DNA from: Limisphaerales bacterium | Lineage (GTDB): Bacteria; Verrucomicrobiota; Verrucomicrobiia; Limisphaerales; Palsa-1400 | NCBI GenBank assembly: GCA_052139695.1 | Contig: JBKQWF010000307.1 | Span: 72,297 to 136,296, forward strand | Reading direction: 5' to 3' | Length of the DNA stretch: 64,000 nucleotides | The notes under the pieces: generated by a model | What the model was told of the DNA's origin: nothing | The model's database searches: none | The model's input: the letters and a program-made list of their open reading frames with translations, nothing else | Part shown: positions 1-64,000 of the stretch, one piece after another | Layout: every line of letters begins with the position of its first letter | Numbering within the stretch: the first letter of the stretch is position 1 | Position numbers and translations under genes: made by a program

Positions 1-41
1 TCATCCTCAGGGCGCATCAACGTGTTCTGGTAATTGCAAAT

Positions 42-452
42 ATGAACGCGGCCGACACTTTTCTGGATTTTGTCAACGCCATCAACGCGCACGACGTTGT
101 TCGTCTATGCGATCTCATGGACACGGACCATGTATTTGTCGATTCTTTGGGGCAGGAGCATCGCGGGCGCGCCGTTATGAGCGAGGGATGGACAGCTTAC
201 TTTGCGATGATTCCTGATTACAAGATATCCGTTGCCCAATTTCTGGTGGACTCAAGCACGATCCTCGCCGTGGGTGAGGCCTGCGGAACATATGCCCGCG
301 ACGGTCAGTTGTCCCCGGAAGACCGCTGGCGCGTTCCCGCAGCCTGGCGGGCGGTGGTCAAGGGCCGGCATGTCGGACGCTGGCAGGTTTATGCCGACAA
401 TGAGCCTATTCGCGCGCTCATGCGCAAAGCCAATCAACCGAAATCGACTTGA
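42..452 (+). CDS. SnoaL-like / NTF2-fold small protein
   Basis: 136-aa ORF. The N-terminal FLDFVNAINAHDVVRLCDLMDxDHVFVD pattern is typical of SnoaL_2/NTF2-like fold proteins. No signal peptide. Confidence 0.55.
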   Translation: MNAADTFLDFVNAINAHDVVRLCDLMDTDHVFVDSLGQEHRGRAVMSEGWTAYFAMIPDYKISVAQFLVDSSTILAVGEACGTYARDGQLSPEDRWRVPAAWRAVVKGRHVGRWQVYADNEPIRALMRKANQPKST

Positions 453-536
453 ATCGGCCATGGCCCGCGCTGAACACCTGGCGCGCATCGCCTCATGATT
501 GTAGGAACAGACAAAGAATATGCGATTATGTGGGAC

Positions 537-643
537 TGACCCCGTCGTCGTGACCCCGTCGTCGTGATTTGGCTAACCGATTGCAGCTTAAACGCAAAGG
601 CGCAATGGCGCAATGGCCCAAAGACGCAAAGAAACGCAAAGAA
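537..643. repeat. Cluster of micro-tandem duplications in an intergenic region
   Basis: Read directly: TGACCCCGTCGTCG x2 plus a partial copy (537-567), CGCAATGG x2 (601-616), ACGCAAAGAA x2 (624-643). Confidence 0.9.
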
Positions 644-745
644 TCCGATTTCTATTTCCAATCTGGGAATTAGATGCGTTTGCCCCGATATCCATATCCG
701 GCCCGTTTCTTTGGGCGTCTGCCTAGCCAACCTCCGCTCTGGCTC

Positions 746-2260
746 TCAGTTCGTTTTTTGCAGGGGGCCGACGCCGTTGGTCATCAGCGCGTTGTCGGCG
801 CGCCAGCCGCCGCCCAGCGCTTTGATCAAGACGACCGTGGTGACGATGCGCTGCCCGTTCAATTCGTAGGCCAGGATTTGGTTTTCCAAGGCAGTTCGGT
901 CCGCCACCACGACTTCCAGGTAGCTCGCCAAACCCTCTTTATAGCGCATGCGGGAAAGCTCGGCCACCTTGTTGGCCGCCGCCACCGCGCTCATTTGGCG
1001 GTCGAATTGCTCTCGCAGCAGGCGCAAGCCAACGAGACTGTCCTCCACTTCGCGAAAAGCGACCAAGACCTGCGCGCGATATTGGGCCACCGCCTCATCA
1101 TAGGAGGCCCGGGCGCGCTGGACATCGGCGTGAATGCGCCCGCCGGCGAAAATGGGCAGGCTGATATCGGGGCCAATGCTCCAGGCCCGATTCTCCCAGT
1201 TGAAAATGCTCTTGAGATCGATGCTGGCCGTGCCGGCCGATCCTGTCAACTGAATCGCTGGAAAATACGCCGCCTTGGCAATGCCGATGCCTTCGCTGGA
1301 AGCCGCCATCAACCGTTCCGCTTCCGCCACGTCCGGCCGACGTTCCAACAAGTCCGCGGGCAGCCCGACCGGAACGTCCGGCGGCTGGTAGATGCGATCC
1401 GTTTCCGCCAGCGCGAAGCTGGAGGCCGATTGTCCGCACAGGACCGCGAGGGCGTTTTCCAATTGCGCGCGCTGCAATTGCAGTCCCACCAGGTCCGCTT
1501 CCGCCGAGGACAGTTCCGTTTGCGCTTGGGCTACATCTACTTGACTGTCAGCGCCGCCCAGATGGAGCGACTCCACCAGGGAGAGGTTCTTCTTGCGCAA
1601 TTCCACCGTGGCCGCCACGACATGGTGGTCCAGGTCAATCGAGCGAATGGAAAAATAGGTCTGGGCGACATCCGCCTGCAGCGAGAGCAACGCCGTTTGA
1701 TAAGCGGCGGCGCTGGCTTGCGCCTGCTCCCGCGCGGCGCGGAAGGAGCGCCGCACGCGGCCCCAAAGGTCAACCTCGTAGCTGACATCCATCGGAACAA
1801 AATACCCGTTGCCGGTATAGGGCAAAACAGAGGAGTTCGGTTGGACGGTGCGGCTGGCGGAGTAATGGGTGCGGTTTCCGTTCGGGTCAAAACTGACGTA
1901 GGGCAAGAGGTCCGCCCGAGTGATCCGCGCGACGGCGCGGGACTGTTCCACCCGTTCAAACGCGGCCCGCAAGGTTGGACTGTTCGTGGTCGCTTGCTCT
2001 TCCAGTCCGGTCAGGACTGGGTCGTGAAAGAGTTCCCAGAATTTCTGCCGAATTTCGGCGTCCCGCGGCTGGCCTTCTTTCCAGGGGACCCCCGCTTTCC
2101 AAGCCACGGGCGTGGGACCGGGAGAGGGCCGATGGTAATCCGGCCCCACCGAGCATCCCGCGAAAGCCAGGACGCAAAGCAAGACAGCCTTGACGCCCAA
2201 GCCGCAACGATGGAGGGGAGAGCTGGAGTTTGGACATTTTTTGGCCAATTCAAAAGCCAT
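746..2260 (-). CDS. RND efflux outer-membrane factor lipoprotein (NodT/TolC-like)
   Basis: I place the start at the internal ATG at 2260 (MAFELAKK...). This gives a signal peptide plus lipobox LAFAGC followed by SVGPDYxRP, the hallmark of NodT-family OMF lipoproteins. Two TolC-like repeats follow. The upstream 150 codons of the tracked ORF run through a repeat element. Confidence 0.9.
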   Translation of the reverse strand: MAFELAKKCPNSSSPLHRCGLGVKAVLLCVLAFAGCSVGPDYHRPSPGPTPVAWKAGVPWKEGQPRDAEIRQKFWELFHDPVLTGLEEQATTNSPTLRAAFERVEQSRAVARITRADLLPYVSFDPNGNRTHYSASRTVQPNSSVLPYTGNGYFVPMDVSYEVDLWGRVRRSFRAAREQAQASAAAYQTALLSLQADVAQTYFSIRSIDLDHHVVAATVELRKKNLSLVESLHLGGADSQVDVAQAQTELSSAEADLVGLQLQRAQLENALAVLCGQSASSFALAETDRIYQPPDVPVGLPADLLERRPDVAEAERLMAASSEGIGIAKAAYFPAIQLTGSAGTASIDLKSIFNWENRAWSIGPDISLPIFAGGRIHADVQRARASYDEAVAQYRAQVLVAFREVEDSLVGLRLLREQFDRQMSAVAAANKVAELSRMRYKEGLASYLEVVVADRTALENQILAYELNGQRIVTTVVLIKALGGGWRADNALMTNGVGPLQKTN

Positions 2261-2468
2261 TCCCGAAGGGAATGTATCATTCAGCCCACGGGTTGCGAGG
2301 AACGAGCTACCCTGGGGGAGATAACCCAAATTATTGATCAACCCTGCAAGGGTTGTATCAATCCCGCGATTCAACTCTTTCAGAGTTGATGCTACAACTG
2401 AGGCCATGCCCCAAGGTAGCTCGTTCCTCGCAACCTTGGGCTGAGTGATGACAATCCCTTCAGGATTG
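2261..2468. repeat. Palindromic REP/MITE-like element between the MFP and OMF genes
   Basis: The left arm (2261-2317) is the imperfect reverse complement of the right arm (2409-2468). The arms are about 56 bp with roughly 8 mismatches and share the core GTTGCGAGGAACGAGCTACC. The centre holds two more hairpins (CAACCCT-GCA-AGGGTTG and TCAACTCT-TTC-AGAGTTGA). Confidence 0.85.
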
Positions 2469-2558
2469 TCTCCGCACATCGCATGCGCTCCGCAATCCAC
2501 CCGCATGGTAGGGGCACAAGGACGATGACCCTCGTGGCCTTGTCTTTGGCCTGGAGCC

Positions 2559-3809
2559 TCATTCATGGGCTGGGCGGGCGGTATTATTGGTCTCGGCTTT
2601 GGCAATTCGCACGGGCATGCCCGCTTCCAGCGAATCGGACGGGTTGATGATGACGTTGTCGGTTTCAGAGAGGCCGTGAATGATTTCAACCGACGTGCCG
2701 TAGTCGCGGCCAATCGTGACGTCGGCCAGACGGACGGTGTTGTTGGAGCCCACGACGCCCACTTGCACTCCCTGGTCGTTGCGGAAGAGCAAGGTATTGA
2801 CCGGCACCACCACGGGATCAGCGCCGGTATTCAGGTTCAAGCGCACCATGACGTGGGCGCCGGGAAAGAGCTTTCCGTCCCGGTTGGAGACCAGGACCTC
2901 CGTCAGCAGCGTGCGGGAGAGCGGATCAATCGCGCCGGCTGTCCGGTCCACCTTTCCGGTAAAAGTCTGCCCCGGCATTTCGGAGAAGGTTAAAATTGCC
3001 TGATCGTTCGTCTTGACCATCTGGCTGTTGGCTTGCGGCAAGCTGAGATAGACGCGCAGCGGGTCGATGCGGGCCAGGCGAAAAATCTCCCGCGACGACC
3101 CGGCGGTAATGAGCGTGCCCGCGTCCATCGTGCGGACCGTGATGATTCCCGGGAAGGGAGCGGTCAGTTTTTTGAAATTGGTCAATTCCATCAAGCGTTT
3201 GACGTTGGCTTTCGCCGCCGCCACATCGGCTTCCCGGGCGTGCCAGGTGGCCACCCTCACGTCGGTGTCCTGCTGCGAGACGGAATCGCTCTTGCGCAAG
3301 TTTTGCCAGCGCTCGGCGGAGATGCGGGCAATTTCCAGGTTGGCGTTGGCCTGGTCGAGGGCGGCGTTGGCCTGGACAAGCTCTTCGTCCAATTCAGGCG
3401 TATCGATTTCCGCCAGCAACTGCCCGGCCGCCACTTGTGTGCCAATGTCCGTGTACCATTGCTTCAAGTAACCGCTGACCCGCGCGTAAATGGGAGATTC
3501 CTCGTAGGCGGTAATGTTGCCCGGAATATCAATGTGGATTTGCGCCGGACCGCGCTTGGGGTGAACGACGCTCACGGTGGGAGCCAGGTTCTCCAGGGTG
3601 TCGCTTTCCAGTTCGGCGCTGGCGCGCGAGCGCGACAAGACGGTCAGGCCCGCCAGAATGGCCAGCGCGCTTCCCAGCACCATCAGTAAATACAGCGGCG
3701 TCCGGCCCGCCGGACCTGGCGGCGCGGTTTGCTCGCCAGGCATTCCTAACTGCGCGCCGTGCGGGGCGGCGTGCGGCTCGGAATGGGGCACTTTTTCTTC
3801 GGCGTTCAT
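2559..3809 (-). CDS. Efflux RND periplasmic adaptor subunit (MFP/HlyD family)
   Basis: 416 aa with an N-terminal TM anchor, a coiled-coil hairpin (EIDTPELDEELVQANAALDQANANLEIA) and beta-barrel regions typical of MFPs. It lies 3 nt downstream of the RND pump gene. Confidence 0.9.
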   Translation of the reverse strand: MNAEEKVPHSEPHAAPHGAQLGMPGEQTAPPGPAGRTPLYLLMVLGSALAILAGLTVLSRSRASAELESDTLENLAPTVSVVHPKRGPAQIHIDIPGNITAYEESPIYARVSGYLKQWYTDIGTQVAAGQLLAEIDTPELDEELVQANAALDQANANLEIARISAERWQNLRKSDSVSQQDTDVRVATWHAREADVAAAKANVKRLMELTNFKKLTAPFPGIITVRTMDAGTLITAGSSREIFRLARIDPLRVYLSLPQANSQMVKTNDQAILTFSEMPGQTFTGKVDRTAGAIDPLSRTLLTEVLVSNRDGKLFPGAHVMVRLNLNTGADPVVVPVNTLLFRNDQGVQVGVVGSNNTVRLADVTIGRDYGTSVEIIHGLSETDNVIINPSDSLEAGMPVRIAKAETNNTARPAHE

Positions 3810-3812
3810 AGT

Positions 3813-6800
3813 CTAATTCGCGGGGGATAATTGCTGGCCCTGGCCAGGGCTTGCTTCGCGGTCGCTTCCGGTTCGGATCAAGCAGAAGATCACGGGCACA
3901 AAAAAGAGCGTGGCGACGGTGGCGAAGAGCAGCCCGCCGATGACCGCGCGGCCCAGGGGCGCATTCTGTTCGCCGCCTTCGCCCAAGCCCAGCGCCATCG
4001 GCACCATGCCGATGATCATGGCCAGCGCCGTCATGACCACCGGGCGCAGCCGGATGTAGCCGGCGTCCAGTGCCGCGCTGAAAGCGTTGCCCGTTTCCAC
4101 CAGGCGCTCCTTGGCAAAAGTGACCACCAAAATGCTGTTGGAAGTGGCCACGCCAATGCTCATGACCGCGCCCATGAGCGACGGCACGTTCAGAGTTGTG
4201 CGAGTCAAGAAGAGCATCCAGACAATGCCGCACAACGCCCCGGGCAGCGCGGTGATGATGATGAATGGATCGCTCCAGGACTGAAAATTGATCACGATGA
4301 GCAAATACACCAGGACGATGGCAAAGAGCAACCCCAGCCCCAGGCCAACGAAGGAGGACTTCATCGTCTCCACCTGGCCGCGCACGATGATGGTGCTTCC
4401 GCGCGGCAGCTTCTTTTCCGCCGCGCGCACGATCTTTTGAAAGTCTTTGGCAACGCCGCCAAGGTCGCGTCCCTGCACGTCTCCATAGACGTCGATCACC
4501 GGCTGAATATTGTAATGGCTGACGACGCCTTGCTCCGTGCCGCGGGTGATGGTTGCCAGATTGCCCAGCAACTGCCGGGCGGCCCCGCTGGGCCCGGTCA
4601 CCGGCATGGCGGCCAGGCTCTGCAAAGAATCGAGCTGGTATTGGGGCGTTTGCGCCGCCACTTGATAACTCACGCCATTGGCCGGGTTCAGATAAAAGGA
4701 CGGCGCGGTTTGAAAGCTGCCGCTCAAGGCCACGAGCAAGCTCGCGGCCACGTCCCGTTCCGTGTATCCGACCTCTTGCAGCTTGGTGCGATCGGCCTGC
4801 AATTTCAGGCTGGGGAGATCGAACATCTGCTGCACATGCACATCCACCGCGCCGGGGACGGCGCGCAATTGCGAGGCGATGCTTTGGGCGATTTGGTAAT
4901 TCTTGGCCTGGTCGTGGCCCATGATTTGAATGTCAATCGGCGAGGGCAAGCCGAAGTTTAGCACCTGGCTGACAATATCCGCCGGTTGAAAAAAGAAGGA
5001 CACGCCTGGGAACTCCCGACTTAAATCATGGCGAAGCCTTCGTATATAACCGGCGGTGGGATGGTGCTTTTCCCGATTGAGCGAAATGAGGACTTCCGCG
5101 TCAAACGGTCCGACGGTGCCGCCGTTGTTATAAGAGTTGTTTATGCCGCTGGTGGCCAGGCCGATGTTATCGACAATACTTTCCAATTCCTTTGGCGGGA
5201 CGACGCGCCGAATGACTTCTTCCACGTGGTCGCACAAGAGGGCGGTTTGCTCCACGCGCGTCCCGGTTTTAGCTCGCACATGCAACCGCATTTGCCCGGC
5301 GTCCACTTTTGGAAAGAAATCTTCGCCGAGAAAAGGCGTTATAAAGCACGAACCGGCGCAAAAGGCCAGAAAACAAGCGGCGAAAACGCCCCGGTGGTGC
5401 AGGCAGGCGTTGAGCCAGTTTCGATACCCGCCGCGCAGCCGTTCAAATCCTTTTTCAAAGCCGGCATGGAACCGGCCAAACCAGCCCCTCGCTTCCGTGC
5501 CGGTCTCATGCACGTGCTTGCGCAGAAAGTACATGACCAGCGTTGGCACTACGGTGCGCGAAAGAAAGTAAGAGGCCAGCATGGCGAAAACCACCGCTTC
5601 CGCCAGCGGCACAAAGAGGTAGCGCGCCGTTCCGGTAAGAAAGAACATCGGCACGAAGACGATGCAGATGCAGAGCGTCGAGACAAACGCCGGCACGGCG
5701 ATTTGCGCGGCGCCATCGAGGATGGCGGTGCGCAGTTCCTTTCCCTGCCGCAGGTTGCGTTCGATATTCTCAATCTCCACCGTGGCGTCGTCCACCAGGA
5801 TGCCCACCGCCAGCGCCAAGCCGCCCAAGGTCATGATGTTCATCGTCTCCCCCAGCGCGCTAAGCGTGATAATGGAGCAGAGAATCGCCAGCGGAATGGA
5901 AATGACGATGACGAAGGTCGTGCGCCAATTGCCCAAAAAGATCAGGATCATGATGGCCGTCAAACAGGCGGCGATGACCGCTTCCTTGATGACCGATTGC
6001 ACCGCCGCGCGCACAAATAGAGATTGGTCCAGCAAAGTGCGGATCTCCAAACCGGTGGGCAGCGTTTTCGCCACTTGTGGCACGGCTTTCTTGATCCGCG
6101 CCACAATATCCAGGGTGGAAGCCTTGCCGGATTTAATGATGGTCAACAACGAAGCACGGATGCCGTCACTCCGCACAATGTTCTGCTGCACCGCGAACCC
6201 ATCCCGGATGTGGGCCACGTCGTGGATGTAGATCATGTGGCCGTTGATCTGCTTCAGCGGCAGGTCATTCAATTCCTCCACGGAAAGCGGACTGCCGTTT
6301 AATTCCACCGCGTACTCGGTATTGCCGATTTTCTCCGTGCCGGCAGGCAGGATCAAGTTTTGGGCGCTGATGGCATTGACGACGTCGGCGGGCGAAAGCC
6401 CTTTTCCGTTCAATGCGGAAAGGTCCACATCGACCATGATTTGGCGGGTTTTTCCACCGTACGGATTGGGCATGGAGGCCCCTTGCACCGTGGCCAGGCC
6501 GATGCGTAGAAAGTTCAACCCCAGGTCATTGACCTGCGATTCCGAGAGGGTCTTGCTGCTCAAGCTCAATTGCAAAATCGGAACACTGGAGGCGTTGTAG
6601 GTGATAATGAGCGGAGGCGTAATGCCCGGCGGCAAACTGCGGACCGCCGCCTGGCAAATGGCCGTGATCTGGGCGACGGCCATGTCAATTTTCACATTGG
6701 GATGAAAGAAAACCTTGATCACTCCCATCCCGTTGAGCGATTGCGACTCGATGTGCTCGATGTCATCGACGGTCGTGGTCATGCCGCGCTCACTCACCGT

Positions 6801-6992
6801 CACAATACGCAATGCCATTTCCTGGGCCGACATTCCGGCGTAGCCCCAAACCACGCTGACCACCGGGATGCTAATGTCGGGGAAGATGTCCGTCGGGGTG
6901 CGCAAAATGACCACCGGGCTGATTAATAAAATCATCAGCGCCACAACCACGAAGGTATAAGGCCGGTTCAGGGCCAGTCGGACAATCCACAT
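3813..6992 (-). CDS. RND efflux permease (AcrB/AcrD/AcrF, HAE1-like)
   Basis: 1059 aa. N-terminus is MWIVRLALNRPYTFVVVALMILL. Two large periplasmic loops and a 12-TM layout. The operon also carries MFP and OMF genes. Confidence 0.95.
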   Translation of the reverse strand: MWIVRLALNRPYTFVVVALMILLISPVVILRTPTDIFPDISIPVVSVVWGYAGMSAQEMALRIVTVSERGMTTTVDDIEHIESQSLNGMGVIKVFFHPNVKIDMAVAQITAICQAAVRSLPPGITPPLIITYNASSVPILQLSLSSKTLSESQVNDLGLNFLRIGLATVQGASMPNPYGGKTRQIMVDVDLSALNGKGLSPADVVNAISAQNLILPAGTEKIGNTEYAVELNGSPLSVEELNDLPLKQINGHMIYIHDVAHIRDGFAVQQNIVRSDGIRASLLTIIKSGKASTLDIVARIKKAVPQVAKTLPTGLEIRTLLDQSLFVRAAVQSVIKEAVIAACLTAIMILIFLGNWRTTFVIVISIPLAILCSIITLSALGETMNIMTLGGLALAVGILVDDATVEIENIERNLRQGKELRTAILDGAAQIAVPAFVSTLCICIVFVPMFFLTGTARYLFVPLAEAVVFAMLASYFLSRTVVPTLVMYFLRKHVHETGTEARGWFGRFHAGFEKGFERLRGGYRNWLNACLHHRGVFAACFLAFCAGSCFITPFLGEDFFPKVDAGQMRLHVRAKTGTRVEQTALLCDHVEEVIRRVVPPKELESIVDNIGLATSGINNSYNNGGTVGPFDAEVLISLNREKHHPTAGYIRRLRHDLSREFPGVSFFFQPADIVSQVLNFGLPSPIDIQIMGHDQAKNYQIAQSIASQLRAVPGAVDVHVQQMFDLPSLKLQADRTKLQEVGYTERDVAASLLVALSGSFQTAPSFYLNPANGVSYQVAAQTPQYQLDSLQSLAAMPVTGPSGAARQLLGNLATITRGTEQGVVSHYNIQPVIDVYGDVQGRDLGGVAKDFQKIVRAAEKKLPRGSTIIVRGQVETMKSSFVGLGLGLLFAIVLVYLLIVINFQSWSDPFIIITALPGALCGIVWMLFLTRTTLNVPSLMGAVMSIGVATSNSILVVTFAKERLVETGNAFSAALDAGYIRLRPVVMTALAMIIGMVPMALGLGEGGEQNAPLGRAVIGGLLFATVATLFFVPVIFCLIRTGSDREASPGQGQQLSPAN

Positions 6993-7044
6993 AAACGTCT
7001 CAGGCGGCCAGCCAGGATGGGATCAGGATTCTAGGCACGATGCG

Positions 7045-7500
7045 TTACTTCTCGCGGACTCCATTGGCGCAATCATCCGCCGAGTCCTTCAAGTACTGGG
7101 TTTTGAAGGCGGGGCTGGAAAGGCGGTCCACCCGCTCGGTCTCGGATTCGGCCACCAGTTTTGCGATGGCCTGCAGGAGCAGCGGCAGGTTCAACGGCTT
7201 CTCCATCAGGGCATCCACGGCCATGTCCGCAGCCTGCTCATATTGTTTTGGCCGGGCAGTAATGACAATGACCGAAACGAATGGATGGGTGGTGGTTATC
7301 AAGTCAATGGCTTCCCATCCATCCAAGTCTGGCATGTTCAAATCCAGCAAGACCAAATCCGGCGCTTTGGCCGCGAACTGGGCCACAGCTTCACGTCCCG
7401 TCCCGGCAAGCACCACGTCATAGTGCTCTGATTCCAGAACCCGTCCCAACATCTCGCGGATGCCGGGGTCATCGTCAGCCAGTAAAATTCTCTTTTTCAT
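7045..7500 (-). CDS. Receiver-only (CheY-like) response regulator
   Basis: I place the start at the internal ATG at 7500 (MKKRILLADDDPGIREML). The phospho-acceptor context is DLVLLDLNMPDLDG. There is no output domain. It lies directly upstream of the RND pump on the same strand. Confidence 0.85.
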   Translation of the reverse strand: MKKRILLADDDPGIREMLGRVLESEHYDVVLAGTGREAVAQFAAKAPDLVLLDLNMPDLDGWEAIDLITTTHPFVSVIVITARPKQYEQAADMAVDALMEKPLNLPLLLQAIAKLVAESETERVDRLSSPAFKTQYLKDSADDCANGVREK

Positions 7501-7820
7501 CGCCGGAACTTGCCGGAAGATCAGTCTATTCAGCACAGCCCGTGCCAATGCGGATGCGTGCATCGAGCAATTCTGCTGGGGCGGAGCTGCTGCTCCGTAA
7601 GGTCAGGCAGCAGCACGCACCCTAGCGATTCGCGCCCTGCCGCGCGCCCATCATCCACAGTGGCTAAGGAAGTATGCAGAACGGCAAAGTTACTTCGCAG
7701 CCAAGGCACGCAATGGTGGATGCCGGTGGATTGGAGGACTGCGGGGACTGCGGACGTTGACCACGGCGGGAGTTGCGCTACCTTAGACTTCGTCCCTGTT
7801 CCCAGGGATAGCCACCTGAT

Positions 7821-8357
7821 ATGCGCATAGAGTCTGAAACCGAGACGATTGCCGGCGTTTTGCCGGGAAGCAAGGAACGGCGAAAATACTGGATGGCCGC
7901 CGGCATTACGGGCGCGGTTTTCGCGCTGGCGCTGGCCGGGGGAAAGAATTGGTGGAAGGCGCAGGAAACTGATTTTCGCACGCGCCTGCGCGAGGGGGGA
8001 TGGCCTGATCTTGCGGCCACGGCGCGGGTGGAAGGCGGGCAGCGCATTCTTAGTTTGACATTGGGCAATAGCGCGCAACCAGAACTCGACCTCGCGCCCG
8101 ACCACGGCAAGCTCCTGCACTTGTTTTTGGCAGGGCAGCCTGACCACAGAGCTTTTGGTCATGTGCATCCAGTGCGGCGCGGTGATCGGAACTTTGAAGT
8201 GGCTCTGCCGCCGCTCCCGGAAGGGGATTATGAATTGTTCTGCGATTTAACGTTTGCTTCCGGCTTCAGCTCCACCGCGACCAACTTCGTCCATTTGCCC
8301 CCTCTGCCGAAGCTCGCGGCTCCCATTTCCCTGGCCCCGGACGCCGACGATTCCTAG
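7821..8357 (+). CDS. Membrane-anchored Ig-like domain protein with H-x-H-P motif (first half of a split gene?)
   Basis: N-terminal TM segment (AAGITGAVFALALAG). The domain carries DHGKLLHLFL...FGHVHP. It ends at a TAG (8355-8357) that is in frame with the next ORF. Confidence 0.6.
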   Translation: MRIESETETIAGVLPGSKERRKYWMAAGITGAVFALALAGGKNWWKAQETDFRTRLREGGWPDLAATARVEGGQRILSLTLGNSAQPELDLAPDHGKLLHLFLAGQPDHRAFGHVHPVRRGDRNFEVALPPLPEGDYELFCDLTFASGFSSTATNFVHLPPLPKLAAPISLAPDADDS

Positions 8358-8378
8358 ACCATCGATTCCGCCGCGGTC

Positions 8379-8879
8379 GTGGAGGAGAATCCCGGCGCGG
8401 ACACGATTTGCCATTTGCCTGGAGGCAGCCGGATCATCTGGAAGGCCCACCCGCCGGCGCGCTGCAAAGAGGATGCGGCGCTGCGATTTGAAGTGCTTGA
8501 CGCGGGCGGCAAACCGGCCAACCTTCAGCCGTACATGGGCATGATGAGCCATGCCGAAGTGTTGCGGGCGGATGGATTGGTTTTTGAACACCTTCATCCG
8601 TCGGGAAATTATTCAATGGCCGCGCAAATATTATTTGACAAAAAAATAGCCGGCGAAACCCACGATGCCGGGATCCGCCTTTCCGACCTCGACCTGGGAA
8701 AGGCCGATCAATGGTGCGGACGGGGGGGCGGCCATAGCGAAGACGGCTCTTTTATTTCATTTCCTTACGCGTTTCCAGCTCCCGGAAAATACCGGCTATG
8801 GGTGCAGGTCAAGACCGATGGCCAGGTTCGGACGGCGATTTTCGACACGATTGTCCAACAGGAGGCGGAAGCGCTTTGA
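8379..8879 (+). CDS. Ig-like domain protein with H-x-H-P motif (second half of a split gene?)
   Basis: Same reading frame as 7821-8357. It carries the paralogous motif PYMGMMSHAEVLRADGLVFEHLHPSG. The tracked start is a GTG. Confidence 0.55.
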   Translation: MEENPGADTICHLPGGSRIIWKAHPPARCKEDAALRFEVLDAGGKPANLQPYMGMMSHAEVLRADGLVFEHLHPSGNYSMAAQILFDKKIAGETHDAGIRLSDLDLGKADQWCGRGGGHSEDGSFISFPYAFPAPGKYRLWVQVKTDGQVRTAIFDTIVQQEAEAL

Positions 8880-9958
8880 CGCCGGACGGCCCATTTTTGT
8901 TCGACGCCCATCTCGACCTGGCCCTCAACGCCTTGGAGTGGAACCGCGACTTGACCCGGCCCATCGCGGAAATCCGCGCCGCGGAGGCGGGGTTGCGTGA
9001 CAAGGCGGGACGCGAACACGGCACGGTTTGCCTGCCGGAAATGCGCCGGGGAAGGGTCGGGCTGGCGGTGGCGACGCAAATAGGAAGAGTCACCGATAAA
9101 ATTCACGGCGATTCCGTCGCGGTCTGGCATTCGGCGGCGCAAGCCTGGGCCATGACCCAGGCACAATGGGCCTGGTATCGCGCCTTGGAGGAAGCGGGCG
9201 AAATAAAAATCATCACCTCGCGCGCCGAGCTGGAGCAGAGCGCGGCTCTTTGGCGGAGCGGGGGAACATCTGCCATCGGCTGCGTTTTAAGCCTCGAAGG
9301 CGCGGATTCCCTCATCAGCATCGGGCATTTGGAGCGCGCGTGGTCGCGGGGTTTGCGGGCGATCGGCCTGGCCCATTATGGCCCCGGCCGCTACGCGCAA
9401 GGGACCAACGCCACCGGCGGTCTGCCGCCGGCAGGGCGCCAGTTGCTGAAGGAAATCGAGCGCTTGGGAATGATTCTGGACCTGACGCACTTAAGTGATG
9501 AGTGCTTCTCGGAGGCGTTGGCCAACTTTTCCGGGCCGGTCTGGGCCAGCCATCATAATTGCCGCGCGCTGGTCCCGCATCAGCGCCAATTGTCCGATGA
9601 CCAGATTCGCGCCCTGATCGAGCGCGACGCCGTCATCGGCGTGGTCCTGGACGCCTGGATGCTCGTGCCCGGCTGGGTGCATGGAGAGACCACGCCGCAA
9701 ACCTGCGGCCTGCGGCTGGCCCAGGCGGTCGAGCACATCGACCATGTGTGTCAAATAGCCGGTAACGCGCGGCATATCGGCCTCGGTTCGGACCTGGACG
9801 GCGGATTTGGCAATGAACAGACGCCGTGCGATTTGGACACCATCGCGGACGTGCGCGGTCTGTTGGATTTGCTGCGCGCGCGCGGCTGGAAAGCGGACGA
9901 CATCACGAGCTTCGCCCACGGCAATTTTCTCCGCGTTCTCGGCCGGGCGCTCGGCTGA
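8798..9958 (+). CDS. Membrane dipeptidase-like metallohydrolase (peptidase M19 family)
   Basis: FDAHLDLALN metal-binding start motif and an overall TIM-barrel dipeptidase pattern. The ATG at 8798 overlaps the upstream gene by about 80 nt. An in-frame TTG at 8876, overlapping the upstream TGA, is an alternative start. Confidence 0.65.
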   Translation: MGAGQDRWPGSDGDFRHDCPTGGGSALTPDGPFLFDAHLDLALNALEWNRDLTRPIAEIRAAEAGLRDKAGREHGTVCLPEMRRGRVGLAVATQIGRVTDKIHGDSVAVWHSAAQAWAMTQAQWAWYRALEEAGEIKIITSRAELEQSAALWRSGGTSAIGCVLSLEGADSLISIGHLERAWSRGLRAIGLAHYGPGRYAQGTNATGGLPPAGRQLLKEIERLGMILDLTHLSDECFSEALANFSGPVWASHHNCRALVPHQRQLSDDQIRALIERDAVIGVVLDAWMLVPGWVHGETTPQTCGLRLAQAVEHIDHVCQIAGNARHIGLGSDLDGGFGNEQTPCDLDTIADVRGLLDLLRARGWKADDITSFAHGNFLRVLGRALG

Positions 9959-10048
9959 ACGAGAAGAGGCATGCAAGTTTAAGGATGAATCGTCAGGGAA
10001 AAATAAACTGAACCTTTTTACGCCCGGCGCCTTCCACTAGGCGTAGAG

Positions 10049-10609
10049 ATGCTTTTGGTGACGCCATACCAACAGGAAGAACTCCCGGTGGGGGAGGCAA
10101 GACAGGGAGAGGCCAGCGCCTGGGAGGTCCTCTTTAAGCGCTACCAGATGCCCCTCTACACCTATGTCAACGAGCTCATCCACCACGAGCAGGCCAGCCT
10201 GGACATCGTGCAGGAGAGCTTCATCAGCGCCGCGCGCCACATCCAACGACTGCGGGAAGACCAAAAGTTCGGCTCTTGGCTCTTTGGGATCGCCCACCAG
10301 AAGTGCGCGCATTACTGGAGAAAACAACGCCCGGAGACTGGGCCCGTGAAAGAAGGGGAGGAACCCCGAGGGGAGGAGGCCGACCGCCCAGACGAAATGC
10401 TCATGCGGGCGGAAGAGGAGGAAAAACTCATGGCTCTCCTAGAAAAACTGCCGCCGCAGCACCGCGCGGCCCTGCTCCTTTACTTCATGGAAGACTTCTC
10501 CATCGAGGACATAGCCCAAATTACGGGAACCCCGACCGGGACGGTAAAATCCCGCCTGCACTACGCCAAAGGTGAGCTGCGGGAGATGCTGAACAAGGAA
10601 ACATTATGA
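10049..10609 (+). CDS. ECF-type RNA polymerase sigma-70 factor
   Basis: Region 2 (LFKRYQMPLYTYVNELI...DIVQESFISAARHI...FGSWLFGIAHQKCAHYWRK) and region 4 (LPPQHRAALLLYFMEDFSIEDIAQITGTPTGTVKSRLHYAK). Confidence 0.9.
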   Translation: MLLVTPYQQEELPVGEARQGEASAWEVLFKRYQMPLYTYVNELIHHEQASLDIVQESFISAARHIQRLREDQKFGSWLFGIAHQKCAHYWRKQRPETGPVKEGEEPRGEEADRPDEMLMRAEEEEKLMALLEKLPPQHRAALLLYFMEDFSIEDIAQITGTPTGTVKSRLHYAKGELREMLNKETL

Positions 10610-10986
10610 AGACCCTGAAAGAAATCCTCTTGGAGCGTAACGCAGGGATGGAAGGAAAGCTCGATGCGGTGCGCGGGCGCGCACTGGAGGCCATATCGCG
10701 GCCGAGCCCGGCGGACCGCTGGCGCGATTTGTGGAGCGGGATGCGAGGTCAGGCAACGGCCCTGGGGGCGGCCTGGGCAGTGATCTGCCTCCTTAACTGC
10801 GACCAGAACCCGAAAGCACCCAGAGCGGAGAACAAGGCTGCCCCCAGCGCCCAGGTCATCCTCTCCACCCTGCGGGAACACCGCAAGGAACTCATAGAAC
10901 TGACCGAAGCGCCGGCTGACCCCGAAGACCCGGCCGCCGCGCTAGAACAGCGGAGCGAGAAGCAAAACAGCAACGAGATCGCTTAG
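10606..10986 (+). CDS. Small single-pass membrane protein, candidate anti-sigma partner
   Basis: Its ATG overlaps the sigma-factor stop (ATGA). One predicted TM segment (ATALGAAWAVICLL). No recognisable zinc-finger anti-sigma motif. Confidence 0.45.
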   Translation: MKTLKEILLERNAGMEGKLDAVRGRALEAISRPSPADRWRDLWSGMRGQATALGAAWAVICLLNCDQNPKAPRAENKAAPSAQVILSTLREHRKELIELTEAPADPEDPAAALEQRSEKQNSNEIA

Positions 10987-11024
10987 AAGTTGTTTTGAAG
11001 CATTACCCTTAACCCACATTTTTT

Positions 11025-12662
11025 ATGGATGACACAACCAACGACAAGCCCCGGCCCTCCACCTGGGAGCGCAGCACCACCCGCCGATTCCTGCGCTGGC
11101 TCTTATCCGGGAAAACCCTGCGCCGGGGCCTCATCAGCCTGGCCTGGATCGCCACCCTGACCGCGCTCTTCTACGGGTTTGTTGACTGGCGAGCCCGGCG
11201 AGCCTGGAACGCCTACCGCCATGACTACGAGGCCAGGAACGGCCCCCTGGCCCTGGAAGCATTTGTTCCCAAAGTGATACCCGACGAGTCCAACTTTGCC
11301 AGCACCCCCTTTGCCCGCGAATGGGTCCAGACCCAAAACAACACCAACTTCCTCTTCAGCAAAGACACCTATGGCAAAGGCGATTTCCAGCCCTGGGACA
11401 AAAAGAAGGTACCCAAAAAATATACCAAATGCTTCGAGGATCTGGTGGCTTGGGAGCAAGTCTATCAAACCGTCCAATCCGGCAAAGCCCTGCCCAAGGG
11501 CGGGGTGCCCCCTGGCCCCCTCGACTTGGCCTCCAGAAGGAAAGCGGCCATCGGAGTGCTCAAGGGGATGCAAGAGGACGCAAAGGCCCTGGAAGAGCTG
11601 CGCCAAGCCAGCAGCCGGCCGCTGGCCAGGTACGCCCTCACCTACAAAATGGATGACCCCGCTTCTATCCTCCTGCCCCACCTCATCTGTGTCAAGGAAG
11701 CCGGCGGACGCCTTCAGACAAGGGCTTGCGCGGAGCTGGCCCTGGGCCAAAGTGACAAGGCGCTGGAGGACGTCATGTTGAGCCTTTACCTTGCCGACAC
11801 GCTCAAGAACGAACCCTTCCTCATCTCCTACCTCGTGAGGGTCGCGGAGATAGAGATCGCCCTGCGCCCCATCTGGGAAGGCCTGGCCGAACACCAGTGG
11901 ACTGACCCCCAGCTACAAGTCCTGCAGCAACGCATGGAAGGATACAATATGATAGGGGACCTGGAACAAGCCCTACGCGCGGAGCGGGCCTTCGGCGTGC
12001 GCATGATGGACTTAGTCAAGGAACGAGGATTGGCGTGGTTCACAAGAATCGGGGATACGCCCAACCTGCCCGCTCCCCAAGGACTGGAGGAGTTTATGCA
12101 AAACCTGGTCAGCTTCTTCATCCCCGCAGGCTGGTATGATCAGGAAAAACTGCACTACTGCCAGGGGTTCGACCAGCTCTTCCAAGGGACGATGGACGCC
12201 AAGGGCAGGCAGGTCTTCCCGCAACAAGTCAAAGAAAATAACGAGCCATGGCAGAACTCTAGCAACTCCCTGCGCAACGCCCTCTGGGACCACAACATGA
12301 TCTCCAAGTTCTTCTTGCCTTCCCTGGGTAAATTGCCCGTGCAGGCGGCCGCCGCCCAGACCGTCAGCCAGGCCGCCATCGCCTGCGCCCTGGAACGCTT
12401 CCGGATTTCCCAAGGCCATTACCCCGAAACGCTGCAGGAACTGACCAATAGCTACATGCCAAATATGCCCCGTGACGTGATCGGCGGCCAGCCCTATCAC
12501 TATCGGACCCTGGAAGGAGGCCGCTTTATCCTGTATTCGGTGGGCTGGAACGAGAAGGACGATGGGGGCGTTAGCGGGGCCAGACAGTATGACCGGACGG
12601 AAGGCGACTGGGTCTGGACCTACCCGGCGGAGTCAGCGTCAAGGGAGGCGGCAGCACGATGA
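11025..12662 (+). CDS. Membrane-anchored hypothetical protein
   Basis: 545 aa with an N-terminal TM segment (LISLAWIATLTALFYGF). The C-terminus GGQPYHYRTLEGGRFILYSVGWNEKDDGG resembles tails common in PVC-group hypothetical proteins. Same strand as the ECF module. Confidence 0.5.
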   Translation: MDDTTNDKPRPSTWERSTTRRFLRWLLSGKTLRRGLISLAWIATLTALFYGFVDWRARRAWNAYRHDYEARNGPLALEAFVPKVIPDESNFASTPFAREWVQTQNNTNFLFSKDTYGKGDFQPWDKKKVPKKYTKCFEDLVAWEQVYQTVQSGKALPKGGVPPGPLDLASRRKAAIGVLKGMQEDAKALEELRQASSRPLARYALTYKMDDPASILLPHLICVKEAGGRLQTRACAELALGQSDKALEDVMLSLYLADTLKNEPFLISYLVRVAEIEIALRPIWEGLAEHQWTDPQLQVLQQRMEGYNMIGDLEQALRAERAFGVRMMDLVKERGLAWFTRIGDTPNLPAPQGLEEFMQNLVSFFIPAGWYDQEKLHYCQGFDQLFQGTMDAKGRQVFPQQVKENNEPWQNSSNSLRNALWDHNMISKFFLPSLGKLPVQAAAAQTVSQAAIACALERFRISQGHYPETLQELTNSYMPNMPRDVIGGQPYHYRTLEGGRFILYSVGWNEKDDGGVSGARQYDRTEGDWVWTYPAESASREAAAR

Positions 12663-12854
12663 CAATAAAAGCGGCGCGGCAGGGAAACCAAATGGGTTAC
12701 GGCTGCGCCGAGTAAAGAATAAAACAGAGACCAAGCTGTTTCTTCCCCGCGCAGTGAGAAGAGAGCCACGGAAAACTGGGAGCACGCGACCCAACACCGT
12801 CTCCATCGCTTTTTGCGAAAGACACGCCACCAAATGCCGTGCCGGTGCGCAAAA

Positions 12855-15800
12855 TCAAGCGGCCTGGTCCAGCGCCTTCTTTTGCTGATTGATGGCTGGA
12901 GGCCGGCAAGGCAATTCCAGGGTGAAAATGGCGCCGCGGCCCGCTCCTTCGCTTTGGACGGTGAGAGAGCCGCCCAGTTCTTTGGCCGCCAGGGCGCCGC
13001 TGTGCAGGCCAAAACCGTGGCCGTCCTTGCGGGTCGTAAAGCCATGTTGGAAAATGCGGGTGAGATTCTCCGGCGGAATGCCAACTCCGTTATCGGCGAT
13101 CGCGATTTTGACGCGGCCCTCGCCATTGATCGCCTTGAGCACAATTCTTTTGTCCGTTCGGCCGGACGTGTTGCAGGCGAATTTGGCGTTGCGCAGGAGG
13201 TTAATGAGGATTTGTAACACCTTGTGTTTATCGGTGCAGACCGGCGGCAGGACGCCGTATTCGCGCACCACTTTGATGTCGTGCCGGTCGAAGGAACTCT
13301 CATTCATGCGCAAGGTGTCTTCGAGCAAGTCGGTCATCTGGATTTCCTCAAAGACACCGGAAACCCGGGCATAGCTTTGTTGCACGGCAATGATTTCCTT
13401 GATGTGCTCGACGTTGGAAGTCAGCGAACGAAGTTCATGCACAATCTCGCCGTGTTCCCGGGACAAGAGCGCGGAAAGGTCGGAGAGATAAGCCGGGACC
13501 TGCCGGCCTTTTGGACTGTCAAAAAAGCCAGGGAGATCCTGGGCATTCTCTTGCAGCAGAGTCGAAAGCTTGGACACATGGGAAATCTTCGAGGCGCGGA
13601 TTTTTTCGCTGACCAGAGAGCTGGAGACATTGACGCTGTTCAGAACGTTGCCGACGTTGTGCAAGACCCCAATGGCCACCTCGGCCATGCCGGCCTTGCG
13701 GGAGGCGGTGAGAAGTTCGTCGTGTGTCCTCTGCATTTCGATCTGCATTTTCTCGCGTTCAGCGATCTCCGCTTCGAGCTTGGCGCCCGTGCGTCTGCGC
13801 TCCTCGACTTCCTCGCTCAGTTGCCGGGTTCTGCGGGCCACTTTGCTGCGGAGCGATCTGACCCATTCCAGCGCCAAAAGCAGGACCAAGGCGAGCCCGC
13901 CCAAAACCCAAACTGTGTGCCGGGCGTTCCACCAGGGCGGTCGGGCCAGCACGGTCAGGTCGGCGGGTGAATTCAGGTAAACTTCAAACGAAGTAATCAC
14001 CTGGCCGAAGTCCGGGACGATGTCGGTTTTAGCTTTGAAGACTCCTTCCACGCGCACGCGGCTGCCCGGCGGGATGGAAGGCATGGCCGCGTCGGTCGCG
14101 GGCAGAAACGCGGAGAAGGTGGTCTCGCTTTTGTCCGGGCGAAACCGCAGCACTTGCAGCGAATCATTGGCGCTCATCCCGAGGTAGGTGGCTTCAATCC
14201 ACCCGCGAGTGGCGTCCTTGCCGCTGAGTGTATTATCTTGATTGAGCGCGAGCAAATCCAAAGCCTTCGGCGCCGGCAAGGGGCCGTGGGAGACCTTGCG
14301 CAGGAGGGCCTGGGCGAGTTTTGGCGAGAAGCCATCCGGCTCCGCCAGGCCGACCACCTCCACCGCATCTCCCGGTTCAACGGGGGTTTCCTCGCGGGGC
14401 AAAACCCGAATGCCGTCCTCGCCATCCTGGACAAAAAGCATGTCGGGAGCCTTATAAGTGACAATACCCGCTGTCTTGACGAGCTGGGTGGCCAAGCTCG
14501 CATTGTCCTCATCCAATTGCATGACTTTGCCGATCGCTTTGGTGGAAAGATCGAAGGGATTGTCCGACAAGGCGGTCACCAACTCGACGTATTCCCCGGA
14601 AGGCACGAGCAGGCGCAACCCCAGCCGCTGGTTGCGGCTGTTGACCACCGCTCCGCAAATCCCGCTAACCCGGACCAGGCTTCCGAGAAGACGCTGCTGC
14701 ACGTCCTTATCCATTTGGTTGACCCAGACAATGATCTCCCCGCCCGCGATGGCCAGGGTCAGGCGTTGCTTTTCAAAAGCGGTCACGACGCCTTCCACTT
14801 GCACCCAGACTCCGTCATCCCGTCCCGTCATCATATAATCCCAGGAATGCCGCAACGGTTCAGGGATGCGGCCTTTGCCGAGGACTGTGGCGGCCGCGGC
14901 GCAAGAAAGTATGCCGTTCTTCACCAGCCCTTGAATTTCGACATAGGTGCCTTCCTGCTCGAGCAGCGGATAGAGGCCGGCTTTGAGCGAGCCTTCCACC
15001 GGGATGCCATTCGAGCCGTTTTGCAAATAGAAGGTGCTTAAACCCAAATCGATGTAGGTAATGACTCCGCGAATCCGGACGGGAAATCTCCTTGCCGGGT
15101 TGTTTTTGATCAGTTCGTTGACTTGCCAGATATCGGTGGCAACGCCCTGCGGGTCTAACGCTGCGCTCTTCTCGTCCTTGGACGCAACGGCAGACTTGTT
15201 TTCAACGGCCTGCGCGCAGGCAAAATAGAGAACGGGCCGATTTCCTTCATGCGTCAGACAACCAATGAAGTTCGCAACGGCGCCGATAGGGACGTCCAGT
15301 TTTTGTTGGCCGTGCGCGACCAACCTGTTGGTTCCTTGGCCGAGGATAAAGGTGCCATCAGGTTTTTTCTGAACCAATGTTCCTCGCACGTGGACATAGC
15401 CGGAGGAATGATTGTTCGCTCGGCAGATCTCTTCCACGGAGAGAGTTCTTCGGCGCCCCCGTTCCCGCGGCGTCACCGCAACGTCGTCCGGAGAAGCGGC
15501 CCAGATCGTTCCGGCGACGCGGCGGCCTTGGTCGTCAAATACAGGTTGGATGACACCGTGGACTGTCAAGGCTTGGCGCGTGAGCGCGGTGAGAGGAACA
15601 TTCCCCGGATTAAGGATTTTCACCCGCAGGCTGGCGGTGCGCTTGGGGTCGGCTAACCGGATGGTTGTGTAATATCTGCCTTGGGAAATGGTCGTGGCCG
15701 TTCCCTCGGCGGCGCCCGTCAGAAACGTCTGGTCGTTCTTGAACAACTGCTCCGCATTGACTGTTCCGGCCTCCTCCAAAGAATCGAGGGGATCGATTTC

Positions 15801-17234
15801 CCGGTCCAACAGCTCCGGCAATTCCCCGCCAAAGCGCACGTGCCCCATCAGACAGATGCGGCTGCCGGGGTCGGGCACGTCGGCGGTTGAATCCAGCGCG
15901 AACATCTGAAATCCCGTTTCATCCAGCAGACCCATGGAATTCGCGGTCCGGCTGACAATCACGCCCTCCAGGTTTACCCTGACCGGGCGGACAGAAAGCG
16001 AGGGAGCGGAGGACGCGGTCGTTTTTTTCATGGCCGCGACGACCGGGTCGAGGCCGCGGAGATTGATCACGGGCAAGCCCTCCACCTCGGGAATACATTG
16101 CCATTGGATCCAATTGGGCTTTTCCGGAGTACAGGGGTCGAAAGAGAGCCATTTGGTCTTGGCGTCGCCGTCAAAAGCCATTTCGGCGGATTCTTGTGGT
16201 GGATTGTCAGTCTGGGCGGAGACGACCAGGGAGTATGGTGTGACGTCGTCACGCGCCGCATAGATCGGCTCCACTTCCGCAATTTGCACTGTTTGACCCG
16301 GCCCAAACGTATTGTCGATTTTAAGCTGGTAGAGGGCAAACGTGCAGGAATTGGTCAAGGTGAACACCCGGCGCTTGAAGCGGGTGGCGAATCGTTCTTG
16401 ATGACGTATGTCGAGGACCTTCCACGTGCCGCCTCCGTCATCGGAGCCGAGCAGGCGCCAATCGGACGGGTCGCGCTGAGGGACATCGTTGGCTGAAGTC
16501 AGCGCGTAACCAACCAGCCGCCGTGGTTTGGCAAGGCCCGCCGTCAAATTGGACAAAATGCCGGGTCCTTTCTCCAGGAGCAGATCGTGGGTGGCTGCGA
16601 GACGGGCGCGCATTCCAAATTGGCTGATGTTCGTGATGAGAATGGCGGTTTCAGCACGGTGGACGTACTGGCACTGAATCCAGCAGCCGCCTGGTTCGCT
16701 CGCCCCAAAATCGACCCAGCGCGTGCGCAAATCGTTGTCAAAGGCGTTCTCCGGGAGGCCGGTCAACGGGTGAGGATGCGAGGATGTGATCAACGTTCCC
16801 ACGGCGGACTCGTTGGTCACGCCCACGAGCGGCCCGAGCAGTTCGATTTCCGCCAGTTGCGCTTGCCATTGCTCCGGGTTTGGGTCGTCCAGCTCCGCAT
16901 TGACGCGCGTGATCTTTAATTGATAGATGTTGAAAGCCGTCGGGTTGGCCACCTCAAAGACGCGTCTCTCGTGGCGTTTGCTAAAGAGCTGGTTCGTCTC
17001 GGCGTCCAGGGTGGTCCAGGATTCGCCGCCGTTGGTTGAGCCGAGGAGGAGCCAATCCCTGGGATCGTAGTAGCTGTAGTCGTGGGTGGATGTCAGGGCA
17101 TAATGGGTGACGATTCGTTCTGGCAAAGGATCAGATTGGGCCAGGGCAGGCTCACCCGTGGCCAGGAGGATGAACAGAGCCGCGACCCGCGGGCAGTGGC
17201 TTCGGTATAATATGTTCAGGGTGTCTCGAAACAC
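12855..17234 (-). CDS. Giant sensor histidine kinase with N-terminal discoidin (F5/8 type C)-like repeats
   Basis: 1459 aa with a signal peptide. Repeated YALTS...DPxDWxLLGSxxGGxxWxxLD...YQLKI modules, one TM segment, a coiled coil, the H-box-like GMAEVAIGVLHNVGNVLNS, and an HATPase_c domain (DNGVGIPPENLTRIFQHGFTTRKDGHGFGLH). Confidence 0.85.
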   Translation of the reverse strand: MFRDTLNILYRSHCPRVAALFILLATGEPALAQSDPLPERIVTHYALTSTHDYSYYDPRDWLLLGSTNGGESWTTLDAETNQLFSKRHERRVFEVANPTAFNIYQLKITRVNAELDDPNPEQWQAQLAEIELLGPLVGVTNESAVGTLITSSHPHPLTGLPENAFDNDLRTRWVDFGASEPGGCWIQCQYVHRAETAILITNISQFGMRARLAATHDLLLEKGPGILSNLTAGLAKPRRLVGYALTSANDVPQRDPSDWRLLGSDDGGGTWKVLDIRHQERFATRFKRRVFTLTNSCTFALYQLKIDNTFGPGQTVQIAEVEPIYAARDDVTPYSLVVSAQTDNPPQESAEMAFDGDAKTKWLSFDPCTPEKPNWIQWQCIPEVEGLPVINLRGLDPVVAAMKKTTASSAPSLSVRPVRVNLEGVIVSRTANSMGLLDETGFQMFALDSTADVPDPGSRICLMGHVRFGGELPELLDREIDPLDSLEEAGTVNAEQLFKNDQTFLTGAAEGTATTISQGRYYTTIRLADPKRTASLRVKILNPGNVPLTALTRQALTVHGVIQPVFDDQGRRVAGTIWAASPDDVAVTPRERGRRRTLSVEEICRANNHSSGYVHVRGTLVQKKPDGTFILGQGTNRLVAHGQQKLDVPIGAVANFIGCLTHEGNRPVLYFACAQAVENKSAVASKDEKSAALDPQGVATDIWQVNELIKNNPARRFPVRIRGVITYIDLGLSTFYLQNGSNGIPVEGSLKAGLYPLLEQEGTYVEIQGLVKNGILSCAAAATVLGKGRIPEPLRHSWDYMMTGRDDGVWVQVEGVVTAFEKQRLTLAIAGGEIIVWVNQMDKDVQQRLLGSLVRVSGICGAVVNSRNQRLGLRLLVPSGEYVELVTALSDNPFDLSTKAIGKVMQLDEDNASLATQLVKTAGIVTYKAPDMLFVQDGEDGIRVLPREETPVEPGDAVEVVGLAEPDGFSPKLAQALLRKVSHGPLPAPKALDLLALNQDNTLSGKDATRGWIEATYLGMSANDSLQVLRFRPDKSETTFSAFLPATDAAMPSIPPGSRVRVEGVFKAKTDIVPDFGQVITSFEVYLNSPADLTVLARPPWWNARHTVWVLGGLALVLLLALEWVRSLRSKVARRTRQLSEEVEERRRTGAKLEAEIAEREKMQIEMQRTHDELLTASRKAGMAEVAIGVLHNVGNVLNSVNVSSSLVSEKIRASKISHVSKLSTLLQENAQDLPGFFDSPKGRQVPAYLSDLSALLSREHGEIVHELRSLTSNVEHIKEIIAVQQSYARVSGVFEEIQMTDLLEDTLRMNESSFDRHDIKVVREYGVLPPVCTDKHKVLQILINLLRNAKFACNTSGRTDKRIVLKAINGEGRVKIAIADNGVGIPPENLTRIFQHGFTTRKDGHGFGLHSGALAAKELGGSLTVQSEGAGRGAIFTLELPCRPPAINQQKKALDQAA

Positions 17235-17238
17235 AACA

Positions 17239-20200
17239 TTATCCGGCCCGGACCGTCTCCGTGCCTGCTGGGGCAGGGGACAAACTGGCAGGCCGTCCTT
17301 TTATCAGGGTGGCGCTGGAGGGGGAGTTTGAGTGCTCCGATGGAGTCGGGCGCCCCGGGTTGGCGGCAGCCAGGGCTTGAAGTTGCACCGGCAGCTCCAG
17401 GATGAAGGTCGCTCCTTCATCCGGGCCATCACTGTGTGCCACCAGCGTCCCCCCCAAATCCTGAGCGGTTAGAGCGCCACTGTGCAAGCCAAAACCATGA
17501 CCGTCCTTTTGCGTGGTGAACCCATGCGAAAAAATGCGGGTCAGATTTTCCGGCGGAATGCCAATGCCGTTGTCGGCCACTTCCAAGCGGATGCCGCGTT
17601 CACCCTGGGGGCGGATACGGACCGTGACGCGGCCGGATCTGCCTCTGCTCTGGCTGCAGGCGCGCTTGGCGTTTTGCAGGAGATTAATGAGGATTTGCAG
17701 AACTTTATGTTTGTCAACGAGGAGAGGCGGCGCTTTTTCAAAGTCACGAATGATCTCAACTTCGTGGGAATGATAACTGGCCTGGTTCATTTTGATGGCC
17801 GTTTCCATGATTTCGGATGGCTGGACCGATTCAAGGACGCCGACCCTATGGGCATTGGCCTGTTGCACGGCCACAATTTCATTGATGTGCTCGATGTTGC
17901 CGAGGAGTGAGCGCAATTCTTCGACCAAATGCTTCCGTTCCCCCGCCAGATGATCATCGAGGCTGGCGAGGAAGGCGGGCAGATTCCTGCCCCTTTCATC
18001 GCGCGTGATGAAGTCAGCCAGATCGGTTTTGTGTTGCTCCAGCAGTTGGACGACCTTGGCGAGGGTGGCAGCGCGGGAAGAGCGCAGGGCATTGACCACG
18101 AGATTGGCGGAAACATTGACACTGTTGAGGACATTGCCCACGTTGTGCAGCACTCCAGTGGCCACTTCCGCCATGCCCGCCTGACGGGAGGCGGCCATCA
18201 ATTGCTGGTGCGTTTGCTCGATTTCCAATTCCATCTGCTTGCGCGCCGTGATGTCGCGGAACATCCATATCCTGCCGTAATATCGGCCGTCTTTGCCGAT
18301 GACGGAGGAAGAGTAGCGGTCGAGCACGGTGCCATTCTTGAGCTCGACCTCGCGACGGTCCTTCACCCCGGGATGCGCGTAAAGGTGGTTGACATCGTCC
18401 AGGAATTCTTCCGGATTCTTGGCCATATTCATGACAAAGCGGGCCTGTTCGGCGTCGTCGTTTCCCGCCGTCAATGAAGCGGGGATTTGCCACAAATCGA
18501 TCGCCTGCTTGTTTTGCAGGATTTTTCTCCGATCGTTGCCGACGACGAGAATCCCGTCCAAAGAAGATTCCACCAAGGCTTCAAAGAAGGCCGTCTTGCC
18601 GCGAAGTTCCTCCTCTGCCTGGCGGCGTTCCGTAATATCGGCCAGACCGCAAACGGCACCGATAATCGTGCCGTCCTTATCGCTCACCGGAGCGAAGGCA
18701 CCCTGGCCAATCACCTTGGCGCCGTTGGGCAGGGTGTATTCATGGACGAATGGCTCCGCCCTGCCGGCCAGGCAATTGGCGATGAAGCCCTGCTGTTTCA
18801 CGCAGATTTCAACCGGCATCACTTCCTTGAAATGCCGCCCCTCGATTTGGGAAAGAGGCTTGCCAAAGAAGGTGCTGACCAGATTATTCGCGAAAACCAC
18901 CTTCCCGTTTTTGTCGATGCAGGCGATGTACATCGGCAGGGCGTCGATCATGGTGCGCAAGAGTCTCTGTTCAGCACGCAAGGCTTCTTCCGCCCGTTCG
19001 CCGGCCCGGATTTCGACCGCGAGCGCGCTGTTTGCCGCTGCCAATTCAGCGGTCCGCAGCCGGACTTTGGAGTCCAACAGGTCATTGGCGGCCTTGAGCT
19101 TGCGCTCCTTCTTTTCACCCCGTTGGGCCAGCCAGCGATAGAGGAGACCGATGCCGCCTGCCCCAAGCAGCGCGCAAATGGCAAAGAACCACGTCGTTTG
19201 GAAAAAGGCCGGCGGCAGTTCAACCTCAAAAGTATCGCCCGTTGTGTTCCAGAGGCCATCGGCATTGCAAGCTTGAACGCGAAAGGAGTATTTGCCGGGT
19301 TTCAAATTGTCGTAAACGACCGAGCGGCGGCCGTCGGCGTCCACCCACTCCTTATCGAAGCCAGCCAACTGATAGCGCAGCTTCATTCTCTGCGGGGCGA
19401 TGTAGCTTAAGGCCGTAAAATGAAATTCCATTTGACCGTTGCCGCCGCGGAGGGCGGGAACCTGGCGGTTCTCCACCTCGATTCCATCGATGCGGATTTT
19501 TTCAATGTGAACCGGCGGAACAACGCGGTTGGTCATGAGGTGGGCCGGGTCGATCATCACCAGGCCCCGGAGATTGGGGATCCAAATCCGGCCGTCCGCC
19601 GTCTTGCAGGCGACCGGCTCCTGGAAGGAACGGCCCGCGACTTTGGCGGATTCCAAGCCATCAAAGAGCATGTATTCGATGCGCGGCAGCTTTCCATCGG
19701 CGAACTCGTTAAGGTCCTGCCGGCTGGCTTTGAGGATGCCGCTGCTGGTATCCATCCAGAAATCACCACGGTCGTCGGGGACGATGGCATAAACGGTATT
19801 GCCGGGCAGTCCATGTTCCGGGGTTAAGTTCTTGATCTGGTTGTTTTTCAGGCGGGCGATGCCATTGGCCAGGCCTGCCCAAAGAGCGTCATCCTCGTCT
19901 TGAAAAACCCAGTTGACACGGTTGTCTGCCAGACCCTCGTTGCTGGACCATTGTTGGAATTCTCCGTTCCGCAGGCGGAAAATGCCGTTATTACTCGCCA
20001 CCCAAAGCGTGCCGTCGCGAGCCACGTAAAGGTTGTTGATCCAATAGAAAACCGGGGCGGCTTTGCCCGCGTAAGAGTAAGGCAGGAATTGGCCATTCTT
20101 AACGCGATAGAGCTGGTCAGAAATGGCCAGCAGCACGCTTTCAGCATCTTCCGCGAGAGCCGAGGGAAACTCTTCATTGGTGTAGGTTCGAACCACCTTT

Positions 20201-21402
20201 TCGCCGGAAAACACGAGTAATTGCTTTTGGTCATCCACCAGATAAAGGTCGCCATTACTGGCTTCGAAGACCCGCTTCATCCATCGATGGGGCAGCGAGG
20301 GATTCTGGGCAAAATTGGTCATGGTGTGTCCATCAAAGAAGCCCAGGCCCGTGTCTGTAGTGATCCAAAGTCCACCCGTCCGGGAATTGCACAGGGAAAC
20401 GGCGGAGCCGTAGGGCAAACCCTCGTGGGTTGAATAGATGGGGAATTTTACGTCGGCGATCTGGCTCAGGCCGAGACGCGTGCCGACCCACAGGCTGCCT
20501 TCATGGTCTTCATAGAGACTGGTGACAGAATCGTCCACCAGGCCATCCGCCTTGCGGAGGAAAGTGAATTCACCTCCCTGGTAGCGCGCCAAACCGCCGC
20601 CCGCGGTTCCAACCCAAACGACGTTATGCCGGTCCATCAGGAGGGCATCGACCTCCCCGAGGAAGTCGAAGTTTGGTTTTGGCTGGAAACTCGAATTATA
20701 GCAGCGCAGCCTTCTTTGAGTGCCGACCCATATCTGGCCTTCGGCATCCTCCAAGACCGAACGGATGTTTTCCTTTTTGAGGGAGTCATCAGGGAAAAGA
20801 CACAGCTTTCCGGCCTGCCAGTACCATAACCCGCGCTCGACTGTTCCAATCCAAAGTCTGCCCTGAGGGCCTTCGGAAAAACTCAAATAATCACCGAGGT
20901 TTTCGCCAAAGAACGTCTGGCGAGCCCCTTCCTTTTCCATGAGCCATCGGCTCACCCCAGAATGACTTGCGGTCCAGACGGCGCCATCGGAGGCCTCAAA
21001 AGCCGAAGTGACACTCTGTGCAGCCGTCGGCCACAACTTATGGCCGTCGTAAAGACCAAAGCCGCTTTCGCCTAACGCCGCCCACAAGCCGCCGGCTTTC
21101 CCCGCGCAAAGGCTCTTTATGTCGCGGCCCGCCGTTTGCTGGCCTGCAAGAGGACATGGCTTGAATCCCATCCCGTCAAACTGGTACAAGCCCTTTTGGG
21201 TGCCCAGCCAGAGATAACCGTCCCGTGTTTGGGCCACAGAGATGATGAGGTCGGCAGGCAGTCCGTTTTGCCCCGTCCAATTCTGGCAATTGTATTGGAA
21301 GAGGGACTTTGCCGGGTCCAAGGCCTGCAACGTCCCGGTCGAAAGCAGGAAGGCGCAAATCAGCGCTTTCCGCCATCGCGGTATCTTCCGGTTCGCCTGC
21401 AT
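17239..21402 (-). CDS. Giant sensor histidine kinase with beta-propeller (Reg_prop) repeats, Y_Y_Y domain and PAS domains
   Basis: 1387 aa with a signal peptide. Many xxGxLWxGTxxGL propeller repeats, a Y_Y_Y-type Ig domain (LRYQLAGFDKEWVD...GKYSFRVQACNADGLW), a TM segment, two PAS-like regions, and the same HNVGNVLNS H-box and HATPase_c core as the downstream paralog. Confidence 0.9.
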   Translation of the reverse strand: MQANRKIPRWRKALICAFLLSTGTLQALDPAKSLFQYNCQNWTGQNGLPADLIISVAQTRDGYLWLGTQKGLYQFDGMGFKPCPLAGQQTAGRDIKSLCAGKAGGLWAALGESGFGLYDGHKLWPTAAQSVTSAFEASDGAVWTASHSGVSRWLMEKEGARQTFFGENLGDYLSFSEGPQGRLWIGTVERGLWYWQAGKLCLFPDDSLKKENIRSVLEDAEGQIWVGTQRRLRCYNSSFQPKPNFDFLGEVDALLMDRHNVVWVGTAGGGLARYQGGEFTFLRKADGLVDDSVTSLYEDHEGSLWVGTRLGLSQIADVKFPIYSTHEGLPYGSAVSLCNSRTGGLWITTDTGLGFFDGHTMTNFAQNPSLPHRWMKRVFEASNGDLYLVDDQKQLLVFSGEKVVRTYTNEEFPSALAEDAESVLLAISDQLYRVKNGQFLPYSYAGKAAPVFYWINNLYVARDGTLWVASNNGIFRLRNGEFQQWSSNEGLADNRVNWVFQDEDDALWAGLANGIARLKNNQIKNLTPEHGLPGNTVYAIVPDDRGDFWMDTSSGILKASRQDLNEFADGKLPRIEYMLFDGLESAKVAGRSFQEPVACKTADGRIWIPNLRGLVMIDPAHLMTNRVVPPVHIEKIRIDGIEVENRQVPALRGGNGQMEFHFTALSYIAPQRMKLRYQLAGFDKEWVDADGRRSVVYDNLKPGKYSFRVQACNADGLWNTTGDTFEVELPPAFFQTTWFFAICALLGAGGIGLLYRWLAQRGEKKERKLKAANDLLDSKVRLRTAELAAANSALAVEIRAGERAEEALRAEQRLLRTMIDALPMYIACIDKNGKVVFANNLVSTFFGKPLSQIEGRHFKEVMPVEICVKQQGFIANCLAGRAEPFVHEYTLPNGAKVIGQGAFAPVSDKDGTIIGAVCGLADITERRQAEEELRGKTAFFEALVESSLDGILVVGNDRRKILQNKQAIDLWQIPASLTAGNDDAEQARFVMNMAKNPEEFLDDVNHLYAHPGVKDRREVELKNGTVLDRYSSSVIGKDGRYYGRIWMFRDITARKQMELEIEQTHQQLMAASRQAGMAEVATGVLHNVGNVLNSVNVSANLVVNALRSSRAATLAKVVQLLEQHKTDLADFITRDERGRNLPAFLASLDDHLAGERKHLVEELRSLLGNIEHINEIVAVQQANAHRVGVLESVQPSEIMETAIKMNQASYHSHEVEIIRDFEKAPPLLVDKHKVLQILINLLQNAKRACSQSRGRSGRVTVRIRPQGERGIRLEVADNGIGIPPENLTRIFSHGFTTQKDGHGFGLHSGALTAQDLGGTLVAHSDGPDEGATFILELPVQLQALAAANPGRPTPSEHSNSPSSATLIKGRPASLSPAPAGTETVRAG

Positions 21403-21501
21403 ATTCTTATTAACATCGTCATTTTCAGCCTTCCGCTTGAATTTGGGTGGAGCGCCAGAATATCCGTCTTGACGAAATTTGCAGGAAGTTGAGTCTAGGG
21501 G

Positions 21502-22833
21502 ATGGAATTTAGCCTCCGTCCCCGGTCATCGTGCCAAATTGGCGCAGTGACGTTTCTTCTTGTCCTCGCTCACGCCGCGCAGGCCGGTGCTGCCGCGGAC
21601 GCCCTGGCGGATTATGTCCACCGCCCGGATGACTCGTTCGCGTGGAAAAAGACCGGGCAACGACAAACGAATTCGCTTCAAGTGGTCGAGTTGGATTGCG
21701 TCTCACAAACCTGGCATGGACAGCCCTGGCATCATCACTTGCTCCTGGCGCGGCCCGCCAAATTGCGCCACCCGGACATCGCCTTTCTCTTCATCACCGG
21801 CAGCGGCAAAGTGGAGCGCGAACTGGGCTTGCTGCAAACATTGGCTGATCGGGCCGGGGCCGTCGCCGCCGCGATTAGCGATGTTCCCAACCAACCACTC
21901 TATGACGGACTCAAGGAAGATGATCTCATCGCCTATACTTTTGAGCACTATCTCGAGTCAAACGACCCGACCTGGCCCTTGCTCTTTCCCATGGTGAAAT
22001 CGGCCGTGCGCGGAATGGACGCAATAACGGCCGAGGCCCAAGCCGATTTGGGCGGGCACATCACCCGTTTCCTGGTCGGAGGCGCATCGAAGCGCGGCTG
22101 GACGACCTGGCTGACAGCCGCCGTGGACAGCCGGGTTGCGGCCATCGCGCCGATGGTCATCGACATGCTGAACATGAACGCTCAGGCGCAGTGGGCGCAG
22201 CAAATGTATGGTGGGCAGAGCGAGCAGATTAACGCTTACACTAAACTCCATCTCACCGAGCGCATGGACCCGGCAATGGTGAGGTTGCGCGGCTGGGTGG
22301 ACCCGTTCAGTTACCGCGCCCGCTACACGATGCCAAAACTGCTTTTGCTCGGCACGGACGATCCTTACTGGGTGGTTGATTCGCTGCGGCATTATTGGAA
22401 TGAACTTCCCGACCCGAAACTGGTTTTTCAAACGCCGAACGCCGGGCACGACCTTGCCGGTGGCAGCGAGGCCATTCCCGTCCTGGCCGCCTTTTTTCAG
22501 ATGATTGCCGATCACCAAACAACGCCTCGCATGACCTGGAAATTCAAATCTGAGCCGCCTGAATCCGCCACCGTGACCGTGAACTTGAGCCAGCCGGCGC
22601 AAGCGTTCAAGCTCTGGACGGCTGTTTCGACCAACCGCGACTTTCGCACCAGCACGTGGTCCAGCGCGGATTTGGCGGCGCCGGATGGGACCAATGTCAC
22701 GGCACAGGTGGAAAAGCCGGAGACAGGATTCCGCGCTTATTTGGTGGAAGCGGAAATGAAGGCCTCCACCGGTGACGATTACAAACTATCCACCGAAGCG
22801 CGCGTCATTCCGGATGGGCCGCCGGGGAAATGA
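21502..22833 (+). CDS. PhoPQ-activated pathogenicity-related (PqaA-type) alpha/beta hydrolase family protein
   Basis: 443 aa with a signal peptide. The pattern YVHRPDDSFAWKK...ELDCVSQTWHGQPWHHHLLLARP...FLFITGSG matches my memory of the PhoPQ_related family. Confidence 0.6.
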   Translation: MEFSLRPRSSCQIGAVTFLLVLAHAAQAGAAADALADYVHRPDDSFAWKKTGQRQTNSLQVVELDCVSQTWHGQPWHHHLLLARPAKLRHPDIAFLFITGSGKVERELGLLQTLADRAGAVAAAISDVPNQPLYDGLKEDDLIAYTFEHYLESNDPTWPLLFPMVKSAVRGMDAITAEAQADLGGHITRFLVGGASKRGWTTWLTAAVDSRVAAIAPMVIDMLNMNAQAQWAQQMYGGQSEQINAYTKLHLTERMDPAMVRLRGWVDPFSYRARYTMPKLLLLGTDDPYWVVDSLRHYWNELPDPKLVFQTPNAGHDLAGGSEAIPVLAAFFQMIADHQTTPRMTWKFKSEPPESATVTVNLSQPAQAFKLWTAVSTNRDFRTSTWSSADLAAPDGTNVTAQVEKPETGFRAYLVEAEMKASTGDDYKLSTEARVIPDGPPGK

Positions 22834-22890
22834 CGGTTGCGGGAAAACTTTGTTGTTTAATTCTTAATCTCGGAGCCCTTTGAATTATTT

Positions 22891-22912
22891 GGGCGGCGCA
22901 GCAGCGCCGCCC
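22891..22912. terminator. GC hairpin between convergent genes
   Basis: GGGCGGCGC-AGCA-GCGCCGCCC is a perfect 9-bp stem. It sits between the convergent PqaA-like gene and nifJ. There is no clear U tract on either side. Confidence 0.45.
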
Positions 22913-22964
22913 CACCATACTTGGGTAGGGCGCGCGCAGCCGCAACGCCCTCAAATAAATCTGG

Positions 22965-25900
22965 CTATGATTTTGTCAGCGCTTCGGCGGCGGCGGGCGT
23001 CTTGGAAAGCTGTTCGTACTGTGCGAATTTTTTCAACACGTCGGCTTGCGCGATTTCGAGCAATTCCTTGCCACGCGCCGGATTTTTGCCGGCCAGCATT
23101 TGGAAACGGCGTTCCAGGGACCAGAGGTTTTCCAACGGCAGCTTGGGAGCGGCGGAATCCAGTCTCAATCCAGGCTTGCCTTCGGCCACCCGGCGCGGGT
23201 CAAAGCGATAGAGCGGCCAATAACCCGATTCCACAGCTACTCTTTGGTGCTCCAAGCCTTGACCAAGGTCGAAGCCGTGCTCGATGCAAGGGCCATAAGC
23301 AATGATCAACGACGTGCCAGGATAGCTTTCGGCCTCTTCAAAAGCCTTCACAGTTTGAATGTCTTTGGCGCCCAAAGCCACCTGCGCGACGTAAGCCGTG
23401 CCATACGACATGGCGATCAGGCCAAGGTCCTTGCGGGCGGTGGCCTTGCCGGAGACAGCGAAGCGGGCGGCGGCCCCCAGCGGGGTCGCTTTGGATTGCT
23501 GGCCCCCGGTGTTGGAATAAACTTCTGTGTCAAGCACGAGAATATTCACGTTGGCGTTCATCGCGATGACGTGGTCCAGGCCGCCAAAACCGATATCATA
23601 CGCCCAGCCGTCTCCGCCGACGATCCAGACGGACTTGCGGACGAGGCTATCGGCCAGGGCAAAAAGCCGGGAAGCGTCCATGCCCTCGATTTTTTCCAGG
23701 CGTTGGCGCAAGTCTTTGACCCTCACCCGTTGAGCGGCAATTTCGGCCTCGTTGGTTTGCGGCGCCTTGAGCAGTTCATCGACGAAACTATCACCCAATT
23801 TCGGGGCCAGGAGGCGGGCAAGGTGCCGCGCGAAGTCGGCTTGTTTTTCCAAGCCGATTCGCTGGCCCAAGCCGTATTCGGCATTGTCCTCGAAGAGTGA
23901 ATTGGACCAGGCAGGGCCGCGTCCGTCGCCATTGACGGAGTAAGGCGTGGTCGGCAAATTGCCGCCGTAAATGGAAGAGCAGCCGGTGGCGTTGGCGATG
24001 ACAAGACGGTCGCCATACATTTGGGTCAACAATTTGAGATAAGCCGTTTCTCCACAGCCGGAGCAGGCGCCGGAGAACTCGAAGAGCGGCTCCAGGAATT
24101 GGGTGCCTTTGACGTCCGCGGCCAGGCGCGTGCGGTCGGGCAACGGCAGGTTGAGGAAGAACTCAAAATTCCGATGCTCCTGCTCGCGCAGAGGTTGGGT
24201 CGGCGCCATGTTGAGCGCCTTGCGACCGGGCTCTGTCTTCGATTTGACAGGGCAGACGGCCTCGCACAAGGTGCAGCCGGTGCAATCTTCCGGCGAAACC
24301 TGGAGCGAATACTTCGATCCTTTCCATTCCTGCGAGCGGAAATCGACCGCCTTGAAGTTGGCCGGCGATCCGTCCAGCGAACTGGCGGGATAAAACTTGG
24401 CGCGAATGGCGGCGTGCGGACAAACGAAGACGCACTTGTTGCATTGAATGCAGATCGAGGAATCCCAAACTGGAATCTCCAAAGCGATGGAGCGCTTTTC
24501 CCATTTGGCGGTGCTGGTGGGCCAGGTGCCATCAACCGGGAACGCGCTGACCGGCAGCAGATCGCCCTTGTTGGCCAGCATCGTGGCGGTGACGCGTTTG
24601 ACGAAATCCGGCGCGTGCTCCGGGATGAAGGAAACCTGGTGCGGCGCGGCGGTGACGGCGGCGGGCAACTCCACTTCGTAGAGGGCGGCCAAAGTTTGAT
24701 CGACGGCGGCGAAGTTTTGCTGGACGACGGCGTCGCCTTTTCGGCCGTACGTTTTGCGGATGGCCTTTTTGATTTGGGCAATCGCTTCCTCGCGCGGCAG
24801 GACATTGGAAATGGCGAAAAAGCACGTCTGCATGATCGTGTTGATTCGCCCGCCCATGCCTGTGGCCTTGGCCACCTGGTAGGCGTCGATCACGTAGCAG
24901 CGGAGCTTCCTGGCAATGATGGTGGCTTGCGTCTCAGCCGAGAACCGGTTCCAAACGTCCGCCGCGCCGTAAGGTGAATTGAGTAGAACGACGGCCCTTT
25001 CCGCCGCGCAGTCAAGGACGTTGTAACGGTCCAAAAAGCTCCATTGATGGCAGGCGACGAAATTGGCGCGTTTGACCAGGTAGGGCGCTTGAATGAGCTC
25101 GGGGCCGAAGCGCAAATGGGAAATGGTGACGGCGCCGGACTTCTTGGAGTCATAGACGAAGTAACCCTGGGCGTAAAGGTCTGTCTCTTCGCCGATAATC
25201 TTGATCGAATTCTTGTTCGCGCCGACCGTTCCATCCGCTCCCAGGCCAAAGAAAACGGCTCGCACGGTATTGTCGGCTTCGATATCGAAATCCGGGTCCC
25301 AGGCGAGCGACTTGTGGCTCACATCGTCAAAGATTCCGATGGTGAAATGATTCAAGGGCTTGGGCAGTCTTAACTGGTCGAAAACCGACTTGACCATCGC
25401 CGGTGTGAACTCCTTGGAAGAAAGTCCGTAACGTCCGCCGACGACCAACGTTTCCCGGCCGAACCATGCCGTATCATGTGTCTCACGCAGGGCTGTGACC
25501 ACGTCCATATAGAGCGGCTCGCCGATCGCGCCGGGTTCTTTTGTCCGATCCAGGACGGCGATTTTGCGCGTGGTTGGCGGCAGCGCTTCCAGGAATGCTT
25601 CGACCGCAAAAGGCCGATACAAGCGCACGCGGAGAACGCCGACTTTTTCGCCGTGGCGGCTGAGCCATTGCGCGGTCTGTTGCGCGGTTTCTCCGCCCGA
25701 ACCCATGATGATGATGACACGGTCGGCTTCGGGATGACCAACATAGTCAAAGAGACGGTACTTGCGTCCGGAGACGGCCGCAAAACGATCCATGGTATCT
25801 TGGACAAGGAGCGGCAGGCGCTCATAATAGGGATTGCAGGCTTCGCGGGCCTGGAAAAAGACGTCCGGGTTTTGCGCGGTGCCGCGCAGACGGGGATGGT

Positions 25901-26609
25901 CCGGCGAGAGGCCGTTGGCGCGGAAGGCCTGGATGGCCATATCGCATTCGTCCATCATTTCGCGCAATTGCTCGTCCGTCAGCACGCGGATTTTGGCCAC
26001 TTCATGCGACGTGCGAAAGCCATCGAAGAAATGGAGAAACGGCACGCGGGATTCCAGGGTCGCGGCGTGGGCGATGCAGGCCAAATCTTGCGCCTCCTGC
26101 ACGGAACCTGACGAAAGCATGGCAAAACCCGTTGACCGGCAAGCCATGACGTCGGAATGATCGCCAAAAATGGACAGCGCGTGCGTGGCCAGGCTGCGCG
26201 CGGTGACGTGCATGCAGAAGGGCAGCAATTCACCCGCGATTTTGTACATGTTCGGGATCATGAGCAACAAGCCTTGCGAGGCGGTGAAGGTGGTGCTCAA
26301 CGCTCCCGATTGCAACATGCCGTGAACGGCGCCCGCCGCGCCTGCTTCGGACTGCATTTCCACCAATTGCGGCACGGCGCCCCAAAGATTGGGACGGGCG
26401 GCCGCCGACCATTGATCGCACCATTCCGCCATCGGCGACGAGGGCGTGATGGGGTAAATCGGGATGGTCTCGCTCAACCGGTAGGCGATGGAGGCAACGG
26501 CTTCATTGCCGTCGAGCGTGGCAAATGGGCTTTCGACGAAATCGGTGGCGGCGACGGTGCGGACGCTCCGTTCATTTGCGCCGGCGATGGGAGTGGAAGA
26601 TGTATTCAT
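22965..26609 (-). CDS. nifJ: Pyruvate:ferredoxin (flavodoxin) oxidoreductase, single-polypeptide NifJ/PFOR type
   Basis: 1214 aa. Two ferredoxin-type clusters (CIQCNKCVFVCPHAAIR and CTGCTLCEAVCP), a TPP-binding region (GGDGWAYDIGFGGLDH) and the cluster-proximal GACSGCGET. The start lies 2 nt after the nuoN stop. Confidence 0.95.
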   Translation of the reverse strand: MNTSSTPIAGANERSVRTVAATDFVESPFATLDGNEAVASIAYRLSETIPIYPITPSSPMAEWCDQWSAAARPNLWGAVPQLVEMQSEAGAAGAVHGMLQSGALSTTFTASQGLLLMIPNMYKIAGELLPFCMHVTARSLATHALSIFGDHSDVMACRSTGFAMLSSGSVQEAQDLACIAHAATLESRVPFLHFFDGFRTSHEVAKIRVLTDEQLREMMDECDMAIQAFRANGLSPDHPRLRGTAQNPDVFFQAREACNPYYERLPLLVQDTMDRFAAVSGRKYRLFDYVGHPEADRVIIIMGSGGETAQQTAQWLSRHGEKVGVLRVRLYRPFAVEAFLEALPPTTRKIAVLDRTKEPGAIGEPLYMDVVTALRETHDTAWFGRETLVVGGRYGLSSKEFTPAMVKSVFDQLRLPKPLNHFTIGIFDDVSHKSLAWDPDFDIEADNTVRAVFFGLGADGTVGANKNSIKIIGEETDLYAQGYFVYDSKKSGAVTISHLRFGPELIQAPYLVKRANFVACHQWSFLDRYNVLDCAAERAVVLLNSPYGAADVWNRFSAETQATIIARKLRCYVIDAYQVAKATGMGGRINTIMQTCFFAISNVLPREEAIAQIKKAIRKTYGRKGDAVVQQNFAAVDQTLAALYEVELPAAVTAAPHQVSFIPEHAPDFVKRVTATMLANKGDLLPVSAFPVDGTWPTSTAKWEKRSIALEIPVWDSSICIQCNKCVFVCPHAAIRAKFYPASSLDGSPANFKAVDFRSQEWKGSKYSLQVSPEDCTGCTLCEAVCPVKSKTEPGRKALNMAPTQPLREQEHRNFEFFLNLPLPDRTRLAADVKGTQFLEPLFEFSGACSGCGETAYLKLLTQMYGDRLVIANATGCSSIYGGNLPTTPYSVNGDGRGPAWSNSLFEDNAEYGLGQRIGLEKQADFARHLARLLAPKLGDSFVDELLKAPQTNEAEIAAQRVRVKDLRQRLEKIEGMDASRLFALADSLVRKSVWIVGGDGWAYDIGFGGLDHVIAMNANVNILVLDTEVYSNTGGQQSKATPLGAAARFAVSGKATARKDLGLIAMSYGTAYVAQVALGAKDIQTVKAFEEAESYPGTSLIIAYGPCIEHGFDLGQGLEHQRVAVESGYWPLYRFDPRRVAEGKPGLRLDSAAPKLPLENLWSLERRFQMLAGKNPARGKELLEIAQADVLKKFAQYEQLSKTPAAAEALTKS

Positions 26610-26611
26610 AA

Positions 26612-28087
26612 TTAGAAAGGGGTGGAATTAAGGGCATGGGAAAGAATGCTGAGCAGCAAACCTGGCGCGCAGCCGAGAATAATAACAAGTCCCGCCAGCA
26701 GCACGATGGCCAATTGCGCCGAGAGCGACGGACGGAGCACGACCGCGGACGGGGACGGATCGGCGGCGTAAATCTGTTTGAGAATCTGCAAGTAATAGTA
26801 AAGAGAGACCGCGCTTGCGGCCACGGCCAGGATTACCAACCACAGCAAACCGAGGTTGGGTGCGGCCCCAACCGCCGCGGTGAAGAGGTAGAATTTTCCA
26901 AAGAACCCCGAAAGCGGCGGAATTCCCGCCAGGGACAGCATGAATACCAACATGCAGAAAGACAGCAACGGCGCGCGCCGGCTCAAGCCGGCGAAATCCG
27001 CCAAGTCGGCGCGGGCGTCGCTGTTTTCAACCACAGCGACGATCGCGAAGGAGCCGAGCACAGTCAGGGCGTAAGTGATGACGTAAAAGAGAAGCGGAGC
27101 CAGGCCGCGTTGCCCGGCCAGGAGCGCGATCATAGCGTAGCCGGCATGGGCGATGGCGGAATAAGCCAGCAAGCGTTTGACGTTGCGCTGCACAAGCGCG
27201 GCGAGATTGCCCGCCACCATTGAGACCACGGCCAGCGTGGCCAGCAGCGGCATCCAGCCCGGCAAGAAAGCTCCAAGAGACGCGCTGCCGCCGTTGCCGC
27301 CAAAGCCGGTGAGCAAAATTCTGGCCACGACAAAGAAGCCGGCAACCTTTGACCCCGAAGCAATGAAGGCCGCGATCGGCGTCGGCGCGCCTTGATAGAC
27401 ATCCGGGGCCCAAAAGTGGAACGGCGCCGCCGCCAGTTTAAAGGCAAACCCCACCAGGGTCATGACCAGCGCGACATAAAAAACAGGCTCCACCCCGCTC
27501 GATTGCAGTTTGACCGAGATCGCGCCCAGATCGATTTCTCCGGTGATGCCGTAGAGCAAACTAATCCCAAAGAGCGTGAAAGCCGCCGACATGCCGCCGA
27601 AGAGAAAGTACTTCAGCGCCGCCTCGGAGGAGGCCACGCTTGCTTTGTCCAACGCCGCCAGCGAATAAAGGCAAACACTGAGCAGTTCGAGCGCGGCGAA
27701 GATCATGAGAAGATTTTCCGAGCTGATCAGGAGCATCAGCCCCGCCGTCGCCAACAGGAGCAAAGCGAAGTATTCGCCAATGTGGGCGGTGAATTTCCTG
27801 GCGACGGGGAAAACCGCGCACACCCCGGCCAGCGCCAGCAGAACAACTTTAATGAGCTGGCTCAATGGGCTGGCGGAAAACATGGCCGCGCCCCGCGGCG
27901 GGGTGACCGCAAGAGTCAGCATGGCCGCAACGCAGGCCAGGCAAGTCAACATCCCGCAGGCCATCCAACGGTCGGTCAGGGTTTTGCGCCGTTTCAGGGC
28001 AAAATCGGCGGCCAGAACCACAAATGCCGACGCGGCGATGACCGCTTCGGGGAGCAGCAAATGGGCCCATTGGAAATCGGGACTCAT
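26612..28087 (-). CDS. nuoN: NADH-quinone oxidoreductase subunit N
   Basis: I place the start at the internal ATG at 28087 (MSPDFQWAHLLLPEAV), which overlaps the nuoM stop (ATGA). It is an antiporter-like 14-TM subunit and the last gene of the nuo cluster. Confidence 0.9.
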   Translation of the reverse strand: MSPDFQWAHLLLPEAVIAASAFVVLAADFALKRRKTLTDRWMACGMLTCLACVAAMLTLAVTPPRGAAMFSASPLSQLIKVVLLALAGVCAVFPVARKFTAHIGEYFALLLLATAGLMLLISSENLLMIFAALELLSVCLYSLAALDKASVASSEAALKYFLFGGMSAAFTLFGISLLYGITGEIDLGAISVKLQSSGVEPVFYVALVMTLVGFAFKLAAAPFHFWAPDVYQGAPTPIAAFIASGSKVAGFFVVARILLTGFGGNGGSASLGAFLPGWMPLLATLAVVSMVAGNLAALVQRNVKRLLAYSAIAHAGYAMIALLAGQRGLAPLLFYVITYALTVLGSFAIVAVVENSDARADLADFAGLSRRAPLLSFCMLVFMLSLAGIPPLSGFFGKFYLFTAAVGAAPNLGLLWLVILAVAASAVSLYYYLQILKQIYAADPSPSAVVLRPSLSAQLAIVLLAGLVIILGCAPGLLLSILSHALNSTPF

Positions 28088-29577
28088 GTGGTCACTCCTT
28101 TCCACAGAGGTTGCATGAGGGGGGAATTCAGCGCCGGTGTGATTAAATCCAGCAACAGTTTCGGATAAAGCCCGATCAACAAGGACGTGCCGAGAAGAAC
28201 GCAGGCGCCTGTTCGCTCGGCGATGGAAATGGGAGCCATGCGCGCCGGCGGAAGAGAGGCCGGTGTCGAATCCTCGGCGTAGAAGGCTTTCAGCAAAGCG
28301 CGCCAGGTGTAAGCCACGCCGATCAAAATCCCCACCCCGGCAAAAATCGTAAAGAGCGGGAAGGCTTGCCATGCCCCCACCAGCACCTGCATTTCCGCGA
28401 TAAAACCGCTGAAGCCCGGCAGCCCCATGGAGGCCGCTCCGGCAATCGCAAAGGTTGCGGCGGCAAAGGGCAAAGTCCGGTTGAGGTTAAGCCGTTGCAG
28501 CTCCGTTAAATCCCGGCTATGGGCGCGGTCATAAACCATCCGTCCCACCACCGCGAAGAGCAGGCCGGCGATGATGCCATGAGAGAACATTTGCAAAATC
28601 GCGCCGCTCAACCCGACCTGGGTCAAAGTCATAAAACCCAGCAAGACAAAGCCCATGTGGCTGACGCTGGAGTAGCCGATGACGAATTTGAAATCCCGTT
28701 GCACCAGCGCGACAGTCGCACCATAGACGATGCCGATGACCGCCAGCAGCGCAATCTCCTTGCGCCAGGTTTGCAGGCCAATCGGGAAAAGAGTCATGCC
28801 CACGCGCAAAGCCCCGTAAGCGCCCAACTTCATGACCACGCCGGCCAGCAGCATCGAAGCAGCCGTGGGCGCGGCCACGTGTCCGGTGGGCGCCCATGTG
28901 TGGAACGGCCAGAGACCCGCCAAAACGGCGAAGCCGACAAACACCAGGAGAAACGCCCATTTCTGAAAGGCCGCCGGGAACGGAAATTGCGCCAAAACAG
29001 GCAGATCAAAGGTGTGGCCACCGGCGACGACAAAAGCCGCGATCAGGCCGATCAACACCATCGCGCTGCCGATGAACGAATAAAGCACCAGTTTCATCGC
29101 GCCGTATTCGCGCCGGGTTGATCCCCAGCGGGCGATCAGAAAGTACTTTGGAATGATGGCCAGCTCGTAAAAGACGAAGAGGAGAAAAAGATCGAAACTG
29201 AGGAAGACGCCATAGATCGCGCCGATTAATCCAAGATAGAGCGCAAAGAATTCCTTGGTCCGGCTTTCGACGTTCCACGAAAACAAAATGCCGCAGACCG
29301 CGGCTATCCCGGTGAGCAGGACCAGTGTCACGCTGATGCCGTCCGCCGCGAGGTGATAGTGAATGCCAAGCTGCGGAATCCAGGCGGCATTGGCGATCTC
29401 CCACAATTGGCCGTTGACCGTCCCTCGTTCACATTCCACCGCGCCTGCTAGGGCCAGGGCCAAGCCGGCCAAGGCGGTCAGGAGGGCGATGACCCGCGCC
29501 GGGCGCGAAGCGAGCGAAGGCCACAGCATCAAAAGCAATGACCCGATGAAAGAAATGTAAATAGTCCAGGCAATCAT
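28084..29577 (-). CDS. nuoM: NADH-quinone oxidoreductase subunit M (copy 2)
   Basis: 497 aa with NuoM/ND4-type motifs (LAADGISVTLVLLTG, FLLFVFYELAIIPKYFLIARWGS). Confidence 0.9.
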   Translation of the reverse strand: MIAWTIYISFIGSLLLMLWPSLASRPARVIALLTALAGLALALAGAVECERGTVNGQLWEIANAAWIPQLGIHYHLAADGISVTLVLLTGIAAVCGILFSWNVESRTKEFFALYLGLIGAIYGVFLSFDLFLLFVFYELAIIPKYFLIARWGSTRREYGAMKLVLYSFIGSAMVLIGLIAAFVVAGGHTFDLPVLAQFPFPAAFQKWAFLLVFVGFAVLAGLWPFHTWAPTGHVAAPTAASMLLAGVVMKLGAYGALRVGMTLFPIGLQTWRKEIALLAVIGIVYGATVALVQRDFKFVIGYSSVSHMGFVLLGFMTLTQVGLSGAILQMFSHGIIAGLLFAVVGRMVYDRAHSRDLTELQRLNLNRTLPFAAATFAIAGAASMGLPGFSGFIAEMQVLVGAWQAFPLFTIFAGVGILIGVAYTWRALLKAFYAEDSTPASLPPARMAPISIAERTGACVLLGTSLLIGLYPKLLLDLITPALNSPLMQPLWKGVTT

Positions 29578-29580
29578 GGC

Positions 29581-31134
29581 TTAGAAGCTTTTCACCATTT
29601 GCAACACGGTCGGATTGGCCACGTCGATCAGGATTCGGGGGTAAATTCCCAGGATGAAAATGAGGACAATGGCGGGAGCGACGATCAACCGTTCCGCGGC
29701 TGTCAAATCCGTCCACCCCGCCCATTTTTTTGCCAGCGGACCGTTAAAAACCCGCTGCAGAATAGTCAAGACGAAAACCGCCGTAATCAGCAGGCCGAGC
29801 GTGGAAACGGGGGCCGCCCATGGCGCCAGCGGCAGGACGCCCTTGAAAATGAGAATCTCCCCGACAAACCCGCTCAGTCCCGGCAGTCCGAGCGAGGCAA
29901 AGAGCGTAATGCCCATCAGGCCATAGAAAACCGGCGCCACTTTTCCCAAGCCGCCAAAATCGTTCAGTCCGCGGTTGCCTCCGGCGCGTTGCTCGATCAA
30001 TCCCACGAAAAAGAAGAGACAGGCGGCGGTAATGCCATGATTGAACATTTGCACCATGACGCCGTTTAAAACCGCCGCTTTTTCGTCCGCCCATGACGCG
30101 CCCGGTGCGGTCAGTTGCGCGGCGGCGAATATTCCCATCAAGCAGTATCCAAGATGATTGATGGAAGAATAGGCGATAATCCGTTTCAGATCGGTTTGCG
30201 CGAAAGCTGCCGCGGCGGAGAAAACAATGGTGGCCACGGCCAGCCAGAGGAGCGGGGTTTGCATGGCGCGCATCGATTCCGGGAAGATCGGCAGGAGGAT
30301 GCGCAGGAACCCATACACTCCCATCTTCGACATCGCCCCCGTCAGGACCATCGACGTGCCGGTGGGCGCTTCGGCATAGGCGTCGGGCAGCCACGTATGA
30401 AACGGCATCAGGGGAACCTTGACGGCAAAGCCAAACAGGGCGCCGAGAAAGACGGCCCCGGCCAGCGCCTCTTTGGAGGTGAAGAGAGACCCGCCCAGCT
30501 TGGCAAAGAGCGCGGAACTAAGGCCGCCATCGCGCGCGAGGCCGGCAAGTTGTCCGAAGTCAAAGAGGCCTGTTGCGGCATAAACCGCCAGGAAAGCCAG
30601 CAGCAAGGTCACACTGCCCGCCAGCGTATAGACGAAGAACTGATAGGCCGCCGCGGTTCGGCGCGGCCCGCCCCAAATCTTAATCAGGAAGAAAGCGGGA
30701 ATGAGGCTCAATTCCCAGAAGAGAAACCAATGGACAAAATTGAGCGCGGTAAAAGTCCCAAAGAGGCCGCTTTCCAGAAAAAGGAGCAAGGAGAAATAGA
30801 GGCGGGCGTTGCGCTCCACGTTTCTTGAAGCCAGGATGGCAAAGGGAACCAAGAGCGCCGAGAGCAGCACCATCAGCATTCCGAGGCCGTCGATTCCCAA
30901 ATGATAATCGACCGCCAGAGACGGGATCCAGGCGGCGCGCTCGACAAACTGCATGCCGCCGTTGGAGCGGTCATAAGCGGTCCAAATCATCCCCGCCAAC
31001 GCGAGTGCCGCCAGGCTGACGGCCATGCCCAGGGACCGGGCCAGCTTCGGCCGGTCTGCGCGGACCGCCAACAGGCCAAGGCCGCCGACTAGCGGGATGA
31101 GCGTCAAAATCGTGAGAACAGGCAATTGGTTCAT
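29581..31134 (-). CDS. nuoM: NADH-quinone oxidoreductase subunit M-like (copy 1, divergent paralog)
   Basis: I place the start at ATG 31134 (MNQLPVLTIL), which overlaps the nuoL stop (ATGA). It has NuoM-type motifs (HLGIDGLGMLMVLLSALL, WFLFWELSLIPAFFLIKIWGG). It differs clearly from copy 2, so this is not an assembly duplicate. Confidence 0.85.
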   Translation of the reverse strand: MNQLPVLTILTLIPLVGGLGLLAVRADRPKLARSLGMAVSLAALALAGMIWTAYDRSNGGMQFVERAAWIPSLAVDYHLGIDGLGMLMVLLSALLVPFAILASRNVERNARLYFSLLLFLESGLFGTFTALNFVHWFLFWELSLIPAFFLIKIWGGPRRTAAAYQFFVYTLAGSVTLLLAFLAVYAATGLFDFGQLAGLARDGGLSSALFAKLGGSLFTSKEALAGAVFLGALFGFAVKVPLMPFHTWLPDAYAEAPTGTSMVLTGAMSKMGVYGFLRILLPIFPESMRAMQTPLLWLAVATIVFSAAAAFAQTDLKRIIAYSSINHLGYCLMGIFAAAQLTAPGASWADEKAAVLNGVMVQMFNHGITAACLFFFVGLIEQRAGGNRGLNDFGGLGKVAPVFYGLMGITLFASLGLPGLSGFVGEILIFKGVLPLAPWAAPVSTLGLLITAVFVLTILQRVFNGPLAKKWAGWTDLTAAERLIVAPAIVLIFILGIYPRILIDVANPTVLQMVKSF

Positions 31135-33140
31135 CCGCACCCCCAGATCAGCAAGAGCAACAATCCGCAAAAGCCCATGGCGATGGCGCGCAAGTAGCGT
31201 TGCGTTTGCCCGTTTTGGCAGCGGGCGGTCAGTTGGCCGGAGGCCCTCACGCCTTCGCAGCCGCCGTCGAAGCCCTGGTTGATCACAGCCTCATCCACTT
31301 TCCTGTCCACCTGTGAAATCAGCCGGGTCAAGCCGGCCACGAGTTTGACCGCGCCGCTCCAGATGGTGAGATCGAGCCAATTGGAAAAGCGGGCGAAAGC
31401 CGCGTTCAGCCGGATGACGGTGGCGTCGTAAAGTTCGTCAATAAACAATTTGCCGCGCAGCCAGGCAAAGAGGGTGGGTTGGAGCGTCTCCAATGGATCG
31501 GTCTCGCGGTGGGCCAGGGCGGCTTTGCCATAAATCCAGGCGCTGAGCCCTGCTCCGGCCAAAACGACGGCGGTGGAAAGGACCATGACCGGGATCTGGC
31601 CATCTTCCAGGAGTTTGGCCAAATCGAACGAAGCGCGCTCCCCGCTCAAATAGGAGGCGAACCACGGCCAAATCGGCGTTCCGGCAAATCCGACGATGAT
31701 GGCAAACACTGCCAGGACAGCGAGCGGAAGAGTCATCGCCGGCGGACTTTCGTGGGCATGAGCGTCGGTTTTTCCATAGAAGACGTAACAAATCTGGCGC
31801 GTCATATAAAAAGCGGTGAGAAAAGCCCCCGCGACGCCCAAGTAAAACGGAATCTGCGAAACCTGCCAGTGATGCGCCGAGTGCAAAATGGCGTCCTTGC
31901 TCCAAAAGCCCGAAAAGAACAGCGGGACACCGCAGAGGGCCATCGTCCCGACGGCATAGCAGGCGAAGGTCAGCGGCATCAGTTTTCGCAGGCCGCCCAT
32001 TTTGCGAATGTCCTGTTCGGCGTGGCAGCCGTGAATGACCGAGCCGGCGCCGAGAAAGAGCAAGGCTTTGAAGAAGGCGTGTGTTGTCAAGTGAAACATC
32101 CCCACGGAAACGCCGCCCATGCCCAAGCCCATCATCATGTATCCGAGCTGCGAAACCGTGGAATAGGCGAGAATGCGTTTGATGTCGTCTTGCGCCACCG
32201 CGACGCAGGCGGCAAAAACCGCGGTAATGGCGCCCACCCAGGTGACCACTTGAAGCGCCGCCGGATTGACCCCGGCGCTCATCAGCGGGTACATGCGGGC
32301 CACGAGAAATACGCCGGCCGCCACCATCGTGGCGGCGTGGATGAGGGCGCTCACGGGCGTTGGTCCTTCCATCGCGTCTGGAAGCCAAACGTGCAAAGGC
32401 AACTGCCCGGATTTGCCAATGGCGCCGAAGAAAATCAGGATGGAGATGGCGCCGGACAACGTCAGCCCGCCGACGGTCGTCAAGGCCGCTAACCGGGTAA
32501 GGGTCGATTGTTCCAGGACACCGTGGCCCCCGTCATAGAAAAGCAGCGTGCCGGACTGAGCGTAGAGCCAGAGCATGCCAAGAAGAAATCCCAGGTCGCC
32601 AATCCGCGTGGTGATAAACGCCTTCTTCGCCGCCGCCGCCGCGCTTGGTTTTTGATGCCAAAATCCGATCAACAAATACGAAGCCAGTCCAACCAGCTCC
32701 CAACAGATGAACAACAGCAGGAGACTGTTCGAGATGACAATGCCAAGCATGGCGGCGGCGAACAATCCAAGGAAGCAAAAGAAGCGCGCGAAATTCTCGT
32801 CCCCCGCCATGTAAGCGGTGCTGTAGATGAAGATGAGCAGGCCAATGAACGTCACGACCAACAGCATGATGGCGGTCAAGGGGTCCAGCACCCAGCCCAG
32901 TTGCAGCGAGCTGTTGCCGAAAGCGAACCACTCAAAATTCCGCGTGGCGCGCGCGAGCTCCGGTCCGTGGTGCAATGTTGCGGCAAAGGCGGCGCAGGAA
33001 AGAAGCAAAGAAAGGCCCAGGGACCCGATCGCCAAGGCGGCGGCTAGACGCCGTTGCGATGGCTTCAGCAGCGCGCCCAATGCGGCCCCGGCCAGCGGCA
33101 GGACCGGTATCAACCATAAATATTGGACAATGGCGTGCAT
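31131..33140 (-). CDS. nuoL: NADH-quinone oxidoreductase subunit L with extended C-terminal lateral-helix region
   Basis: 669 aa with a NuoL/ND5 N-terminal region (WELVGLASYLLIGFW). The C-terminal FIDELYD ... final TM segment is longer than I expect for canonical NuoL. Confidence 0.9.
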   Translation of the reverse strand: MHAIVQYLWLIPVLPLAGAALGALLKPSQRRLAAALAIGSLGLSLLLSCAAFAATLHHGPELARATRNFEWFAFGNSSLQLGWVLDPLTAIMLLVVTFIGLLIFIYSTAYMAGDENFARFFCFLGLFAAAMLGIVISNSLLLLFICWELVGLASYLLIGFWHQKPSAAAAAKKAFITTRIGDLGFLLGMLWLYAQSGTLLFYDGGHGVLEQSTLTRLAALTTVGGLTLSGAISILIFFGAIGKSGQLPLHVWLPDAMEGPTPVSALIHAATMVAAGVFLVARMYPLMSAGVNPAALQVVTWVGAITAVFAACVAVAQDDIKRILAYSTVSQLGYMMMGLGMGGVSVGMFHLTTHAFFKALLFLGAGSVIHGCHAEQDIRKMGGLRKLMPLTFACYAVGTMALCGVPLFFSGFWSKDAILHSAHHWQVSQIPFYLGVAGAFLTAFYMTRQICYVFYGKTDAHAHESPPAMTLPLAVLAVFAIIVGFAGTPIWPWFASYLSGERASFDLAKLLEDGQIPVMVLSTAVVLAGAGLSAWIYGKAALAHRETDPLETLQPTLFAWLRGKLFIDELYDATVIRLNAAFARFSNWLDLTIWSGAVKLVAGLTRLISQVDRKVDEAVINQGFDGGCEGVRASGQLTARCQNGQTQRYLRAIAMGFCGLLLLLIWGCG

Positions 33141-33143
33141 CTC

Positions 33144-33458
33144 TCAGCCTTTAAGCGTGTCGAATTGCTCGGTTTGGATGGTTTTGCGATGACGGTAAAT
33201 CGCAATCACCAGGGCCAGCCCAACGGCCGCTTCCGCCGCCGCGATGGCGATGGAAAAAAGAGCGAACATCACCCCCGTCAACGCTTGCGGATGGGGGCCA
33301 TAGCGCCAGAACGCGATAAAATTCACGTTGGCCGCGTTGAGCATCAATTCCAGGCCAATCAGAACAAGGATGGCGTTGCGGCGAAGGATGGCGCCCGCGA
33401 AACCAATGCTAAAGAGCGTCGCGCTGAAAACCAGGAAGGCAAAGAGCGGAGGGCTCAT
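33144..33458 (-). CDS. nuoK: NADH-quinone oxidoreductase subunit K
   Basis: 104 aa with 3 TM segments (LIGLELMLNAANVNFIAF). Confidence 0.9.
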   Translation of the reverse strand: MSPPLFAFLVFSATLFSIGFAGAILRRNAILVLIGLELMLNAANVNFIAFWRYGPHPQALTGVMFALFSIAIAAAEAAVGLALVIAIYRHRKTIQTEQFDTLKG

Positions 33459-34021
33459 CGCGGACTCTCCTCCAACTGGGGTTTGCGCCTCGGCAGGGAA
33501 CGGCCGGTTTTTGGCGGAGCCGTCCGCTTCTCATCCAGAGCGATGATGACGGCGCCCACCAGGGCCGCCGTCAATAACAGGCCAACCGTTTCCAAAGGCA
33601 GCGCGTAACGCGTCATCAATTCCTCTCCAATGTCTTTGACTGGCGCCGCGACGCGTTGGGGGGCGAGGCGTCGCAGGCTGGGACTGGTGAGAATCGGCAG
33701 AACCAAGCAGCCCAGCATCAATCCGGCGACGGCGATGCCGGCCAGCCAGCCCGGTGAAATCGCGGAGGCGCCTAATTTGATGTCTGCTCCCCGGGTCAGC
33801 AGAACCGTGAAAACAATCAAAATGGCGATGGCGCCGACATAGACGAGGATTTGCGCGAAGCCGACAAACTCCGCGTTGAGATCGAGGTAAATCAACGCCA
33901 GACCCGCGAACGCCGCCGCCGCGCTCAACGCGCAATGCACCAGGTTGCGCAAAGCCATCGCGCCGATGGCGCCAGCGAGCGTCAATGCGGCCAGGGGATA
34001 AAATGCAAGTTCAGACGGCAT
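33455..34021 (-). CDS. nuoJ: NADH-quinone oxidoreductase subunit J
   Basis: I place the start at the internal ATG at 34021 (MPSELAFYPLAALTLAGAIGAM). ND6-like pattern (ILVYVGAIAILIVFTVLL). It overlaps the nuoH 3' end by 11 nt. Confidence 0.85.
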   Translation of the reverse strand: MPSELAFYPLAALTLAGAIGAMALRNLVHCALSAAAAFAGLALIYLDLNAEFVGFAQILVYVGAIAILIVFTVLLTRGADIKLGASAISPGWLAGIAVAGLMLGCLVLPILTSPSLRRLAPQRVAAPVKDIGEELMTRYALPLETVGLLLTAALVGAVIIALDEKRTAPPKTGRSLPRRKPQLEESPR

Positions 34022-35204
34022 ACGAATAACGGCGCGGCGGCGCAGGCAACGGGACCAAGGCTCGGCCGAGGCAGACATAAGAAGGCACAAGAATGACCGC
34101 GCCGAGCAACCAGCGAATTTCCAACGCGCCGGCGAATGGCCAGGTTCGGCTCCAGTACCAAAGGGCCGCGACCAGCAGGTTGATCAGCGCGAGGGGCACG
34201 AGGAATTTCCAGGCGAAAGTCAGCAGCTGATCCAGGCGCAAGCGGGGCAAAGTGGCGCGGACCCAGATGAACAGAAAAATGAGCGTGCCAAACTTGGCCG
34301 CAAACCAAGCCCAGGAAGGTACCCATTCCAGGAAACGGAATGGCGCCTGCCAGCCGCCGAGGAAAAGCGTCACCGCCAGTCCGGTGACCGCGAATAGACC
34401 GAGATATTCACCGAGAAAAAAGAGGGCGTACTTGAAGCCGGAATATTCCGTCAGATAACCGGCAATCAACTCGGATTCGCCTTCCGGCAAATCGAAGGGC
34501 GAACGGTTGGATTCGGCCGTGGCGGCGATGAGAAAGAGTCCGAATGCGGCAAAGCCCCAGGGAGTTAACACGTTCCAGCGGGGCAGGCAGCCAGCGGTGT
34601 AGCCGGCTTGCGCCTGGACGATGTCGATCAAGGAAAGCGAGCCGGCGAGCATCAGGACCGGCACAGTCGAAAGCACCAAGGGAACCTCGTAGCTGATCAT
34701 TTGCGCGATCCCACGCATCGCTCCGAGCAGGGAATATTTATTTTGGCTCGACCAGCCCGCCATAAACACCGCCAGTTCCGAGGCTGAACCGATGGCAAAG
34801 AAAAAGAGAATCCCAGCGTCGAGGTCGATGGCGTTCATGTTGCGGCCAAAGGGCAACACCGCGAAGGAGAGCCAGATCGGGACCGTCAAAGTCAGGGGCG
34901 CCAGGAAATGCAAAAGTTTGTCCGCCGACAAGGGAACCATGTCCTCTTTGATCAGCATTTTGACTCCATCGGCCAGCGGCTGGAAGAGTCCGAATGGTCC
35001 GACGCGGTTTGGGCCGTAACGGTTCTGCATGCGGCCGAGGATTTTACGTTCGAGAATGGTGGTGAGGGCGAAACAGGAGCCGAACAGCGCCATGAGGGCG
35101 GCGATGATCAGCAGCATGGCCACGAGCGGACGGACGCCGGCGGGCGCCAATGCCACCAAACGATGGTGCAGAAAGACGAACAATTGATCGGCCGAGTAAG
35201 CCAT
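34011..35204 (-). CDS. nuoH: NADH-quinone oxidoreductase subunit H
   Basis: 397 aa with ND1 motifs (ERKILGRMQNRYGPNRVGPFGLFQPLADGVKM and AESNRSPFDLPEGESEL). Confidence 0.95.
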   Translation of the reverse strand: MAYSADQLFVFLHHRLVALAPAGVRPLVAMLLIIAALMALFGSCFALTTILERKILGRMQNRYGPNRVGPFGLFQPLADGVKMLIKEDMVPLSADKLLHFLAPLTLTVPIWLSFAVLPFGRNMNAIDLDAGILFFFAIGSASELAVFMAGWSSQNKYSLLGAMRGIAQMISYEVPLVLSTVPVLMLAGSLSLIDIVQAQAGYTAGCLPRWNVLTPWGFAAFGLFLIAATAESNRSPFDLPEGESELIAGYLTEYSGFKYALFFLGEYLGLFAVTGLAVTLFLGGWQAPFRFLEWVPSWAWFAAKFGTLIFLFIWVRATLPRLRLDQLLTFAWKFLVPLALINLLVAALWYWSRTWPFAGALEIRWLLGAVILVPSYVCLGRALVPLPAPPRRYSYAV

Positions 35205-35331
35205 AACCAGTGTGAGAATCGGGCATGGCCGGGGTTGCCGCTTCCCCTATTTTGGGAAAAGGTGCGCAGAATTTGCGAAGTCGCGTGCAGGGACGCCCAG
35301 AAGAAAACAATAACTACTCCCGCAAAATGAT

Positions 35332-35928
35332 TTACGCAACAACGGCTTTTTGAGGAACGGCGGCGCGCGCTTTCGCTTCCGCATCCGCTTTGGCTTTGGC
35401 TTCCGCTTTGCGCTGGGCTTCGGCGCGCCGCGCGTCGATTTCGGCGGCTTGGGTGGGATGGATCTTCTGGAAGTAAGTGTTCGGCTTGGCCAGTTGGGCC
35501 TTGTGCAGGAGCAAGCCGGCAAAACGTTCTCGCACAGCCAGCTCAAAGACGTTGTCCATCTTGATCGAGTCAAACGGACAAACCTCAACGCAAATGCCGC
35601 ATCCCATGCAAGTGGAAATATCGATGTCAAAAACCTTGGGTTGAAGCTGCATCTTGCCGAGGTAATCCGGTTTTTTGACCGCATCTTTGACAATGGAAAT
35701 GCATTGCGGGGGGCATTCCTGCTCGCAAATCGTGCAAGCCGTGCAGCGCAGCCCGCGAGCCGCGTCCTCGCCGTCATAGACCAGGAAGGGGATCGTGCGC
35801 GCGTTTTCGTCCGGGCGGAGTTTCTCTTCCGGATACTGTACGGTTGTCAACCGTTCCGGCTGGTAATAACTGCCGGCGAAATTTCGACCGGTTTCGATCA
35901 GTCCTTTAATGATGCCTGTGCCTAACAT
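35332..35928 (-). CDS. nuoI: NADH-quinone oxidoreductase subunit I (2x[4Fe-4S]) with a Lys/Ala/Glu-rich C-terminal tail
   Basis: CTACTICEQECP and CMGCGICVEVCP cluster motifs. The last roughly 45 residues are AAEIDARRAEAQRKAEAKAKADAEAKARAAVPQKAVVA. The start shares 1 nt with the nuoD stop. Confidence 0.9.
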   Translation of the reverse strand: MLGTGIIKGLIETGRNFAGSYYQPERLTTVQYPEEKLRPDENARTIPFLVYDGEDAARGLRCTACTICEQECPPQCISIVKDAVKKPDYLGKMQLQPKVFDIDISTCMGCGICVEVCPFDSIKMDNVFELAVRERFAGLLLHKAQLAKPNTYFQKIHPTQAAEIDARRAEAQRKAEAKAKADAEAKARAAVPQKAVVA

Positions 35929-37139
35929 TAGCGATCCACTTCCCCCAGGACAATATCAACACTGCCCAGGATAACCACGGCGTCGGCAATCGTATGGCCC
36001 ACGCACATGTCTTCGAGAATAGTCAAATTAATCAAGCTCGGCGGACGCACCCGGTAACGGTACGGATGAGGGCCGCCATCACTGATGAGATAAAAGCCAA
36101 GCTCGCCTTTGGGCGCTTCGATCCGGCCGTAGGCCTCGCCGGCCTTCGGCCGCAAGTTGCGCAGTTTGGCCTTCGGGTCCAGGATCGGCCCGGCGGGAAT
36201 TTCGCCCAAGGCCTGCCGGAGAATGCCGAGGCATTCCCGCGCTTCCAGGATGCGGACCATGTAGCGATCAAACACGTCGCCATGTGCGCCCAGCGGGACC
36301 CGGAACTGGAAACGGTCATAGATGCCGTACTTGTCCACTTTGCGAACATCATAATTGACGCCGCTGGCCCGGAGCATCGGGCCGGTGACGCCCGCATTCA
36401 CGGCCAATTGCGGCGGGAGCACACCCACGTTTTTCGTCCGCGCGTGCAGAATTTCATTGCCGGTGATCAACCCTTCGAATTCGTCCAGAAAGGGCTCGTA
36501 ATTTGTCGTGACCCGCCAGGCCTTATCGAGCCAGCCCTCGGGCAGATCGCAGCGGCATCCGCCAAAGCGCAGGTAATTGTACATCATGCGCGCGCCGGTG
36601 AGGGATTCGAATAAATCGAGGATTTTTTCCCGTTCGCGAAACGCATACATCATCGGTGTGCCGAGCGCGCCCATGTCCTGCAGCAAAAAGCCCGCCAGGC
36701 AAGTGTGATTGAAGAGGCGGGTCAATTCGCTGACAATGACGCGGATGTATTCGGCCCGTTCCGGGACCGCCAAACCGGTCAGTTTTTCGACGCTGAGGAC
36801 GTAGCCCCAGTTGTTTGTCATGGAGCAAATGTAGTCGAGGCGATCGGTGTAGGGAATGGAGCCGAGGTAACTTGTTTTCTCCGCGATTTTCTCATGGTTG
36901 CGGTGCAAGTAGCCGAAAACGGGCTTTAATTTGACCACCGTTTCCCCGTCGAGCACCACGTTCATGCGGAAGACGCCGTGAGTCGAAGGATGGTGCGGGC
37001 CCATCGCCACTTCCAGCAGATCGTTGGCGCCGTCGGGAGCGTCGGACGAGGACAGCGTCCAGCGCGGCTGGACCGGCATCTCCAACGTCTCCTCAGGCTG
37101 GACAGGTTCCACGCTCTCCATAACTTCAGGCACAGTCAT
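35928..37139 (-). CDS. nuoD: NADH-quinone oxidoreductase subunit D (49-kDa)
   Basis: 403 aa with MGPHHPSTHGVFRM and GYLHRNHEKIAE motifs. Confidence 0.95.
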   Translation of the reverse strand: MTVPEVMESVEPVQPEETLEMPVQPRWTLSSSDAPDGANDLLEVAMGPHHPSTHGVFRMNVVLDGETVVKLKPVFGYLHRNHEKIAEKTSYLGSIPYTDRLDYICSMTNNWGYVLSVEKLTGLAVPERAEYIRVIVSELTRLFNHTCLAGFLLQDMGALGTPMMYAFREREKILDLFESLTGARMMYNYLRFGGCRCDLPEGWLDKAWRVTTNYEPFLDEFEGLITGNEILHARTKNVGVLPPQLAVNAGVTGPMLRASGVNYDVRKVDKYGIYDRFQFRVPLGAHGDVFDRYMVRILEARECLGILRQALGEIPAGPILDPKAKLRNLRPKAGEAYGRIEAPKGELGFYLISDGGPHPYRYRVRPPSLINLTILEDMCVGHTIADAVVILGSVDIVLGEVDR

Positions 37140-37771
37140 GCCTTGGCCTCCGGTGAATGGTGGCGGCGCGCCTTTTCCAGGACATCATCATGCGGCGTAG
37201 GTTCGTATTCGTAATCGTCTGGTTCGAGATAATCCTTCCGCATCGGAAAGTCAGTAAATTCCTCCCACATCAGGAGGCGGCGCAAATCGGGATGGCCATC
37301 GAAATGAATGCCAAACAGATCGAAAACCTCGCGTTCTTGAAATTCACAACTGCGCCAAACCGGAGTCAGAGAAGGCAAGGTCACGTTATCCGAACGGTTT
37401 TGGGTGCGTAAACGGATGACGAGCGGGCCGCATTTGAGGGCCATTGAATACAGATGATAGACCGCCTCCAGATAAGCCGGCGTCTTCTTTTCCAGGACCT
37501 CCTCCACTTCCTTTTCGAGGCCGTCCACAGATTTTTTGACTTTCACTTTTTCTTTGACGATTTTTTCCGGCCAATCAACGCCGGTGACATTGGAAGCGTA
37601 ATCAAAGGCAAGGTCAGGGTCCTCCCGCAGGATTTTCGCCACGGCTAACCCATGCTCGCGGTCGATCAGGAGCGAGGATTGGCCGGAAGGACTGCCGTTG
37701 GCAATCACCTCGAGGCGCGCGCCGGGCACGGCAGTTTCGAGGCGAGCTTTAATTTGTTCGATGGGCTGCAT
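37136..37771 (-). CDS. nuoC: NADH-quinone oxidoreductase subunit C (30-kDa)
   Basis: 211 aa with EREVFDLFGIHFDGHPDLRRLLM. Confidence 0.9.
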   Translation of the reverse strand: MQPIEQIKARLETAVPGARLEVIANGSPSGQSSLLIDREHGLAVAKILREDPDLAFDYASNVTGVDWPEKIVKEKVKVKKSVDGLEKEVEEVLEKKTPAYLEAVYHLYSMALKCGPLVIRLRTQNRSDNVTLPSLTPVWRSCEFQEREVFDLFGIHFDGHPDLRRLLMWEEFTDFPMRKDYLEPDDYEYEPTPHDDVLEKARRHHSPEAKA

Positions 37772-37777
37772 CGGCTC

Positions 37778-38386
37778 TCATTTATCCGGCGCCGGGACAG
37801 GCGGCTGCCAAAGTTCGGCGTTTTTGGACGGGACCAGGTCATGTTCCCCGAAATGTGGCACCGGGACCTCGCTGGAATCCAAGTAAGGCTGGCCACCGCC
37901 TACCGTCAGACGCTGGCCCGCGATTTTCTTCTGCAACAACATCAGCCCTTCCAACAAGGCTTCCGGGCGCGGCGGACATCCGGCGATATGCACATCCACC
38001 GGGATGTAGCGATCAATGCCCTTGAGAACGTTGTAACCTTGCTTAAATGGCCCGCCGGAAATGGCGCATGCTCCCATGGCGATGACATACTTGGGCGACG
38101 GCATTTGGTTGTAAAGTCGAACTACCTGGGGCGCCATCTTCTTGGTCACGGTGCCCGCCACGATCATCAGGTCGGCTTGCCGCGGTGAGGGACGAAAGAC
38201 CTCCGCGCCAAAGCGGGCGATGTCAAATCGGGACATGGAGGCGGCGATCATTTCAATCGCGCAGCAGGCCAATCCAAATTGCAAGGGCCAGAGGGAGTTC
38301 TTGCGTCCCCAATTGTAAAGCTCCGCGAGGCTCGTCAGGACGATTCCTTGCTTGCTCAATTCATCGCGTAACTCGTTCGATTCCAC
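37778..38386 (-). CDS. nuoB: NADH-quinone oxidoreductase subunit B (N2 cluster)
   Basis: GLACCAIEM ... [11 protein letters not shown] ... IAGCPPRPE cysteine pattern. Confidence 0.95.
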
Positions 38387-38403
38387 AAATATAAGCGGTT
38401 AAA

Positions 38404-38775
38404 TTATTTCCAGGCCAAAATGCCTTTGGCGAACGCCCAGACCAGTCCTTCCGCCAGCAGCAGAATGAAAACGAGCATGGCTGCGCAAGCGCCCGCGGGC
38501 AGACCTTTGAAAGCAACGGCAAAGGGCAAAAGAAAGATCGTCTCGACATCGAAAATGAGGAAGACAATTCCATAGAGGTAATACTCCGATTTAAACTGGA
38601 CCCAGCCGGTGGGAGCCGATTCCAAACCGCACTCATAGGTGGCATTTTTGACGGAACCCGATTTATGCGGGGAAAAGACACGGGCCCAGACCCAGGCAAT
38701 GGCCAGAGGCGAGAGGGCAAAGACAAGGGCGGCCACGGCGAAAAGAGCCAAAAACTGATAAGGACCAAGATTCAT
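38404..38775 (-). CDS. nuoA: NADH-quinone oxidoreductase subunit A
   Basis: I place the start at the internal ATG at 38775 (MNLGPYQFLALFAVAALVF). ND3 motif YECGLES...FLIFDVE. Confidence 0.9.
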   Translation of the reverse strand: MNLGPYQFLALFAVAALVFALSPLAIAWVWARVFSPHKSGSVKNATYECGLESAPTGWVQFKSEYYLYGIVFLIFDVETIFLLPFAVAFKGLPAGACAAMLVFILLLAEGLVWAFAKGILAWK

Positions 38776-38795
38776 TGTTTTGCGGTGTTGGGACT

Positions 38796-39116
38796 TTACG
38801 CGGCGCTCGCCGCCGGCAGTGGTTCCACTATGATCATCTGGGCCAGTTCGGCGCTGACCGCCAAACGCGCGTTGCAAACCAGGCAGATCAGGTTCGATTG
38901 CCGGATGAGCAGTTTAATCACTTGCTCCTCGACAAAGCCGATTTCCCGCAGATGCTGGGTGAGTTGCGGCGGGGTGGAAAGCCGCTTGATCCGCACAGCC
39001 ATGCCGGCTTTGACCCGGCTGAGCGGGCAGGTGAAAGGGCGCGCGCCGCCGCGTTCGCGAGATCGGCCCGCCGCGAGCAGCCCGGTCGGTTCTTCAAAGC
39101 ATTCCGTCATTTTCAT
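38796..39116 (-). CDS. FeoA-domain small protein
   Basis: PLSRVKAGMAVRIKRLSTPPQLTQHLREIGFVEEQVIKLL...ARLAVSAELAQMIIV fits the FeoA/DtxR-C SH3-like domain pattern. It ends 20 nt upstream of nuoA on the same strand. The start, taken at MKMTE, is uncertain. Confidence 0.65.
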   Translation of the reverse strand: MKMTECFEEPTGLLAAGRSRERGGARPFTCPLSRVKAGMAVRIKRLSTPPQLTQHLREIGFVEEQVIKLLIRQSNLICLVCNARLAVSAELAQMIIVEPLPAASAA

Positions 39117-39659
39117 CTGCCTAATAGATAATCGGACAGAGGCGTCTCGACTTCCCATTGGTTGCTATTTGCACCCCATTTTTTGGTATGTTGGTCAATT
39201 CTCTCCTCTGGCGGGAAGAGGCGGCGCCAAGCCCCCACCCTGCATCGCCAGGGAAAAGAGGTCGGTGAAAGGCGATCCCGGCTAACCACAACTGGCCGAG
39301 GGCCTGGCAATTAATGGCGCATCCCTGCCGGAAGGGGCGGCGCACCCCCGGGAAGCGGCCTTTTGGGTCCGCCGCGGAGCCTCGTAGAATGTGCTCCAAC
39401 CTTTTTCTGGCCTCTTCTTTCCCAAGGGAAGGCCAGAGATTCGCAATCCGTGTGTAGTTCATCATGGTCTCATCACCGATACTTATCCGCGATGAACGAT
39501 CGGACAGGAAGGCGAATACGAGGGAAAAACGGGCAAATGGCGCGCTCCAAGTCCGGCGTTTCGCAAAAGATGAGGAACAAATGGCAATATCGGTGGAGCC
39601 ATTTCCGCCGTCACGCCTAATAATACGGACATCAATAACCAGTGACATCACTTGGAAAT

Positions 39660-40802
39660 ATGATCTTGACTAATTATAGCGGCGAAGCATCCGGCCCCGC
39701 CTCCGCACCCAGCTCCACCCTCTTCGTGGCAGGCATCAGTTTCAGGACGGCGCCGGTCGCGTTGCGCGAGCAACTGGCGGTCATCCCCTCGCGTGTGATC
39801 GAAGCCGCCAAACGTCTCAAAGAGCTGGGCGGCCTCTCCGAGGTGGCCCTGGTTTCCACCTGCAATCGGGTGGAGCTTTACGGAGTGTCGCCCCACCCCG
39901 GCGGGTTCGCCGAGTTGCTCGCCTCCCTGGCGCGCGAGAAAATCGATCTCTCGTCCTACGTCTATGTCCATACCAATGAAGACGCCGCCCGGCATCTTTT
40001 CGCGGTGGCCGGCGGCCTGGATTCCATGGTGCTTGGGGAAACAGAGATTACCGGCCAGATAAAGACAGCTTATGAAGCGGCGCGGGGCGCGGAGTTGACG
40101 GGCCGCATCCTCAATGGGGTCTTCCAGCGCGCCTTCCAGGTGGTCAAAGCCATCCGCACCCGGACGCAGGTCGGACGCGGCGCCACTTCGGTGGGGAGCG
40201 TCGCCGTGCAATTAGCCGAGAAGATTCTCGGGGACGATTTTCAGAGCAAAACGATCATGATCATCGGCGCCGGCAAGATGGGAGAGGCCTGCATCCGGCA
40301 CCTCGCCAAGAAAGGGGTCCGTTCCGTTATTGTCGCCAACCGCTCCCTCGAACATGCCGCGGAATTGGCCCGGGAAGTCGGCGGCCAGGCCGTCAATTAT
40401 ATGGACGATGGCCTGGCGGCCATGCAAGAAGCGGACATTGTCGTCAGTTCGACCGGCTGTCCCGAAACCATTTTGGACCGGGAAGATGTGGAGGCGGTCA
40501 TGCGGCAGCGGCCCAATCGCCCGTTGTTCCTCATCGACATTGCCGTGCCGCGCGACATCGCCGTGGATGTGGAACGGCTGGAGAACGTCTTTCTCTACAA
40601 CATTGACCATTTGCAGCAACTGATGCGGGAAAACGTCCGCCTGCGGGAGCAGGAGCTTTCGCGCTGCCGCGGGATCATTGAAGAACACACCGCGGCCTTG
40701 ATGGCCAAACTCAACCAGGCGCCGAGAAAACCGGTCGTGGTCGAGCTGCCGCCGCGAATGGATTGGGCCTTCTCCCACTCCGCGGGCAATTATGCGAAGT
40801 GA
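39660..40802 (+). CDS. hemA: Glutamyl-tRNA reductase
   Basis: GISFRTAPVALRE, STCNRVELY (catalytic Cys) and IIGAGKMGE (NADPH-binding) motifs. ATG at 39660. The tracked ORF begins at a GTG at 39642. Confidence 0.9.
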   Translation: MILTNYSGEASGPASAPSSTLFVAGISFRTAPVALREQLAVIPSRVIEAAKRLKELGGLSEVALVSTCNRVELYGVSPHPGGFAELLASLAREKIDLSSYVYVHTNEDAARHLFAVAGGLDSMVLGETEITGQIKTAYEAARGAELTGRILNGVFQRAFQVVKAIRTRTQVGRGATSVGSVAVQLAEKILGDDFQSKTIMIIGAGKMGEACIRHLAKKGVRSVIVANRSLEHAAELAREVGGQAVNYMDDGLAAMQEADIVVSSTGCPETILDREDVEAVMRQRPNRPLFLIDIAVPRDIAVDVERLENVFLYNIDHLQQLMRENVRLREQELSRCRGIIEEHTAALMAKLNQAPRKPVVVELPPRMDWAFSHSAGNYAK

Positions 40803-40969
40803 ATTTCACATTTTGAGGAGTTTTAGAATTTTGACAGGCGGGAACCAACAACTTTCCGAGTTGGGACTGGCTGTCAGGAGGTTACGCGGCAGCGCGCTAA
40901 CTGTAAGTCACCCACAACGCTGATGATGGCAAGCCTTAGGAAGTCCCCGACACAATATACAAATGTAAT

Positions 40970-43270
40970 ATGAAAATAAAACAACGAACCAGAAAGGCGC
41001 AATCCTGTCTTTTTGCGATTGCGCTGATAACCACGGTCGCCTTCGCGGCGAAAGCGGCCCCTCCCTACCTCAACGCCCGCATTACCCCGCGGCCGGTCAC
41101 ACCCAACGACGTCACCGTCTATAATCTCGCGGCCAGCACCGAGTATTCGGGCGGCTTGAGCACCATCGGGATTGGCACACCAGCCTATTTGGAGCTGGAT
41201 GTCACTAATACCGTTTCTCTTCAATCCATCACGAACATTACCTGGTCCTTGACCGGGCCTTTTGGGTCGGCTGCCGCCTATACGAACAGCCCGCTGCCGA
41301 ACACCATGCCTGTTTTCCTGCCGTCCGATCGTTTGGTCTATCAGGTTGCCAGCCGCGTTTTGCTCCGCCCGGATGTGGCGGGACAATACACTCTGACCGC
41401 GGCGATCGCCACGACCAACGGCGTTACCAATGTCAGCGCCAACCTGATTGCGGGGACCTATTATGGCGTCGCCGGGTGCGAACTTTGCCACAGCGGCGGC
41501 GTTCAAGCCCCTGACACGTACCATCCCTGGCTCACGACTGGCCACGCCAGCATCTTTACCGGCGGCATCGATGGCTTGGATGGCAGCCATTATAGCGTCT
41601 CCTGCATTAAGTGCCACACGGTCGGATATGATACGAACGCGGTCACATTCCCGGATAACGGCTTCTACTCCGTGGCGCAAAAAGATGGCTGGACGTTTCC
41701 GTCCGTCTTAGTCAGTTCAAATTACGCCAATATGCCGGCCAATTTGCAGAATTTAGCCAATGTGCAATGCGAGAATTGCCACGGTCCCGGCAGCGAGCAC
41801 ATGGCCTTGCTCGGCGACACCACGGCCTCCAATTGGCCGAGTCTTGATGTTCCGGCCACGGTGGGAACGTGCGTGCAATGCCATGACGCTCCTCCAAACC
41901 ATGCCGATGGCACTCAATGGTACGCCTCCTCCCATGCCGTCACGACGACCATTCCTTCCGGGTCGGGCCGGCAATATTGCGTGCAATGCCACACCGAGAG
42001 CGGATTCATCTCTATTGTCTCGAACAATGCGGCGGGCAATGGAATTACTTACTCCTCGAACACCGTCTATGCCGCGATTGGCTGCCAAACTTGCCATGAG
42101 CCGCATGGCCTGACGGCTCCGACCAACGATAGTCACTTAATCCGAGCTATGGTCTCCGCGACCTTCGGGGACGGCACGGTCATCACCAATGGCGGCGAGG
42201 GCAATCTGTGCATGACTTGCCATCACAGCCGTGATGGCTCGGCCGTGACCAACGTCGCCAATTATCCCTTGGGCCGCAACACCTGGCCCGGCGGATCGAG
42301 CTTTGGCCCGCATGATGGCGTGCAAGGAGACATGATCGAGGGCATCAACGCCATTACCTATGGACAAGTGATTCCCAGTTCCGCCCACCGCTATTCGGTC
42401 ACAAATTCTTGCGTTGGTTGCCATATGCAAACCATCGCCTCCACCGACCCCGGCTTCCTCCTCTCCGGCGGACACACCTTCGAAATGAGCTATAAAGTTG
42501 TTTCCAACGGCGTGACGAACAAGGTGGACCAGGTGGCGGTCTGCAATCAATGCCACGGCGGAATCACTACCTTCAACTTCCCGGTGGAAGATTACGCCAA
42601 CACCGGCGCCGTCCAGGGTGTTCAAACCGAAGTTCAGATCCTGCTGAACCAATTGTCCACCTTGTTGCCGAACTCCAGCGGCGTTATCGATGGCTCGGTC
42701 AAGACCAGCCTTTCGGTCAAGACCAACTGGACGACGGCGCAACTGCAAGCCGCCTATGATTGGCAATTTGTCAACAATGACGGCAGCCTCGGCGTCCACA
42801 ATGCCCCCTATGCGACTGGCCTGCTCAAGGCCTCAATCGCTAACCTGACGGGCGTTTCCGTGCCAGGCGGTTTGCCGGATGCGTGGGAGATAGCGAACTT
42901 CGGTTCAGTCACCAACGTCCTCGGCGCCCCCGATGCGGACCCGGCTGGCGATGGCATCCCGAACTGGCTGAAGTATTCCCTGGGGCTTAGTCCCTTCACC
43001 GCGGGTTTGGCTGTTCCTGATGGAGTTGTCTATGCCAATGGCACGGAACTGGGCGGAAGCACCAACACCATCCAGATCTACACGGCGGCGGACGTTACCT
43101 TCGACACCACCGCGGGCACCACCTACCAAATCCAGGAAGTCAGCGCTCTGAGCGATGGATGGCAGAATGTCGGAAACCCGGTTGTGGCGACTAACAATGC
43201 CTCCGTGAGCTACTTGACTCCGACAGTGGGCAATGTCCAGCAGTTCTTCCGCGTCGTCCATACGCCATAA
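40970..43270 (+). CDS. Secreted multiheme c-type cytochrome, 9 CXXCH, with a C-terminal beta-sandwich-like domain
   Basis: Signal peptide. Heme motifs are CELCH, CIKCH, CENCH, CVQCH x2, CQTCH, CMTCH, CVGCH and CNQCH. The C-terminal roughly 150 aa are non-heme (DPAGDGIPNWLKY ... YQIQEVS...FFRVVHTP). Confidence 0.9.
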   Translation: MKIKQRTRKAQSCLFAIALITTVAFAAKAAPPYLNARITPRPVTPNDVTVYNLAASTEYSGGLSTIGIGTPAYLELDVTNTVSLQSITNITWSLTGPFGSAAAYTNSPLPNTMPVFLPSDRLVYQVASRVLLRPDVAGQYTLTAAIATTNGVTNVSANLIAGTYYGVAGCELCHSGGVQAPDTYHPWLTTGHASIFTGGIDGLDGSHYSVSCIKCHTVGYDTNAVTFPDNGFYSVAQKDGWTFPSVLVSSNYANMPANLQNLANVQCENCHGPGSEHMALLGDTTASNWPSLDVPATVGTCVQCHDAPPNHADGTQWYASSHAVTTTIPSGSGRQYCVQCHTESGFISIVSNNAAGNGITYSSNTVYAAIGCQTCHEPHGLTAPTNDSHLIRAMVSATFGDGTVITNGGEGNLCMTCHHSRDGSAVTNVANYPLGRNTWPGGSSFGPHDGVQGDMIEGINAITYGQVIPSSAHRYSVTNSCVGCHMQTIASTDPGFLLSGGHTFEMSYKVVSNGVTNKVDQVAVCNQCHGGITTFNFPVEDYANTGAVQGVQTEVQILLNQLSTLLPNSSGVIDGSVKTSLSVKTNWTTAQLQAAYDWQFVNNDGSLGVHNAPYATGLLKASIANLTGVSVPGGLPDAWEIANFGSVTNVLGAPDADPAGDGIPNWLKYSLGLSPFTAGLAVPDGVVYANGTELGGSTNTIQIYTAADVTFDTTAGTTYQIQEVSALSDGWQNVGNPVVATNNASVSYLTPTVGNVQQFFRVVHTP

Positions 43271-43300
43271 GCGTTGGGCCGCCGCGGAGACGGTTATTCA

Positions 43301-43342
43301 TTGGCGGCTGGCAGGCGCGCGCGAAGCGCGGCCAGCCGCCAA
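43301..43342 (+). terminator. Strong hairpin after the first cytochrome gene
   Basis: TTGGCGGCTGGC ... GCCAGCCGCCAA is a perfect 12-bp inverted repeat with an internal GC-rich sub-stem. It begins 30 nt after the stop codon. Confidence 0.6.
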
Positions 43343-43416
43343 ATCAGGGCAACAAGGGAAAATTTGAACGGTTGCTAGACAGCGTTTCGCGCATTTGGTA
43401 ATAAAATGAAAGGAAG

Positions 43417-44325
43417 ATGATGAGCACGTCGCCAACAAAAAACGTGGAGGTTCCAGAGAAGCGGCGTGGGCGCGTTGTTGTCCGAATCCTCATTCCGTCG
43501 CTGCTCTTCTTCCTCGCAGGCGCGGCTTTGAGCGCGATCTTGATTTCCCGTTTCTCACGCGCCCCAGACCCGGCGAACGATGCGGGGGCCGTCCAGCTCT
43601 CGGAGGCGACCAAGACAATTTTGCAACGACTGGATTCGCCGATAGAGATCCGCTTTTACTCTATTTTAGATACAGCGACTGTGTCAGATTCTGTCCAGGC
43701 TTATGCCGGGCGGGTGGATCAATTGCTCTCTCAGTATGAACAACTGGGCAGCAACCGGGTGAGATTGATACGCTATAATTCTTTGGTCAGTTCCAACGTG
43801 GCCGCCGCGCAAGCGGATGGCATCAGAGCTTTTAATATCGAGAAAGGCGACAGTTCCTTTTTGGGAATAGCGGTCGTCTGCGATGGGCAAAGAGAATCTC
43901 TCTCGTCTCTCGCTCCGGAATGGGAGCAGGCATTGGAACCCGACCTCAGCCGGGCAATCGCGCGAGCCGCCGAAGCGCGGCAGGCGGCGCAACCGGTGGC
44001 TCGGGCCGATGCCGCCACCCTGGCTGAAGTCAAACGTTTAGTTCCTAACGCGGACGCCGTTTCCCTGGCCGACGGCACGGGGCAATTGCGCGGCACGGCG
44101 ATCGCCCAATTCGCCCAAACAGCCCAGGAATTGCAAACGCAAGTGAAGGAAGCGCAGGAACGTTTCCTTAAGGCACAAAGCAGCCAGTCCGAGGAGGGGC
44201 AGAAGGCGGCCCTGGAGCAATTGCGGAAAATCCAAGCTGAAGCAACGGACAGATTACGACAAATCGCCATCAACTCACACGCGCAGGTAGCGGCGCTGCA
44301 ACAAATGAAGAAGGCAGCGCCTTGA
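43417..44325 (+). CDS. Membrane-anchored hypothetical protein with GldG-N-like region and Gln/Ala-rich coiled-coil tail
   Basis: 302 aa with a TM segment (ILIPSLLFFLAGAALSAILI). LDSPIEIRFYS...YAGRVDQLLSQYEQL resembles the N-terminus of ABC-auxiliary GldG-type proteins. It overlaps the next ORF by 4 nt. Confidence 0.45.
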   Translation: MMSTSPTKNVEVPEKRRGRVVVRILIPSLLFFLAGAALSAILISRFSRAPDPANDAGAVQLSEATKTILQRLDSPIEIRFYSILDTATVSDSVQAYAGRVDQLLSQYEQLGSNRVRLIRYNSLVSSNVAAAQADGIRAFNIEKGDSSFLGIAVVCDGQRESLSSLAPEWEQALEPDLSRAIARAAEARQAAQPVARADAATLAEVKRLVPNADAVSLADGTGQLRGTAIAQFAQTAQELQTQVKEAQERFLKAQSSQSEEGQKAALEQLRKIQAEATDRLRQIAINSHAQVAALQQMKKAAP

Positions 44326-44375
44326 GGCCGGAATGCAAATCTCACGATCCTATTCATCGACAATTGCTCCAACGC

Positions 44376-45956
44376 ATGAATAGGGCAATCCGCCATCTCC
44401 TTCGCCGGCCTTCTTTTCTTTTACTGGGAGTGGTGCTGGCTTCCGCGGCTCCAGCGCAAGAGGTTCAACATCTGAGCACTAATTTGCCGGGAGGGATGCC
44501 TGGGCTGCCCATCATTACGGGAATCGCTTCTGTTACCAATGGCGTGAAGGTAACATGGGATGGGCCTTCGGGTTACTATCAACTATTTGAATCTCCAACT
44601 ACCAACAAGCCGGTGTGGCGGGCATTGACCAGGCAAACGGACTTGCTCCGCAATGCCATTGTGCCAAGCCGTTATAGCAATGCTTTTTTCCGAGTAGCAG
44701 GTCCGCCGCCTCAATATGCCGAGGCTGAGACGTGCCTGGCATGTCATGCGCCGATTTTAAATACCGAGATTCATACCCTGCACGCCGTTGCGTTCAGCAA
44801 CGCGTCGTTCGCGGCTTGCGGCGGCCAGACCAATAGCTCTTGCCTGGCCTGCCATACGGTGGGATTCGATTTGCCGACAGGATTTGTCAGCGCGGCCCGG
44901 ACACCGCCATTGGCCAATGTCCAATGTGAGAATTGTCATGGTCCGGCGGGGCCGCACGCCGCCAATCCCGCCGACCCGCTGGTCAGACCGCGTGTCGAGG
45001 TGGCTGCCACCGTTTGCGGCGGCTGTCATTCTGATCCTCGACATCCAACCTACGAAGAATGGACCAACAGCGCTCACGCGCAGGTGGTCGAAGATATGAA
45101 TCCCGCCAGCCGAATCGATGCCTGCGGACGGTGTCATTCCGGGACAGTGCGTTTAAGCTTGCTGGAAAATATGGCGCTGCCCGCGGGCGACGCGGATATC
45201 GGCATTGTCTGCGCCACCTGCCACGACCCGCATCAAACCAATGCCTATCCCGCGCAACTGCGCAACCCGGTGGCATCGACCAATGATTATTTCATGCCGG
45301 CGAACGGCACGTTTGCCAGCTCCTACAATCCGGAGATCAATATTTGCGCCCAATGCCATAATCACGCGGGCGCCTCGTGGACCAATAACGCCTGCGAACC
45401 GCACCATTCACTGCAATACAACATGCTGCTCGGCTCTGTCGGCGAGTTGAGTTCCGGCCTGGCGCCTTACCAACCGGCCACGCACGCGCTGGCGATCACC
45501 AACCAGTGTGTCGGGTGCCACATGCAGACTTCCTCCTTTGTCAGTGATTCACAACCGGCGGTGACAGGCCATAGTTTTAAGGTTGAGACATATACCCTCT
45601 GCCTCAACTGCCATTCTCTGCCTGAGCAGACCGTTGCTTTCACCACCAGCGACGTGTCAAATCAAGTGCAGCAGGTCAAATCCCTTTTGGACGACTGGGC
45701 GACTAACAAGGCGCCGGCGGCCTTGGCCAAGTACGGCGTTCTCGCTTGGGAATATACCACGCCTGGAGGACTTTCTTCGGGTGGACCGGGACCGAACGCC
45801 GCGGAGCAAGCGCTGATTCCCGAGAACATTCGCAAGGCGCGGTTCAATCTCTACCTGGTGCGGAATGACGGCAGCTTCGGCGTTCACAACCCACATTTTA
45901 CCATCAACCTTCTGCAAACGGCGGCAGGCTGGGTTGAGGGGGAACTAGACCCATAA
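44376..45956 (+). CDS. Secreted multiheme c-type cytochrome, 9 CXXCH, with an N-terminal beta-sandwich-like domain
   Basis: Likely start MNRAIRHLLRRPSFLLLGVVLASAAPAQE; the tracked ORF starts at 44322. Heme motifs are CLACH x2, CENCH, CGGCH, CGRCH, CATCH, CAQCH, CVGCH and CLNCH. Confidence 0.85.
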   Translation: MNRAIRHLLRRPSFLLLGVVLASAAPAQEVQHLSTNLPGGMPGLPIITGIASVTNGVKVTWDGPSGYYQLFESPTTNKPVWRALTRQTDLLRNAIVPSRYSNAFFRVAGPPPQYAEAETCLACHAPILNTEIHTLHAVAFSNASFAACGGQTNSSCLACHTVGFDLPTGFVSAARTPPLANVQCENCHGPAGPHAANPADPLVRPRVEVAATVCGGCHSDPRHPTYEEWTNSAHAQVVEDMNPASRIDACGRCHSGTVRLSLLENMALPAGDADIGIVCATCHDPHQTNAYPAQLRNPVASTNDYFMPANGTFASSYNPEINICAQCHNHAGASWTNNACEPHHSLQYNMLLGSVGELSSGLAPYQPATHALAITNQCVGCHMQTSSFVSDSQPAVTGHSFKVETYTLCLNCHSLPEQTVAFTTSDVSNQVQQVKSLLDDWATNKAPAALAKYGVLAWEYTTPGGLSSGGPGPNAAEQALIPENIRKARFNLYLVRNDGSFGVHNPHFTINLLQTAAGWVEGELDP

Positions 45957-45958
45957 TT

Positions 45959-46822
45959 ATGAAGTGGATCAAAACAATGGCAGCCGGTGGTTGCGAGGAC
46001 AAAGTCGCGATCGGCACGCGGGTCCTGGCTTTCACCATCCTGCTGCTTCCGTTTCTGCTTTTCATTTCCTGCGGGACGCCGACCCGTCCGGTCGTCGTGC
46101 TGCCCAATGTGCCGGGCGCCAAGTATATCGGCTCCAAGGAATGCGAACAGTGTCATGACGAACTTTGCCGGGATTTTGTCACGGCCGACCACGCGCGTCT
46201 CATCGCGGAAGGAACCAACGCCATCAACGCGGGCTGTGAATCCTGTCACGGCCCTTGCAGTCTGCACTCGGAATCCGGCGGAGACACCAAACCTCCCTTT
46301 AGCTTCACATCCGGCCGTCCGCAATCCTCCAGTTTTGAGCGGGTGGGGCTGGAGCCTAACCGCTCCATCGAGACGGCTTGCTTTCAATGCCATCCGGAAG
46401 TGCGTGGCAAACTGAACCTGCCCAGTCATCATCCGGTGGCGGAGGGAAGGATGAGCTGCGTGGATTGTCATTCTCCGCACAGAGGTTCCATCCACGTCGG
46501 CGGGGGCACGTCCATGCTCACCCAAAATCAGGCCTGCATCCGCTGCCATCCTGAGGAGCGCGGCCCTTATGTGTTTGAACACGACGCTTTGCGCGAAGGC
46601 TGCACGGTTTGTCATGACGCGCATGGCTCGATCAATCCCAAGCTGCTCACGGTGCGCGATTCCAATCTCTGTTTGAAGTGCCACTTCCAACAATCCAGCG
46701 GCGGCCAGCTCTTCATTGGCGGGCAAGACCATACGCTGCGGGTGCAGCAGGGCTCTTGTTGGACCGCGGGCTGTCATGAAGCCGTTCATGGCTCGCGGGT
46801 CAGCCCGACTCTTCAATTCTGA
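45959..46822 (+). CDS. Periplasmic multiheme cytochrome lipoprotein (7 CXXCH plus 1 CX4CH)
   Basis: Signal peptide with a lipobox-like LFISC. Heme motifs are CEQCH, CESCH, CFQCH, CVDCH, CIRCH, CTVCH and CLKCH, with a terminal CWTAGCHEAVHGS. The heme density (about 1 per 30 aa) is like the periplasmic components of porin-cytochrome conduits. Confidence 0.85.
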   Translation: MKWIKTMAAGGCEDKVAIGTRVLAFTILLLPFLLFISCGTPTRPVVVLPNVPGAKYIGSKECEQCHDELCRDFVTADHARLIAEGTNAINAGCESCHGPCSLHSESGGDTKPPFSFTSGRPQSSSFERVGLEPNRSIETACFQCHPEVRGKLNLPSHHPVAEGRMSCVDCHSPHRGSIHVGGGTSMLTQNQACIRCHPEERGPYVFEHDALREGCTVCHDAHGSINPKLLTVRDSNLCLKCHFQQSSGGQLFIGGQDHTLRVQQGSCWTAGCHEAVHGSRVSPTLQF

Positions 46823-46828
46823 GCCGCT

Positions 46829-48916
46829 ATGATTCCGTTCAAAAACATCTTTCTGGCGCTGGCGGGGACGGTCGTAACGGCGGCGGCGGCGGAATCGACC
46901 AATACTCCCGCGCCTCCCGCGTTGACGCCGGAGCAATTATACGAAGGAGGAACCAACTCCTTCACCAATTGGATCGAGCTGGCCACCGGCGGTTTCTTTA
47001 TCAGCGGCGACAAAGCGCAGTTTCAGCAATTGCATCAAGTCTCAGGCTACCCGTACGGCGGCCTTCAGGATTTTCATTACCAGGAAAACCTGGACAAGAC
47101 GACGACGCTGACCGCGAACGGCCATGCGCTTTTCAATGAGCACGACTACAAATTGCGCCTGGGAATCCAGAGGGAAAAAGTCGGCTACCTCAATCTTTCT
47201 TACGATCAATCGCGGGAATGGGAAAACGGGGCCGGCGGCTTTTTCCCGCCAACGGGCGCTTATTACTCGCTTCCGGGCAACGCCCTGGGACTGGATCGCG
47301 CGAATTTTGGGATCGAGGCTGGTTTAACCCTGGATAATAAACCGAAGATTGTCTTTAAGTACAATCACAAGACACGCGAGGGAGAAGAAGCTTCCACCAG
47401 TTGGGGACTGGCCCATCCCGATAGCGGCTCCTTGACGCGGGGAATCAGTCCGTCCTTCTACGGCATTAACGAGCGGATCGACAGTTTTCAACTGGACATC
47501 AGCCATCACATTGACAAAACGGACGTGGGCTTGGGCTTTACCTTTGAGACCGGCAAACTCAACGACGCTCTCAATATCACGCAGTTTCCCACTGAACCGC
47601 TCCAGCAAAAGACCACCGACCGCGAAGGCACGTCTTACGATCAATTCAGCGTTCACACTTACACGGAGACATGGATTACTAATAACCTCATGCTCTCCTC
47701 CGGCTTTTCCTATACGCATCTGGACAATAATTTTTCCGGCAGCCGGATTTACGGCTCTGACTTTGACGTGGGTTATGTTCCGAATGCGCAAAACGGCTTT
47801 GGTTATTATGGCCTGGCGGGAGATTCGCGCCTGAACGATTACGTGATGGACTTGAACCTCCTCTACCGGCCCTCGCCTCACTTGACAATTATCCCCTCGA
47901 TCCGCGTCCAGGACGAGGACTGGAACGCCTACTCCAGCGGAATGGAGACGTTGGAGAATTATGCGGCGGTGCCTTTCACCTCCGATAGTGACCGGGGGGT
48001 GTTGGATGTGATTGAGCGGCTGGATCTGCGCTACAATGGGCTGACGAACTGGGTCTTCACCGGCCGTGGCGACTGGACGGAAGGTCATGGGAATCTGAAC
48101 GAGAATGGCGGGGTGCTGCCCATCGAAGGCATTGGCTTGCAGCCGGTGCTGGAAGAGATGGAGGATAACCGCTTCTTTCAGAAATACTCTCTCGGCGCCA
48201 AGTGGTATCCAGACCGGCGTGTCGCGATCGACCTTGGGGGATACTATAAGTTCGACCATTACGGCTACGATTTCAATTACGATAGCACGCCGAACAATAG
48301 CGCCAGCCGTTATCCCGGTTACCTTGTCATGCAGGACTTCCAAACGTATGATGGCAACTTTCGCTTGACGATCCGGCCCCGGCAAAATGTCACCTTGATC
48401 TCGCGCTACGAATACCAATGGTCCACCATTGACACCACGCCCGATCCTGTTTCCGGCCTCCCCGACGTGGAATCTTCGACCATGAATACCCACGTCATCG
48501 CCCAAGACGTGAGTTGGGTGCCTTTCTCTCGCTGGTCCTTGCAAGCCGGGCTGGACTATGTTCTAAGCGAAACCAAGACGCCCGCATCGCAAGTCACACA
48601 GGCCATCCTTAATTCCCAGAATAACTACTGGACAGTCAATGTTTCTTCCGACGTTGTCCTGGACAATAAAACCGATCTGCGGTTGAGTTATCTTTATTAC
48701 GCGGCGGATAATTACGTTAATAATGACCTCTATGGCGTGCCCTATGGCGCGAGCGATGGCGAACACAACATTACGGCCACTCTCACCCGCCGCATTCGCC
48801 CCAATCTTCGCTGGATGCTGCGATACGGGTTCTTTCTCTACAACGATCTGACGTACGGCGGCAACCAGGATTTCCGCGTGCATATGATCTACACTTCGCT
48901 GCAATACCGGTTTTGA
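46829..48916 (+). CDS. Outer-membrane beta-barrel protein, MtrB/PioB/OmbB-like by context
   Basis: 695 aa with a signal peptide. Alternating hydrophobic and Tyr/Gly/Asn/Asp-rich strands run throughout, and the C-terminus is YTSLQYRF (terminal Phe, an OMP signature). It lies 6 nt after the 8-heme gene. Confidence 0.75.
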   Translation: MIPFKNIFLALAGTVVTAAAAESTNTPAPPALTPEQLYEGGTNSFTNWIELATGGFFISGDKAQFQQLHQVSGYPYGGLQDFHYQENLDKTTTLTANGHALFNEHDYKLRLGIQREKVGYLNLSYDQSREWENGAGGFFPPTGAYYSLPGNALGLDRANFGIEAGLTLDNKPKIVFKYNHKTREGEEASTSWGLAHPDSGSLTRGISPSFYGINERIDSFQLDISHHIDKTDVGLGFTFETGKLNDALNITQFPTEPLQQKTTDREGTSYDQFSVHTYTETWITNNLMLSSGFSYTHLDNNFSGSRIYGSDFDVGYVPNAQNGFGYYGLAGDSRLNDYVMDLNLLYRPSPHLTIIPSIRVQDEDWNAYSSGMETLENYAAVPFTSDSDRGVLDVIERLDLRYNGLTNWVFTGRGDWTEGHGNLNENGGVLPIEGIGLQPVLEEMEDNRFFQKYSLGAKWYPDRRVAIDLGGYYKFDHYGYDFNYDSTPNNSASRYPGYLVMQDFQTYDGNFRLTIRPRQNVTLISRYEYQWSTIDTTPDPVSGLPDVESSTMNTHVIAQDVSWVPFSRWSLQAGLDYVLSETKTPASQVTQAILNSQNNYWTVNVSSDVVLDNKTDLRLSYLYYAADNYVNNDLYGVPYGASDGEHNITATLTRRIRPNLRWMLRYGFFLYNDLTYGGNQDFRVHMIYTSLQYRF

Positions 48917-48985
48917 TTGCCGGCCAGGTCTGGCTCTTAGCAGTATGGTCTGTATATATCAGACATGGTTCTTGACTGTTGTCGT

Positions 48986-50317
48986 CTATAAAGGTTTGCT
49001 GAATAAAGATGAGCCAGGTGAACGGTAAGCGTAACGGCTGTGCAGCAGCGCGCCGCGCGTGAGCAAGAAGGAGAGCAGAACACACATTGCCACCAAGGTG
49101 GTGCTGAGAGCTGTCGGGATTCCGGGAAAATAGCGATTCGACAATATGGGCAATCCCGCGCCATAAGCGATAACGAGGAGGTACAATGAAATATACGCCG
49201 ACCTCCCGGACCCAAATTGCGTCAGGATAAAAACGCCCAACGCCGCGGGCGCGAGAACAAAGGTGTAGCTTTTCAAAGTCGCCGCCGCGACAACTCTTCC
49301 CCACAACAGACCCGCCGACAAGAACCCCAGCACTCCGACTGCCATGATGGGCAAGAGGGCAATAGCGATAAGCACCCCGGCCAGCGTCGTCGCGGATATG
49401 GGCATTGTTCTGCAAAGGCGCAATTGCTGCATCAGCGGCGGTGTGAGCGTAAAGACGATTATAAAGAGCGCGATAAAACTGGACAATGACGCCAACATCC
49501 CCCCTTCAAAAGCAGGCGTCCGTGCAGACTTGAGCCCCGGCAGGGAACAGGCCGCCATCATGAGAACGACCGCTGCCAGCAAATACCAAAGCCCTCGCCT
49601 CACTGTTTCGCGCAGGAGAAATCGAATTCCACCATAGCCGGTCGGAGGCTGGCCCACGCCGCCCGGAAGGAGGCGTTGCATGTCCGGCAACCGGAAACCA
49701 GCCCGGCCTCGCACAGATTTCTCCGCGCGAATCCAGCTTGCCGCCGTCACGGTGCAGCCAATCGTCAAAAAGAAGAGGAAAGGAACGGATCGCTCAAACA
49801 GGACCTGCGTGGTCCACATGCTGCCAAAAAGCATGACCATCGCCAGAAAGCCAGGCCATGCGCTGCCGACGCGTTCCCTCCAGTTTCCAAGAAACTCATC
49901 CGTCATGCCGTAATTCAACGTGAAGGAGGTCCCCAGCCAAAGAAAACAAAACAAGGAGGCTTCCGCTAAAGCCACCAAAGGCGCAGCCTTCCCCACATGA
50001 TATGCCGACCAGAGAGAAGCGCCGAAACATAAGAGCCCGGCGAAGGCGGCCGCCGGGATGGCGACCGTTGCAAACCACCAGGCGCGTCCGATTTGTCTGG
50101 CCGTCAAGGGCAGTGCCAGCATGGTTCGCGGGAGCCCTTGTCGCAGATCAAAGCCCAGTAACATCGCCCCCATCCACATCGAAAGGAGTAACACCCAAAA
50201 CGCGAACGGCTGGCCCGCCGTAGCAGGGATCAACCAGCCAAGACCCACCGTCAGCAGAGCATTCAAAGCCAGCACCCGCCACCAGCGGCGAAAATGATCC
50301 AGAATCAGCCGTTTCAT
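48986..50317 (-). CDS. Multi-pass membrane protein, permease partner of the ABC ATPase
   Basis: I place the start at the internal ATG at 50317 (MKRLILDHFRRWWR), which overlaps the ATPase stop (ATGA). About 10 hydrophobic segments. Confidence 0.65.
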   Translation of the reverse strand: MKRLILDHFRRWWRVLALNALLTVGLGWLIPATAGQPFAFWVLLLSMWMGAMLLGFDLRQGLPRTMLALPLTARQIGRAWWFATVAIPAAAFAGLLCFGASLWSAYHVGKAAPLVALAEASLFCFLWLGTSFTLNYGMTDEFLGNWRERVGSAWPGFLAMVMLFGSMWTTQVLFERSVPFLFFLTIGCTVTAASWIRAEKSVRGRAGFRLPDMQRLLPGGVGQPPTGYGGIRFLLRETVRRGLWYLLAAVVLMMAACSLPGLKSARTPAFEGGMLASLSSFIALFIIVFTLTPPLMQQLRLCRTMPISATTLAGVLIAIALLPIMAVGVLGFLSAGLLWGRVVAAATLKSYTFVLAPAALGVFILTQFGSGRSAYISLYLLVIAYGAGLPILSNRYFPGIPTALSTTLVAMCVLLSFLLTRGALLHSRYAYRSPGSSLFSKPL

Positions 50318-51195
50318 TGCGCCTCCTTTTCCTTGAACAACGCCACAAATAGGTCTTCGAGCGTCAATCGTGTGAGCGACACCTGTTCCGCCCCCTGCGC
50401 CTTCAGCCATGCCTCGCCGGCGCGAGTCTGGTCCACCAGCGCGCGCCAGCGGTTTTCCTCCCAGCCCAAAACGGTGAATCCGTTGCCATTTTGGAACGTC
50501 GCGCCATTGCGGGTGAAGAATTCCGCCAAGCGGTAACGGTCAAGGATTTCGTCCGTTCGGCCCTCCAGGAGTAACCGGCCGTCGCGCAAAATGCCGATGT
50601 GATCAGCGAACCGTTCGATGTCGCTCAAGCTGTGGGAGGAGATAAGAACGGTGCGCTCCCCCGTTGCGATGGCCTTGAGCAATTCTCCGAAAATCTGCTG
50701 CCTCGAGACCGCATCCAGGCCGGTCAGGGGTTCGTCAAGAATGAAAATCTCCGGCTGCCGCGCCAGCGCCAACAGAAGGCTGAGCTTGGTTTTTGCTCCG
50801 AAAGAAAGCGTCACCACGTGGTCGCCGCTCCGCAGATGAAAGGCGTTCATCAGGTGGGCGCAATAATCATCGTCCCACTTGGGATAAAAGCCGCGAACAA
50901 ACCGGATGGCTTTGCCCACTTTGCCCCAGACCTGGTAATTCAAGTCGGGACCCACGTAAGCCGCGCGGCGCTTAAAGGCGACTTCGTCCGCGCGGTGGTC
51001 CAAACCGAGGACCCGAATCGTGCCCGCGTCGTTGCAGCCCATGCCGAAAATCATGTCCAGGGCGGTGGTCTTGCCGGAGCCGTTGGGGCCAATCAGGCCG
51101 TAAATCGCGCCCCGCGGAACGGTCAAATCGAGCGGCCCGAGTTGGAAGGCTGGGTATTTTTTGACTAAGCCGCGGATTTCGAGGGCGTTGTTCAT
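50314..51195 (-). CDS. ABC transporter ATP-binding protein
   Basis: Walker A GPNGSGKTT, signature motif LSFGAKTKL, Walker B ILDEPLTGLD and an H-loop SSH. Confidence 0.9.
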   Translation of the reverse strand: MNNALEIRGLVKKYPAFQLGPLDLTVPRGAIYGLIGPNGSGKTTALDMIFGMGCNDAGTIRVLGLDHRADEVAFKRRAAYVGPDLNYQVWGKVGKAIRFVRGFYPKWDDDYCAHLMNAFHLRSGDHVVTLSFGAKTKLSLLLALARQPEIFILDEPLTGLDAVSRQQIFGELLKAIATGERTVLISSHSLSDIERFADHIGILRDGRLLLEGRTDEILDRYRLAEFFTRNGATFQNGNGFTVLGWEENRWRALVDQTRAGEAWLKAQGAEQVSLTRLTLEDLFVALFKEKEAQ

Positions 51196-51620
51196 AGGGA
51201 CTCCGGTTCTTTGGAAGGTTGATCGGTTTCTCTGAGGGTCTTATGGGCCAAATTCAGAATTTCCTCTTGATTTAGTCCGGCTTCGGCGGCTTCGCGGAAG
51301 GCTTCCCGCAGCAACCCTGCCGCCGCCGCCAGTTTAGCTTCACGGCTGCGGGCCTGGCCTTGCTCCGCCACGAAGGTGCCGAGGCCGTGCCGGCGGTAAA
51401 TGATGCCTTCACTTTCGAGCTGTTCGTAGGCGCGTTTGACGGTAATGACGCTGACCAGCAGATCTTCCGCCAGTTGGCGGAAGGAAGGGAGGGCATCGCC
51501 GGGTTTGAGCCGGTCGGCGCTGATTTCCCGTTTGAGTCGATTGACGATCTGCTGGTAAAGGGTGGCGCCTTCAGCCGGGGAAACCGGCCCAATCCAGCAG
51601 GATTTGCGATCTTGTCTCAC
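51192..51620 (-). CDS. GntR-family transcriptional regulator (YtrA subfamily)
   Basis: LYQQIVNRLKREISADRLKPGDALPSFRQLAEDLLVSVITVKRAYEQLESEGIIYRRHGLGTFV, with a short C-terminal helical tail. It overlaps the ATPase start by 4 nt. The tracked start is a GTG. Confidence 0.85.
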   Translation of the reverse strand: MRQDRKSCWIGPVSPAEGATLYQQIVNRLKREISADRLKPGDALPSFRQLAEDLLVSVITVKRAYEQLESEGIIYRRHGLGTFVAEQGQARSREAKLAAAAGLLREAFREAAEAGLNQEEILNLAHKTLRETDQPSKEPESL

Positions 51621-51639
51621 TGATATACTGTGTATATCA
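51621..51639. promoter_or_regulatory. Candidate GntR/YtrA operator palindrome
   Basis: TGATATAC-TGT-GTATATCA is a perfect 8-bp inverted repeat that directly abuts the 5' end of the GntR ORF. Confidence 0.5.
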
Positions 51640-51941
51640 CAGCAGCACAGTTGTCAACCGCTTTTCTTTGCGTCGGACGGCCTGGCGGGGCACCAGCGGA
51701 TGTTCAGACCGGGACAAAAAATGACTAGAATGAGGCGCCTGATTTTGAGCCTGTTCGAGAAGAGGCAATTCTTATCTAACCAAAAATCAATTCCTCAGAA
51801 CAAAAAAAGCAAAGCAAATCACAATTACGGTGAGGCAAAGGAATGGCGTTCCCGGCGATGTTATCAGCGGACAAAGTGGCCATGCCGCGGCTCGCACTGG
51901 GGAGTCGAGCGCCGGATGGCGAAGAGAAACGGATAACAACT

Positions 51942-52271
51942 ATGAAAAGATCATACTTACTGCTCGCTGTTCTGGCATTAGCCGCCGGGACATCGGCCGT
52001 GCTGGCGGCTGATTCCGGCGAACTCTGGCAGAAAAACTGCGCCAAATGTCACGGCAATGACGGCGCGGGCGACACCAAAATGGGCAAGAAACTGGAAATC
52101 AAGGACCTGACCGACGCCAAATACCAGGCTTCCTTTACCGATGAACAGGCCTTCAAAGCCATCAAGGAAGGAATCAAGGAGGGCGACAAGACGAAAATGA
52201 AAGCGGGGGAAGGCCTTAGTGACGAGGACATCAAGGCGCTCGTGGCCAAGACTCGCTCTTTCAAGAAATAG
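51942..52271 (+). CDS. Monoheme class I cytochrome c (periplasmic)
   Basis: I place the start at the internal ATG at 51942 (MKRSYLLLAVLALAAGTSAVLA). One heme site, CAKCHGNDGAGDTKMGKK. Confidence 0.8.
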   Translation: MKRSYLLLAVLALAAGTSAVLAADSGELWQKNCAKCHGNDGAGDTKMGKKLEIKDLTDAKYQASFTDEQAFKAIKEGIKEGDKTKMKAGEGLSDEDIKALVAKTRSFKK

Positions 52272-52406
52272 CCGGTGAACAGGGCCGATGCGAAGCAAAG
52301 CGGAGTTCTAACCTGGCCAGCTTCGCGTTGGTTCCACCCCCCAGATTTTTCGGGCGGCTGGAAGGCCGTCCGGGAGAAAAAAGTCACAATCAACCAAGGA
52401 GATTAC

Positions 52407-52733
52407 ATGAAAACAGCACTGGTCCTCGCGCTGGCGGCAGCCGCATTGACGGCCACGACCGCGCGGAGCGACGATGTTAAAGCGACCTACGACAAAGAAT
52501 GCACCAAGTGTCACGGCGCGGACGGCAAGGGCGAGACCAAAATGGGCAAAAAGCTCGGCGCCAAGGATTATACCGATGCCAAAGTGCAGGACGCGTTAAA
52601 AGACGACGCGGCCTTCAAATCGATTAAGGAAGGCCTCAAGAAGGACGACAAAACCCTGATGAAGCCGGCGGAAGGGCTGTCCGACGATCAGATCAAGGGC
52701 TTAGTCGCCTACATGCGTTCCTTCAAGAAATAA
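52407..52733 (+). CDS. Monoheme class I cytochrome c, tandem paralog
   Basis: I place the start at the internal ATG at 52407, preceded by AAGGAG (MKTALVLALAAAALTA). Heme site CTKCHGADGKGETKMGKK. It is colinear with the upstream paralog down to the ...RSFKK end. Confidence 0.85.
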   Translation: MKTALVLALAAAALTATTARSDDVKATYDKECTKCHGADGKGETKMGKKLGAKDYTDAKVQDALKDDAAFKSIKEGLKKDDKTLMKPAEGLSDDQIKGLVAYMRSFKK

Positions 52734-52740
52734 GACAACC

Positions 52741-54222
52741 ATGAGTGCTCCCGCGCCATCCTCGGCTCCGCGTTCAACCGTTTGGAGAAATTGGACCAGC
52801 CTGGCTGGCGCGGTCGTCATGGTCGCCAGCGCCTTCGCATTTATCTTATTGTTCTTTCTCGATGCGGTGGCGCATTCCAATAATCCGTATCTCGGCATTC
52901 TGACGTTTCTTGTCGCGCCTGCCTTCTTCTTCCTGGGGCTTTTGCTCTTTCTCATCGGTGTCTGGCAAAAGCACCGGGACCAGGCCAAGGCCACTGGCGG
53001 GGCCATGCCGCTGCAAATCCGGGTTGATTTCTCGCGCCCGCGCGACCGGCGCATGCTCGCCATCTTTGTCCCGGCGAGCGTTTGCTTCTTTCTGGTGACG
53101 GCCATGGGCAGCTATCACACCTATCACTTTACGGAATCGGTCACGTTTTGCGGCGAGGCGTGCCATACCGTCATGCAGCCTGAACTGACCACTTACCGGC
53201 ACGGCCCGCACGCGCGGGTGGCCTGCGTGGAATGTCACATTGGCAGCGGGGCGGAATGGTATGTGCGCTCCAAATTATCCGGCACTTATCAAGTCTATGC
53301 CACCCTGGCCAAGAAGTATCCGCGGCCGATTCCTACGCCTGTCAAAAACCTGCGTCCGGCGCAGGAAACGTGCGAGGAATGCCACTGGCCGCAAAAATTC
53401 GTCGGCAACCTCGACCGCACTTATTCCTATTTCCTGCCCGACGCCACCAATTCGCTCTATTCCGTCCGTCTTTTGCTGAGAGTGGGCGGAGGCGATCCCA
53501 CGCATGGCCCCGAAGGCGGCATCCATTGGCACATGAACGTGGCCAACAAAATCGAATATGTGGCGGCCGATGAGGCCCGGCAGAATATCCCGTGGGTGAG
53601 GATGACCGATCGCCAGGGAGTGGTCACAGAGTTCCGCACCGCCAGTTTTACCAACGACCTCAGCAAAATGAGCGTGCGCCGGATGGATTGCATGGATTGC
53701 CACAACCGCCCCGCCCATGTCTTCCGCTCGCCGGAGAGCGCCGTGAACATGGCCATGTCTCTGGGCCAAATCGACCGCTCCTTGCCTTACGTCAAAACCA
53801 ACGCGGTCGGCGTTTTATGCGGCAAGTACAAGGATGACGACGAAGCTTTTCAGCAAATAGCCGAGACCTTCCAGAAACGTTATCCGACCAATCTCACCGC
53901 CGGTTTGGCCATCAAGACCCTCCAACAGATTTATAAGGACAATTTCTTTCCCGCGATGAAGTCCGACTGGCGCGCGTATCCGGACAATATCGGCCACAAG
54001 GATTGGCCGGGTTGTTTTCGCTGTCATGATGGCAAGCACAAGACGGCGGATGGGACCCGATCCATCCGATTCAATGATTGCAACGTCTGCCATGTCATTC
54101 TGGCGCAGGGCAGCGGCGAGCAGATGAATCAATTGAGCCCACTTGGGCAGAAGTTCGCCCACCCGTTGGAAGAATATGACCCAGCCTACCAATGCACCGA
54201 CTGCCATAATGGCGGACTCTGA
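52741..54222 (+). CDS. NapC/NirT-type inner-membrane multiheme cytochrome (6 CXXCH plus 1 CX3CH), ImcH-like
   Basis: Three N-terminal TM helices, then a NapC/NirT-like region (CGEACHTVMQPELTTYRHGPHARVACVECH ... CEECH), plus CMDCH, CFRCH, CNVCH and CTDCH. Confidence 0.8.
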   Translation: MSAPAPSSAPRSTVWRNWTSLAGAVVMVASAFAFILLFFLDAVAHSNNPYLGILTFLVAPAFFFLGLLLFLIGVWQKHRDQAKATGGAMPLQIRVDFSRPRDRRMLAIFVPASVCFFLVTAMGSYHTYHFTESVTFCGEACHTVMQPELTTYRHGPHARVACVECHIGSGAEWYVRSKLSGTYQVYATLAKKYPRPIPTPVKNLRPAQETCEECHWPQKFVGNLDRTYSYFLPDATNSLYSVRLLLRVGGGDPTHGPEGGIHWHMNVANKIEYVAADEARQNIPWVRMTDRQGVVTEFRTASFTNDLSKMSVRRMDCMDCHNRPAHVFRSPESAVNMAMSLGQIDRSLPYVKTNAVGVLCGKYKDDDEAFQQIAETFQKRYPTNLTAGLAIKTLQQIYKDNFFPAMKSDWRAYPDNIGHKDWPGCFRCHDGKHKTADGTRSIRFNDCNVCHVILAQGSGEQMNQLSPLGQKFAHPLEEYDPAYQCTDCHNGGL

Positions 54223-56419
54223 TTGTCCGCAAGCAATTAAAACCAAAGTCCGCTCCGCGCGCCCCGCCGCGCGCCCGCGGCGAAGCGGCGCCGTAGCTTT
54301 TCTTGGGCTCTTGGCTGTTACTCTGCTCTTAACGCAAGGCCGCGTCTTTGCCGCGGAAACTCTGGCCAATGCGGATTGCCTGGACTGCCATTCCGACCCC
54401 ACCACTGCGCGCATGGTCGCCGGGAAGCAGGTTCCGATGGCGGTTTTTCCCACCAACATCTTTCTCAAATCGGTCCATGCCAAACTGAATTGCATCGATT
54501 GCCACGTAACTGTCAAAGAGATGGTTCACCCGAGCGGACTGCCGCCGGCCCAATGCGCCGGTTGTCACGACGCGCCCTCCAGCCATCAGAACGCGGTCAA
54601 GGATTACGCCGGCAGCATTCACGGCATGAGCAAAGCCATGGGCGCCTCGGCGGCCGCCTCCTGCGTCGATTGCCACGGCTCGCATGACATTCTGGCCGTG
54701 AAGGACCCCGCTTCGCCGGTTTTCAAGCTGAACCTGCCGCGGACTTGCGCCAAATGCCATAACAACCCCGGCCTGACAACGGAGTATCGGATGAAGTATC
54801 CCGACGTGGCCTCGCAATACAGCGATAGCATTCACGGACGCGCGCTCCTGCAAATGGGCCTGATTCTGGCGCCTTCCTGCAATGATTGTCATGGCGTGCA
54901 TGACATTAAACGGAGCGTCGATCGCAGTTCCACGGTTAACCATGCCAATGTCGCGGCCACTTGCGGCAAGTGCCACCTGGGGATTGAGAAAACCTACAAC
55001 GCCAGCATTCACGGACAGATTCTGGCCAAAGGAGATTCTAGCGGCCCGGTTTGCACCGATTGTCACTCGGCCCATGAAATCGACTCTCCTTCCGGCAGCA
55101 ATTTCAAAGCGCGCAGCGACGAGCGTTGCGGGCGCTGCCACCAGGACCGATTGGCCCATTATCGCGAAACTTATCACGGCAAAGCGATGGCTTTGGGGCG
55201 GCCCAACCACGCCCCGGATGTCGCCGCTTGCTATGATTGTCACGGCTACCACGATGTCCTGCCCCGCTCCAATCCGGCGTCGCATCTGTCCCAAGCCAAC
55301 ATCGTCGGGACCTGTCGCAAATGCCATGCGGATGCCAGTCCCAGTTTCGCCCGATACATTCCGCACGCCAACCCGATGGACGGACGGAACTATCCGCAGT
55401 TGCATTGGACGTTTGTTGGGATGACAACGCTGTTGATCTGCGTTTTTCTCCTCTTCGGCGCGCACACCGGCCTGTGGCTTTTCCGCTCCGGCTACCTTTA
55501 TCTGCACGATTCCAAAGCGTTCCGCGAAGCCAAAGTGGAAACGCAACAAGGCGGCGAATGGTTTACGCGCTTTCCGCCCTTTGAACGCTTCCTCCATTTC
55601 CTGGTGGTGACCAGCTTCCTGCTCCTTGTCATTACCGGCATGCCTCTAAAGTTCTATTATACAAGCTGGGCCAAGGTGCTGTTTAACTTCCTGGGGGGCA
55701 CAGAAGTGGCGCGGAGTCTGCATCATTTCGGCGCGGTCGTGACCTTCCTTTATTTTGGCCTGCACCTGTCCAAGCTGCTGAGCAAGTCCTGGAAAGGCCG
55801 CGCCGCCCTTTCGGGGCCGGGCGGCTTTCTTGGCACGTGCGGACGTCTCAAAACAGTGCTTTTCGGGCCGGATTCCATGATCCCGACTTTCCAGGATTGG
55901 AAAGATTTTATCGCGCACCAGAAATGGTTTTTCGGCAAAGGCCCCAAACCGCAATTTGACCGCTGGACTTATTGGGAAAAGTTTGACTACTTCGCCGTCT
56001 TCTGGGGCGTGTTCATCATTGGCGCTTCCGGCCTGGTCATGTGGTTTCCGCAGTTCTTCTCCCATTTCATGCCGGGCTGGGTGATCAATATCGCCCTGAT
56101 TGTGCATTCGGACGAAGCGCTCCTCGCGGCGGGCTTTATTTTCACCATTCATTTCTTTAACACTCATTTCCGCCTGGAAAAATTCCCGATGGACACGGTG
56201 ATTTTCTCCGGCCGCATCTCCAAAACGGAAATGTTGCACGAGCGCAAACGCTGGTATGAGCGTCTCCTGGCCGCTGGCCGATTGGAAGACCACCGGGTGA
56301 AAGACGAATGGGAACGCTGGAAAGGCATCGCCCGCTCCTTCGGCTACCTCTTTTTCGGCGTCGGCGTCATTTTGCTCCTCCTCATCGTTTATGCCATGGC
56401 CACCCGCTTGAGCCACTGA
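54209..56419 (+). CDS. Fusion of an 11-heme cytochrome c domain and a membrane cytochrome b (FdnI/HydC-like) domain, CbcL-like
   Basis: Likely start at ATG 54209 (MADSDCPQ...), overlapping the upstream gene by 14 nt. Signal or TM segment, 11 CXXCH motifs, then about 5 TM helices with conserved His residues (ERFLHFLV, SLHHFGAV, IVHSDEA, FTIHFFNTHF). Confidence 0.8.
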   Translation: MADSDCPQAIKTKVRSARPAARPRRSGAVAFLGLLAVTLLLTQGRVFAAETLANADCLDCHSDPTTARMVAGKQVPMAVFPTNIFLKSVHAKLNCIDCHVTVKEMVHPSGLPPAQCAGCHDAPSSHQNAVKDYAGSIHGMSKAMGASAAASCVDCHGSHDILAVKDPASPVFKLNLPRTCAKCHNNPGLTTEYRMKYPDVASQYSDSIHGRALLQMGLILAPSCNDCHGVHDIKRSVDRSSTVNHANVAATCGKCHLGIEKTYNASIHGQILAKGDSSGPVCTDCHSAHEIDSPSGSNFKARSDERCGRCHQDRLAHYRETYHGKAMALGRPNHAPDVAACYDCHGYHDVLPRSNPASHLSQANIVGTCRKCHADASPSFARYIPHANPMDGRNYPQLHWTFVGMTTLLICVFLLFGAHTGLWLFRSGYLYLHDSKAFREAKVETQQGGEWFTRFPPFERFLHFLVVTSFLLLVITGMPLKFYYTSWAKVLFNFLGGTEVARSLHHFGAVVTFLYFGLHLSKLLSKSWKGRAALSGPGGFLGTCGRLKTVLFGPDSMIPTFQDWKDFIAHQKWFFGKGPKPQFDRWTYWEKFDYFAVFWGVFIIGASGLVMWFPQFFSHFMPGWVINIALIVHSDEALLAAGFIFTIHFFNTHFRLEKFPMDTVIFSGRISKTEMLHERKRWYERLLAAGRLEDHRVKDEWERWKGIARSFGYLFFGVGVILLLLIVYAMATRLSH

Positions 56420-56538
56420 GGAGCACGGTCTCGCAAATTGAGGTTAATTGCCTGACGACCCGCCCGGCCAACTGCTGCCGGGGCTGGTTCAAAGAGATAA
56501 ATCCATTCCCGCCTTTGAGGGACCGCGCCGCGAAATAC

Positions 56539-57798
56539 ATGCTGCTTCGGCATGGGTCAAAAACTCCTGAAATTGTTCGCGCCGTAAGGGCGAACAGGAT
56601 GCGGAAAATTGCATCAAAGATTTACACCGACGATCTGACTTCCCCGCCCGAAGAAATTGTAAGACGACATCGCCTGGAAATCGCCGCTCATTTTTATCCC
56701 GGCGCATTGATAAGCCACCGCTCGGCACTGGAGGGAGGTAATATTTCGCCGGGTGGCAAACTTCATCTCACGGTGCCGCAAGCCGTGGCAACGGTGCGCA
56801 AACTTCCCGGATTAGAAATTCGTCTTTGGCGAGGACCCGCACCACAGGCGAACGACATTCGGAACCCCTTGGGCGATGGCAAAGAACTGTTCACTTCGAG
56901 CCAGGCTAGAGCCATCCTTGAGAACATGCAGATCGCGCGGGCACACGGTGGCGACGAGGCCAAAACGCTTTCTGCAGGGGAATTGGAGCGCTGGATAGAC
57001 CGATACCTTCGAATCTTTGGGGTCGCATGGCTTGATAAACTCCGAGAGCAGGCGAATGATTTGGCTTCGCGATTTGGCTGGCTACGCGAGCAGCAGGAAC
57101 TCAATCAGCTGGTGGCTGCAATCAAAGGGGAAACATCGAATTACAGGCTCACCACTGACCTCGTCCGTTCCCGTGCCCAAGGGAAGCCTTATGATCCTGA
57201 GCGGGTCACTCTTTTCGGAACGCTCCAGGCGCGTCTGGCAGCGGAGCACTTTGTTGAATTGCCGAGGCCTCCGGCGAACGAATTGGAAAATCGCGCCTTC
57301 TGGGAAGCATATTTTTCCAATTTCATTGAAGGCACAAAGTTCACCGTCGAAGAAGCCAGGGTCATAGTTTACGATCGTGAGGCGGCGAAAGCCTTGGAAA
57401 GAAAGCGTCCCGATGACGCGCACGACATCCTCGAAACCTACCGGCTGATCATTGACCCAAAAATCAGCGGCGAAGTGCCAAAGGACGCGGCACAACTTCT
57501 GGAGCTACTCAAGCGAAGACACGCTCGAATGATGGCCAGCCGCCTGAACATCGAGCCCGGTGTTTTCAAGACAACGAACAACCAACTCGGTTCCCGGGTA
57601 TTCGTCGCTCCCGAGCTGGTAGCCGAAACGTTGACCCGTGGTTGGCCGGCCAGTCGGGAACTGCCATCTGCCTCTGCCCGTGCCCTCTATGTCCTTTTTC
57701 TGATCGCGGAAGTGCATCCTTTCAATGATGGCAACGGTCGTATTTCCCGTTTGGGGATGAACGCGGAATTTTGTCGAGCAGAATCCGCCGCGCAATGA
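56539..57798 (+). CDS. Class II Fic-domain protein, apparently 3'-truncated
   Basis: Fic motif HPFNDGNGRISR lies only about 17 codons before the stop. An alpha-inh type inhibitory motif SNFIEG lies about 133 aa upstream of it. The long N-terminal region has no function I can assign. I chose the start at MLLRHGSK. Confidence 0.7.
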   Translation: MLLRHGSKTPEIVRAVRANRMRKIASKIYTDDLTSPPEEIVRRHRLEIAAHFYPGALISHRSALEGGNISPGGKLHLTVPQAVATVRKLPGLEIRLWRGPAPQANDIRNPLGDGKELFTSSQARAILENMQIARAHGGDEAKTLSAGELERWIDRYLRIFGVAWLDKLREQANDLASRFGWLREQQELNQLVAAIKGETSNYRLTTDLVRSRAQGKPYDPERVTLFGTLQARLAAEHFVELPRPPANELENRAFWEAYFSNFIEGTKFTVEEARVIVYDREAAKALERKRPDDAHDILETYRLIIDPKISGEVPKDAAQLLELLKRRHARMMASRLNIEPGVFKTTNNQLGSRVFVAPELVAETLTRGWPASRELPSASARALYVLFLIAEVHPFNDGNGRISRLGMNAEFCRAESAAQ

Positions 57799-58030
57799 AG
57801 CGATTGAGTCCCTGTTGACGAGTCGTCTGGCACTTCACTTGCAGCTGAAGAAGAAGGCCGGTCGGTCGATGGAGCAGCATCACGGACGTCGCCGACTTAT
57901 TGACATTTTGGCCCCCATGCCCTTCCGATCTCACAAAAGATGCTTCAATATCTGACTCCCGCACCCCCAAGGCGGCCATCCGCTGGGCAAGCTGCTGTGA
58001 CCTTTCTGGGTTCACGGGAAACGCGGTCAC
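57722..58030 (-). CDS. GGQ-domain peptide chain release factor-like / ArfB-type peptidyl-tRNA hydrolase, apparently 3'-truncated
   Basis: FVRSEGHGGQNVNKSATSVMLLHRPTG...VKCQTTRQQGLNRFIARRILLDKI. The last roughly 15 codons are merely antisense to the Fic motif, and the usual basic C-terminal tail is absent. Confidence 0.65.
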   Translation of the reverse strand: MTAFPVNPERSQQLAQRMAALGVRESDIEASFVRSEGHGGQNVNKSATSVMLLHRPTGLLLQLQVKCQTTRQQGLNRFIARRILLDKIPRSSPNGKYDRCHH

Positions 58031-58175
58031 CGCCGCCGTCTAGTCGAGCGGGTCGAGATTCTCAAGGCGGGGCCTCCACTGACCCGGGTCACTGGCAAGT
58101 TCCGTGCGCGTCCGCGTTCGAAAATGATCGCGGCAACTGAAGCTTCTTTTTGGAGATAACAGGTGATATGCCAGT

Positions 58176-58607
58176 ATGCACGATTTGAATGATCAGCACC
58201 ACGATCAATTCCTCCGCCTCTTCGCGGCTTCGCGGCGCATGAACCGGCGTTGCGGACGTTTGTGCGGTCGCAGCTGCCCTCGCTGGGAGAGGTGTTGGAA
58301 GTCATGCAAGAGGTAGCTGTGGTGCTATGGCAGAAATTCGCGGAGTTTGACGCCACGCGGGATTTTCGGAAATGGGCTTTTGGGGTGGCACGTTATCAGG
58401 CGCTCGCGTATCTGCGGGACCGGGCGCGAGACCGGCATGTATTTGATGACGAACTGGTGGGGCGTCTCGCCGATGAGGCCGTGGCGGCCGATCCGCGCCA
58501 CACAACGAGGGCAAACGCCAATGTCCCTTTACAAGTTTCTGCATCGCATCCGGCAGTCGCTGCTGGAGTGTGTGCGGCGCGCCATCGCGATGGAGGGTTT
58601 CTCTTGA
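58176..58607 (+). pseudogene. ECF sigma factor gene disrupted by an 8-bp tandem duplication and a second frame change or deletion
   Basis: Frame 0 reads MHDLNDQHHDQFLRLFAA. The CTTCGCGG duplication (58220-58235) then shifts reading to frame 2 (HEPALRTFVRSQLPSLGEVLEVMQEVAVVLWQKFAEFD...). The region-4 end (SLYKFLHRIRQSLLECVRRAIAMEGFS, then stop) is back in frame 0. The total length is about 40 codons short of a normal ECF sigma. Confidence 0.75.
58220..58235 (+). repeat. Perfect 8-bp tandem duplication CTTCGCGG-CTTCGCGG
   Basis: Read directly. Removing one copy restores FLRLFAAHEPALRTFVRS, a typical ECF region-2 lead-in. Confidence 0.9.
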
Positions 58608-59059
58608 ACAGCCACGGTCACGAACAGATTCAGCGCTACATCAATGGACTGGCCAGTCCGGCGGAAGCCGCCGCCTTGCAGGCGGCGTTGAGCCGGGACG
58701 CGGAGTTGCGTGCCTTGTATCTCGACTACATGAATCTTGATGTGGCTCTAAGCGCGACAGCAGAAACGATGACATTCACTGAGAACGGTCGCAATGGCAT
58801 CGCGACGTCCCCACGGGCGCACCTTCGGTCGTCGCCTCGCTACTGGCGCTGGCTCGCTGCGGCGGCGACATGCGCGGCGCTGATTATCCTTGTGTTGCTT
58901 CCCAGGCATCGCATCTCTTCGCGGGCGCGCCTGGATATTGCCGCCATTTCTTCCACGCAAAGCGCCATTGAGCGGCTTTCTCTTAAACCGCCATCATTGT
59001 TTCCAGACTGGGCGTCGCCCACCGCCTCAATGCTCACACAATCGCCAATTCTAAAATGA
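58604..59059 (+). CDS. Single-pass anti-sigma factor (candidate)
   Basis: A TTG start overlaps the sigma stop. The N-terminus EQIQRYINGLASPAEAAALQAALSRDAELRALYLDYMNLDVAL is the common anti-sigma N-terminal helix pattern. One TM segment (WRWLAAAATCAALIILVLL). Confidence 0.6.
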   Translation: MNSHGHEQIQRYINGLASPAEAAALQAALSRDAELRALYLDYMNLDVALSATAETMTFTENGRNGIATSPRAHLRSSPRYWRWLAAAATCAALIILVLLPRHRISSRARLDIAAISSTQSAIERLSLKPPSLFPDWASPTASMLTQSPILK

Positions 59060-59100
59060 GACCTATGATCACGAAACTTAAATCAACGCTAACTCACACC

Positions 59101-59736
59101 ATGAAGCTTATAACCCTCTTCACCCTCCTGGCTTCGTTATGTCCACTTTTCGCAGCGGACACTCCCAAGACGGGCGCCGATCCGTTTGACGGCGCTTTTT
59201 TTCCGCCAGAACTGATTATGATGGCGCGGGATCGCATCGCTCTGACTTCGCAACAAGAGGAGGTTTTCCGCGCTCGCGTGGAAAAGACACAGGCGCGTTC
59301 CGAGGAACTTCGGGCGAAGTTGGAGCGCGAAACGGCGGCGCTTTCGGCCATCGCGAAACAGGACCACGTGGATGAAGCAGCGCTCGACGCGCAGCTTGAC
59401 AAAGTTCTCGATGTCGAACGTGAGGTGAAGCATCTGCACATCGGCTTGCTGGTGGCGGCCAAGAATCTCCTGACGCCCGAACAACAGGCCAAGCTGAGGG
59501 AGATCGCGAAGGATGGCGGCGCGCAATTCATGCAAGACACTCGCAAACGTCTTTCTGAAAAAGTGGAGCGAGTCAAATCGGGCGCGGAAAAATGGGGAGC
59601 CAGTGGGCGCGACCCGTCGGCCATAGCCAAGGCGATGGAGGAGAAAGTAAAGCCCCTGCTCGATGCAGGCAAGATTATCGATGCCGAAGCCGAACTGGAT
59701 CGAATTCTCGAACAACTCAAGCAGGGCGGGCAATGA
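59101..59736 (+). CDS. Periplasmic Spy/CpxP-like (LTxxQ motif) protein
   Basis: Signal peptide (MKLITLFTLLASLCPLFA). LTSQQEEVF and LTPEQQAKL motifs in helical repeats. An alternative upstream ATG lies at 59056. Confidence 0.65.
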   Translation: MKLITLFTLLASLCPLFAADTPKTGADPFDGAFFPPELIMMARDRIALTSQQEEVFRARVEKTQARSEELRAKLERETAALSAIAKQDHVDEAALDAQLDKVLDVEREVKHLHIGLLVAAKNLLTPEQQAKLREIAKDGGAQFMQDTRKRLSEKVERVKSGAEKWGASGRDPSAIAKAMEEKVKPLLDAGKIIDAEAELDRILEQLKQGGQ

Positions 59737-59788
59737 GAGTTAATTATCTCATTATCATCTGAAGCCCGTCTAATTTCGTGCGGCGGGA

Positions 59789-60481
59789 TTGGGCAACGCT
59801 ATGATGGGCGTTGTGCCTGAATTGTTTTATCGGTTTCCGCGGAATATCATGGCGATCTTTAGCGGTCGCAACCTTTTGTGGCACGCATCGGCCATTGTCC
59901 TGACGATTGTGATCGTTGCTTCCGGTGGCGATTGGGCCTACTATCGGTTGACGCGAGCCGAGGCGTTTTTTGTGCTCGCACGCCCGGCGCTCCGCCTGGG
60001 AATGTTAATGCCTGTCCTGGGCAGTTTGACCATTTTAGTTGTCGGCGAAGCCACAAGGAACCGGCGTCTCATTACGGTCGCTTGGGCTTTGGGACAGGCA
60101 GCTCTTCTCGCCTATCTGATAACTTCTTGCTACAAGGCCGTAACCGGACGTCGCCCGCCGCTATTCTCTGGACATGCGCCAAACGTCGTGCCGCTGGCAG
60201 ATTCCAGCCATGGTTTTCAATTCGGCTTTTTAAAAGGCGGTATCTTTTGGGGCTGGCCGTCAGGGCACACCACTGTGGCCTTTTCCATGGCGCTCTGCCT
60301 GATCATGCTCTATCCCAAGAACAAATTAATTATCTTCTCCGCATTGTTTTACGCGTTTTACATTGGGTTCGCCATTTCAGTCACCATCCATTGGCTTTCC
60401 GAATTCGCGGCCGGAGCCATTATCGGCAGCGTGATCGGGCTGACGGTTGGCCGAAGTTTCAGAACCAGGTCCGGACCGTGA
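59789..60481 (+). CDS. PAP2-superfamily membrane phosphatase
   Basis: KAVTGRRPP, PSGHT and SVTIHWLSE motifs fit the PAP2 pattern KxxxxxxRP / PSGH / SRxxxxxHxxxD, except that the last Asp is replaced by Glu. About 6 TM segments. Confidence 0.7.
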   Translation: MGNAMMGVVPELFYRFPRNIMAIFSGRNLLWHASAIVLTIVIVASGGDWAYYRLTRAEAFFVLARPALRLGMLMPVLGSLTILVVGEATRNRRLITVAWALGQAALLAYLITSCYKAVTGRRPPLFSGHAPNVVPLADSSHGFQFGFLKGGIFWGWPSGHTTVAFSMALCLIMLYPKNKLIIFSALFYAFYIGFAISVTIHWLSEFAAGAIIGSVIGLTVGRSFRTRSGP

Positions 60482-60484
60482 TGG

Positions 60485-60904
60485 TCACGAGTCGCCCATC
60501 ACCGTGACCGCAATCGCACGCCGGCGCGGTTTGATGTCGCACTCAAGATGAAAGATTTGCTGCCATGTCCCCAGCAGGAGTTTGCCATCCCTGATGGGGA
60601 CGGTGAGTGAAGGACCCAGCACCGTCGCCTGCAAATGTGAATGCCCATTGCCATCGTGCCAGGCGTGTTCGTGACCGTAGTCACGGCTCGGCGGGAACAG
60701 TTTATCCAAAATATGGGGCAGGTCTTCCTGGAGACCCGGCTCGAATTCAATGGTGCCAATCGCGGCGGTGCTGCCGATGTTGAAAATATGCACCACGCCG
60801 GAGCGCACTCCGGATACGTTCACGATTCGGGCCACATCGTTGGTGAGATCGTGCATCTCTTTATGTCCGGCGGTTTGAACCAGGATTTCTCGTTGATAGG
60901 TCAT
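60485..60904 (-). CDS. YjbQ/UPF0047 family protein (secondary thiamine-phosphate synthase-like)
   Basis: I place the start at the internal ATG at 60904 (MTYQREILVQT). Motifs HIFNIGSTAAIGTIEFEPGL ... HEHAWHDGNGHSHLQATVLGPSLTVPI ... GTWQQIFHLECD. Confidence 0.85.
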   Translation of the reverse strand: MTYQREILVQTAGHKEMHDLTNDVARIVNVSGVRSGVVHIFNIGSTAAIGTIEFEPGLQEDLPHILDKLFPPSRDYGHEHAWHDGNGHSHLQATVLGPSLTVPIRDGKLLLGTWQQIFHLECDIKPRRRAIAVTVMGDS

Positions 60905-61156
60905 GTCGTTGTTTATATCGAAGCCGCCATCCATGCGAGGCTTTCCCTCCGGCATAAGTGTTGAGAGAAACAAGCCGGTGGCCGTCGTCAAGAAACTTCC
61001 AAAAATTGAACACTTTTCCATGCCGTCGGTCAATGTAACCGGTAGATCACGATTCGATGAAAACTGAGATTGAGCGTTTATGAAAAAACGTGACTTGGCA
61101 ATCAAGATCAATAAAGCCTCAGCGCGTCATCCGAATTCCCTTGCGGGCCTTCCCCA

Positions 61157-61426
61157 TTGATCCAAGTCCATTCACAGAATTATCACTATTCCATGCCAAG
61201 CGATATTCCATTGCCCAGTAAGGTGTTCGTTCGCCACGTCTCGCTCGACAAGTTTTGGGGACCTGCCGGCCGGTGGGTTAAGAGGGCAGAGGCAGCGTTC
61301 AACTTTCCCAATTTATTGAACGCCATCAACACCTGCCTTGGTCGCAGCTTAAAGGATGTCGAGTTGATTTTGCGCTATGACGGCAGGGTGCCCGACCGCC
61401 GCATTCCGCTGGATGCGATTCAGTGA
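61157..61426 (+). CDS. Small hypothetical protein
   Basis: ORF only. No motif recognised. Confidence 0.3.
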   Translation: MIQVHSQNYHYSMPSDIPLPSKVFVRHVSLDKFWGPAGRWVKRAEAAFNFPNLLNAINTCLGRSLKDVELILRYDGRVPDRRIPLDAIQ

Positions 61427-61443
61427 TTCGCGGAGTGATTTTT

Positions 61444-61851
61444 ATGCCAGAGAAATATGCTACATTCGCGCACGAATGGTTTCAAGAAGTGTGGAATCAA
61501 GGCAAGGCGGAAGCGATAGACCGTCTGATGGCCGACGACGCCATCGCGCACGGACTCACGGACAAGAATGGAAAGGAGCTGCGAGGTCCCGCGTCATTCA
61601 AGGAGTTTCATCGGAGTTTTCGCGACGCCTTTCCCGATCTGAAGATTGAGGTGGCGGACACCGTGGCAGCAGGTGACAAACTGGTGGCGCGCTACGTCGT
61701 GCGCGGAACGCACAAGGGTGAAGGATTGGGTTTTAAAGCAACAGGTAAGCCAGCCGAGTTTACCGGAATTTCCATCATTCGTGTCGAGAATGCAAAGATC
61801 GTGGAAGCTTGGAATAGACCCACAGATGAGGTTCGTCGCTTGGGATCATGA
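61444..61851 (+). CDS. SnoaL-like ester cyclase family protein
   Basis: EWFQEVWNQGKAEAIDRLMADDAIAHGL ... FHRSFRDAFPDLKIEVADTVAAGDKLVARYVVRGTHKGE..G..ATGK is the classic SnoaL/ester cyclase pattern. I place the start at MPEKY. Confidence 0.75.
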   Translation: MPEKYATFAHEWFQEVWNQGKAEAIDRLMADDAIAHGLTDKNGKELRGPASFKEFHRSFRDAFPDLKIEVADTVAAGDKLVARYVVRGTHKGEGLGFKATGKPAEFTGISIIRVENAKIVEAWNRPTDEVRRLGS

Positions 61852-62018
61852 AGCCCTTTAAATAGAGCTGCGGCAAAACGTGGTGTCGTCTTTTCGGATT
61901 TGCTCCGCCCGTTTTCATATTCTCTAAGGCGCTAGGACTCGTGCTGGCTGATGGCATTATGATTCAGCTGAGAGTTTGTGTTTTGCTCATATGAAGAGCA
62001 AGGTTCAAGATTGTGACA

Positions 62019-62054
62019 GTGCCCACCGGATGAGTAATCCGACCCGGTGGACAC
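62019..62054 (-). terminator. Hairpin 4 nt downstream of the HNH stop
   Basis: GTGCCCACCGG ... CCGGTGGACAC forms an 11-bp stem with one mismatch and a 14-nt loop. No U tract. Confidence 0.4.
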
Positions 62055-62058
62055 TTAT

Positions 62059-62658
62059 TCACTCGTTGAGGAACAGTTTCCATTCAGCCACAGCGGGTGC
62101 ATTGCGAATGGTAGCCGAGGCCGGCAGCTCCTTCGGTGGGCGTGGAGCGCTGAGCAGTTTCAGGCCGGCTTCGTGCGGCAGGCGGTTGCCCTTGCGGGCG
62201 TTTACGTCCTTGCCGGCCCAAACCAGGTTCTCCCAAGCGTTCTTGCCGCCGCGCGAGCGGGGCAGGACGTGATCTATGCTGCCTTCGTCGGGGCGCAGCA
62301 CACGGCCAGTGTATTGGCAGCGGTTGCCGTCGCGCTCGCGGATGGCGCGGGCGCACAGTTTCGGGCGCTTCTTGGGCACCTTGGCGTAATTGACCGCCAC
62401 AATCACAGTTGGCACGCGGACCGGGCCGCGGACGGTTTGCACTGCATTGTCCTGCGGACGAATAGGCAGCGTGATCCACTCGTCCCAGGCCACGGGACGG
62501 ATGTGGTTTTCGCCTTCGATCTCCAGACCTGTCGCCACGCCCGTCGCCATCATGCAGAAGGCCTCCTGCGGCGTGCGGACGTTGACGGCCTGCCAGTTGC
62601 GGTTAAGCACCAGCACCATCGACTTGTTCAGTATGTCATTCATAAAATGTTTGCGCAT
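62059..62658 (-). CDS. HNH endonuclease family protein
   Basis: The C-terminal HNH core is CQYTGRVLRPDEGSIDHVLPRSRGGKNAWENLVWAGKDVNARKGN. The N-terminal VLVLNRNWQAVNV...VPTVIVAVNY domain is common in short stand-alone HNH proteins. The start is uncertain: ATG at 62658, 62643 or 62712. Confidence 0.8.
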   Translation of the reverse strand: MRKHFMNDILNKSMVLVLNRNWQAVNVRTPQEAFCMMATGVATGLEIEGENHIRPVAWDEWITLPIRPQDNAVQTVRGPVRVPTVIVAVNYAKVPKKRPKLCARAIRERDGNRCQYTGRVLRPDEGSIDHVLPRSRGGKNAWENLVWAGKDVNARKGNRLPHEAGLKLLSAPRPPKELPASATIRNAPAVAEWKLFLNE

Positions 62659-62719
62659 GGCCACCCTGGTTCCTGCGGTGGGGTGTTTGTTCTTTGTTGA
62701 TTCGGATTGCAAACGAAAT

Positions 62720-62794
62720 TGGCTGCCTCGCCCGGTTTTGCTCCAGGTCCTCCGGTGTCAGAGACCGGCGCACTCCTGATTATGCAACGAGGCA
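62720..62794 (-). tRNA. tRNA-like gene, Gln-type, anticodon CUG, non-canonical T loop
   Basis: Hand-folded, 75 nt. Acceptor UGCCUCG/CGAGGCA, G73, encoded CCA. D stem GCAU/GUGC. Anticodon arm CCGGU-CUCUGAC-ACCGG. T arm CCUGG-AGCAAAA-CCGGG. Confidence 0.6.
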
Positions 62795-62795
62795 A

Positions 62796-62869
62796 TGGTC
62801 GCCCGGGAAGGTTCTGCCCCTCCGACTTCTGGGTGTAGGCCAGACGTGATTCTATTTCACCACCGAGCG
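62796..62869 (-). tRNA. tRNA-like gene, Val-type, anticodon UAC, with C33 and a non-canonical T loop
   Basis: Hand-folded, 74 nt. Acceptor CGCUCGG/CCGGGCG, A73, CCA. D stem GUGA/UCAC. Anticodon arm UCUGG-CCUACAC-CCAGA. T arm GGAGG-GGCAGAA-CCUUC. Confidence 0.5.
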
Positions 62870-62874
62870 GAAAT

Positions 62875-62949
62875 TGGCTGCCGGGGCTGGATTCGCACCA
62901 ACATAAGCCCCTCCAAAGGGGGCTGTCCTACGAGTTAGACGACCCGGCA
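62875..62949 (-). tRNA. tRNA-like gene, Gln-type, anticodon UUG, T loop UGCGAAU
   Basis: Hand-folded, 75 nt. Acceptor UGCCGGG/CCCGGCA, G73, CCA. D stem GUCU/GGAC. Anticodon arm GCCCC-CUUUGGA-GGGGC. T arm GUUGG-UGCGAAU-CCAGC. Confidence 0.65.
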
Positions 62950-63001
62950 AAACGGTATCGAGGTGCTAGACGTTACCTGGACCGTCCCGCACATTATTGT
63001 C

Positions 63002-63817
63002 ATGACGCTTCGATTCGAGCGCTACGTCGCGATTGGCGACAGTTCCACCGAGGGGCTCGAAGACCCGGATGGGGCGGGCGGTTACCGTGGCTTGGCGAAC
63101 CGTCTGGCCGAGCACGTGGCGCAAGCGCAGGGCGGGTTGCTCTACGCTAACCTGGGTGTGCGCGGCAAGCGCTCCCGGGAAATCCGCGAGGAGCAACTTG
63201 GACCAGCGCTCGCCATGAAGCCCGACCTCGCGACGGTTTTCGCGGGCTCAAATGACATCCTCGAACGTGGTTTCGATGCTGGCAAGCTGAGGGCGGAACT
63301 TGAGTGCATGATGGGAGCGCTCGTCAGCGGGAAAGCGGTCGTGTTGACCTTCACGCTCCCTGATCTTACCGGCGTTATGCCGATCGGCCGTTTCCTGGCT
63401 CCCCGAGTCCGGGCAATGAATCACGCCATCCGCGAGGCCGCTGCTTCCACCGGCGCCCGCCTCATTGACTTTGCCGCATACTCGGTCGGTTCCGACCCGC
63501 GACTTTGGAGCGAGGACCGCTTCCACGCAAACGCCGAAGGCCACTCCCGGATCGCGGCGGCGCTGGCTCAGGCCCTCGGCCTGCCGCGGACTGATGATGC
63601 CTGGCAGCAGCCACTGCCGGAGGGGAACACACGGAGCCAGCGGACCCGTATAGCCGAAACCTGGTCTTGGTACCGGCACCACTTGCTGGAACGCCTTTGG
63701 TCGGGCAGCAGTGTCGAAGCACAATGTCACCCCAAGCGTCCCCGGCTGAAGGAGGTGCATCTTGGCACGCCCGAAATGGTGGCCCGCCCCGGTAACGCTC
63801 CGGGTTCCACGGCTTAA
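63002..63817 (+). CDS. SGNH/GDSL-family hydrolase
   Basis: Block I YVAIGDSSTEG, block III FAGSNDIL and block V DRFHANAEGH. I place the start at MTLRFERY; the tracked ORF starts at 62963. The last roughly 14 codons overlap a minus-strand tRNA-like gene. Confidence 0.8.
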   Translation: MTLRFERYVAIGDSSTEGLEDPDGAGGYRGLANRLAEHVAQAQGGLLYANLGVRGKRSREIREEQLGPALAMKPDLATVFAGSNDILERGFDAGKLRAELECMMGALVSGKAVVLTFTLPDLTGVMPIGRFLAPRVRAMNHAIREAAASTGARLIDFAAYSVGSDPRLWSEDRFHANAEGHSRIAAALAQALGLPRTDDAWQQPLPEGNTRSQRTRIAETWSWYRHHLLERLWSGSSVEAQCHPKRPRLKEVHLGTPEMVARPGNAPGSTA

Positions 63818-63850
63818 AAGACCGCGGCTTCACTTTAAAGCTTGCAGGCC
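63777..63850 (-). tRNA. tRNA-like gene, Lys-type, anticodon UUU, non-canonical T loop
   Basis: Hand-folded, 74 nt. Acceptor GGCCUGC/GCGGGCC, A73, CCA. D stem GCUU/AAGC. Anticodon loop CUUUUAA. T arm CCCGG-AGCGUUA-CCGGG. Confidence 0.6.
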
Positions 63851-63854
63851 GAAA

Positions 63855-63930
63855 TGGTGCTCGCGGTAGGAATCGCACCTGCACTGGCGACGCTCTCGAC
63901 GTCGTGTCTCTGCTGTTGGACTAAGCGAGC
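63855..63930 (-). tRNA. tRNA-like gene of unclear isotype (loop UCGAGAG, apparent anticodon GAG, short variable arm)
   Basis: Hand-folded, 76 nt. Acceptor has 6 of 7 pairs, A73, CCA. Anticodon arm CGACG-UCGAGAG-CGUCG. T arm GCAGG-UGCGAUU-CCUAC with one mismatch. Confidence 0.45.
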
Positions 63931-63938
63931 AAAGGAAA

Positions 63939-64000
63939 TGGAGCCTCCAGACGGTGATGCTCCGTCTGGATTTCTTTACAAAAGAAATCCGCAGGCTGCT
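63939..64000 (-). tRNA. Partial tRNA-like gene, Thr-type, anticodon UGU (5' part beyond window end)
   Basis: The 3' end is ...GACGG-AGCAUCA-CCGUC-UGGAGGC-U-CCA. The anticodon arm has loop UUUGUAA. It is truncated by the window edge. Confidence 0.45.

Follow-up and report, generated by a model that had tools for sequence, protein, structure and literature searches.

A complex I gene cluster of the 2M type, lacking nuoEFG and ending in a pyruvate:ferredoxin oxidoreductase gene, in a Limisphaerales bacterium

Gene content and surroundings of the cluster

We analysed a stretch of 64,000 nucleotides (the 64-kb window) from a soil or peat verrucomicrobium of the Limisphaerales (Verrucomicrobiota). 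Open reading frames and NCBIfam scans gave, on the minus strand, the order nuoA-B-C-D-I-H-J-K-L-M-M-N followed by a nifJ-type gene for pyruvate:ferredoxin oxidoreductase (PFOR), as an earlier note on this DNA had claimed. The same note's term, an eleven-subunit-type complex, needs correcting: the 12 nuo genes represent 11 families, with NuoM present twice, and do not make a plain eleven-subunit type. Together with a feoA-like gene at its head, the cluster is best explained as an operon of 14 genes and about 16 kb.

All genes of the cluster lie on the minus strand. nuoA (38404..38775, 123 aa) matches the NCBIfam NuoA models and is 100% identical to an NCBI Limisphaerales NuoA. nuoB (37778..38386, 202 aa from a GTG start) scores 327 bits on NF011394 (cut-off 312), and direct reading of its translation finds intact the CC...C...CP cysteines that ligate Fe-S cluster N2. 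nuoC (37136..37771, 211 aa) carries a charged insertion of about 30 residues, TIGR01961 aligning 146 protein residues on 114 profile positions. The quinone-site subunit NuoD (35928..37139, 403 aa; NF004739, 428 bits, cut-off 360) has the GPHHPSTHG and RLDY motifs and lacks NiFe-ligand cysteines; among solved structures it matches T. thermophilus Nqo4 best (352 bits), followed by cyanobacterial NdhH (342 bits). nuoI (35332..35928, 198 aa) is followed by a 127-nt spacer (35205..35331), nuoH (34011..35204, 397 aa; NF004741, 339 bits, cut-off 305) and nuoJ (33455..34021), which matches NCBIfam NuoJ models and encodes 188 aa when read from MPSEL, the products of its relatives having 173-189 aa. Next come nuoK (33144..33458, 104 aa; NF004320, 103 bits, cut-off 57), nuoL (31131..33140, 669 aa; NF005141, 658 bits, cut-off 556) and two nuoM genes, nuoM1 (29581..31134, 517 aa) and nuoM2 (28084..29577, 497 aa), with 483 and 437 bits on TIGR01972. 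nuoN (26612..28087, 491 aa; TIGR01770, 388 bits, cut-off 333) is again 100% identical to an NCBI Limisphaerales protein. The last gene (22965..26609, 1214 aa) encodes a single-chain pyruvate:ferredoxin (flavodoxin) oxidoreductase that aligns end to end with TIGR02176 (1727 bits, cut-off 911), and the gene 3' of it (21502-22833) is on the opposite strand and hence convergent.

Intergenic spacings, computed with the most likely start codons, run from -11 to +17 nt throughout, the nuoI-nuoH spacer being the exception; this confirms the overlaps and few-nucleotide gaps described before. Also as described, nifJ starts 2 nt past the nuoN stop (26610..26611, read directly as TAA-tt-ATG). An independent assembly (Logan SRR31840415, locus L081) shows exactly this junction, so the adjacency is not a misassembly. 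The 127-nt spacer is confined to this genome among the relatives compared, in which nuoI and nuoH either overlap or lie at most 5 nt apart; its RNA structure is not in excess (z = +0.98), and neither a repeat nor a homologue of it was found. The position of nuoI ahead of nuoH had been read as a relocation. The order itself is correct, but it is not peculiar to this operon: D-I-H is found in every related locus that reaches nuoD, nuoI and nuoH, and is the normal order for the whole Verrucomicrobiota/Acidobacteriaceae 2M clade.

One gene upstream of nuoA, a small protein of the FeoA family is encoded (38796..39116, minus strand, 106 aa; Pfam FeoA, 38.7 bits, cut-off 23), with the same sequence as the protein listed at NCBI under 'FeoA family protein [Limisphaerales bacterium]'. 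Its gene, the probable start of the operon, ends 20 nt before the nuoA ATG and occupies the same position in two further loci (L167 and L169). The divergent intergenic region between it and hemA on the plus strand (39117..39641) is the probable promoter and regulatory region. An alignment of 9 syntenic loci revealed invariant blocks here (ACTACAC; CCAAAA-ATG; GGAGT), and the region matched no Rfam family. The lone sigma-70-like match (39648-39620) is weak, and such matches are no commoner than in shuffled sequence. Besides hemA, the neighbourhood holds multihaem cytochromes and PAS sensor kinases, which fit a low-oxygen respiratory setting.

A second NuoM and no NADH module

The 2M type of complex I (Chadwick, Hemp, Fischer & Orphan 2018, ISME J 12:2668) is defined by a NuoM that is present twice and a NuoL whose lateral helix is lengthened; it is called NUO11+M in the nomenclature of Degli Esposti 2015. 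Both hallmarks are present here, and on them the encoded complex is assigned to this type. Compared with three single-M NuoL sequences, NuoL has an insertion of 21-25 residues after the (F/Y)IDELY motif, and its closest solved structure is cyanobacterial NdhF1 (6hum_F). NuoM1 is the canonical antiporter-like subunit, with the TM5 Glu, TM7 Lys, TM8 Lys and TM12 Glu each conserved in 67/67 orthologues. The extra subunit, NuoM2, has an altered charge pattern: the TM7 lysine site (E. coli NuoM K234) is Leu in all 72 orthologues, and a new invariant Lys appears on TM5 (K144). A fifth pumped proton is not assured, because NuoM2 is without the canonical TM7 lysine.

Neither the operon, including the interval between nuoD and nuoI, nor the other scanned ORFs of the window matched NuoE, NuoF or NuoG in NCBIfam or, for those other ORFs, Pfam scans; over this range the absence that had been claimed stands. 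The same scans of those ORFs returned no ferredoxin or flavodoxin, nor did the window yield a docking subunit of the NdhS/V/O kind. NuoI, at the input side, is the most divergent subunit, scoring 74 bits on TIGR01971 (under the cut-off of 113) and only 45-48 bits to solved NuoI structures. It retains two CxxCxxCxxxCP motifs and ends in an Ala/Lys/Glu-rich C-terminal tail, shared by every member of the clade, PFOR-linked or not. We counted this divergence and the tail in favour of the PFOR-fed model set out below.

The complex might still be an ordinary NADH:quinone oxidoreductase that receives NuoEFG in trans from genes elsewhere, with PFOR merely co-expressed. In its favour, 2M-bearing Acidobacteria possess a complete nuoA-N operon as well, both operons being expressed in Acidobacterium capsulatum, and two isozymes sharing one nuoEFG set have been suggested for another genome, in which the other genes are duplicated. 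We nevertheless regard this arrangement as improbable. NuoI, which contacts NuoG in canonical enzymes, is the subunit that has diverged so far, and E, F or G occurs in no operon of the clade examined. A NuoF motif screen of the window and 173 loci (2.67 Mb) was empty, although, with no positive control, it weighs little. Energetics point the same way. Textbook midpoint potentials are about -420 to -500 mV for ferredoxin and -74 mV for menaquinone. Transfer from ferredoxin to menaquinone would thus yield roughly 67-82 kJ for every two electrons, which could drive about five H+ against 150 mV, whereas NADH to menaquinone would yield about 47 kJ, too little for five.

Conservation of the nuoN-PFOR junction

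The nuoN-PFOR junction recurs in seven non-identical metagenomic loci (L082, L087-L090, L170 and L171), five with an ATGA stop/start overlap and the others with gaps of 4 and 16 nt. All belong to one Limisphaerales subclade, with NuoN down to 61-66% identity. Neighbour-joining trees of NuoN and of PFOR each place linked loci basally in the clade; the linkage therefore appears ancestral in the subclade. The tight spacing, with ATGA in 5/7, strongly supports co-transcription of PFOR with the nuo genes. The earlier note's proposal of a PFOR-fed complex is partly supported, by guilt by association; PFOR is also the one redox enzyme that we found attached to an operon of the clade. The position of nuoI lends the proposal nothing special.

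Elsewhere the linkage is fragile. PFOR lies directly downstream in none of 80 other NuoN-anchored 2M operons (Verrucomicrobiota, Acidobacteriaceae and other), 68 of which have at least 3 kb of downstream sequence; genes found there in other lineages encode deoxyhypusine-synthase-like, DUF1579, methylase or GSH-peroxidase proteins. Within the sister lineages, in five loci (L091, L094-L097) all that is left of the nuo genes ahead of PFOR is 48-81 residues from the 3' end of nuoN, and in three (L092, L093, L172) feoA is followed directly by PFOR with no nuo between; a further five (L083-L086, L168) have the nuo operon at a different locus, without PFOR. At least 2-3 separate deletions removed the nuo block, and the remnants that they left differ. 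The linkage has thus been lost repeatedly, and it is dispensable, because none of the 80 other operons has PFOR and sister lineages deleted nuo but kept PFOR; 2M complexes in general do without it.

These losses bear on a second explanation, that PFOR is a resident of the hemA-feoA locus, with the nuo block lying between feoA and PFOR, the genes being co-transcribed with no dedicated coupling and the donor being as in other 2M lineages. The feoA-like gene does stay in loci that have lost the nuo operon (L092-L097, L172), three of them (L092, L093, L172) with PFOR alone, and even in L173, which has neither nuo nor PFOR; the repeated deletions and the count of 0/80 fit as well. Nor is there a linked-specific feature in PFOR or Nuo, the PFOR N-terminal extension and the NuoI tail occurring in unlinked loci too. 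If the adjacency were neutral, however, one would expect more even drift or breakage, and the junction stays tight (ATGA or 2-16 nt) even at 61-66% NuoN identity. Moreover, in L032 and L076, from two other verrucomicrobial classes, an opposite-strand PFOR gene follows the 2M operon within 1-5 kb. On balance we consider historical adjacency without coupling rather unlikely.

Predicted electron flow and comparison with known systems

The reading we prefer, with a probability of about one half, is a co-expressed, proton-pumping route from pyruvate through ferredoxin or flavodoxin to quinone. The operon would be switched on, probably at low oxygen, and PFOR would convert pyruvate to acetyl-CoA and CO2, reducing a soluble carrier, ferredoxin or flavodoxin, whose gene would lie outside this locus. 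From this carrier electrons would enter the Fe-S chain from NuoI to NuoB (cluster N2) and reduce quinone at the NuoD/NuoB/NuoH site, while the membrane arm of NuoN, NuoM2, NuoM1 and NuoL would translocate protons, perhaps five for each electron pair instead of four. The conserved gene order supports, without proving, a ferredoxin-driven EFG-less complex I, and the proposal agrees with published hypotheses for EFG-less and 2M complexes.

Electrons could instead run backwards, proton motive force driving quinol to ferredoxin through the complex and PFOR acting as a pyruvate synthase (acetyl-CoA + CO2 to pyruvate) in assimilation. This quinol-to-ferredoxin direction is the one hypothesised for 2M complexes in the literature, where Nitrospira 2M complex I would supply ferredoxin to POR and OGOR of the reverse TCA cycle. 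The reversibility of PFOR is established biochemistry, and an extra pump subunit would be of equal help whether the reaction runs uphill or downhill. Yet neither the window nor the flanking regions of related loci showed a gene of an autotrophic pathway, the multihaem cytochrome neighbours point to electron disposal rather than reductant shortage, and the Limisphaera in culture are facultative anaerobes that use carbohydrates and whose Por is depicted as catabolic. Forward flow is favoured because the organism is a probable heterotroph, and the reverse direction seems improbable.

A literature search, whose reach stopped short of the primary 2018 2M paper, returned no description of a 2M operon with PFOR last and a feoA-like gene first; the arrangement is a known 2M complex in a gene context for which no published description was found. 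Several better-known enzymes resemble it in part. Fpo of Methanothrix (Methanosaeta), an F420H2-dehydrogenase-like homologue of complex I without FpoF, also lacks an input module. It probably takes electrons straight from ferredoxin, for which the C-terminal, lysine-rich extension of FpoI has reportedly been proposed as the docking site; but Fpo is archaeal with methanophenazine as acceptor, and NCBIfam Fpo models fall far under their cut-offs for every subunit here. Campylobacter jejuni has a flavodoxin-dependent complex I, and in it and Helicobacter pylori the enzyme is reportedly fed by flavodoxin reduced by the 2-oxoacid:acceptor oxidoreductases POR and OOR, not by NADH. Their operons differ: two unrelated proteins stand in for NuoE and NuoF, NuoG is kept, NuoM is single and POR lies outside.

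Cyanobacterial and plastid NDH-1 is likewise without NuoEFG and takes electrons from ferredoxin, and the path from PFOR through ferredoxin to NDH-1 has been shown physiologically in Synechocystis. NuoL scores best against NdhF1 among solved structures, whereas for NuoD, NuoH and NuoB the bacterial Nuo models outscore the Ndh ones; NdhS, NdhV, NdhO and other subunits specific to oxygenic photosynthesis were not detected, and each NDH-1 complex has a single NdhD. The 11-subunit enzyme of Desulfitobacterium hafniense also lacks the N-module, and PFOR with a ferredoxin has been proposed to supply its electrons, on the grounds of co-variation in the proteome and of sensitivity to rotenone with pyruvate or lactate as substrate, but its operon, nuoABCDHIJKLMN, has one NuoM, the order H-I and an unlinked PFOR. 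The 2M complexes share the second NuoM, a NuoL insertion of about one subunit width, an operon without nuoEFG and a hypothesised ferredoxin partner, and an unusual 2M complex has already been described in Acidobacterium capsulatum, from the same locus clade. What sets the present operon apart from them is PFOR as its last gene and a feoA-like gene as its first.

Gene content and spacing of the nuo-PFOR operon

Fourteen successive genes appear in the ORF listing on the minus strand from 22965 to 39116. A FeoA-family gene (38796-39116) probably heads the operon. Behind it NCBIfam recognises, in order, nuoA, B, C, D, I, H, J, K, L, M, M and N, and last a pyruvate:ferredoxin (flavodoxin) oxidoreductase of the nifJ type (PFOR, 22965-26609). 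All 11 conserved families (NuoA-D and NuoH-N) were named by NCBIfam, and the score of NuoB, D, H, K, L, M and N is in each case above the cut-off of at least one model. The PFOR is one polypeptide carrying all POR domains; it scores 1727 bits against a cut-off of 911 for TIGR02176, and its residues 29-1202 cover profile positions 1-1166 of 1167.

Spacings were taken from start codons that agree with the NCBI and JGI gene calls of identical or related proteins. Genes overlap by 4 nt at nuoC/nuoD, nuoJ/nuoK, nuoL/nuoM1 and nuoM2/nuoN, by 1 nt at nuoD/nuoI and by 11 nt at nuoH/nuoJ, and gaps of 20, 17, 6, 3 and 3 nt follow the feoA-like gene, nuoA, nuoB, nuoK and nuoM1, respectively. PFOR begins 2 nt past the nuoN stop (TAA-tt-ATG), and the nuoM2-nuoN-PFOR stretch is 100% identical in an independent Logan assembly (L081). 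The ORF listing and the NCBIfam assignments thus agree with the earlier note on the minus-strand gene order, the small spacings and the position of nifJ, as well as on the gap of about 127 nt between nuoI and nuoH. This spacer is exactly 127 nt (35205-35331) and is found only in this genome, the relatives having at most 5 nt. We considered it as an RNA element, with no excess structure and no Rfam match, and as a repeat or small gene, with no repeat, homologue or ORF; both were rejected.

Base composition is even over the whole window. Terminator-like and promoter-like matches are not commoner than in shuffled sequence, and a terminator or promoter between nuoN and nifJ, which the earlier note had named as a refutation, was rejected, the gap being only 2 nt. 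The feoA-nuo-nifJ genes share one strand, minimal spacing, the lack of a terminator and a conserved order, the last being kept in two further pairs of related loci (L167/L171 and L169/L170). Judged on these sequence features, the nuo genes and PFOR are almost certainly co-transcribed, and nuoN and PFOR are probably translationally coupled.

The nuoD gene is followed directly by nuoI, with no nuoE, F or G between them, and the same holds in all related loci. The other scanned ORFs of the 64-kb window gave no NuoE, NuoF, NuoG, ferredoxin or flavodoxin domain, in keeping with the claim that the NADH-oxidising N-module is missing. A screen of the window and 173 related loci for a set of NuoF motifs, run without a positive control, gave no match. 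One related locus (L072) was dropped as a reference source of NuoEFG, being split and lacking EFG upstream of nuoH.

The Q-module looks functional from its translated sequence. NuoB contains the tandem-Cys ligands of cluster N2, NuoD has the His/Tyr quinone-site motifs and lacks the NiFe cysteines, and NuoI has both 4Fe-4S motifs. The closest solved structures to NuoD are T. thermophilus Nqo4 and cyanobacterial NdhH, and NCBIfam hydrogenase models match only at E ~1e-4. NuoI is the most divergent subunit, falling under its NCBIfam cut-off and scoring 45-48 bits against solved NuoI structures. This divergence speaks against a supply of NuoEFG in trans from elsewhere in the genome, an arrangement we regard as very improbable here, for all that one nuoEFG set shared by isozymes has been proposed for another genome. 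NuoI ends in an Ala/Lys/Glu-rich tail common to the whole clade, including Acidobacteriaceae, and the tail was therefore rejected as a mark of PFOR-linked operons.

The 2M class and its second NuoM

Two TIGR01972 matches (483 and 437 bits) place two NuoM genes between nuoL and nuoN, at 29581-31134 (nuoM1, the canonical copy) and 28084-29577 (nuoM2, the extra copy), both on the minus strand, and about 70 related loci keep both. At 669 aa, NuoL is long. Measured against three single-M NuoL sequences, it has an insertion of 21-25 residues right after (F/Y)IDELY, at the start of the lateral helix, that is present in all seven aligned sequences with two NuoM. By the definition of Chadwick et al. 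(2018), as quoted in papers that cite it, 2M complex I is marked by a second NuoM and by ~26 residues inserted into the amphipathic lateral helix (HL) of NuoL; the Degli Esposti nomenclature calls it NUO11+M. Because the second NuoM and the lateral-helix insertion match the published definition, the operon encodes a complex I of the 2M / NUO11+M kind. The description of the operon as eleven-subunit-type therefore stands as far as the 11 Nuo families go, but the extra NuoM moves it into the 2M class.

The two NuoM copies differ in their membrane charges. In NuoM2 the canonical TM7 lysine (E. coli NuoM K234) is replaced by leucine (Leu219) in 72 of 72 orthologues, drawn from loci L001-L090, and in NuoM1 it is kept in 67 of 67. 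TM5 of NuoM2 has an invariant Lys144, six residues past the conserved Glu138; NuoM1 has Ala, Ser or Gly at this position. The NuoM2 residue looks like a relocated lysine. NuoM2 retains the TM5 Glu, the TM8 Lys and the TM12 Glu.

All window proteins were mapped onto 80 loci of species-representative genomes anchored on NuoN. Verrucomicrobiota and Acidobacteriaceae as a rule have the order (A-B-)C-D-I-H-J-K-L-M-M-N, and the D-I-H order and the second nuoM are therefore clade-wide rather than special to this operon. The earlier note is right that nuoI precedes nuoH. Expression of a 2M-type complex beside a normal nuoA-N operon is on record for Acidobacterium capsulatum. In two Opitutaceae loci a second EFG-less nuo operon (A-B-C-D-H-I-J-K-L...) starts ~3-4 kb downstream of the 2M operon (L061, 13444-19748; L069, 14045-20527). 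The 2M operon is split in nine loci of Chthoniobacterales and Spartobacteria (L032, L035, L037, L041, L048, L051, L057, L058 and L064), with nuoD-C-B-A divergent from nuoH-J-K-L-M-M-N and no nuoI detected between them.

NdhS, NdhV and NdhO, the docking subunits of the cyanobacterial ferredoxin-dependent NDH-1, had no Pfam match in the scanned window ORFs. With respect to Fpo, the F420H2 dehydrogenase, the window subunits miss the NCBIfam cut-offs for FpoD (345 against 600), FpoH (275 against 475), FpoL (455 against 1050), FpoK (102 against 145) and FpoI (44 against 180).

Origin and loss of the PFOR linkage

For NuoN, NuoA and the FeoA-like protein alike, an NCBI 'Limisphaerales bacterium' MAG has a protein of 100% identity, and the next-closest NuoN sequences reach only 66-68% identity. 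PFOR lies directly after nuoN in none of the 80 survey loci, 68 of which have at least 3 kb of downstream sequence; in two of the 80 (L032, L076) it lies 1-5 kb downstream on the opposite strand. Elsewhere the genes past nuoN are non-redox (deoxyhypusine-synthase-like, DUF1579, methylase, GSH peroxidase), and no other redox partner was found attached to the 2M operons of other lineages.

In closer metagenomic relatives PFOR does come next to nuoN, downstream and on the same strand, at seven loci (L082, L087, L088, L089, L090, L170 and L171). Five of the seven junctions are ATGA stop/start overlaps and the other two are gaps of 4 or 16 nt. Two contigs, JGI Ga0374055_0024407 and the 396-kb ENA contig_31213, have the full arrangement, with multihaem cytochrome genes and hemA on one strand and the feoA-like gene, nuoABCDIHJKLMMN and PFOR divergent on the other. 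In neighbour-joining trees the linked NuoN sequences form one clade, sister to a Pedosphaera MAG, within which the unlinked operons of L083 and L085 are nested, and the PFORs of the locus form one clade with the window and L082 basal. The single clade in each tree points to a single origin; the linkage appears to be the ancestral state, to have arisen once and to have persisted while NuoN diverged to 61-66% identity.

The linkage has also been lost. In the five loci with the closest PFORs lacking nuo upstream (L091, L094-L097), a nuoN 3'-end remnant of 48-81 residues lies between feoA and PFOR and abuts PFOR, with end points that differ between loci. Upstream, as in the window, are the feoA-like gene, hemA and a multihaem cytochrome of ~780 aa. 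We read these remnants as scars left by separate, independent losses of the 12-gene nuo block through deletion. In L092, L093 and the 2.6-Mb contig L172, feoA is followed directly by PFOR, and five loci (L083-L086, L168) have the nuo operon elsewhere, with toxin-antitoxin flanks and without feoA or PFOR. Together, the remnants, the feoA-PFOR loci and the relocated operons suggest that the nuo block was deleted or relocated at least two to three times, PFOR staying in place, and the linkage is by this comparison fragile and dispensable. That nuo and PFOR are neighbours through history, with no special coupling, would fit these repeated losses and the many 2M operons without PFOR; we nonetheless consider it unlikely, as the nuoN-PFOR junction is both conserved and tight.

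The feoA-like gene is an orphan with no feoB nearby and is the most stable part of the locus, staying beside hemA where both nuo and PFOR are gone (L173). A role for its product as an SH3-like ferredoxin-docking subunit (cf. NdhS/PsaE) is unsupported, since the gene persists without nuo (L092-L097, L172) and without both nuo and PFOR (L173). Its AlphaFold2 model is poor (pLDDT 59), too low to justify a fold search. In the divergent hemA/feoA intergenic region (39117-39641) the blocks ACTACAC, CCAAAA-ATG and GGAGT are invariant in nine loci and may serve as operator or promoter elements.

Multihaem c-type cytochromes are encoded on the plus strand in two clusters (40970-45956 and 51843-56419), including MtrC/MtrF-like domains, cytochrome c554, a NapC/NirT-like protein and a multihaem-b561-type membrane fusion. 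In eight related loci the first cluster keeps its synteny with hemA and feoA, a conservation that suggests a module for anaerobic or extracellular electron transfer. At 12855-21402 the minus strand encodes two adjoining giant sensor histidine kinases (1459 and 1387 aa), the second with Reg_prop/Y_Y_Y propeller and PAS domains. The presence of hemA, multihaem cytochromes and PAS sensor kinases nearby suggests a low-oxygen respiratory setting; cultured Limisphaera are facultative anaerobes. A minus-strand tRNA cluster at 62723-63930 is adjoined by an HNH endonuclease ORF (62059-62712). Rfam places three tRNAs at 62723-62949, where ARAGORN has tRNA-Gln only, adding tRNA-Lys and tRNA-Leu at 63777-63930.

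A putative route from pyruvate to quinone

The best-supported reading, to which we assign a probability of about one half, is a proton-pumping route from pyruvate through ferredoxin or flavodoxin to quinone, by way of PFOR and the 2M complex I. PFOR would oxidise pyruvate and pass the electrons to a soluble ferredoxin or flavodoxin encoded elsewhere in the genome; the reduced carrier would feed the NuoI-NuoB Fe-S chain, quinone would be reduced and the four antiporter-like subunits would pump protons. Verrucomicrobiota use menaquinones. From textbook midpoint potentials, electron transfer from ferredoxin to menaquinone would release ~67-82 kJ per two electrons, enough for ~5 protons at 150 mV, and transfer from NADH ~47 kJ, which would be insufficient. 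The estimate fits the proposed route. Operation in reverse, with quinol reducing ferredoxin and PFOR acting as a pyruvate synthase, is a published hypothesis for Nitrospira; nothing autotrophic was seen at the locus, and we hold it to be decidedly unlikely.

A bolder variant dispenses with the free ferredoxin pool. The ferredoxin-like domain of PFOR, with its two [4Fe-4S] clusters, would dock on the NuoI/NuoB/NuoC face vacated by the N-module, and the Lys/Ala/Glu-rich NuoI tail might aid the docking. Such a membrane-bound, proton-pumping pyruvate:quinone oxidoreductase supercomplex would account for the probable translational coupling at the nuoN-nifJ junction. No sequence feature was found that sets linked PFORs or Nuo subunits apart from unlinked ones, and this counts against a specialised PFOR-NuoI interface; a PFOR N-terminal extension of ~25 residues was rejected as a docking peptide as it also occurs in unlinked PFORs. 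Direct docking is a long shot.

If the coupling is real, pyruvate oxidation would conserve more energy than by PDH and NADH, with up to five protons per low-potential electron pair, and the lineage would offer a defined protein pair for testing a 2M complex for ferredoxin:quinone activity. That the nuo block was lost repeatedly at one locus provides natural 'knock-outs' for comparison.

The donor of EFG-less complex I-like enzymes in non-photosynthetic bacteria has been a long-standing question since these were catalogued. For the 11-subunit enzyme of Desulfitobacterium hafniense, the donor was proposed to be PFOR with ferredoxin, a route from PFOR through ferredoxin to NDH-1 operates in Synechocystis, and the Campylobacter jejuni complex I is flavodoxin-dependent. 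An earlier search for a common genomically linked donor protein of 11-subunit complexes was reportedly unsuccessful. The present operon supplies such a candidate in PFOR: a ferredoxin-reducing enzyme is built into an EFG-less operon, and the junction is kept across a clade of family rank among Verrucomicrobiota that are abundant in peat and soil. We found no literature report of a conserved PFOR as the terminal gene of a 2M operon, Chadwick et al. (2018) being represented here by the papers that cite it. The 2M / NUO11+M kind of complex is already known and its use of ferredoxin is a published idea; what is new is the gene context, with PFOR as the conserved last gene, in uncultured lineages.

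Follow-up and report, generated by a model that had tools for sequence, protein, structure and literature searches.

The operon described here very probably encodes a complex I-type quinone reductase that is devoid of the N-module, draws its electrons from a low-potential donor and carries four antiporter-like subunits in an L-M1-M2-N arm, the so-called 2M architecture. It lies in a 64 kb stretch of DNA (the window) that comes from a metagenome-assembled Verrucomicrobiota genome. As the earlier note had proposed for a 2M-type complex I, two nuoM genes are located between nuoL and nuoN, the lateral (HL) helix of NuoL contains a 26-residue insertion, and nuoEFG are missing. The 2M architecture is already known, and the operon is a further example of it, common in its lineage and very common in soil members of the Verrucomicrobiota and Acidobacteriaceae. 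In these two groups at least 584 species genomes gave a match, and among the 80 genome loci that were kept, all have the operon with the order L-M1-M2-N conserved. The new detail is that M2, the second NuoM, always has a leucine at the position of the TM7 lysine.

The genes are arranged on the minus strand as a single tightly packed operon, (feoA-like)-nuoA-B-C-D-I-H-J-K-L-M1-M2-N-PFOR (Table 1). Stops and starts overlap or nearly touch at the junctions from nuoA to nuoN, with the nuoM1 ATG overlapping the nuoL stop and the nuoN ATG overlapping the nuoM2 stop. Gene calls and translations agree with the earlier note on the coordinates of nuoL, nuoM1 and nuoM2 and on a NuoL of 669 residues. The feoA-like gene, 20 nt upstream of nuoA, may open the operon; a counterpart upstream of nuoA occurs only in two close relatives (L009 and L027). 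Farther upstream, a 175-aa ORF (39121-39648) has no family match, is Arg/Ser-rich and looks like low-complexity sequence. This segment probably does not encode a protein and serves as a leader or promoter region in common with the divergent hemA. Scans for promoters and terminators returned nothing beyond shuffled expectation. The nuoI-like gene precedes nuoH, and its product has a Lys/Ala-rich C-terminal tail and NuoI as its top NCBIfam match, at 74 bits and thus below the cut-off of 113. Among solved structures, NuoD is closest to T. thermophilus Nqo4 and to cyanobacterial NdhH, and NuoL to cyanobacterial NdhF1.

Table 1. Genes of the operon and parts of NuoL, in window coordinates and in the order of transcription.
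Feature	Length or residues	Position	Strand	Basis
FeoA-domain (SH3-like) protein	106 aa	38796..39116	-	Pfam PF04023, E 7.7e-10; source-contig gene call
nuoA	123 aa	38404..38775	-	PF00507, E 3.2e-27; source-contig gene call
nuoB	202 aa	37778..38386	-	PF01058
nuoC	211 aa	37136..37771	-	PF00329
nuoD	403 aa	35928..37139	-	PF00346
nuoI-like 2x[4Fe-4S] subunit	198 aa	35332..35928	-	Fer4 families; two CxxCxxCxxxCP motifs
nuoH	397 aa	34011..35204	-	PF00146, E 3e-114
nuoJ	188 aa	33455..34021	-	PF00499; start per source-contig gene call
nuoK	104 aa	33144..33458	-	PF00420
nuoL	669 aa	31131..33140	-	NF005141, 658 bits (cut-off 556)
NuoL lateral (HL/transverse) helix	residues ~566-641	31218..31445	-	AF2 model
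26-residue HL insertion, TRLISQVDRKVDEAVINQGFDGGCEG	NuoL residues 605-630	31251..31328	-	gap vs single-M NuoLs
nuoM1	517 aa	29581..31134	-	TIGR01972, 483.6 bits (cut-off 263.8); PF00361
nuoM2	497 aa	28084..29577	-	TIGR01972, 436.8 bits (cut-off 263.8); PF00361
nuoN	491 aa	26612..28087	-	TIGR01770, 388.9 bits (cut-off 332.6); start per source-contig gene call
Single-polypeptide PFOR (pyruvate:ferredoxin/flavodoxin oxidoreductase)	1214 aa	22965..26609	-	TIGR02176, 1727 bits (cut-off 911)

The AF2 model of NuoL (mean pLDDT 72.5, with the lowest confidence in parts of HL) has helices at residues 566-627 and 629-641, followed by TM16 at 645-668. Alignment with the NuoLs of three single-M operons (L087, L090 and L091) leaves a clean 26-column gap at residues 605-630, confirming the lengthening of the lateral helix that had been suspected. 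If alpha-helical, these residues would add about 39 A to the helix. Between D572 (the D of FIDELYD) and R648, where the last TM helix starts, we measured a spacing of 75 residues, not the "about 85" of the earlier count, whereas the same anchors are 45-46 residues apart in E. coli and 49-50 in single-M relatives. The spacing is 75 in 120/120 close homologues and in every full-length NuoL of two-M loci (66/66). The insertion follows the number of M genes, being present in 66/66 two-M loci and absent from the 3/3 single-M relatives aligned. It brings with it a second Asp, D616, located 26 residues beyond D590; D590 is kept in 119/120 homologues and D616 in 120/120. D590 sits at +19 from the ELY anchor, the same distance as the Asp that docks M in E. 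coli (D563, +18) and in Paracoccus (D648, +20). What the transverse-helix Asp does in complex I, and which residues take part in docking, has been described (PMC9802314), and by alignment the His (TM7) and the Tyr (TM10) that serve this Asp are retained in both M1 and M2. An internal repeat of a D-x-x-[IV]-x-x-G-x-V motif had also been suggested for this region. Two copies do exist, LDLTIW at 589 and VDEAVIN at 615, with an offset of exactly 26, although the latter is out of register with the motif. Self-comparison of the NuoL family profile ranks the offset of 26 first, with a z of ~2.8 and with the offset of 22 nearly equal, which is weak support for a solid tandem duplication within HL. We therefore speak of a 26-residue insertion with a second Asp motif rather than of a proven repeat.

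The correlation between insertion and M-gene number, the pair of invariant Asp residues and the retained docking His and Tyr together suggest that both M proteins reside in one complex. It is conceivable that M1 and M2 are instead alternative subunits like the cyanobacterial NdhD1-D4, and that the operon specifies two three-pump complexes rather than one four-pump complex. Cyanobacterial NDH-1 does swap NdhD and NdhF paralogues and, among solved structures, NuoL and NuoN are closest to cyanobacterial subunits. Yet the operon has a single NuoL and a single NuoN, and translational coupling ties both M genes into it. Moreover, the fixed length of the insertion in two-M NuoLs, its absence from single-M relatives and the two docking sites 26 residues apart with partners in both M proteins argue against such an exchange, which we regard as very unlikely.

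M1 and M2 are two distinct NuoM proteins, as had been claimed. Both score above the curated TIGR01972 threshold, and their mutual identity of 32% is similar to the 33-34% that either shares with E. coli NuoM. The AF2 model of M2 (pLDDT 79.9, pTM 0.86) has the 14-TM antiporter fold of NuoM, with TM-scores of 0.87-0.89 to solved NuoM and NdhD structures. All charged central-axis residues are retained in L, M1 and N, including E148, K243, H268, K415 and D416 of NuoL and E134, K217, K247 and K398 of NuoN. M1 has the complete canonical set of GluTM5, LysTM7, LysTM8, two His and GluTM12 (E141, K239, K270, H327, H366 and E426). M2 has five of these six (E138, K250, H307, H333 and E395). When it is aligned with NuoM of E. 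coli and of Paracoccus, the sixth position, that of the TM7 lysine in the Glu-Lys pair, is taken by Leu219 (codon 28921-28923). In addition, M2 has Ala229 at the position of the gating Leu (Paracoccus L242) and 'WAPTGH' where the canonical sequence is 'WLPDAH'.

With one hallmark lysine absent, M2 might be taken for a duplicate in decay, and the extra residues of NuoL for an unrelated, lineage-specific loop. The earlier note had considered a degenerate M copy without its channel residues, and the TM7 lysine is indeed missing, but M2 is not degenerate. The leucine is found in 120/120 homologues, close homologues of M2 are 70-78% identical with an almost invariant TM7 region, and across two-M loci M2 is the best conserved of the four antiporter-like subunits (median identity 67%, against 61% for L, 60% for M1 and 52% for N). 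Since, moreover, its reading frame is intact in 80/80 loci, its fold is predicted with confidence and the insertion co-varies with M-gene number, we reject decay as scarcely credible.

Judged by its central-axis residues, M2 is a NuoM homologue that falls outside the canonical pump modules. It is doubtful that M2 supplies a fifth pumping site of the fully canonical kind, because it is without the TM7 lysine and the K232Q substitution in Paracoccus Nqo13 abolishes catalysis, L242A being disruptive as well (PMC9802314). In the structure alignment, none of the solved NuoM, ND4 or NdhD proteins examined is without this lysine. It is possible that M2 is assembled into the arm but acts as a spacer or relay that does not pump or works differently, such that the 2M enzyme moves no more protons than canonical complex I. 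The leucine and the alanine, present in every M2 examined, would fit such a role. However, GluTM5, LysTM8, both His and GluTM12 are invariant in M2, no other antiporter-like subunit of the operon is better conserved, and a lysine-less M is the only M of certain 11-subunit complexes, where it is presumably functional. An invariant, M2-specific Lys144 on TM5 might also stand in for the TM7 lysine in the M2 clade of the window, although most other lysine-less subclades do not have it. We take the spacer or relay seriously but lean against it.

A NuoM phylogeny, which the earlier note had recommended, places M1 and M2 in different groups. M1 falls with or near the Lys-bearing NuoM clade, and M2 falls with the single, lysine-less NuoM of the 11-subunit complexes of anaerobes (e.g. 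Moorella and cable bacteria). Monophyly of the lysine-less clade has a weak bootstrap (36/100), and M1 is inside it in 0/100 bootstraps, a result that, along with the low identity of the pair, excludes M1 as a recent duplicate of M2. The lysine-less M is the sole M of nuoABCDHIJKLMN operons in 6/6 sampled contexts, and in one of these single-M loci (L087) a 2-oxoacid:ferredoxin oxidoreductase is encoded directly upstream. Perhaps, and we offer this only tentatively, M2 is not a simple duplicated pump but the orthologue of a widespread and ancient NuoM variant that has lost the TM7 lysine and the gating Leu, a variant that is the only M in the N-module-less 11-subunit complexes of Moorella, C. 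pasteurianum, cable bacteria and Selenomonadaceae. In that case, the origin of the 2M enzyme would lie in the gain, between L and the lysine-less M, of a canonical M1 with its lysine and of a single helix module of 26 residues, and the enzyme would resemble an 11-subunit complex with these parts added. We found no mention of this idea in the literature searched, which did not take in the founding 2M paper. If this origin is true, and if modules without the lysine do not pump or pump in another way, the clade's 2M complexes would bring the yield back to four H+ per 2 e- rather than provide five. There would also be thousands of natural, working 'K232L' variants, some in cultured hosts, that bear on the question of whether complex I can really do without its Glu-Lys ion pair.

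How electrons enter the complex is suggested by what is missing and by what is adjacent. As had been noted before, nuoE, nuoF and nuoG occur neither in the operon nor elsewhere in the 64 kb window, and they are likewise absent from 80 related loci with flanks of up to 10 kb. Acidobacteria often possess a second complex I operon that bears EFG, and nuoEFG could be encoded elsewhere in the source genome. The PFOR gene begins 2 nt past the nuoN stop and is likely the last gene of the operon. Its product is full-length and of the single-chain NifJ/YdbK type, the TIGR02176 match spanning residues 29-1202 and the Pfam domains being POR_N, POR, EKR, PFOR_II and TPP_enzyme_C. The linkage to PFOR described in the earlier note thus holds in the window, but it extends only to a few close relatives (L009, L024, L027 and possibly L011). 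Elsewhere in the family the genes downstream of nuoN are heterogeneous, and a search for a family-wide conserved electron-input gene beside the operon came up empty. The absence of nuoEFG from the window and the adjacency of PFOR point to ferredoxin or flavodoxin as the donor. On standard potentials, the passage of 2 e- from ferredoxin to menaquinone releases ~70-80 kJ, a marginal amount for moving 5 H+ against a full proton-motive force. PFOR and ferredoxin have been proposed as donors to the 11-subunit complex of D. hafniense (PMC11238625).

It is also possible that electrons flow in the reverse direction. PFOR is reversible. The same holds for complex I (PMC9802314), and a reversed role has been proposed for the 2M-type complexes of Nitrospira and Ca. 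Manganitrophus (PMC9040806, PMC6606698). However, no carbon-fixation genes were seen beside the operon, the PFOR is of the single-polypeptide type, and most of the carriers found are Verrucomicrobiota and Acidobacteriaceae from soil and fresh water. Members of these groups are mainly heterotrophs. The D. hafniense study, too, favours a path from pyruvate via ferredoxin to the complex (PMC11238625), and we consider reversed flow unlikely.

A more appealing scenario is forward flow through a four-module arm. A low-potential carrier would hand electrons to NuoI, and these would go on to reduce quinone and drive proton translocation. In this lineage the carrier would be ferredoxin or flavodoxin that receives its electrons from a PFOR transcribed together with the complex. 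In the membrane arm, ordered L-M1-M2-N, D590 would clamp M1, the canonical pump module, and D616 would clamp M2, the lysine-less type. A fifth proton and a link to ferredoxin have been put forward for 2M complexes (PMC6606698, PMC7117926); the resulting 5 H+ per 2 e- are a hypothesis of the literature that the leucine of M2 makes less certain. The 2M enzyme may or may not pump a fifth proton, since M2 is without the TM7 lysine and yet the most conserved subunit, and groups with the lysine-less sole Ms. The operon gives unusually clean comparative support for the rule that each additional M is matched by a further helix module of 26 residues, which brings a docking Asp of its own. It also shows that the M nearest NuoN naturally does without a lysine scored as essential by site-directed mutagenesis. 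This matters for current ideas of how complex I couples over long distances, and for the stoichiometry of 5 H+ that has been assumed. The question is testable, since there are cultured carriers such as Granulicella (sp. S156) and Paracidobacterium acidisoli, both among our loci, and Moorella for the lysine-less M.

Among known systems, the 2M complex I (Chadwick et al., 2018, ISME J 12:2668; e.g. Nitrospira CI_1), as relayed in later papers (PMC9040806, PMC6606698, PMC7117926), is the counterpart of the operon: a second nuoM lies beside the first, several clades have no NuoE/F, and the Nitrospira NuoL has an amphipathic-helix insertion of the same length, 26 residues (PMC9040806, PMC6606698). 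It differs in that here the order is A-B-C-D-I-H-J-K-L-M1-M2-N, with I before H, nuoG is absent altogether and, in this sub-lineage, PFOR is joined to the operon end. Complex_I_3 of Ca. Manganitrophus, with five pumping subunits, also gains a 26-residue helix extension per added M (PMC9040806), but has two MrpD-like subunits in place of NuoL and belongs to another host lineage. The 11-subunit complexes of the Desulfitobacterium hafniense and Moorella thermoacetica type likewise do without the N-module, with ferredoxin/PFOR as the proposed donor (PMC11238625), and in their single NuoM the TM7-Lys position holds Leu or Ile and is accompanied by 'SPDGH', the signature that M2 shows as well; in contrast to the operon, they have one M, a NuoL without the 26-residue insertion and the order H-I. 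Cyanobacterial and chloroplast NDH-1L (e.g. 6HUM, 6KHJ), ferredoxin-dependent and also without NuoEFG, holds the best solved relatives of the window's NuoL and NuoN. Its single NdhD carries the TM7 Lys, however, and no counterpart of its ferredoxin-docking subunits NdhS, NdhV and NdhO was identified here. With the canonical 14-subunit complex I of E. coli, T. thermophilus and P. denitrificans the operon shares all 11 core subunits of the membrane arm and Q-module, and it departs from it in the missing NuoEFG, the extra M, the lysine-less M2 and an HL that is 29-30 residues longer than that of E. coli.

The evidence supports the earlier note in placing the window operon in an already described type of complex I, the 2M type with two NuoM subunits; operons like it are widespread in its lineages. 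In papers that cite Chadwick et al. 2018, '2M complex I' combines a duplicated NuoM with a lengthened NuoL, whose lateral helix (HL) carries a reported insertion of 26 residues; it has arisen in several independent clades, including Nitrospira in 'clade 3' and Chloroflexi with nuoLM1M2N, often lacks NuoE and NuoF, and has been proposed to pump a fifth proton and to be linked to ferredoxin (PMC9040806, PMC6606698, PMC7117926, PMC7419157). Every sequence-level hallmark of this type is found in the window operon: two NuoM genes, a 26-residue HL insertion and no nuoEFG.

The operon is a compact single gene cluster on the minus strand, running from 38.8 kb to 23.0 kb of the window, with intergenic distances of -11 to +20 nt and one exception, the 127 nt between the nuoI-like gene and nuoH. 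ATGA overlaps occur at the L/M1 and M2/N junctions, the stop codon of nuoN lies 2 nt from the start of the gene for pyruvate:ferredoxin oxidoreductase (PFOR), and the gene calls are identical on the public contig (metagenome-assembled genome GCA_052325445.1). No ORF similar to NuoE, NuoF or NuoG is present anywhere in the 64 kb window. The plus-strand AT skew is strongly positive (0.17-0.27) over the membrane-subunit genes (window 26000-36000) and about zero elsewhere, as would be expected if the minus strand, which is the coding one, uses T-rich codons for hydrophobic residues; it is a compositional footprint and no separate feature.

Features of the complex I operon and its surroundings
Feature	Coordinates	Strand	Remark
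PhoPQ-activated pathogenicity-related protein homologue	21502-22833		adjoins giant tandem ORFs
Giant tandem ORF, 1459 aa	12855-17234	-	
Giant tandem ORF, 1387 aa	17239-21402	-	
PFOR	22965-26609	-	single-chain
nuoN	26612-28087	-	
nuoM2	28084-29577	-	
nuoM1	29581-31134	-	
nuoL	31131-33140	-	669 aa
nuoK	33144-33458	-	
nuoJ	33455-34021	-	
nuoH	34011-35204	-	
NuoI-like 2x[4Fe-4S] gene	35332-35928	-	precedes nuoH
nuoD	35928-37139	-	
nuoC	37136-37771	-	
nuoB	37778-38386	-	
nuoA	38404-38775	-	
FeoA-domain small gene	38796-39116	-	first in cluster order
ORF, 175 aa	39121-39648	-	between FeoA-like gene and hemA
hemA	39642-40802		divergent from operon
Multihaem c-type cytochrome, large	40970-43270	+	just past hemA
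Multihaem c-type cytochrome, large	44322-45956	+	just past hemA

Around the operon, the public record annotates the 175-aa ORF as a gene; it gave no family match, its sequence is Arg/Ser-rich and of low complexity, and the stretch probably does not code for protein but serves as promoter or leader. MtrC/OmcA-like and cytochrome c7/c554 domains in the two multihaem cytochromes hint at extracellular or periplasmic electron transfer near the complex I operon. In the 1387-aa ORF, Reg_prop beta-propeller, Y_Y_Y, PAS and HATPase domains make up a sensor histidine kinase.

The arrangement is far from unique. A survey of one genome per species with two M2 peptide patterns returned at least 600 matches, with confirmed relatives in at least 584 species genomes. 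The 80 loci kept belong to Verrucomicrobiota (Limisphaerales, Pedosphaera and similar) and Acidobacteriaceae, among them the cultured Granulicella sp. S156 and Paracidobacterium acidisoli 4G-K13, and the order A-B-C-D-I-H-J-K-L-M1-M2-N without nuoEFG is found in every locus as far as the contig reaches. The closest NuoL and M2 homologues (70-78% identity) are labelled Verrucomicrobiota. The linkage to PFOR mentioned in the earlier note is immediate in the window, but among the 80 loci PFOR follows nuoN only in L009, L024, L027 and perhaps L011, and the other loci carry heterogeneous genes downstream of nuoN; a FeoA-like gene ahead of nuoA is confined to L009 and L027, the closest relatives. 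In one locus, L004 (contig_1519 of ERZ25039534, 6.03 Mb), nuoH-J-K-L (660 aa)-M1 is followed by unrelated genes and a phage terminase gene lies just upstream of nuoH; this operon appears to be split, and M2 and N are presumably encoded at another site of the genome.

The two NuoM genes had been placed correctly and were rightly called clearly different sequences. Both products exceed the TIGR01972 NuoM threshold of 263.8 bits (M1, 483.6; M2, 436.8), and they share only 32% identity, about the same distance as separates each from E. coli NuoM. In NuoL, the interval from D572, at the end of FIDELYD, to R648, at the start of the last TM helix, spans 75 residues, not the roughly 85 first counted, against 45-46 in E. 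coli. Alignment nonetheless upholds the lengthening: compared with the NuoLs of the single-M loci L087, L090 and L091, it forms one clean 26-column block at residues 605-630, and the spacing of 75 does not vary among the 120 closest homologues of NuoL, nor among the 66 full-length NuoLs of two-M loci. The AF2 model of NuoL (mean pLDDT 72.5) most closely matches cyanobacterial NdhF1 chains in structure and predicts a near-continuous helix at 566-641 and then TM16 at 645-668. Of the suspected internal repeat, two motif copies do begin exactly 26 residues apart, at 589 and 615, with a conserved Asp in each (D590 in 119/120 and D616 in 120/120 homologues), but the second copy is out of register with the pattern first proposed and the signal is weak, offset 26 being the top of the family-profile self-diagonal at z ~2.8 with offset 22 a close second. 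D590 lies 19 residues past the ELY anchor. In E. coli (D563, at 18) and Paracoccus (D648, at 20), the transverse-helix Asp forms bonds with His (TM7) and Tyr (TM10) of NuoM (PMC9802314). These docking partners are kept in M1 (H246, Y322) and M2 (H226, Y302), and D590 would dock M1 while D616, one inserted module further on, would dock M2.

Aligned to E. coli L, M and N, the window's L, M1 and N retain every charged residue of the central axis. M2 retains E138, K250, H307, H333 and E395, but carries Leu219 at the position of the TM7 lysine (E. coli K234, Paracoccus K232) and Ala229 at that of the gating Leu (Paracoccus L242), and 'WLPDAH' is replaced by 'WAPTGH'. Since the TM7 alignment is gap-free, the assignment of Leu219 is no alignment artefact. 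The Leu recurs in 120/120 close M2 homologues and in 80/80 genome loci, the latter a biased count because that Leu is part of one of the two search patterns. The TM7 lysine is present in all solved NuoM, ND4 and NdhD chains. In Paracoccus, K232Q, E141Q and E405Q each abolished catalysis, and L242A was disruptive too (PMC9802314). The earlier note had counted a NuoM copy that lacks Lys/Glu residues and looks degenerate against its own reading; M2 does lack the lysine, but its decay can be ruled out, given that it has the highest median identity across two-M loci (67%, versus 61% for L, 60% for M1 and 52% for N), a confident AF2 model (pLDDT 79.9, pTM 0.86) and a good superposition on solved NuoM/NdhD (TM-score 0.87-0.89, rmsd 2.7-2.8 A). 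TM5 of M2 also carries an invariant, M2-specific lysine, K144 (IPKYFLI), located six residues beyond GluTM5 at a site occupied by Met or Ala in canonical NuoM. This lysine might act as a stand-in for the absent TM7 lysine, but it is missing in most other lysine-less NuoM subclades (Met in 119/119), those of Moorella and cable bacteria included.

M2 is not alone in lacking this lysine. In an exhaustive search of cluster representatives, the site is occupied by L, I, F, S, W or E in about 30 of the best 150, a diverse set of full-length NuoM-like proteins that also share 'PDGH' for 'PDAH', Leu for a 99%-conserved Phe and Arg for Trp. A profile search with the lysine-less proteins retrieved 119, all with Leu or Ile there (119/119), from hosts such as Moorella thermoacetica, Clostridium pasteurianum, Thermanaeromonas, Ca. 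Electrothrix/Electronema, Rhodopirellula, Oligoflexia, SAR324 and Chloroflexota. All six contexts sampled (L087; L090, Selenomonadaceae; L091; L092, Moorella; L093, Electrothrix; L094, Rhodopirellula) are nuoABCDHIJKLMN operons without nuoEFG and with a single, lysine-less M. Directly upstream of the operon lie a two-subunit 2-oxoacid:ferredoxin oxidoreductase in L087 (1-2668) and an NfnAB/GltD-like pair in L094 (1-2325), which are independent cases of ferredoxin-linked enzymes beside N-module-less nuo operons. In a neighbour-joining tree the lysine-less proteins and M2 form one clade separate from all Lys-bearing NuoM, with a bootstrap of 36/100 (100 each for the M1 and M2 clades), and M1 joins the lysine-less group in no bootstrap. 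On the simplest reading, N-module-less complexes have the lysine-less M beside N as their resident M, and the window architecture arose when a Lys-bearing M1 was added between L and this M, together with one HL module. The history may also have run the opposite way, with M1 and the 26 residues lost in single-M lineages. A more distant locus, L089 (GCA_041300525.1, 6777-13006), has an interrupted two-M arrangement: an N-terminally truncated M1-like gene, a ParE-toxin cassette, a 316-aa unknown gene, a lysine-less M, N and ATP synthase genes.

Observed are the gene set, its tight packing, the co-variation of the insertion with the number of M genes and the conservation of docking and axis residues; the inferred enzyme is a ferredoxin- or flavodoxin-dependent quinone reductase in which electrons would enter at the divergent NuoI-like subunit, coming in this lineage from the probably co-transcribed PFOR, and in which the longer helix would clamp four antiporter-like subunits. 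The proton stoichiometry could reach 5, or stay below that if lysine-less modules function in another way. Ferredoxin to menaquinone is, by standard potentials, marginal for 5 H+ at full proton-motive force. Alternatively, the enzyme could run in the reversed direction, as proposed for Nitrospira. For electron entry as proposed here, PFOR/ferredoxin has likewise been suggested as donor to the 11-subunit enzyme of D. hafniense (PMC11238625). The NuoI-like subunit scores below every NCBIfam NuoI cut-off, and its gene precedes nuoH in all two-M loci, the reverse of the usual H-I order; its Lys/Ala-rich C-terminal tail, AEAQRKAEAKAKADAEAKARAA, might serve to dock an acidic ferredoxin. Of possible interest to complex I specialists is the lysine-less M2, together with its kinship to the M of 11-subunit complexes of anaerobes. 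Encoded on the same strand, 20 nt upstream of nuoA, is a 106-aa protein with a FeoA domain, an SH3-like barrel. In cyanobacterial NDH-1, the SH3-like subunit NdhS docks ferredoxin, and by analogy the FeoA-domain protein could be a comparable adaptor.

Follow-up and report, generated by a model that had tools for sequence, protein, structure and literature searches.

Several porin-cytochrome systems provide points of comparison for electron transfer across the bacterial outer membrane. In the Pcc system of Geobacter sulfurreducens (OmaB/OmbB/OmcB), the OmbB barrel has about 20 strands and OmcB is a 12-heme lipoprotein. OcwA is a characterised terminal reductase of the cell surface (PMC6703420). 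At the inner membrane, ImcH is described by three N-terminal transmembrane segments, a CX3CH site by the third of them, about six CXXCH sites and a NapC/NirT-like segment, and members of the CbcL/MtrH/MtoC family have 3-23 hemes (PMC6295460). For the Verrucomicrobia, Lipson et al. 2013 (PMC3669403) listed an 'MtrA' of Opitutus with 7 canonical heme sites plus a 'TxxCH'. In the portion of He et al. 2017 (mSphere, PMC5615132) that is drawn on here, the cluster pairs a porin of 20 or more strands with a neighbouring cytochrome in which eight heme sites are conserved; a further multiheme cytochrome of the cluster is putatively extracellular, and the habitats concerned are humic-rich. Since that portion already describes the cluster type, as a first reading of our locus from its sequence alone (hereafter the sequence-only reading) had stated for some Verrucomicrobia, the locus presented here is a further instance of a predicted kind.

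Here, we analysed a window of 64,000 nt from a Limisphaerales bacterium of the phylum Verrucomicrobiota (GCA_052139695.1, contig JBKQWF010000307.1, positions 72,297-136,296, forward strand). We consider it likely that the locus, together with the mechanism proposed below, is a divergent Mtr-type conduit that moves electrons across the outer membrane. The series anticipated by the sequence-only reading, with hemA at its head, a small membrane protein between two secreted 9-heme cytochromes, an 8-heme lipoprotein with a terminal CX4CH site and, 6 nt later, a barrel ending in LQYRF, was recovered in full, as all six ORFs of the 39642-48916 series were confirmed as co-directional. The electron-transfer unit probably extends further, to about 56.4 kb, and then includes genes for monoheme cytochromes c, an ImcH-like and a CbcL-like protein. 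This inner-membrane module (51.8-56.4 kb) is parted from the barrel gene by an inserted ABC/GntR block of three unrelated minus-strand genes.

Table 1 Features of the putative electron-transfer locus, with positions in the window.
Feature	Position	Strand	Characteristics
hemA (glutamyl-tRNA reductase)	39642..40802	+	TIGR01035; GlutR_N + Shikimate_DH
cytA, 766-aa secreted nonaheme cytochrome	40970..43270	+	9 CXXCH, signal peptide
DUF7088 protein, 302 aa, N-terminal TM anchor	43417..44325	+	PF23357
cytB, 526-aa secreted nonaheme cytochrome	44376..45956	+	9 CXXCH, OcwA profile match
cytC, 287-aa octaheme lipoprotein, MtrA homologue	45959..46822	+	7 CXXCH + CWTAGCH
Barrel, 695 aa, outer-membrane, MtrB/PioB-like	46829..48916	+	26 predicted strands
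Monoheme class-I cytochrome c, small	51843..52271	+	1 CXXCH; PF13442/PF00034
Second small monoheme cytochrome c	52275..52733	+	1 CXXCH; PF00034/PF13442
ImcH-like inner-membrane heptaheme cytochrome	52741..54222	+	3 TM, CX3CH + 6 CXXCH, NapC/NirT
CbcL/MtoC-like protein	54143..56419	+	11 CXXCH; PF01292; TIGR01583

Judged by sequence comparison, the octaheme protein cytC is a true MtrA homologue. A phmmer comparison with MtrA of the solved MtrCAB complex (6r2q_A) gave E=1.7e-26, the hemes of cytC are collinear with MtrA hemes 1, 2 and 5-10, column for column, and the C-terminal motif VHGS...LR[FY] is common to both proteins. Equivalents of MtrA hemes 3-4 are deleted, a loss that might break the wire if hemes 2 and 5 are not repacked. 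The eighth site at residue 267, CWTAGCH (CX4CH), agrees with the 'TxxCH' of the Opitutus protein (PMC3669403), and the combination of 7 CXXCH and 1 CX4CH is kept in all 72 full-length cytC orthologues. The same holds for the lipobox [LVA][IVLS][SA]C (72/72; LFISC in the window protein), the motif by which cytC was judged to be a lipoprotein. CytC thereby departs from the decahemes MtrA/DmsE/PioA/MtoA in two respects: it has eight heme sites only instead of ten CXXCH, and a conserved lipobox instead of the type-I signal of a soluble periplasmic protein. Its scores remain below the family cutoffs, with 151.4 bits against TIGR03508, which covers these decahemes (cutoff 192.2), and 169 bits against NF041028 (cutoff 325). 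By analogy, we presume that cytC acts as a heme wire within the barrel.

The barrel protein carries a signal peptide and a C-terminal YRF, and it is free of Cys, so that the N-terminal CXXC of the MtrB/PioB alignment consensus is absent from it. Its AF2 model, of moderate overall confidence (pLDDT 69.7; 80-95 in most strand blocks), shows 26 strands, in agreement with the expectation of a large barrel with about 20 or more. Employing Foldseek, we found MtrB (6r2q_B) as the best match of this model (E=1.9e-15, TM 0.68/0.72), followed at TM ~0.4 by 22-strand TonB-dependent receptors. The relation to the MtrB/PioB family, which the sequence-only reading had proposed to check, was found by profile-profile alignment and missed by the Pfam model. 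A 59-sequence barrel profile aligned by hhalign with 35 PF11854 proteins at 99.7% (E=2e-25, 608 columns), but with a single MtrB at 36% only; the window barrel itself gave no match to PF11854 (MtrB_PioB) even at E<=10, and 4 of 59 diverse barrel relatives matched it weakly (best 0.0018). Profile alignment and predicted structure together argue that the barrel is a remote MtrB/PioB homologue. One could also regard it as an ordinary porin or transporter that lies beside periplasmic cytochromes and transfers no electrons across the outer membrane, which would fit the lack of any match to the barrel in Pfam or NCBIfam and the fact that HMMER profiles reach no relative of solved structure. This reading is highly improbable given the hhalign result, the specific structural match to MtrB with its 26 strands, and synteny: a gene for an MtrA homologue adjoins the barrel gene in 71 of 72 related loci, in the window with a gap of 6 nt, and no TonB plug domain was found in the barrel.

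The adjacency of cytC and barrel (71/72), together with the invariant heme pattern and lipobox of cytC, argues that the arrangement is not due to chance. The porin is also kept in clusters that were retrieved with a 9-heme query, and the cytochromes, which might have turned out to be cytoplasmic or confined to the inner membrane, carry export signals. The interpretation as a porin-cytochrome module of the Pcc/Mtr kind thus stands on homology to MtrA and MtrB/PioB, beyond gene order, and the locus is specifically an MtrAB relative.

Which role do the two nonaheme cytochromes play? CytA and cytB are paralogous (BLASTP 6e-29; hhalign 100%, E=1.8e-50). The ORF of cytB spans 44322-45956 (544 aa), with a possible TTG start at 44322; the true start is probably ATG 44376, and the resulting 526-aa form is identical to NCBI protein P0340. 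The cytB family profile matches OcwA (6i5b) with E=1.1e-25, collinearly over OcwA residues 13-497, and OmhA (6qvm) with E=6e-17. For cytA, the orthologue profile matches OcwA with E=1.1e-14; an OcwA-like 9-heme core occupies approximately residues 160-625 and is flanked by additional N- and C-terminal domains. Based on these profile matches, both proteins are assigned to the OcwA type, neither MtrC- nor OmcB-like, and a reading of them as MtrC/OmcB-type cytochromes was rejected. Of the additional beta-sandwich domains suggested by the sequence-only reading, the modelling covered that of cytB, where residues 46-108 form an Fn3-like fold in the AF2 model (pLDDT 64-84).

We infer a location of cytA and cytB on the cell surface, although both may be periplasmic. 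In the latter case, the conduit would consist of the octaheme protein and the barrel alone, and cytA and cytB would serve as periplasmic electron carriers or stores between the inner membrane and the conduit, or as reductases of soluble N- or S-oxyanions (OcwA/NrfA-like), but not as surface reductases. This is a variant of the Mtr-type conduit and does not exclude it; we regard it as doubtful, albeit worth serious consideration. Both proteins have ordinary Sec signals of the AxA type without a lipobox, no secretion-system genes are linked to their genes, and the OcwA family has NrfA, octaheme reductases and c554 among its relatives. Moreover, cytA occurs in just 30 of 56 related loci, and in a distant clade no nonaheme gene adjoins those for the octaheme protein, barrel and inner-membrane partners. 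Against this, cytB adjoins cytC in 54 of 66 loci and lies elsewhere within the locus in 3 more, OcwA and OmhA, the nearest relatives of solved structure, reside on the cell surface, and a CXXCK catalytic motif is present in neither sequence. The Fn3-like and accessory domains, typical for surface proteins, weakly point in the same direction.

The series also includes hemA and a gene for a DUF7088 protein. The hemA product (TIGR01035, E=3.7e-106; 355 bits, cutoff 210) is a short form with Pfam matches to its two tabulated domains only and none to the C-terminal dimerisation domain; in 21 of 53 related loci, hemA occurs upstream of the cluster, each time with cytA. The DUF7088 protein (E=2.9e-10) has one transmembrane segment (residues 18-47) and a coiled-coil-like C-terminus, and its gene is found between cytA and cytB in 41 of 56 loci, of which 31 have it on the opposite strand and 10 on the same strand.

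Downstream of the inserted block, the first monoheme cytochrome c (likely start ATG 51942) is a candidate periplasmic shuttle, and the second (likely start ATG 52407) is its tandem paralogue. The ImcH-like protein has transmembrane segments at residues 18-46, 49-77 and 103-125, CGEACH at 137 as its CX3CH site, and a match to NapC/NirT PF03264 (5.5e-9). By its sequence features, compared with the published description, it has the architecture of ImcH and is a putative quinol oxidase; its gene is linked to the barrel in 15 of 50 loci. The CbcL/MtoC-like protein (likely start near 54209) matches PF01292 (4.4e-8) and TIGR01583 (1.5e-12) and carries C-terminal transmembrane segments with a HydC/FdnI-type cytochrome b domain, as in the CbcL/MtrH/MtoC family. 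Many related loci carry genes for a monoheme cytochrome c, ImcH-like and CbcL-like proteins. In one locus (L027), these three directly follow the barrel; in two others (L067 and L075), a single co-directional array holds genes for the 8-heme protein, barrel, monoheme cytochrome c, 7-heme, 11-heme and two 9-heme proteins, and in L084 and L085 an NrfD/FeS/MHC quinol module adjoins the cluster instead.

In which direction would the electrons flow? In Fe(II) oxidisers, MtoAB is likewise found with monoheme class-I cytochromes and CbcL/MtoC-type proteins, and this makes the direction less certain. In the manner of MtoAB/PioAB, the same conduit might oxidise Fe(II) or reduced humics outside the cell and pass the electrons inward via monoheme cytochrome c, with an oxidase as their destination or, if the CbcL/MtoC-like protein takes part, the quinone pool. 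A homologue of the first monoheme cytochrome is encoded immediately after the barrel in many loci, an order that we take to resemble mtoA-mtoB-mtoD. The distant clade without an adjacent nonaheme gene likewise corresponds to MtoAB and PioAB, and the habitats represent oxic-anoxic interfaces. MtrA/MtrB homologues act both ways and Fe(II) oxidisers, too, have homologues of CbcL/MtrH/MtoC, but ImcH homologues are so far known from Fe(III) reducers only (PMC6295460), and ImcH and CbcL together form the pattern of Geobacter reducers. Further points speak against inward flow, which we consider unlikely: partners of the OcwA type act as terminal reductases (PMC6703420), the need for an electron sink is suggested by the PFOR and the fermentative heterotrophy seen in these genomes, and the sole cultured carrier, Limisphaera sp. 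4302-co, is an organoheterotroph without lithoautotrophic growth that reduces Fe(III) (PMC13608581). This isolate has the core trio of cytB, cytC and barrel with identical 6-nt spacing. The statement of the sequence-only reading that no such verrucomicrobial cluster has been characterised experimentally still applies at the level of genes.

The locus most likely functions as an outward conduit, in extracellular respiration with Fe(III) minerals or humics, the direction and the acceptors being suggested by the partners and relatives described above. We propose that electrons from menaquinol would enter via the ImcH-like and CbcL-like inner-membrane cytochromes and cross the periplasm through the small monoheme cytochromes c, possibly also through the nonaheme proteins. 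The MtrB-like barrel would enclose the octaheme MtrA homologue, an insertion proposed by analogy to MtrCAB, with the C-terminal hemes of the latter facing outward. From this wire, electrons would pass to minerals or chelates of Fe(III) or to humic quinones, either directly or via the OcwA-like cytB and cytA as surface reductases. The neighbouring hemA may contribute to the heme supply of the seven cytochromes, which have 46 c-heme sites in total. MAGs of the relatives largely originate from peat, bog and lake, which fits the humics hypothesis in the cited portion of He et al. (PMC5615132).

Measured against that portion of He et al. (PMC5615132), the locus agrees by description: it belongs to Verrucomicrobiota and combines 26 strands, eight heme sites and two additional multiheme cytochromes. 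The authors call their system non-homologous to Mtr, whereas both core parts are remote Mtr homologues here, and the linkage to hemA, DUF7088 and ImcH/CbcL genes seen in our analysis is unmentioned in the cited part of their description. With Shewanella MtrCAB (6R2Q) and with MtrAB/PioAB/MtoAB/DmsEF, the locus shares a gene for a multiheme MtrA homologue directly upstream of that for a 26-strand MtrB-type barrel. The sequence-only reading had noted that the proteins do not look like close copies of the Geobacter or Shewanella ones; cytC (TIGRFAM) and the barrel (Pfam) stay below the family thresholds. In contrast to MtrCAB, the cytochrome is a lipoprotein with eight hemes instead of ten and a last site of CX4CH, the barrel lacks the N-terminal CXXC, OcwA-type nonahemes without a lipobox replace the decaheme lipoproteins MtrC/OmcA, and ImcH-/CbcL-like partners replace CymA. 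Geobacter sulfurreducens Pcc is similar in architecture, with an octaheme periplasm-side cytochrome, a porin and an outer cytochrome, and also in its ImcH-type and CbcL-type inner-membrane cytochromes. However, the barrel analysed here is MtrB-like with 26 strands, the lipoprotein is the octaheme protein itself, the partners are 9-heme proteins without a lipobox instead of a 12-heme surface lipoprotein, and our NCBIfam scan gave no match named for OmaB/OmbB. OcwA (Thermincola potens, 6I5B) and OmhA (Carboxydothermus ferrireducens, 6QVM) are Gram-positive cell-wall or S-layer proteins whose nonaheme core, in collinear form, and C-terminal helical region recur in cytB and cytA, but the latter two occur in a diderm beside an Mtr-type conduit and with added Fn3-like and other domains. 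To our knowledge, OcwA-type terminal reductases have otherwise been described in Gram-positive bacteria. We tentatively suggest, while regarding it as somewhat short of an even chance, that a lipid-anchored octaheme wire derived from MtrAB, OcwA-type terminal reductases and Geobacter-type ImcH/CbcL quinol oxidases make up a distinct mosaic diderm conduit, which serves as the main respiratory outlet to humics and Fe(III) in abundant peatland and lake Verrucomicrobiota. If true, this mosaic would be a so far unnoticed factor that governs carbon flow and methane production in peatlands and lakes.

An ORF reading of the window returned the six co-directional genes at the positions claimed by the sequence-only reading, whose descriptions of them were upheld. 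The presumed hemA encodes a genuine glutamyl-tRNA reductase scoring over the TIGR01035 cutoff, the two proposed 9-heme cytochromes (the 766-aa cytA and the 544-aa ORF of cytB) carry nine CXXCH motifs apiece, and the 287-aa cytC adds CWTAGCH to seven CXXCH, giving the claimed eight hemes with a CX4CH site. The small membrane protein between the nonaheme cytochromes has 302 aa and a single N-terminal transmembrane (TM) segment, and the 695-aa protein (the barrel) ends in LQYRF and starts 6 nt past the stop of the preceding gene. The 526-aa form of cytB is identical to an NCBI protein named 'multiheme c-type cytochrome [Limisphaerales bacterium]', the barrel to a 'hypothetical protein' of a Limisphaerales MAG.

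Features of the cluster and its surroundings in the window
Feature	Position	Strand	Characteristics
hemA, glutamyl-tRNA reductase	39642-40802	+	TIGR01035 E=3.7e-106
cytA, 766-aa nonaheme cytochrome	40970-43270	+	nine CXXCH
302-aa DUF7088 protein	43417-44325	+	DUF7088 domain, one N-terminal TM segment
cytB, 544-aa ORF	44322-45956	+	nine CXXCH; true start probably ATG 44376 (526 aa)
cytC, 287-aa octaheme protein	45959-46822	+	seven CXXCH plus CWTAGCH
Barrel, 695 aa	46829-48916	+	cysteine-free, C-terminal LQYRF
GntR regulator, ABC ATPase, 474-aa polytopic membrane protein	48986-51620	-	between barrel and monoheme c genes
Two monoheme cytochromes c	51843-52733		downstream of minus-strand block
ImcH-like protein	52741-54222		3 TM segments, CX3CH, 6 CXXCH; after monoheme c pair
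CbcL-like protein	54143-56419		11 CXXCH, cytochrome b domain; last gene of series
Fic/DOC-domain ORF	56308-57798	+	as listed, overlaps 3' end of CbcL-like gene by about 110 nt
Pyruvate:ferredoxin oxidoreductase gene, complete-looking nuo (complex I) operon	22965-38877	-	just upstream of hemA
Two very large sensor histidine kinases	12855-21402	-	side by side, 1459 and 1387 aa

Searches of the barrel against Pfam and NCBIfam gave no match even at E<=10, and HMMER profiles of its family, which is large (1169 clusters at 50% identity, E<=1e-3), found no solved relative among PDB sequences. The AF2 model (pTM 0.63; pLDDT 69.7 overall and mostly 80-95 in the strands) contains 26 strands, and Foldseek ranked MtrB (6r2q_B) first (E=1.9e-15, TM 0.68/0.72), in agreement with the earlier proposal of a large porin. 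The next matches were 22-strand TonB-dependent receptors at a TM of about 0.4; identity as such a receptor was ruled out on this value and on the lack of a detectable plug domain. For comparison at the profile level, we located a reference mtrCAB locus in Photobacterium, the MtrB of which scores PF11854 at 9e-153, built an MtrB/PioB profile from 35 PF11854 proteins and compared it by hhalign with a profile of 59 barrel-family members. Both aligned over their full length (608 columns) with 99.7% probability and E=2e-25. Detection required the 35-sequence profile, as a single Photobacterium MtrB yielded a probability of 36%. Profile comparison and predicted fold together identify the barrel as a remote MtrB/PioB homologue, differing from MtrB in that the window protein misses the N-terminal CXXC and the family fails at the HMM level.

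The octaheme protein cytC matched MtrA of the solved Mtr complex (6r2q chain A) with E=1.7e-26 and the DmsE/MtrA TIGRFAM with 151 bits, under the cutoff of 192. (The molecule name of chain A is mislabelled in the entry, which is titled 'Structure of the Mtr complex'.) Aligned with Photobacterium MtrA and with S. baltica MtrA, the latter reconstructed from a search match, the eight heme motifs of cytC share columns with MtrA hemes 1, 2 and 5-10. Hemes 3-4 are deleted, and the heme 10 site is CX4CH in cytC but CXXCH in MtrA, whereas a C-terminal VHGS...LR[FY] motif is common to both. The 7+1 heme pattern, the lipobox [LVA][IVLS][SA]C and the C-terminal motif are all kept in 72/72 full-length orthologues. 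Judged from its lipobox motif, cytC is a predicted lipoprotein, and at the sequence level it is a pruned, lipidated MtrA.

The nonaheme cytochromes cytA and cytB are 28% identical along 456 residues (E=6e-29), and their family profiles match each other at 100% (E=1.8e-50). The cytB profile matched OcwA (6i5b) with 1.1e-25, collinear along OcwA residues 13-497, followed by OmhA (6qvm; 6e-17) and cytochrome c554 (1.7e-11); that of cytA matched OcwA with 1.1e-14. These profile matches place cytA and cytB as OcwA-type paralogues. Since the AF2 model of the 526-aa cytB is poor overall (pLDDT 53.7), confidence being reasonable for an N-terminal beta-sandwich at residues 46-108 and good for a helical region at the C-terminus, the fold search, which gave weak Fn3 and OcwA matches, is only weakly informative. 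Both proteins have AxA-type signal peptides without a lipobox; that they stay periplasmic is a variant compatible with the mechanism suggested below, in which they would possibly sit at the cell surface.

Scanning one genome for each species yielded 79 loci. Their record titles mostly name MAGs of Verrucomicrobiota, Limisphaerales or Pedosphaera, many of which come from peat, bog, palsa or lake. Gene content was counted over 77 non-duplicate loci whose flanks were long enough, the denominator varying by feature. The octaheme gene lies directly upstream of the barrel gene in 71/72 loci. Adjacent cytB was found in 54/66 loci (3 further loci have it in another position), cytA in 30/56, the DUF7088 gene in 41/56, an upstream hemA in 21/53, every time accompanied by cytA, and an ImcH-like gene within 9 kb downstream in 15/50. 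Orthologous clusters had been expected to keep the porin, and loci found with a cytB query likewise contain the barrel. The DUF7088 gene runs against the cytochrome genes in 31 loci and, as it does in the window, along with them in 10; despite the strand change, its products are orthologues of 47% identity (L001 6138-7001, L002 5966-6919). Eleven loci (L011, L012, L019, L035, L040, L044, L050, L061, L066, L069, L072) with barrels 38-60% identical bear labels of other taxa (Acidoferrum, Binatia, Limnocylindrales, Aquilonibacter, Bifidobacteriaceae, Dongiaceae, Haliangiales, Omnitrophota), which probably reflect mis-binned or mislabelled Verrucomicrobial contigs and not wide transfer. On two long-read MAG contigs, the barrel gene (L084 9508-11755) or octaheme gene (L085 8591-9160) is split or truncated, probably through an assembly frameshift error and not real decay.

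In locus L027, monoheme c, ImcH-like and CbcL-like genes directly follow the barrel. Two loci of a distant clade, L067 (8028-19355) and L075 (7956-19242), carry 8-heme, barrel, 1-heme, 7-heme ImcH-like, 11-heme CbcL-like and two 9-heme genes as a single co-directional array, without hemA and DUF7088. The same genes occur in the window, arranged differently, and compared with these three loci its block of three unrelated minus-strand genes (GntR, ABC ATPase and the 474-aa membrane protein, which gave no family match) looks like an insertion splitting the module. The architectures of the ImcH-like and CbcL-like proteins fit published definitions (PMC6295460). In L084 (1-1853) and L085 (12089-15400), with no ImcH or CbcL gene called within the 7-kb flanks, a module of multiheme cytochrome, 4Fe-4S and NrfD-type membrane protein adjoins the cluster and may be an alternative quinol-oxidising partner.

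Several observations concern the surroundings. The cluster-linked HemA spans TIGR01035 model positions 2-345 of 416 and gave no match to the GlutR dimerisation domain; its orthologues in L001 and L002 have 358-361 aa. In L085, the hemA-led cluster is closely preceded by genes for PFOR and FeoA. The strong AT skew of the nuo region (0.17-0.27) is probably due to hydrophobic membrane subunits encoded on the minus strand. One of the two histidine kinases has Reg_prop/Y_Y_Y and PAS domains, and the true start of the Fic/DOC ORF is probably further downstream than listed. As GC content is uniform over the cluster region (0.55-0.59), recent horizontal transfer was rejected. A promoter/terminator scan showed little enrichment of promoter-like sites (14 against 7.2 +/- 2.8 in shuffles) and no more terminator-like sites than expected, leaving operon structure undefined, while Rfam and tRNA scans gave no match in or near the cluster.

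The best-supported reading is an MtrAB-type wire delivering electrons to Fe(III) or humics: the ImcH-like and CbcL-like proteins would draw electrons from menaquinol, and these would move on through periplasmic cytochromes and the lipid-anchored octaheme protein, which we infer to be threaded through the 26-strand barrel, to reach the acceptor possibly via surface-located OcwA-like cytB and cytA. The main rival is inward flow, in which Fe(II) or reduced humics would be oxidised, as class-I monoheme c and CbcL/MtoC-type genes are found with Mto systems too; however, all known ImcH proteins come from reducers, OcwA-type partners serve as terminal reductases and the sole cultured carrier is an iron-reducing heterotroph. 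A mere porin is effectively excluded as a reading of the barrel. The cultured strain, Limisphaera sp. 4302-co, grows by respiration of ferric citrate and ferrihydrite, which is reported to be the first case of dissimilatory Fe(III) reduction from this phylum (PMC13608581). Its link to the cluster rests on genome locus L047, which encodes a 9-heme cytB, a CX4CH octaheme lipoprotein and, 6 nt later, a barrel ending in LQYRF. That paper credits porin-associated multiheme cytochromes in general for the activity; according to its authors, the porins are not related to MtrB (PMC13608581).

Peat, bog and lake sediments hold abundant Limisphaerales and Pedosphaerales, which are usually regarded as fermentative polysaccharide degraders. 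With a working conduit, they could respire humics or iron, and carbon would be diverted from fermentation and methanogenesis. The kinship with MtrAB supplies concrete targets for genetics in the Fe(III)-reducing isolate that has the cluster, and this conduit type, widespread and ecologically relevant, is now experimentally tractable.

He et al. (2017) describe a 'novel' Verrucomicrobia porin of at least 20 strands beside a cytochrome with eight conserved heme sites, sometimes clustered with an extracellular multiheme cytochrome, and propose electron transfer to humics (PMC5615132). In the Opitutus 'MtrA' of Lipson et al. (2013), 7 canonical sites are joined by a 'TxxCH' (PMC3669403), which is exactly the CWTAGCH of cytC. 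Since both descriptions match, the window cluster belongs to an already predicted, uncharacterised type. Our analysis adds the OcwA-type partner cytochromes, the conserved content of ImcH-like, CbcL-like and monoheme c genes, with hemA in about 40% of loci, and the demonstration that both core parts are remote MtrAB homologues, against statements in two papers. As a pruned, lipidated MtrAB relative, the Verrucomicrobial system is missed by the Pfam MtrB_PioB and TIGR03508 tools. The 'novel' porin-cytochrome is thus put in a known evolutionary frame, set apart from MtrAB by the loss of hemes 3-4, lipidation, the CX4CH site and a barrel without CXXC.
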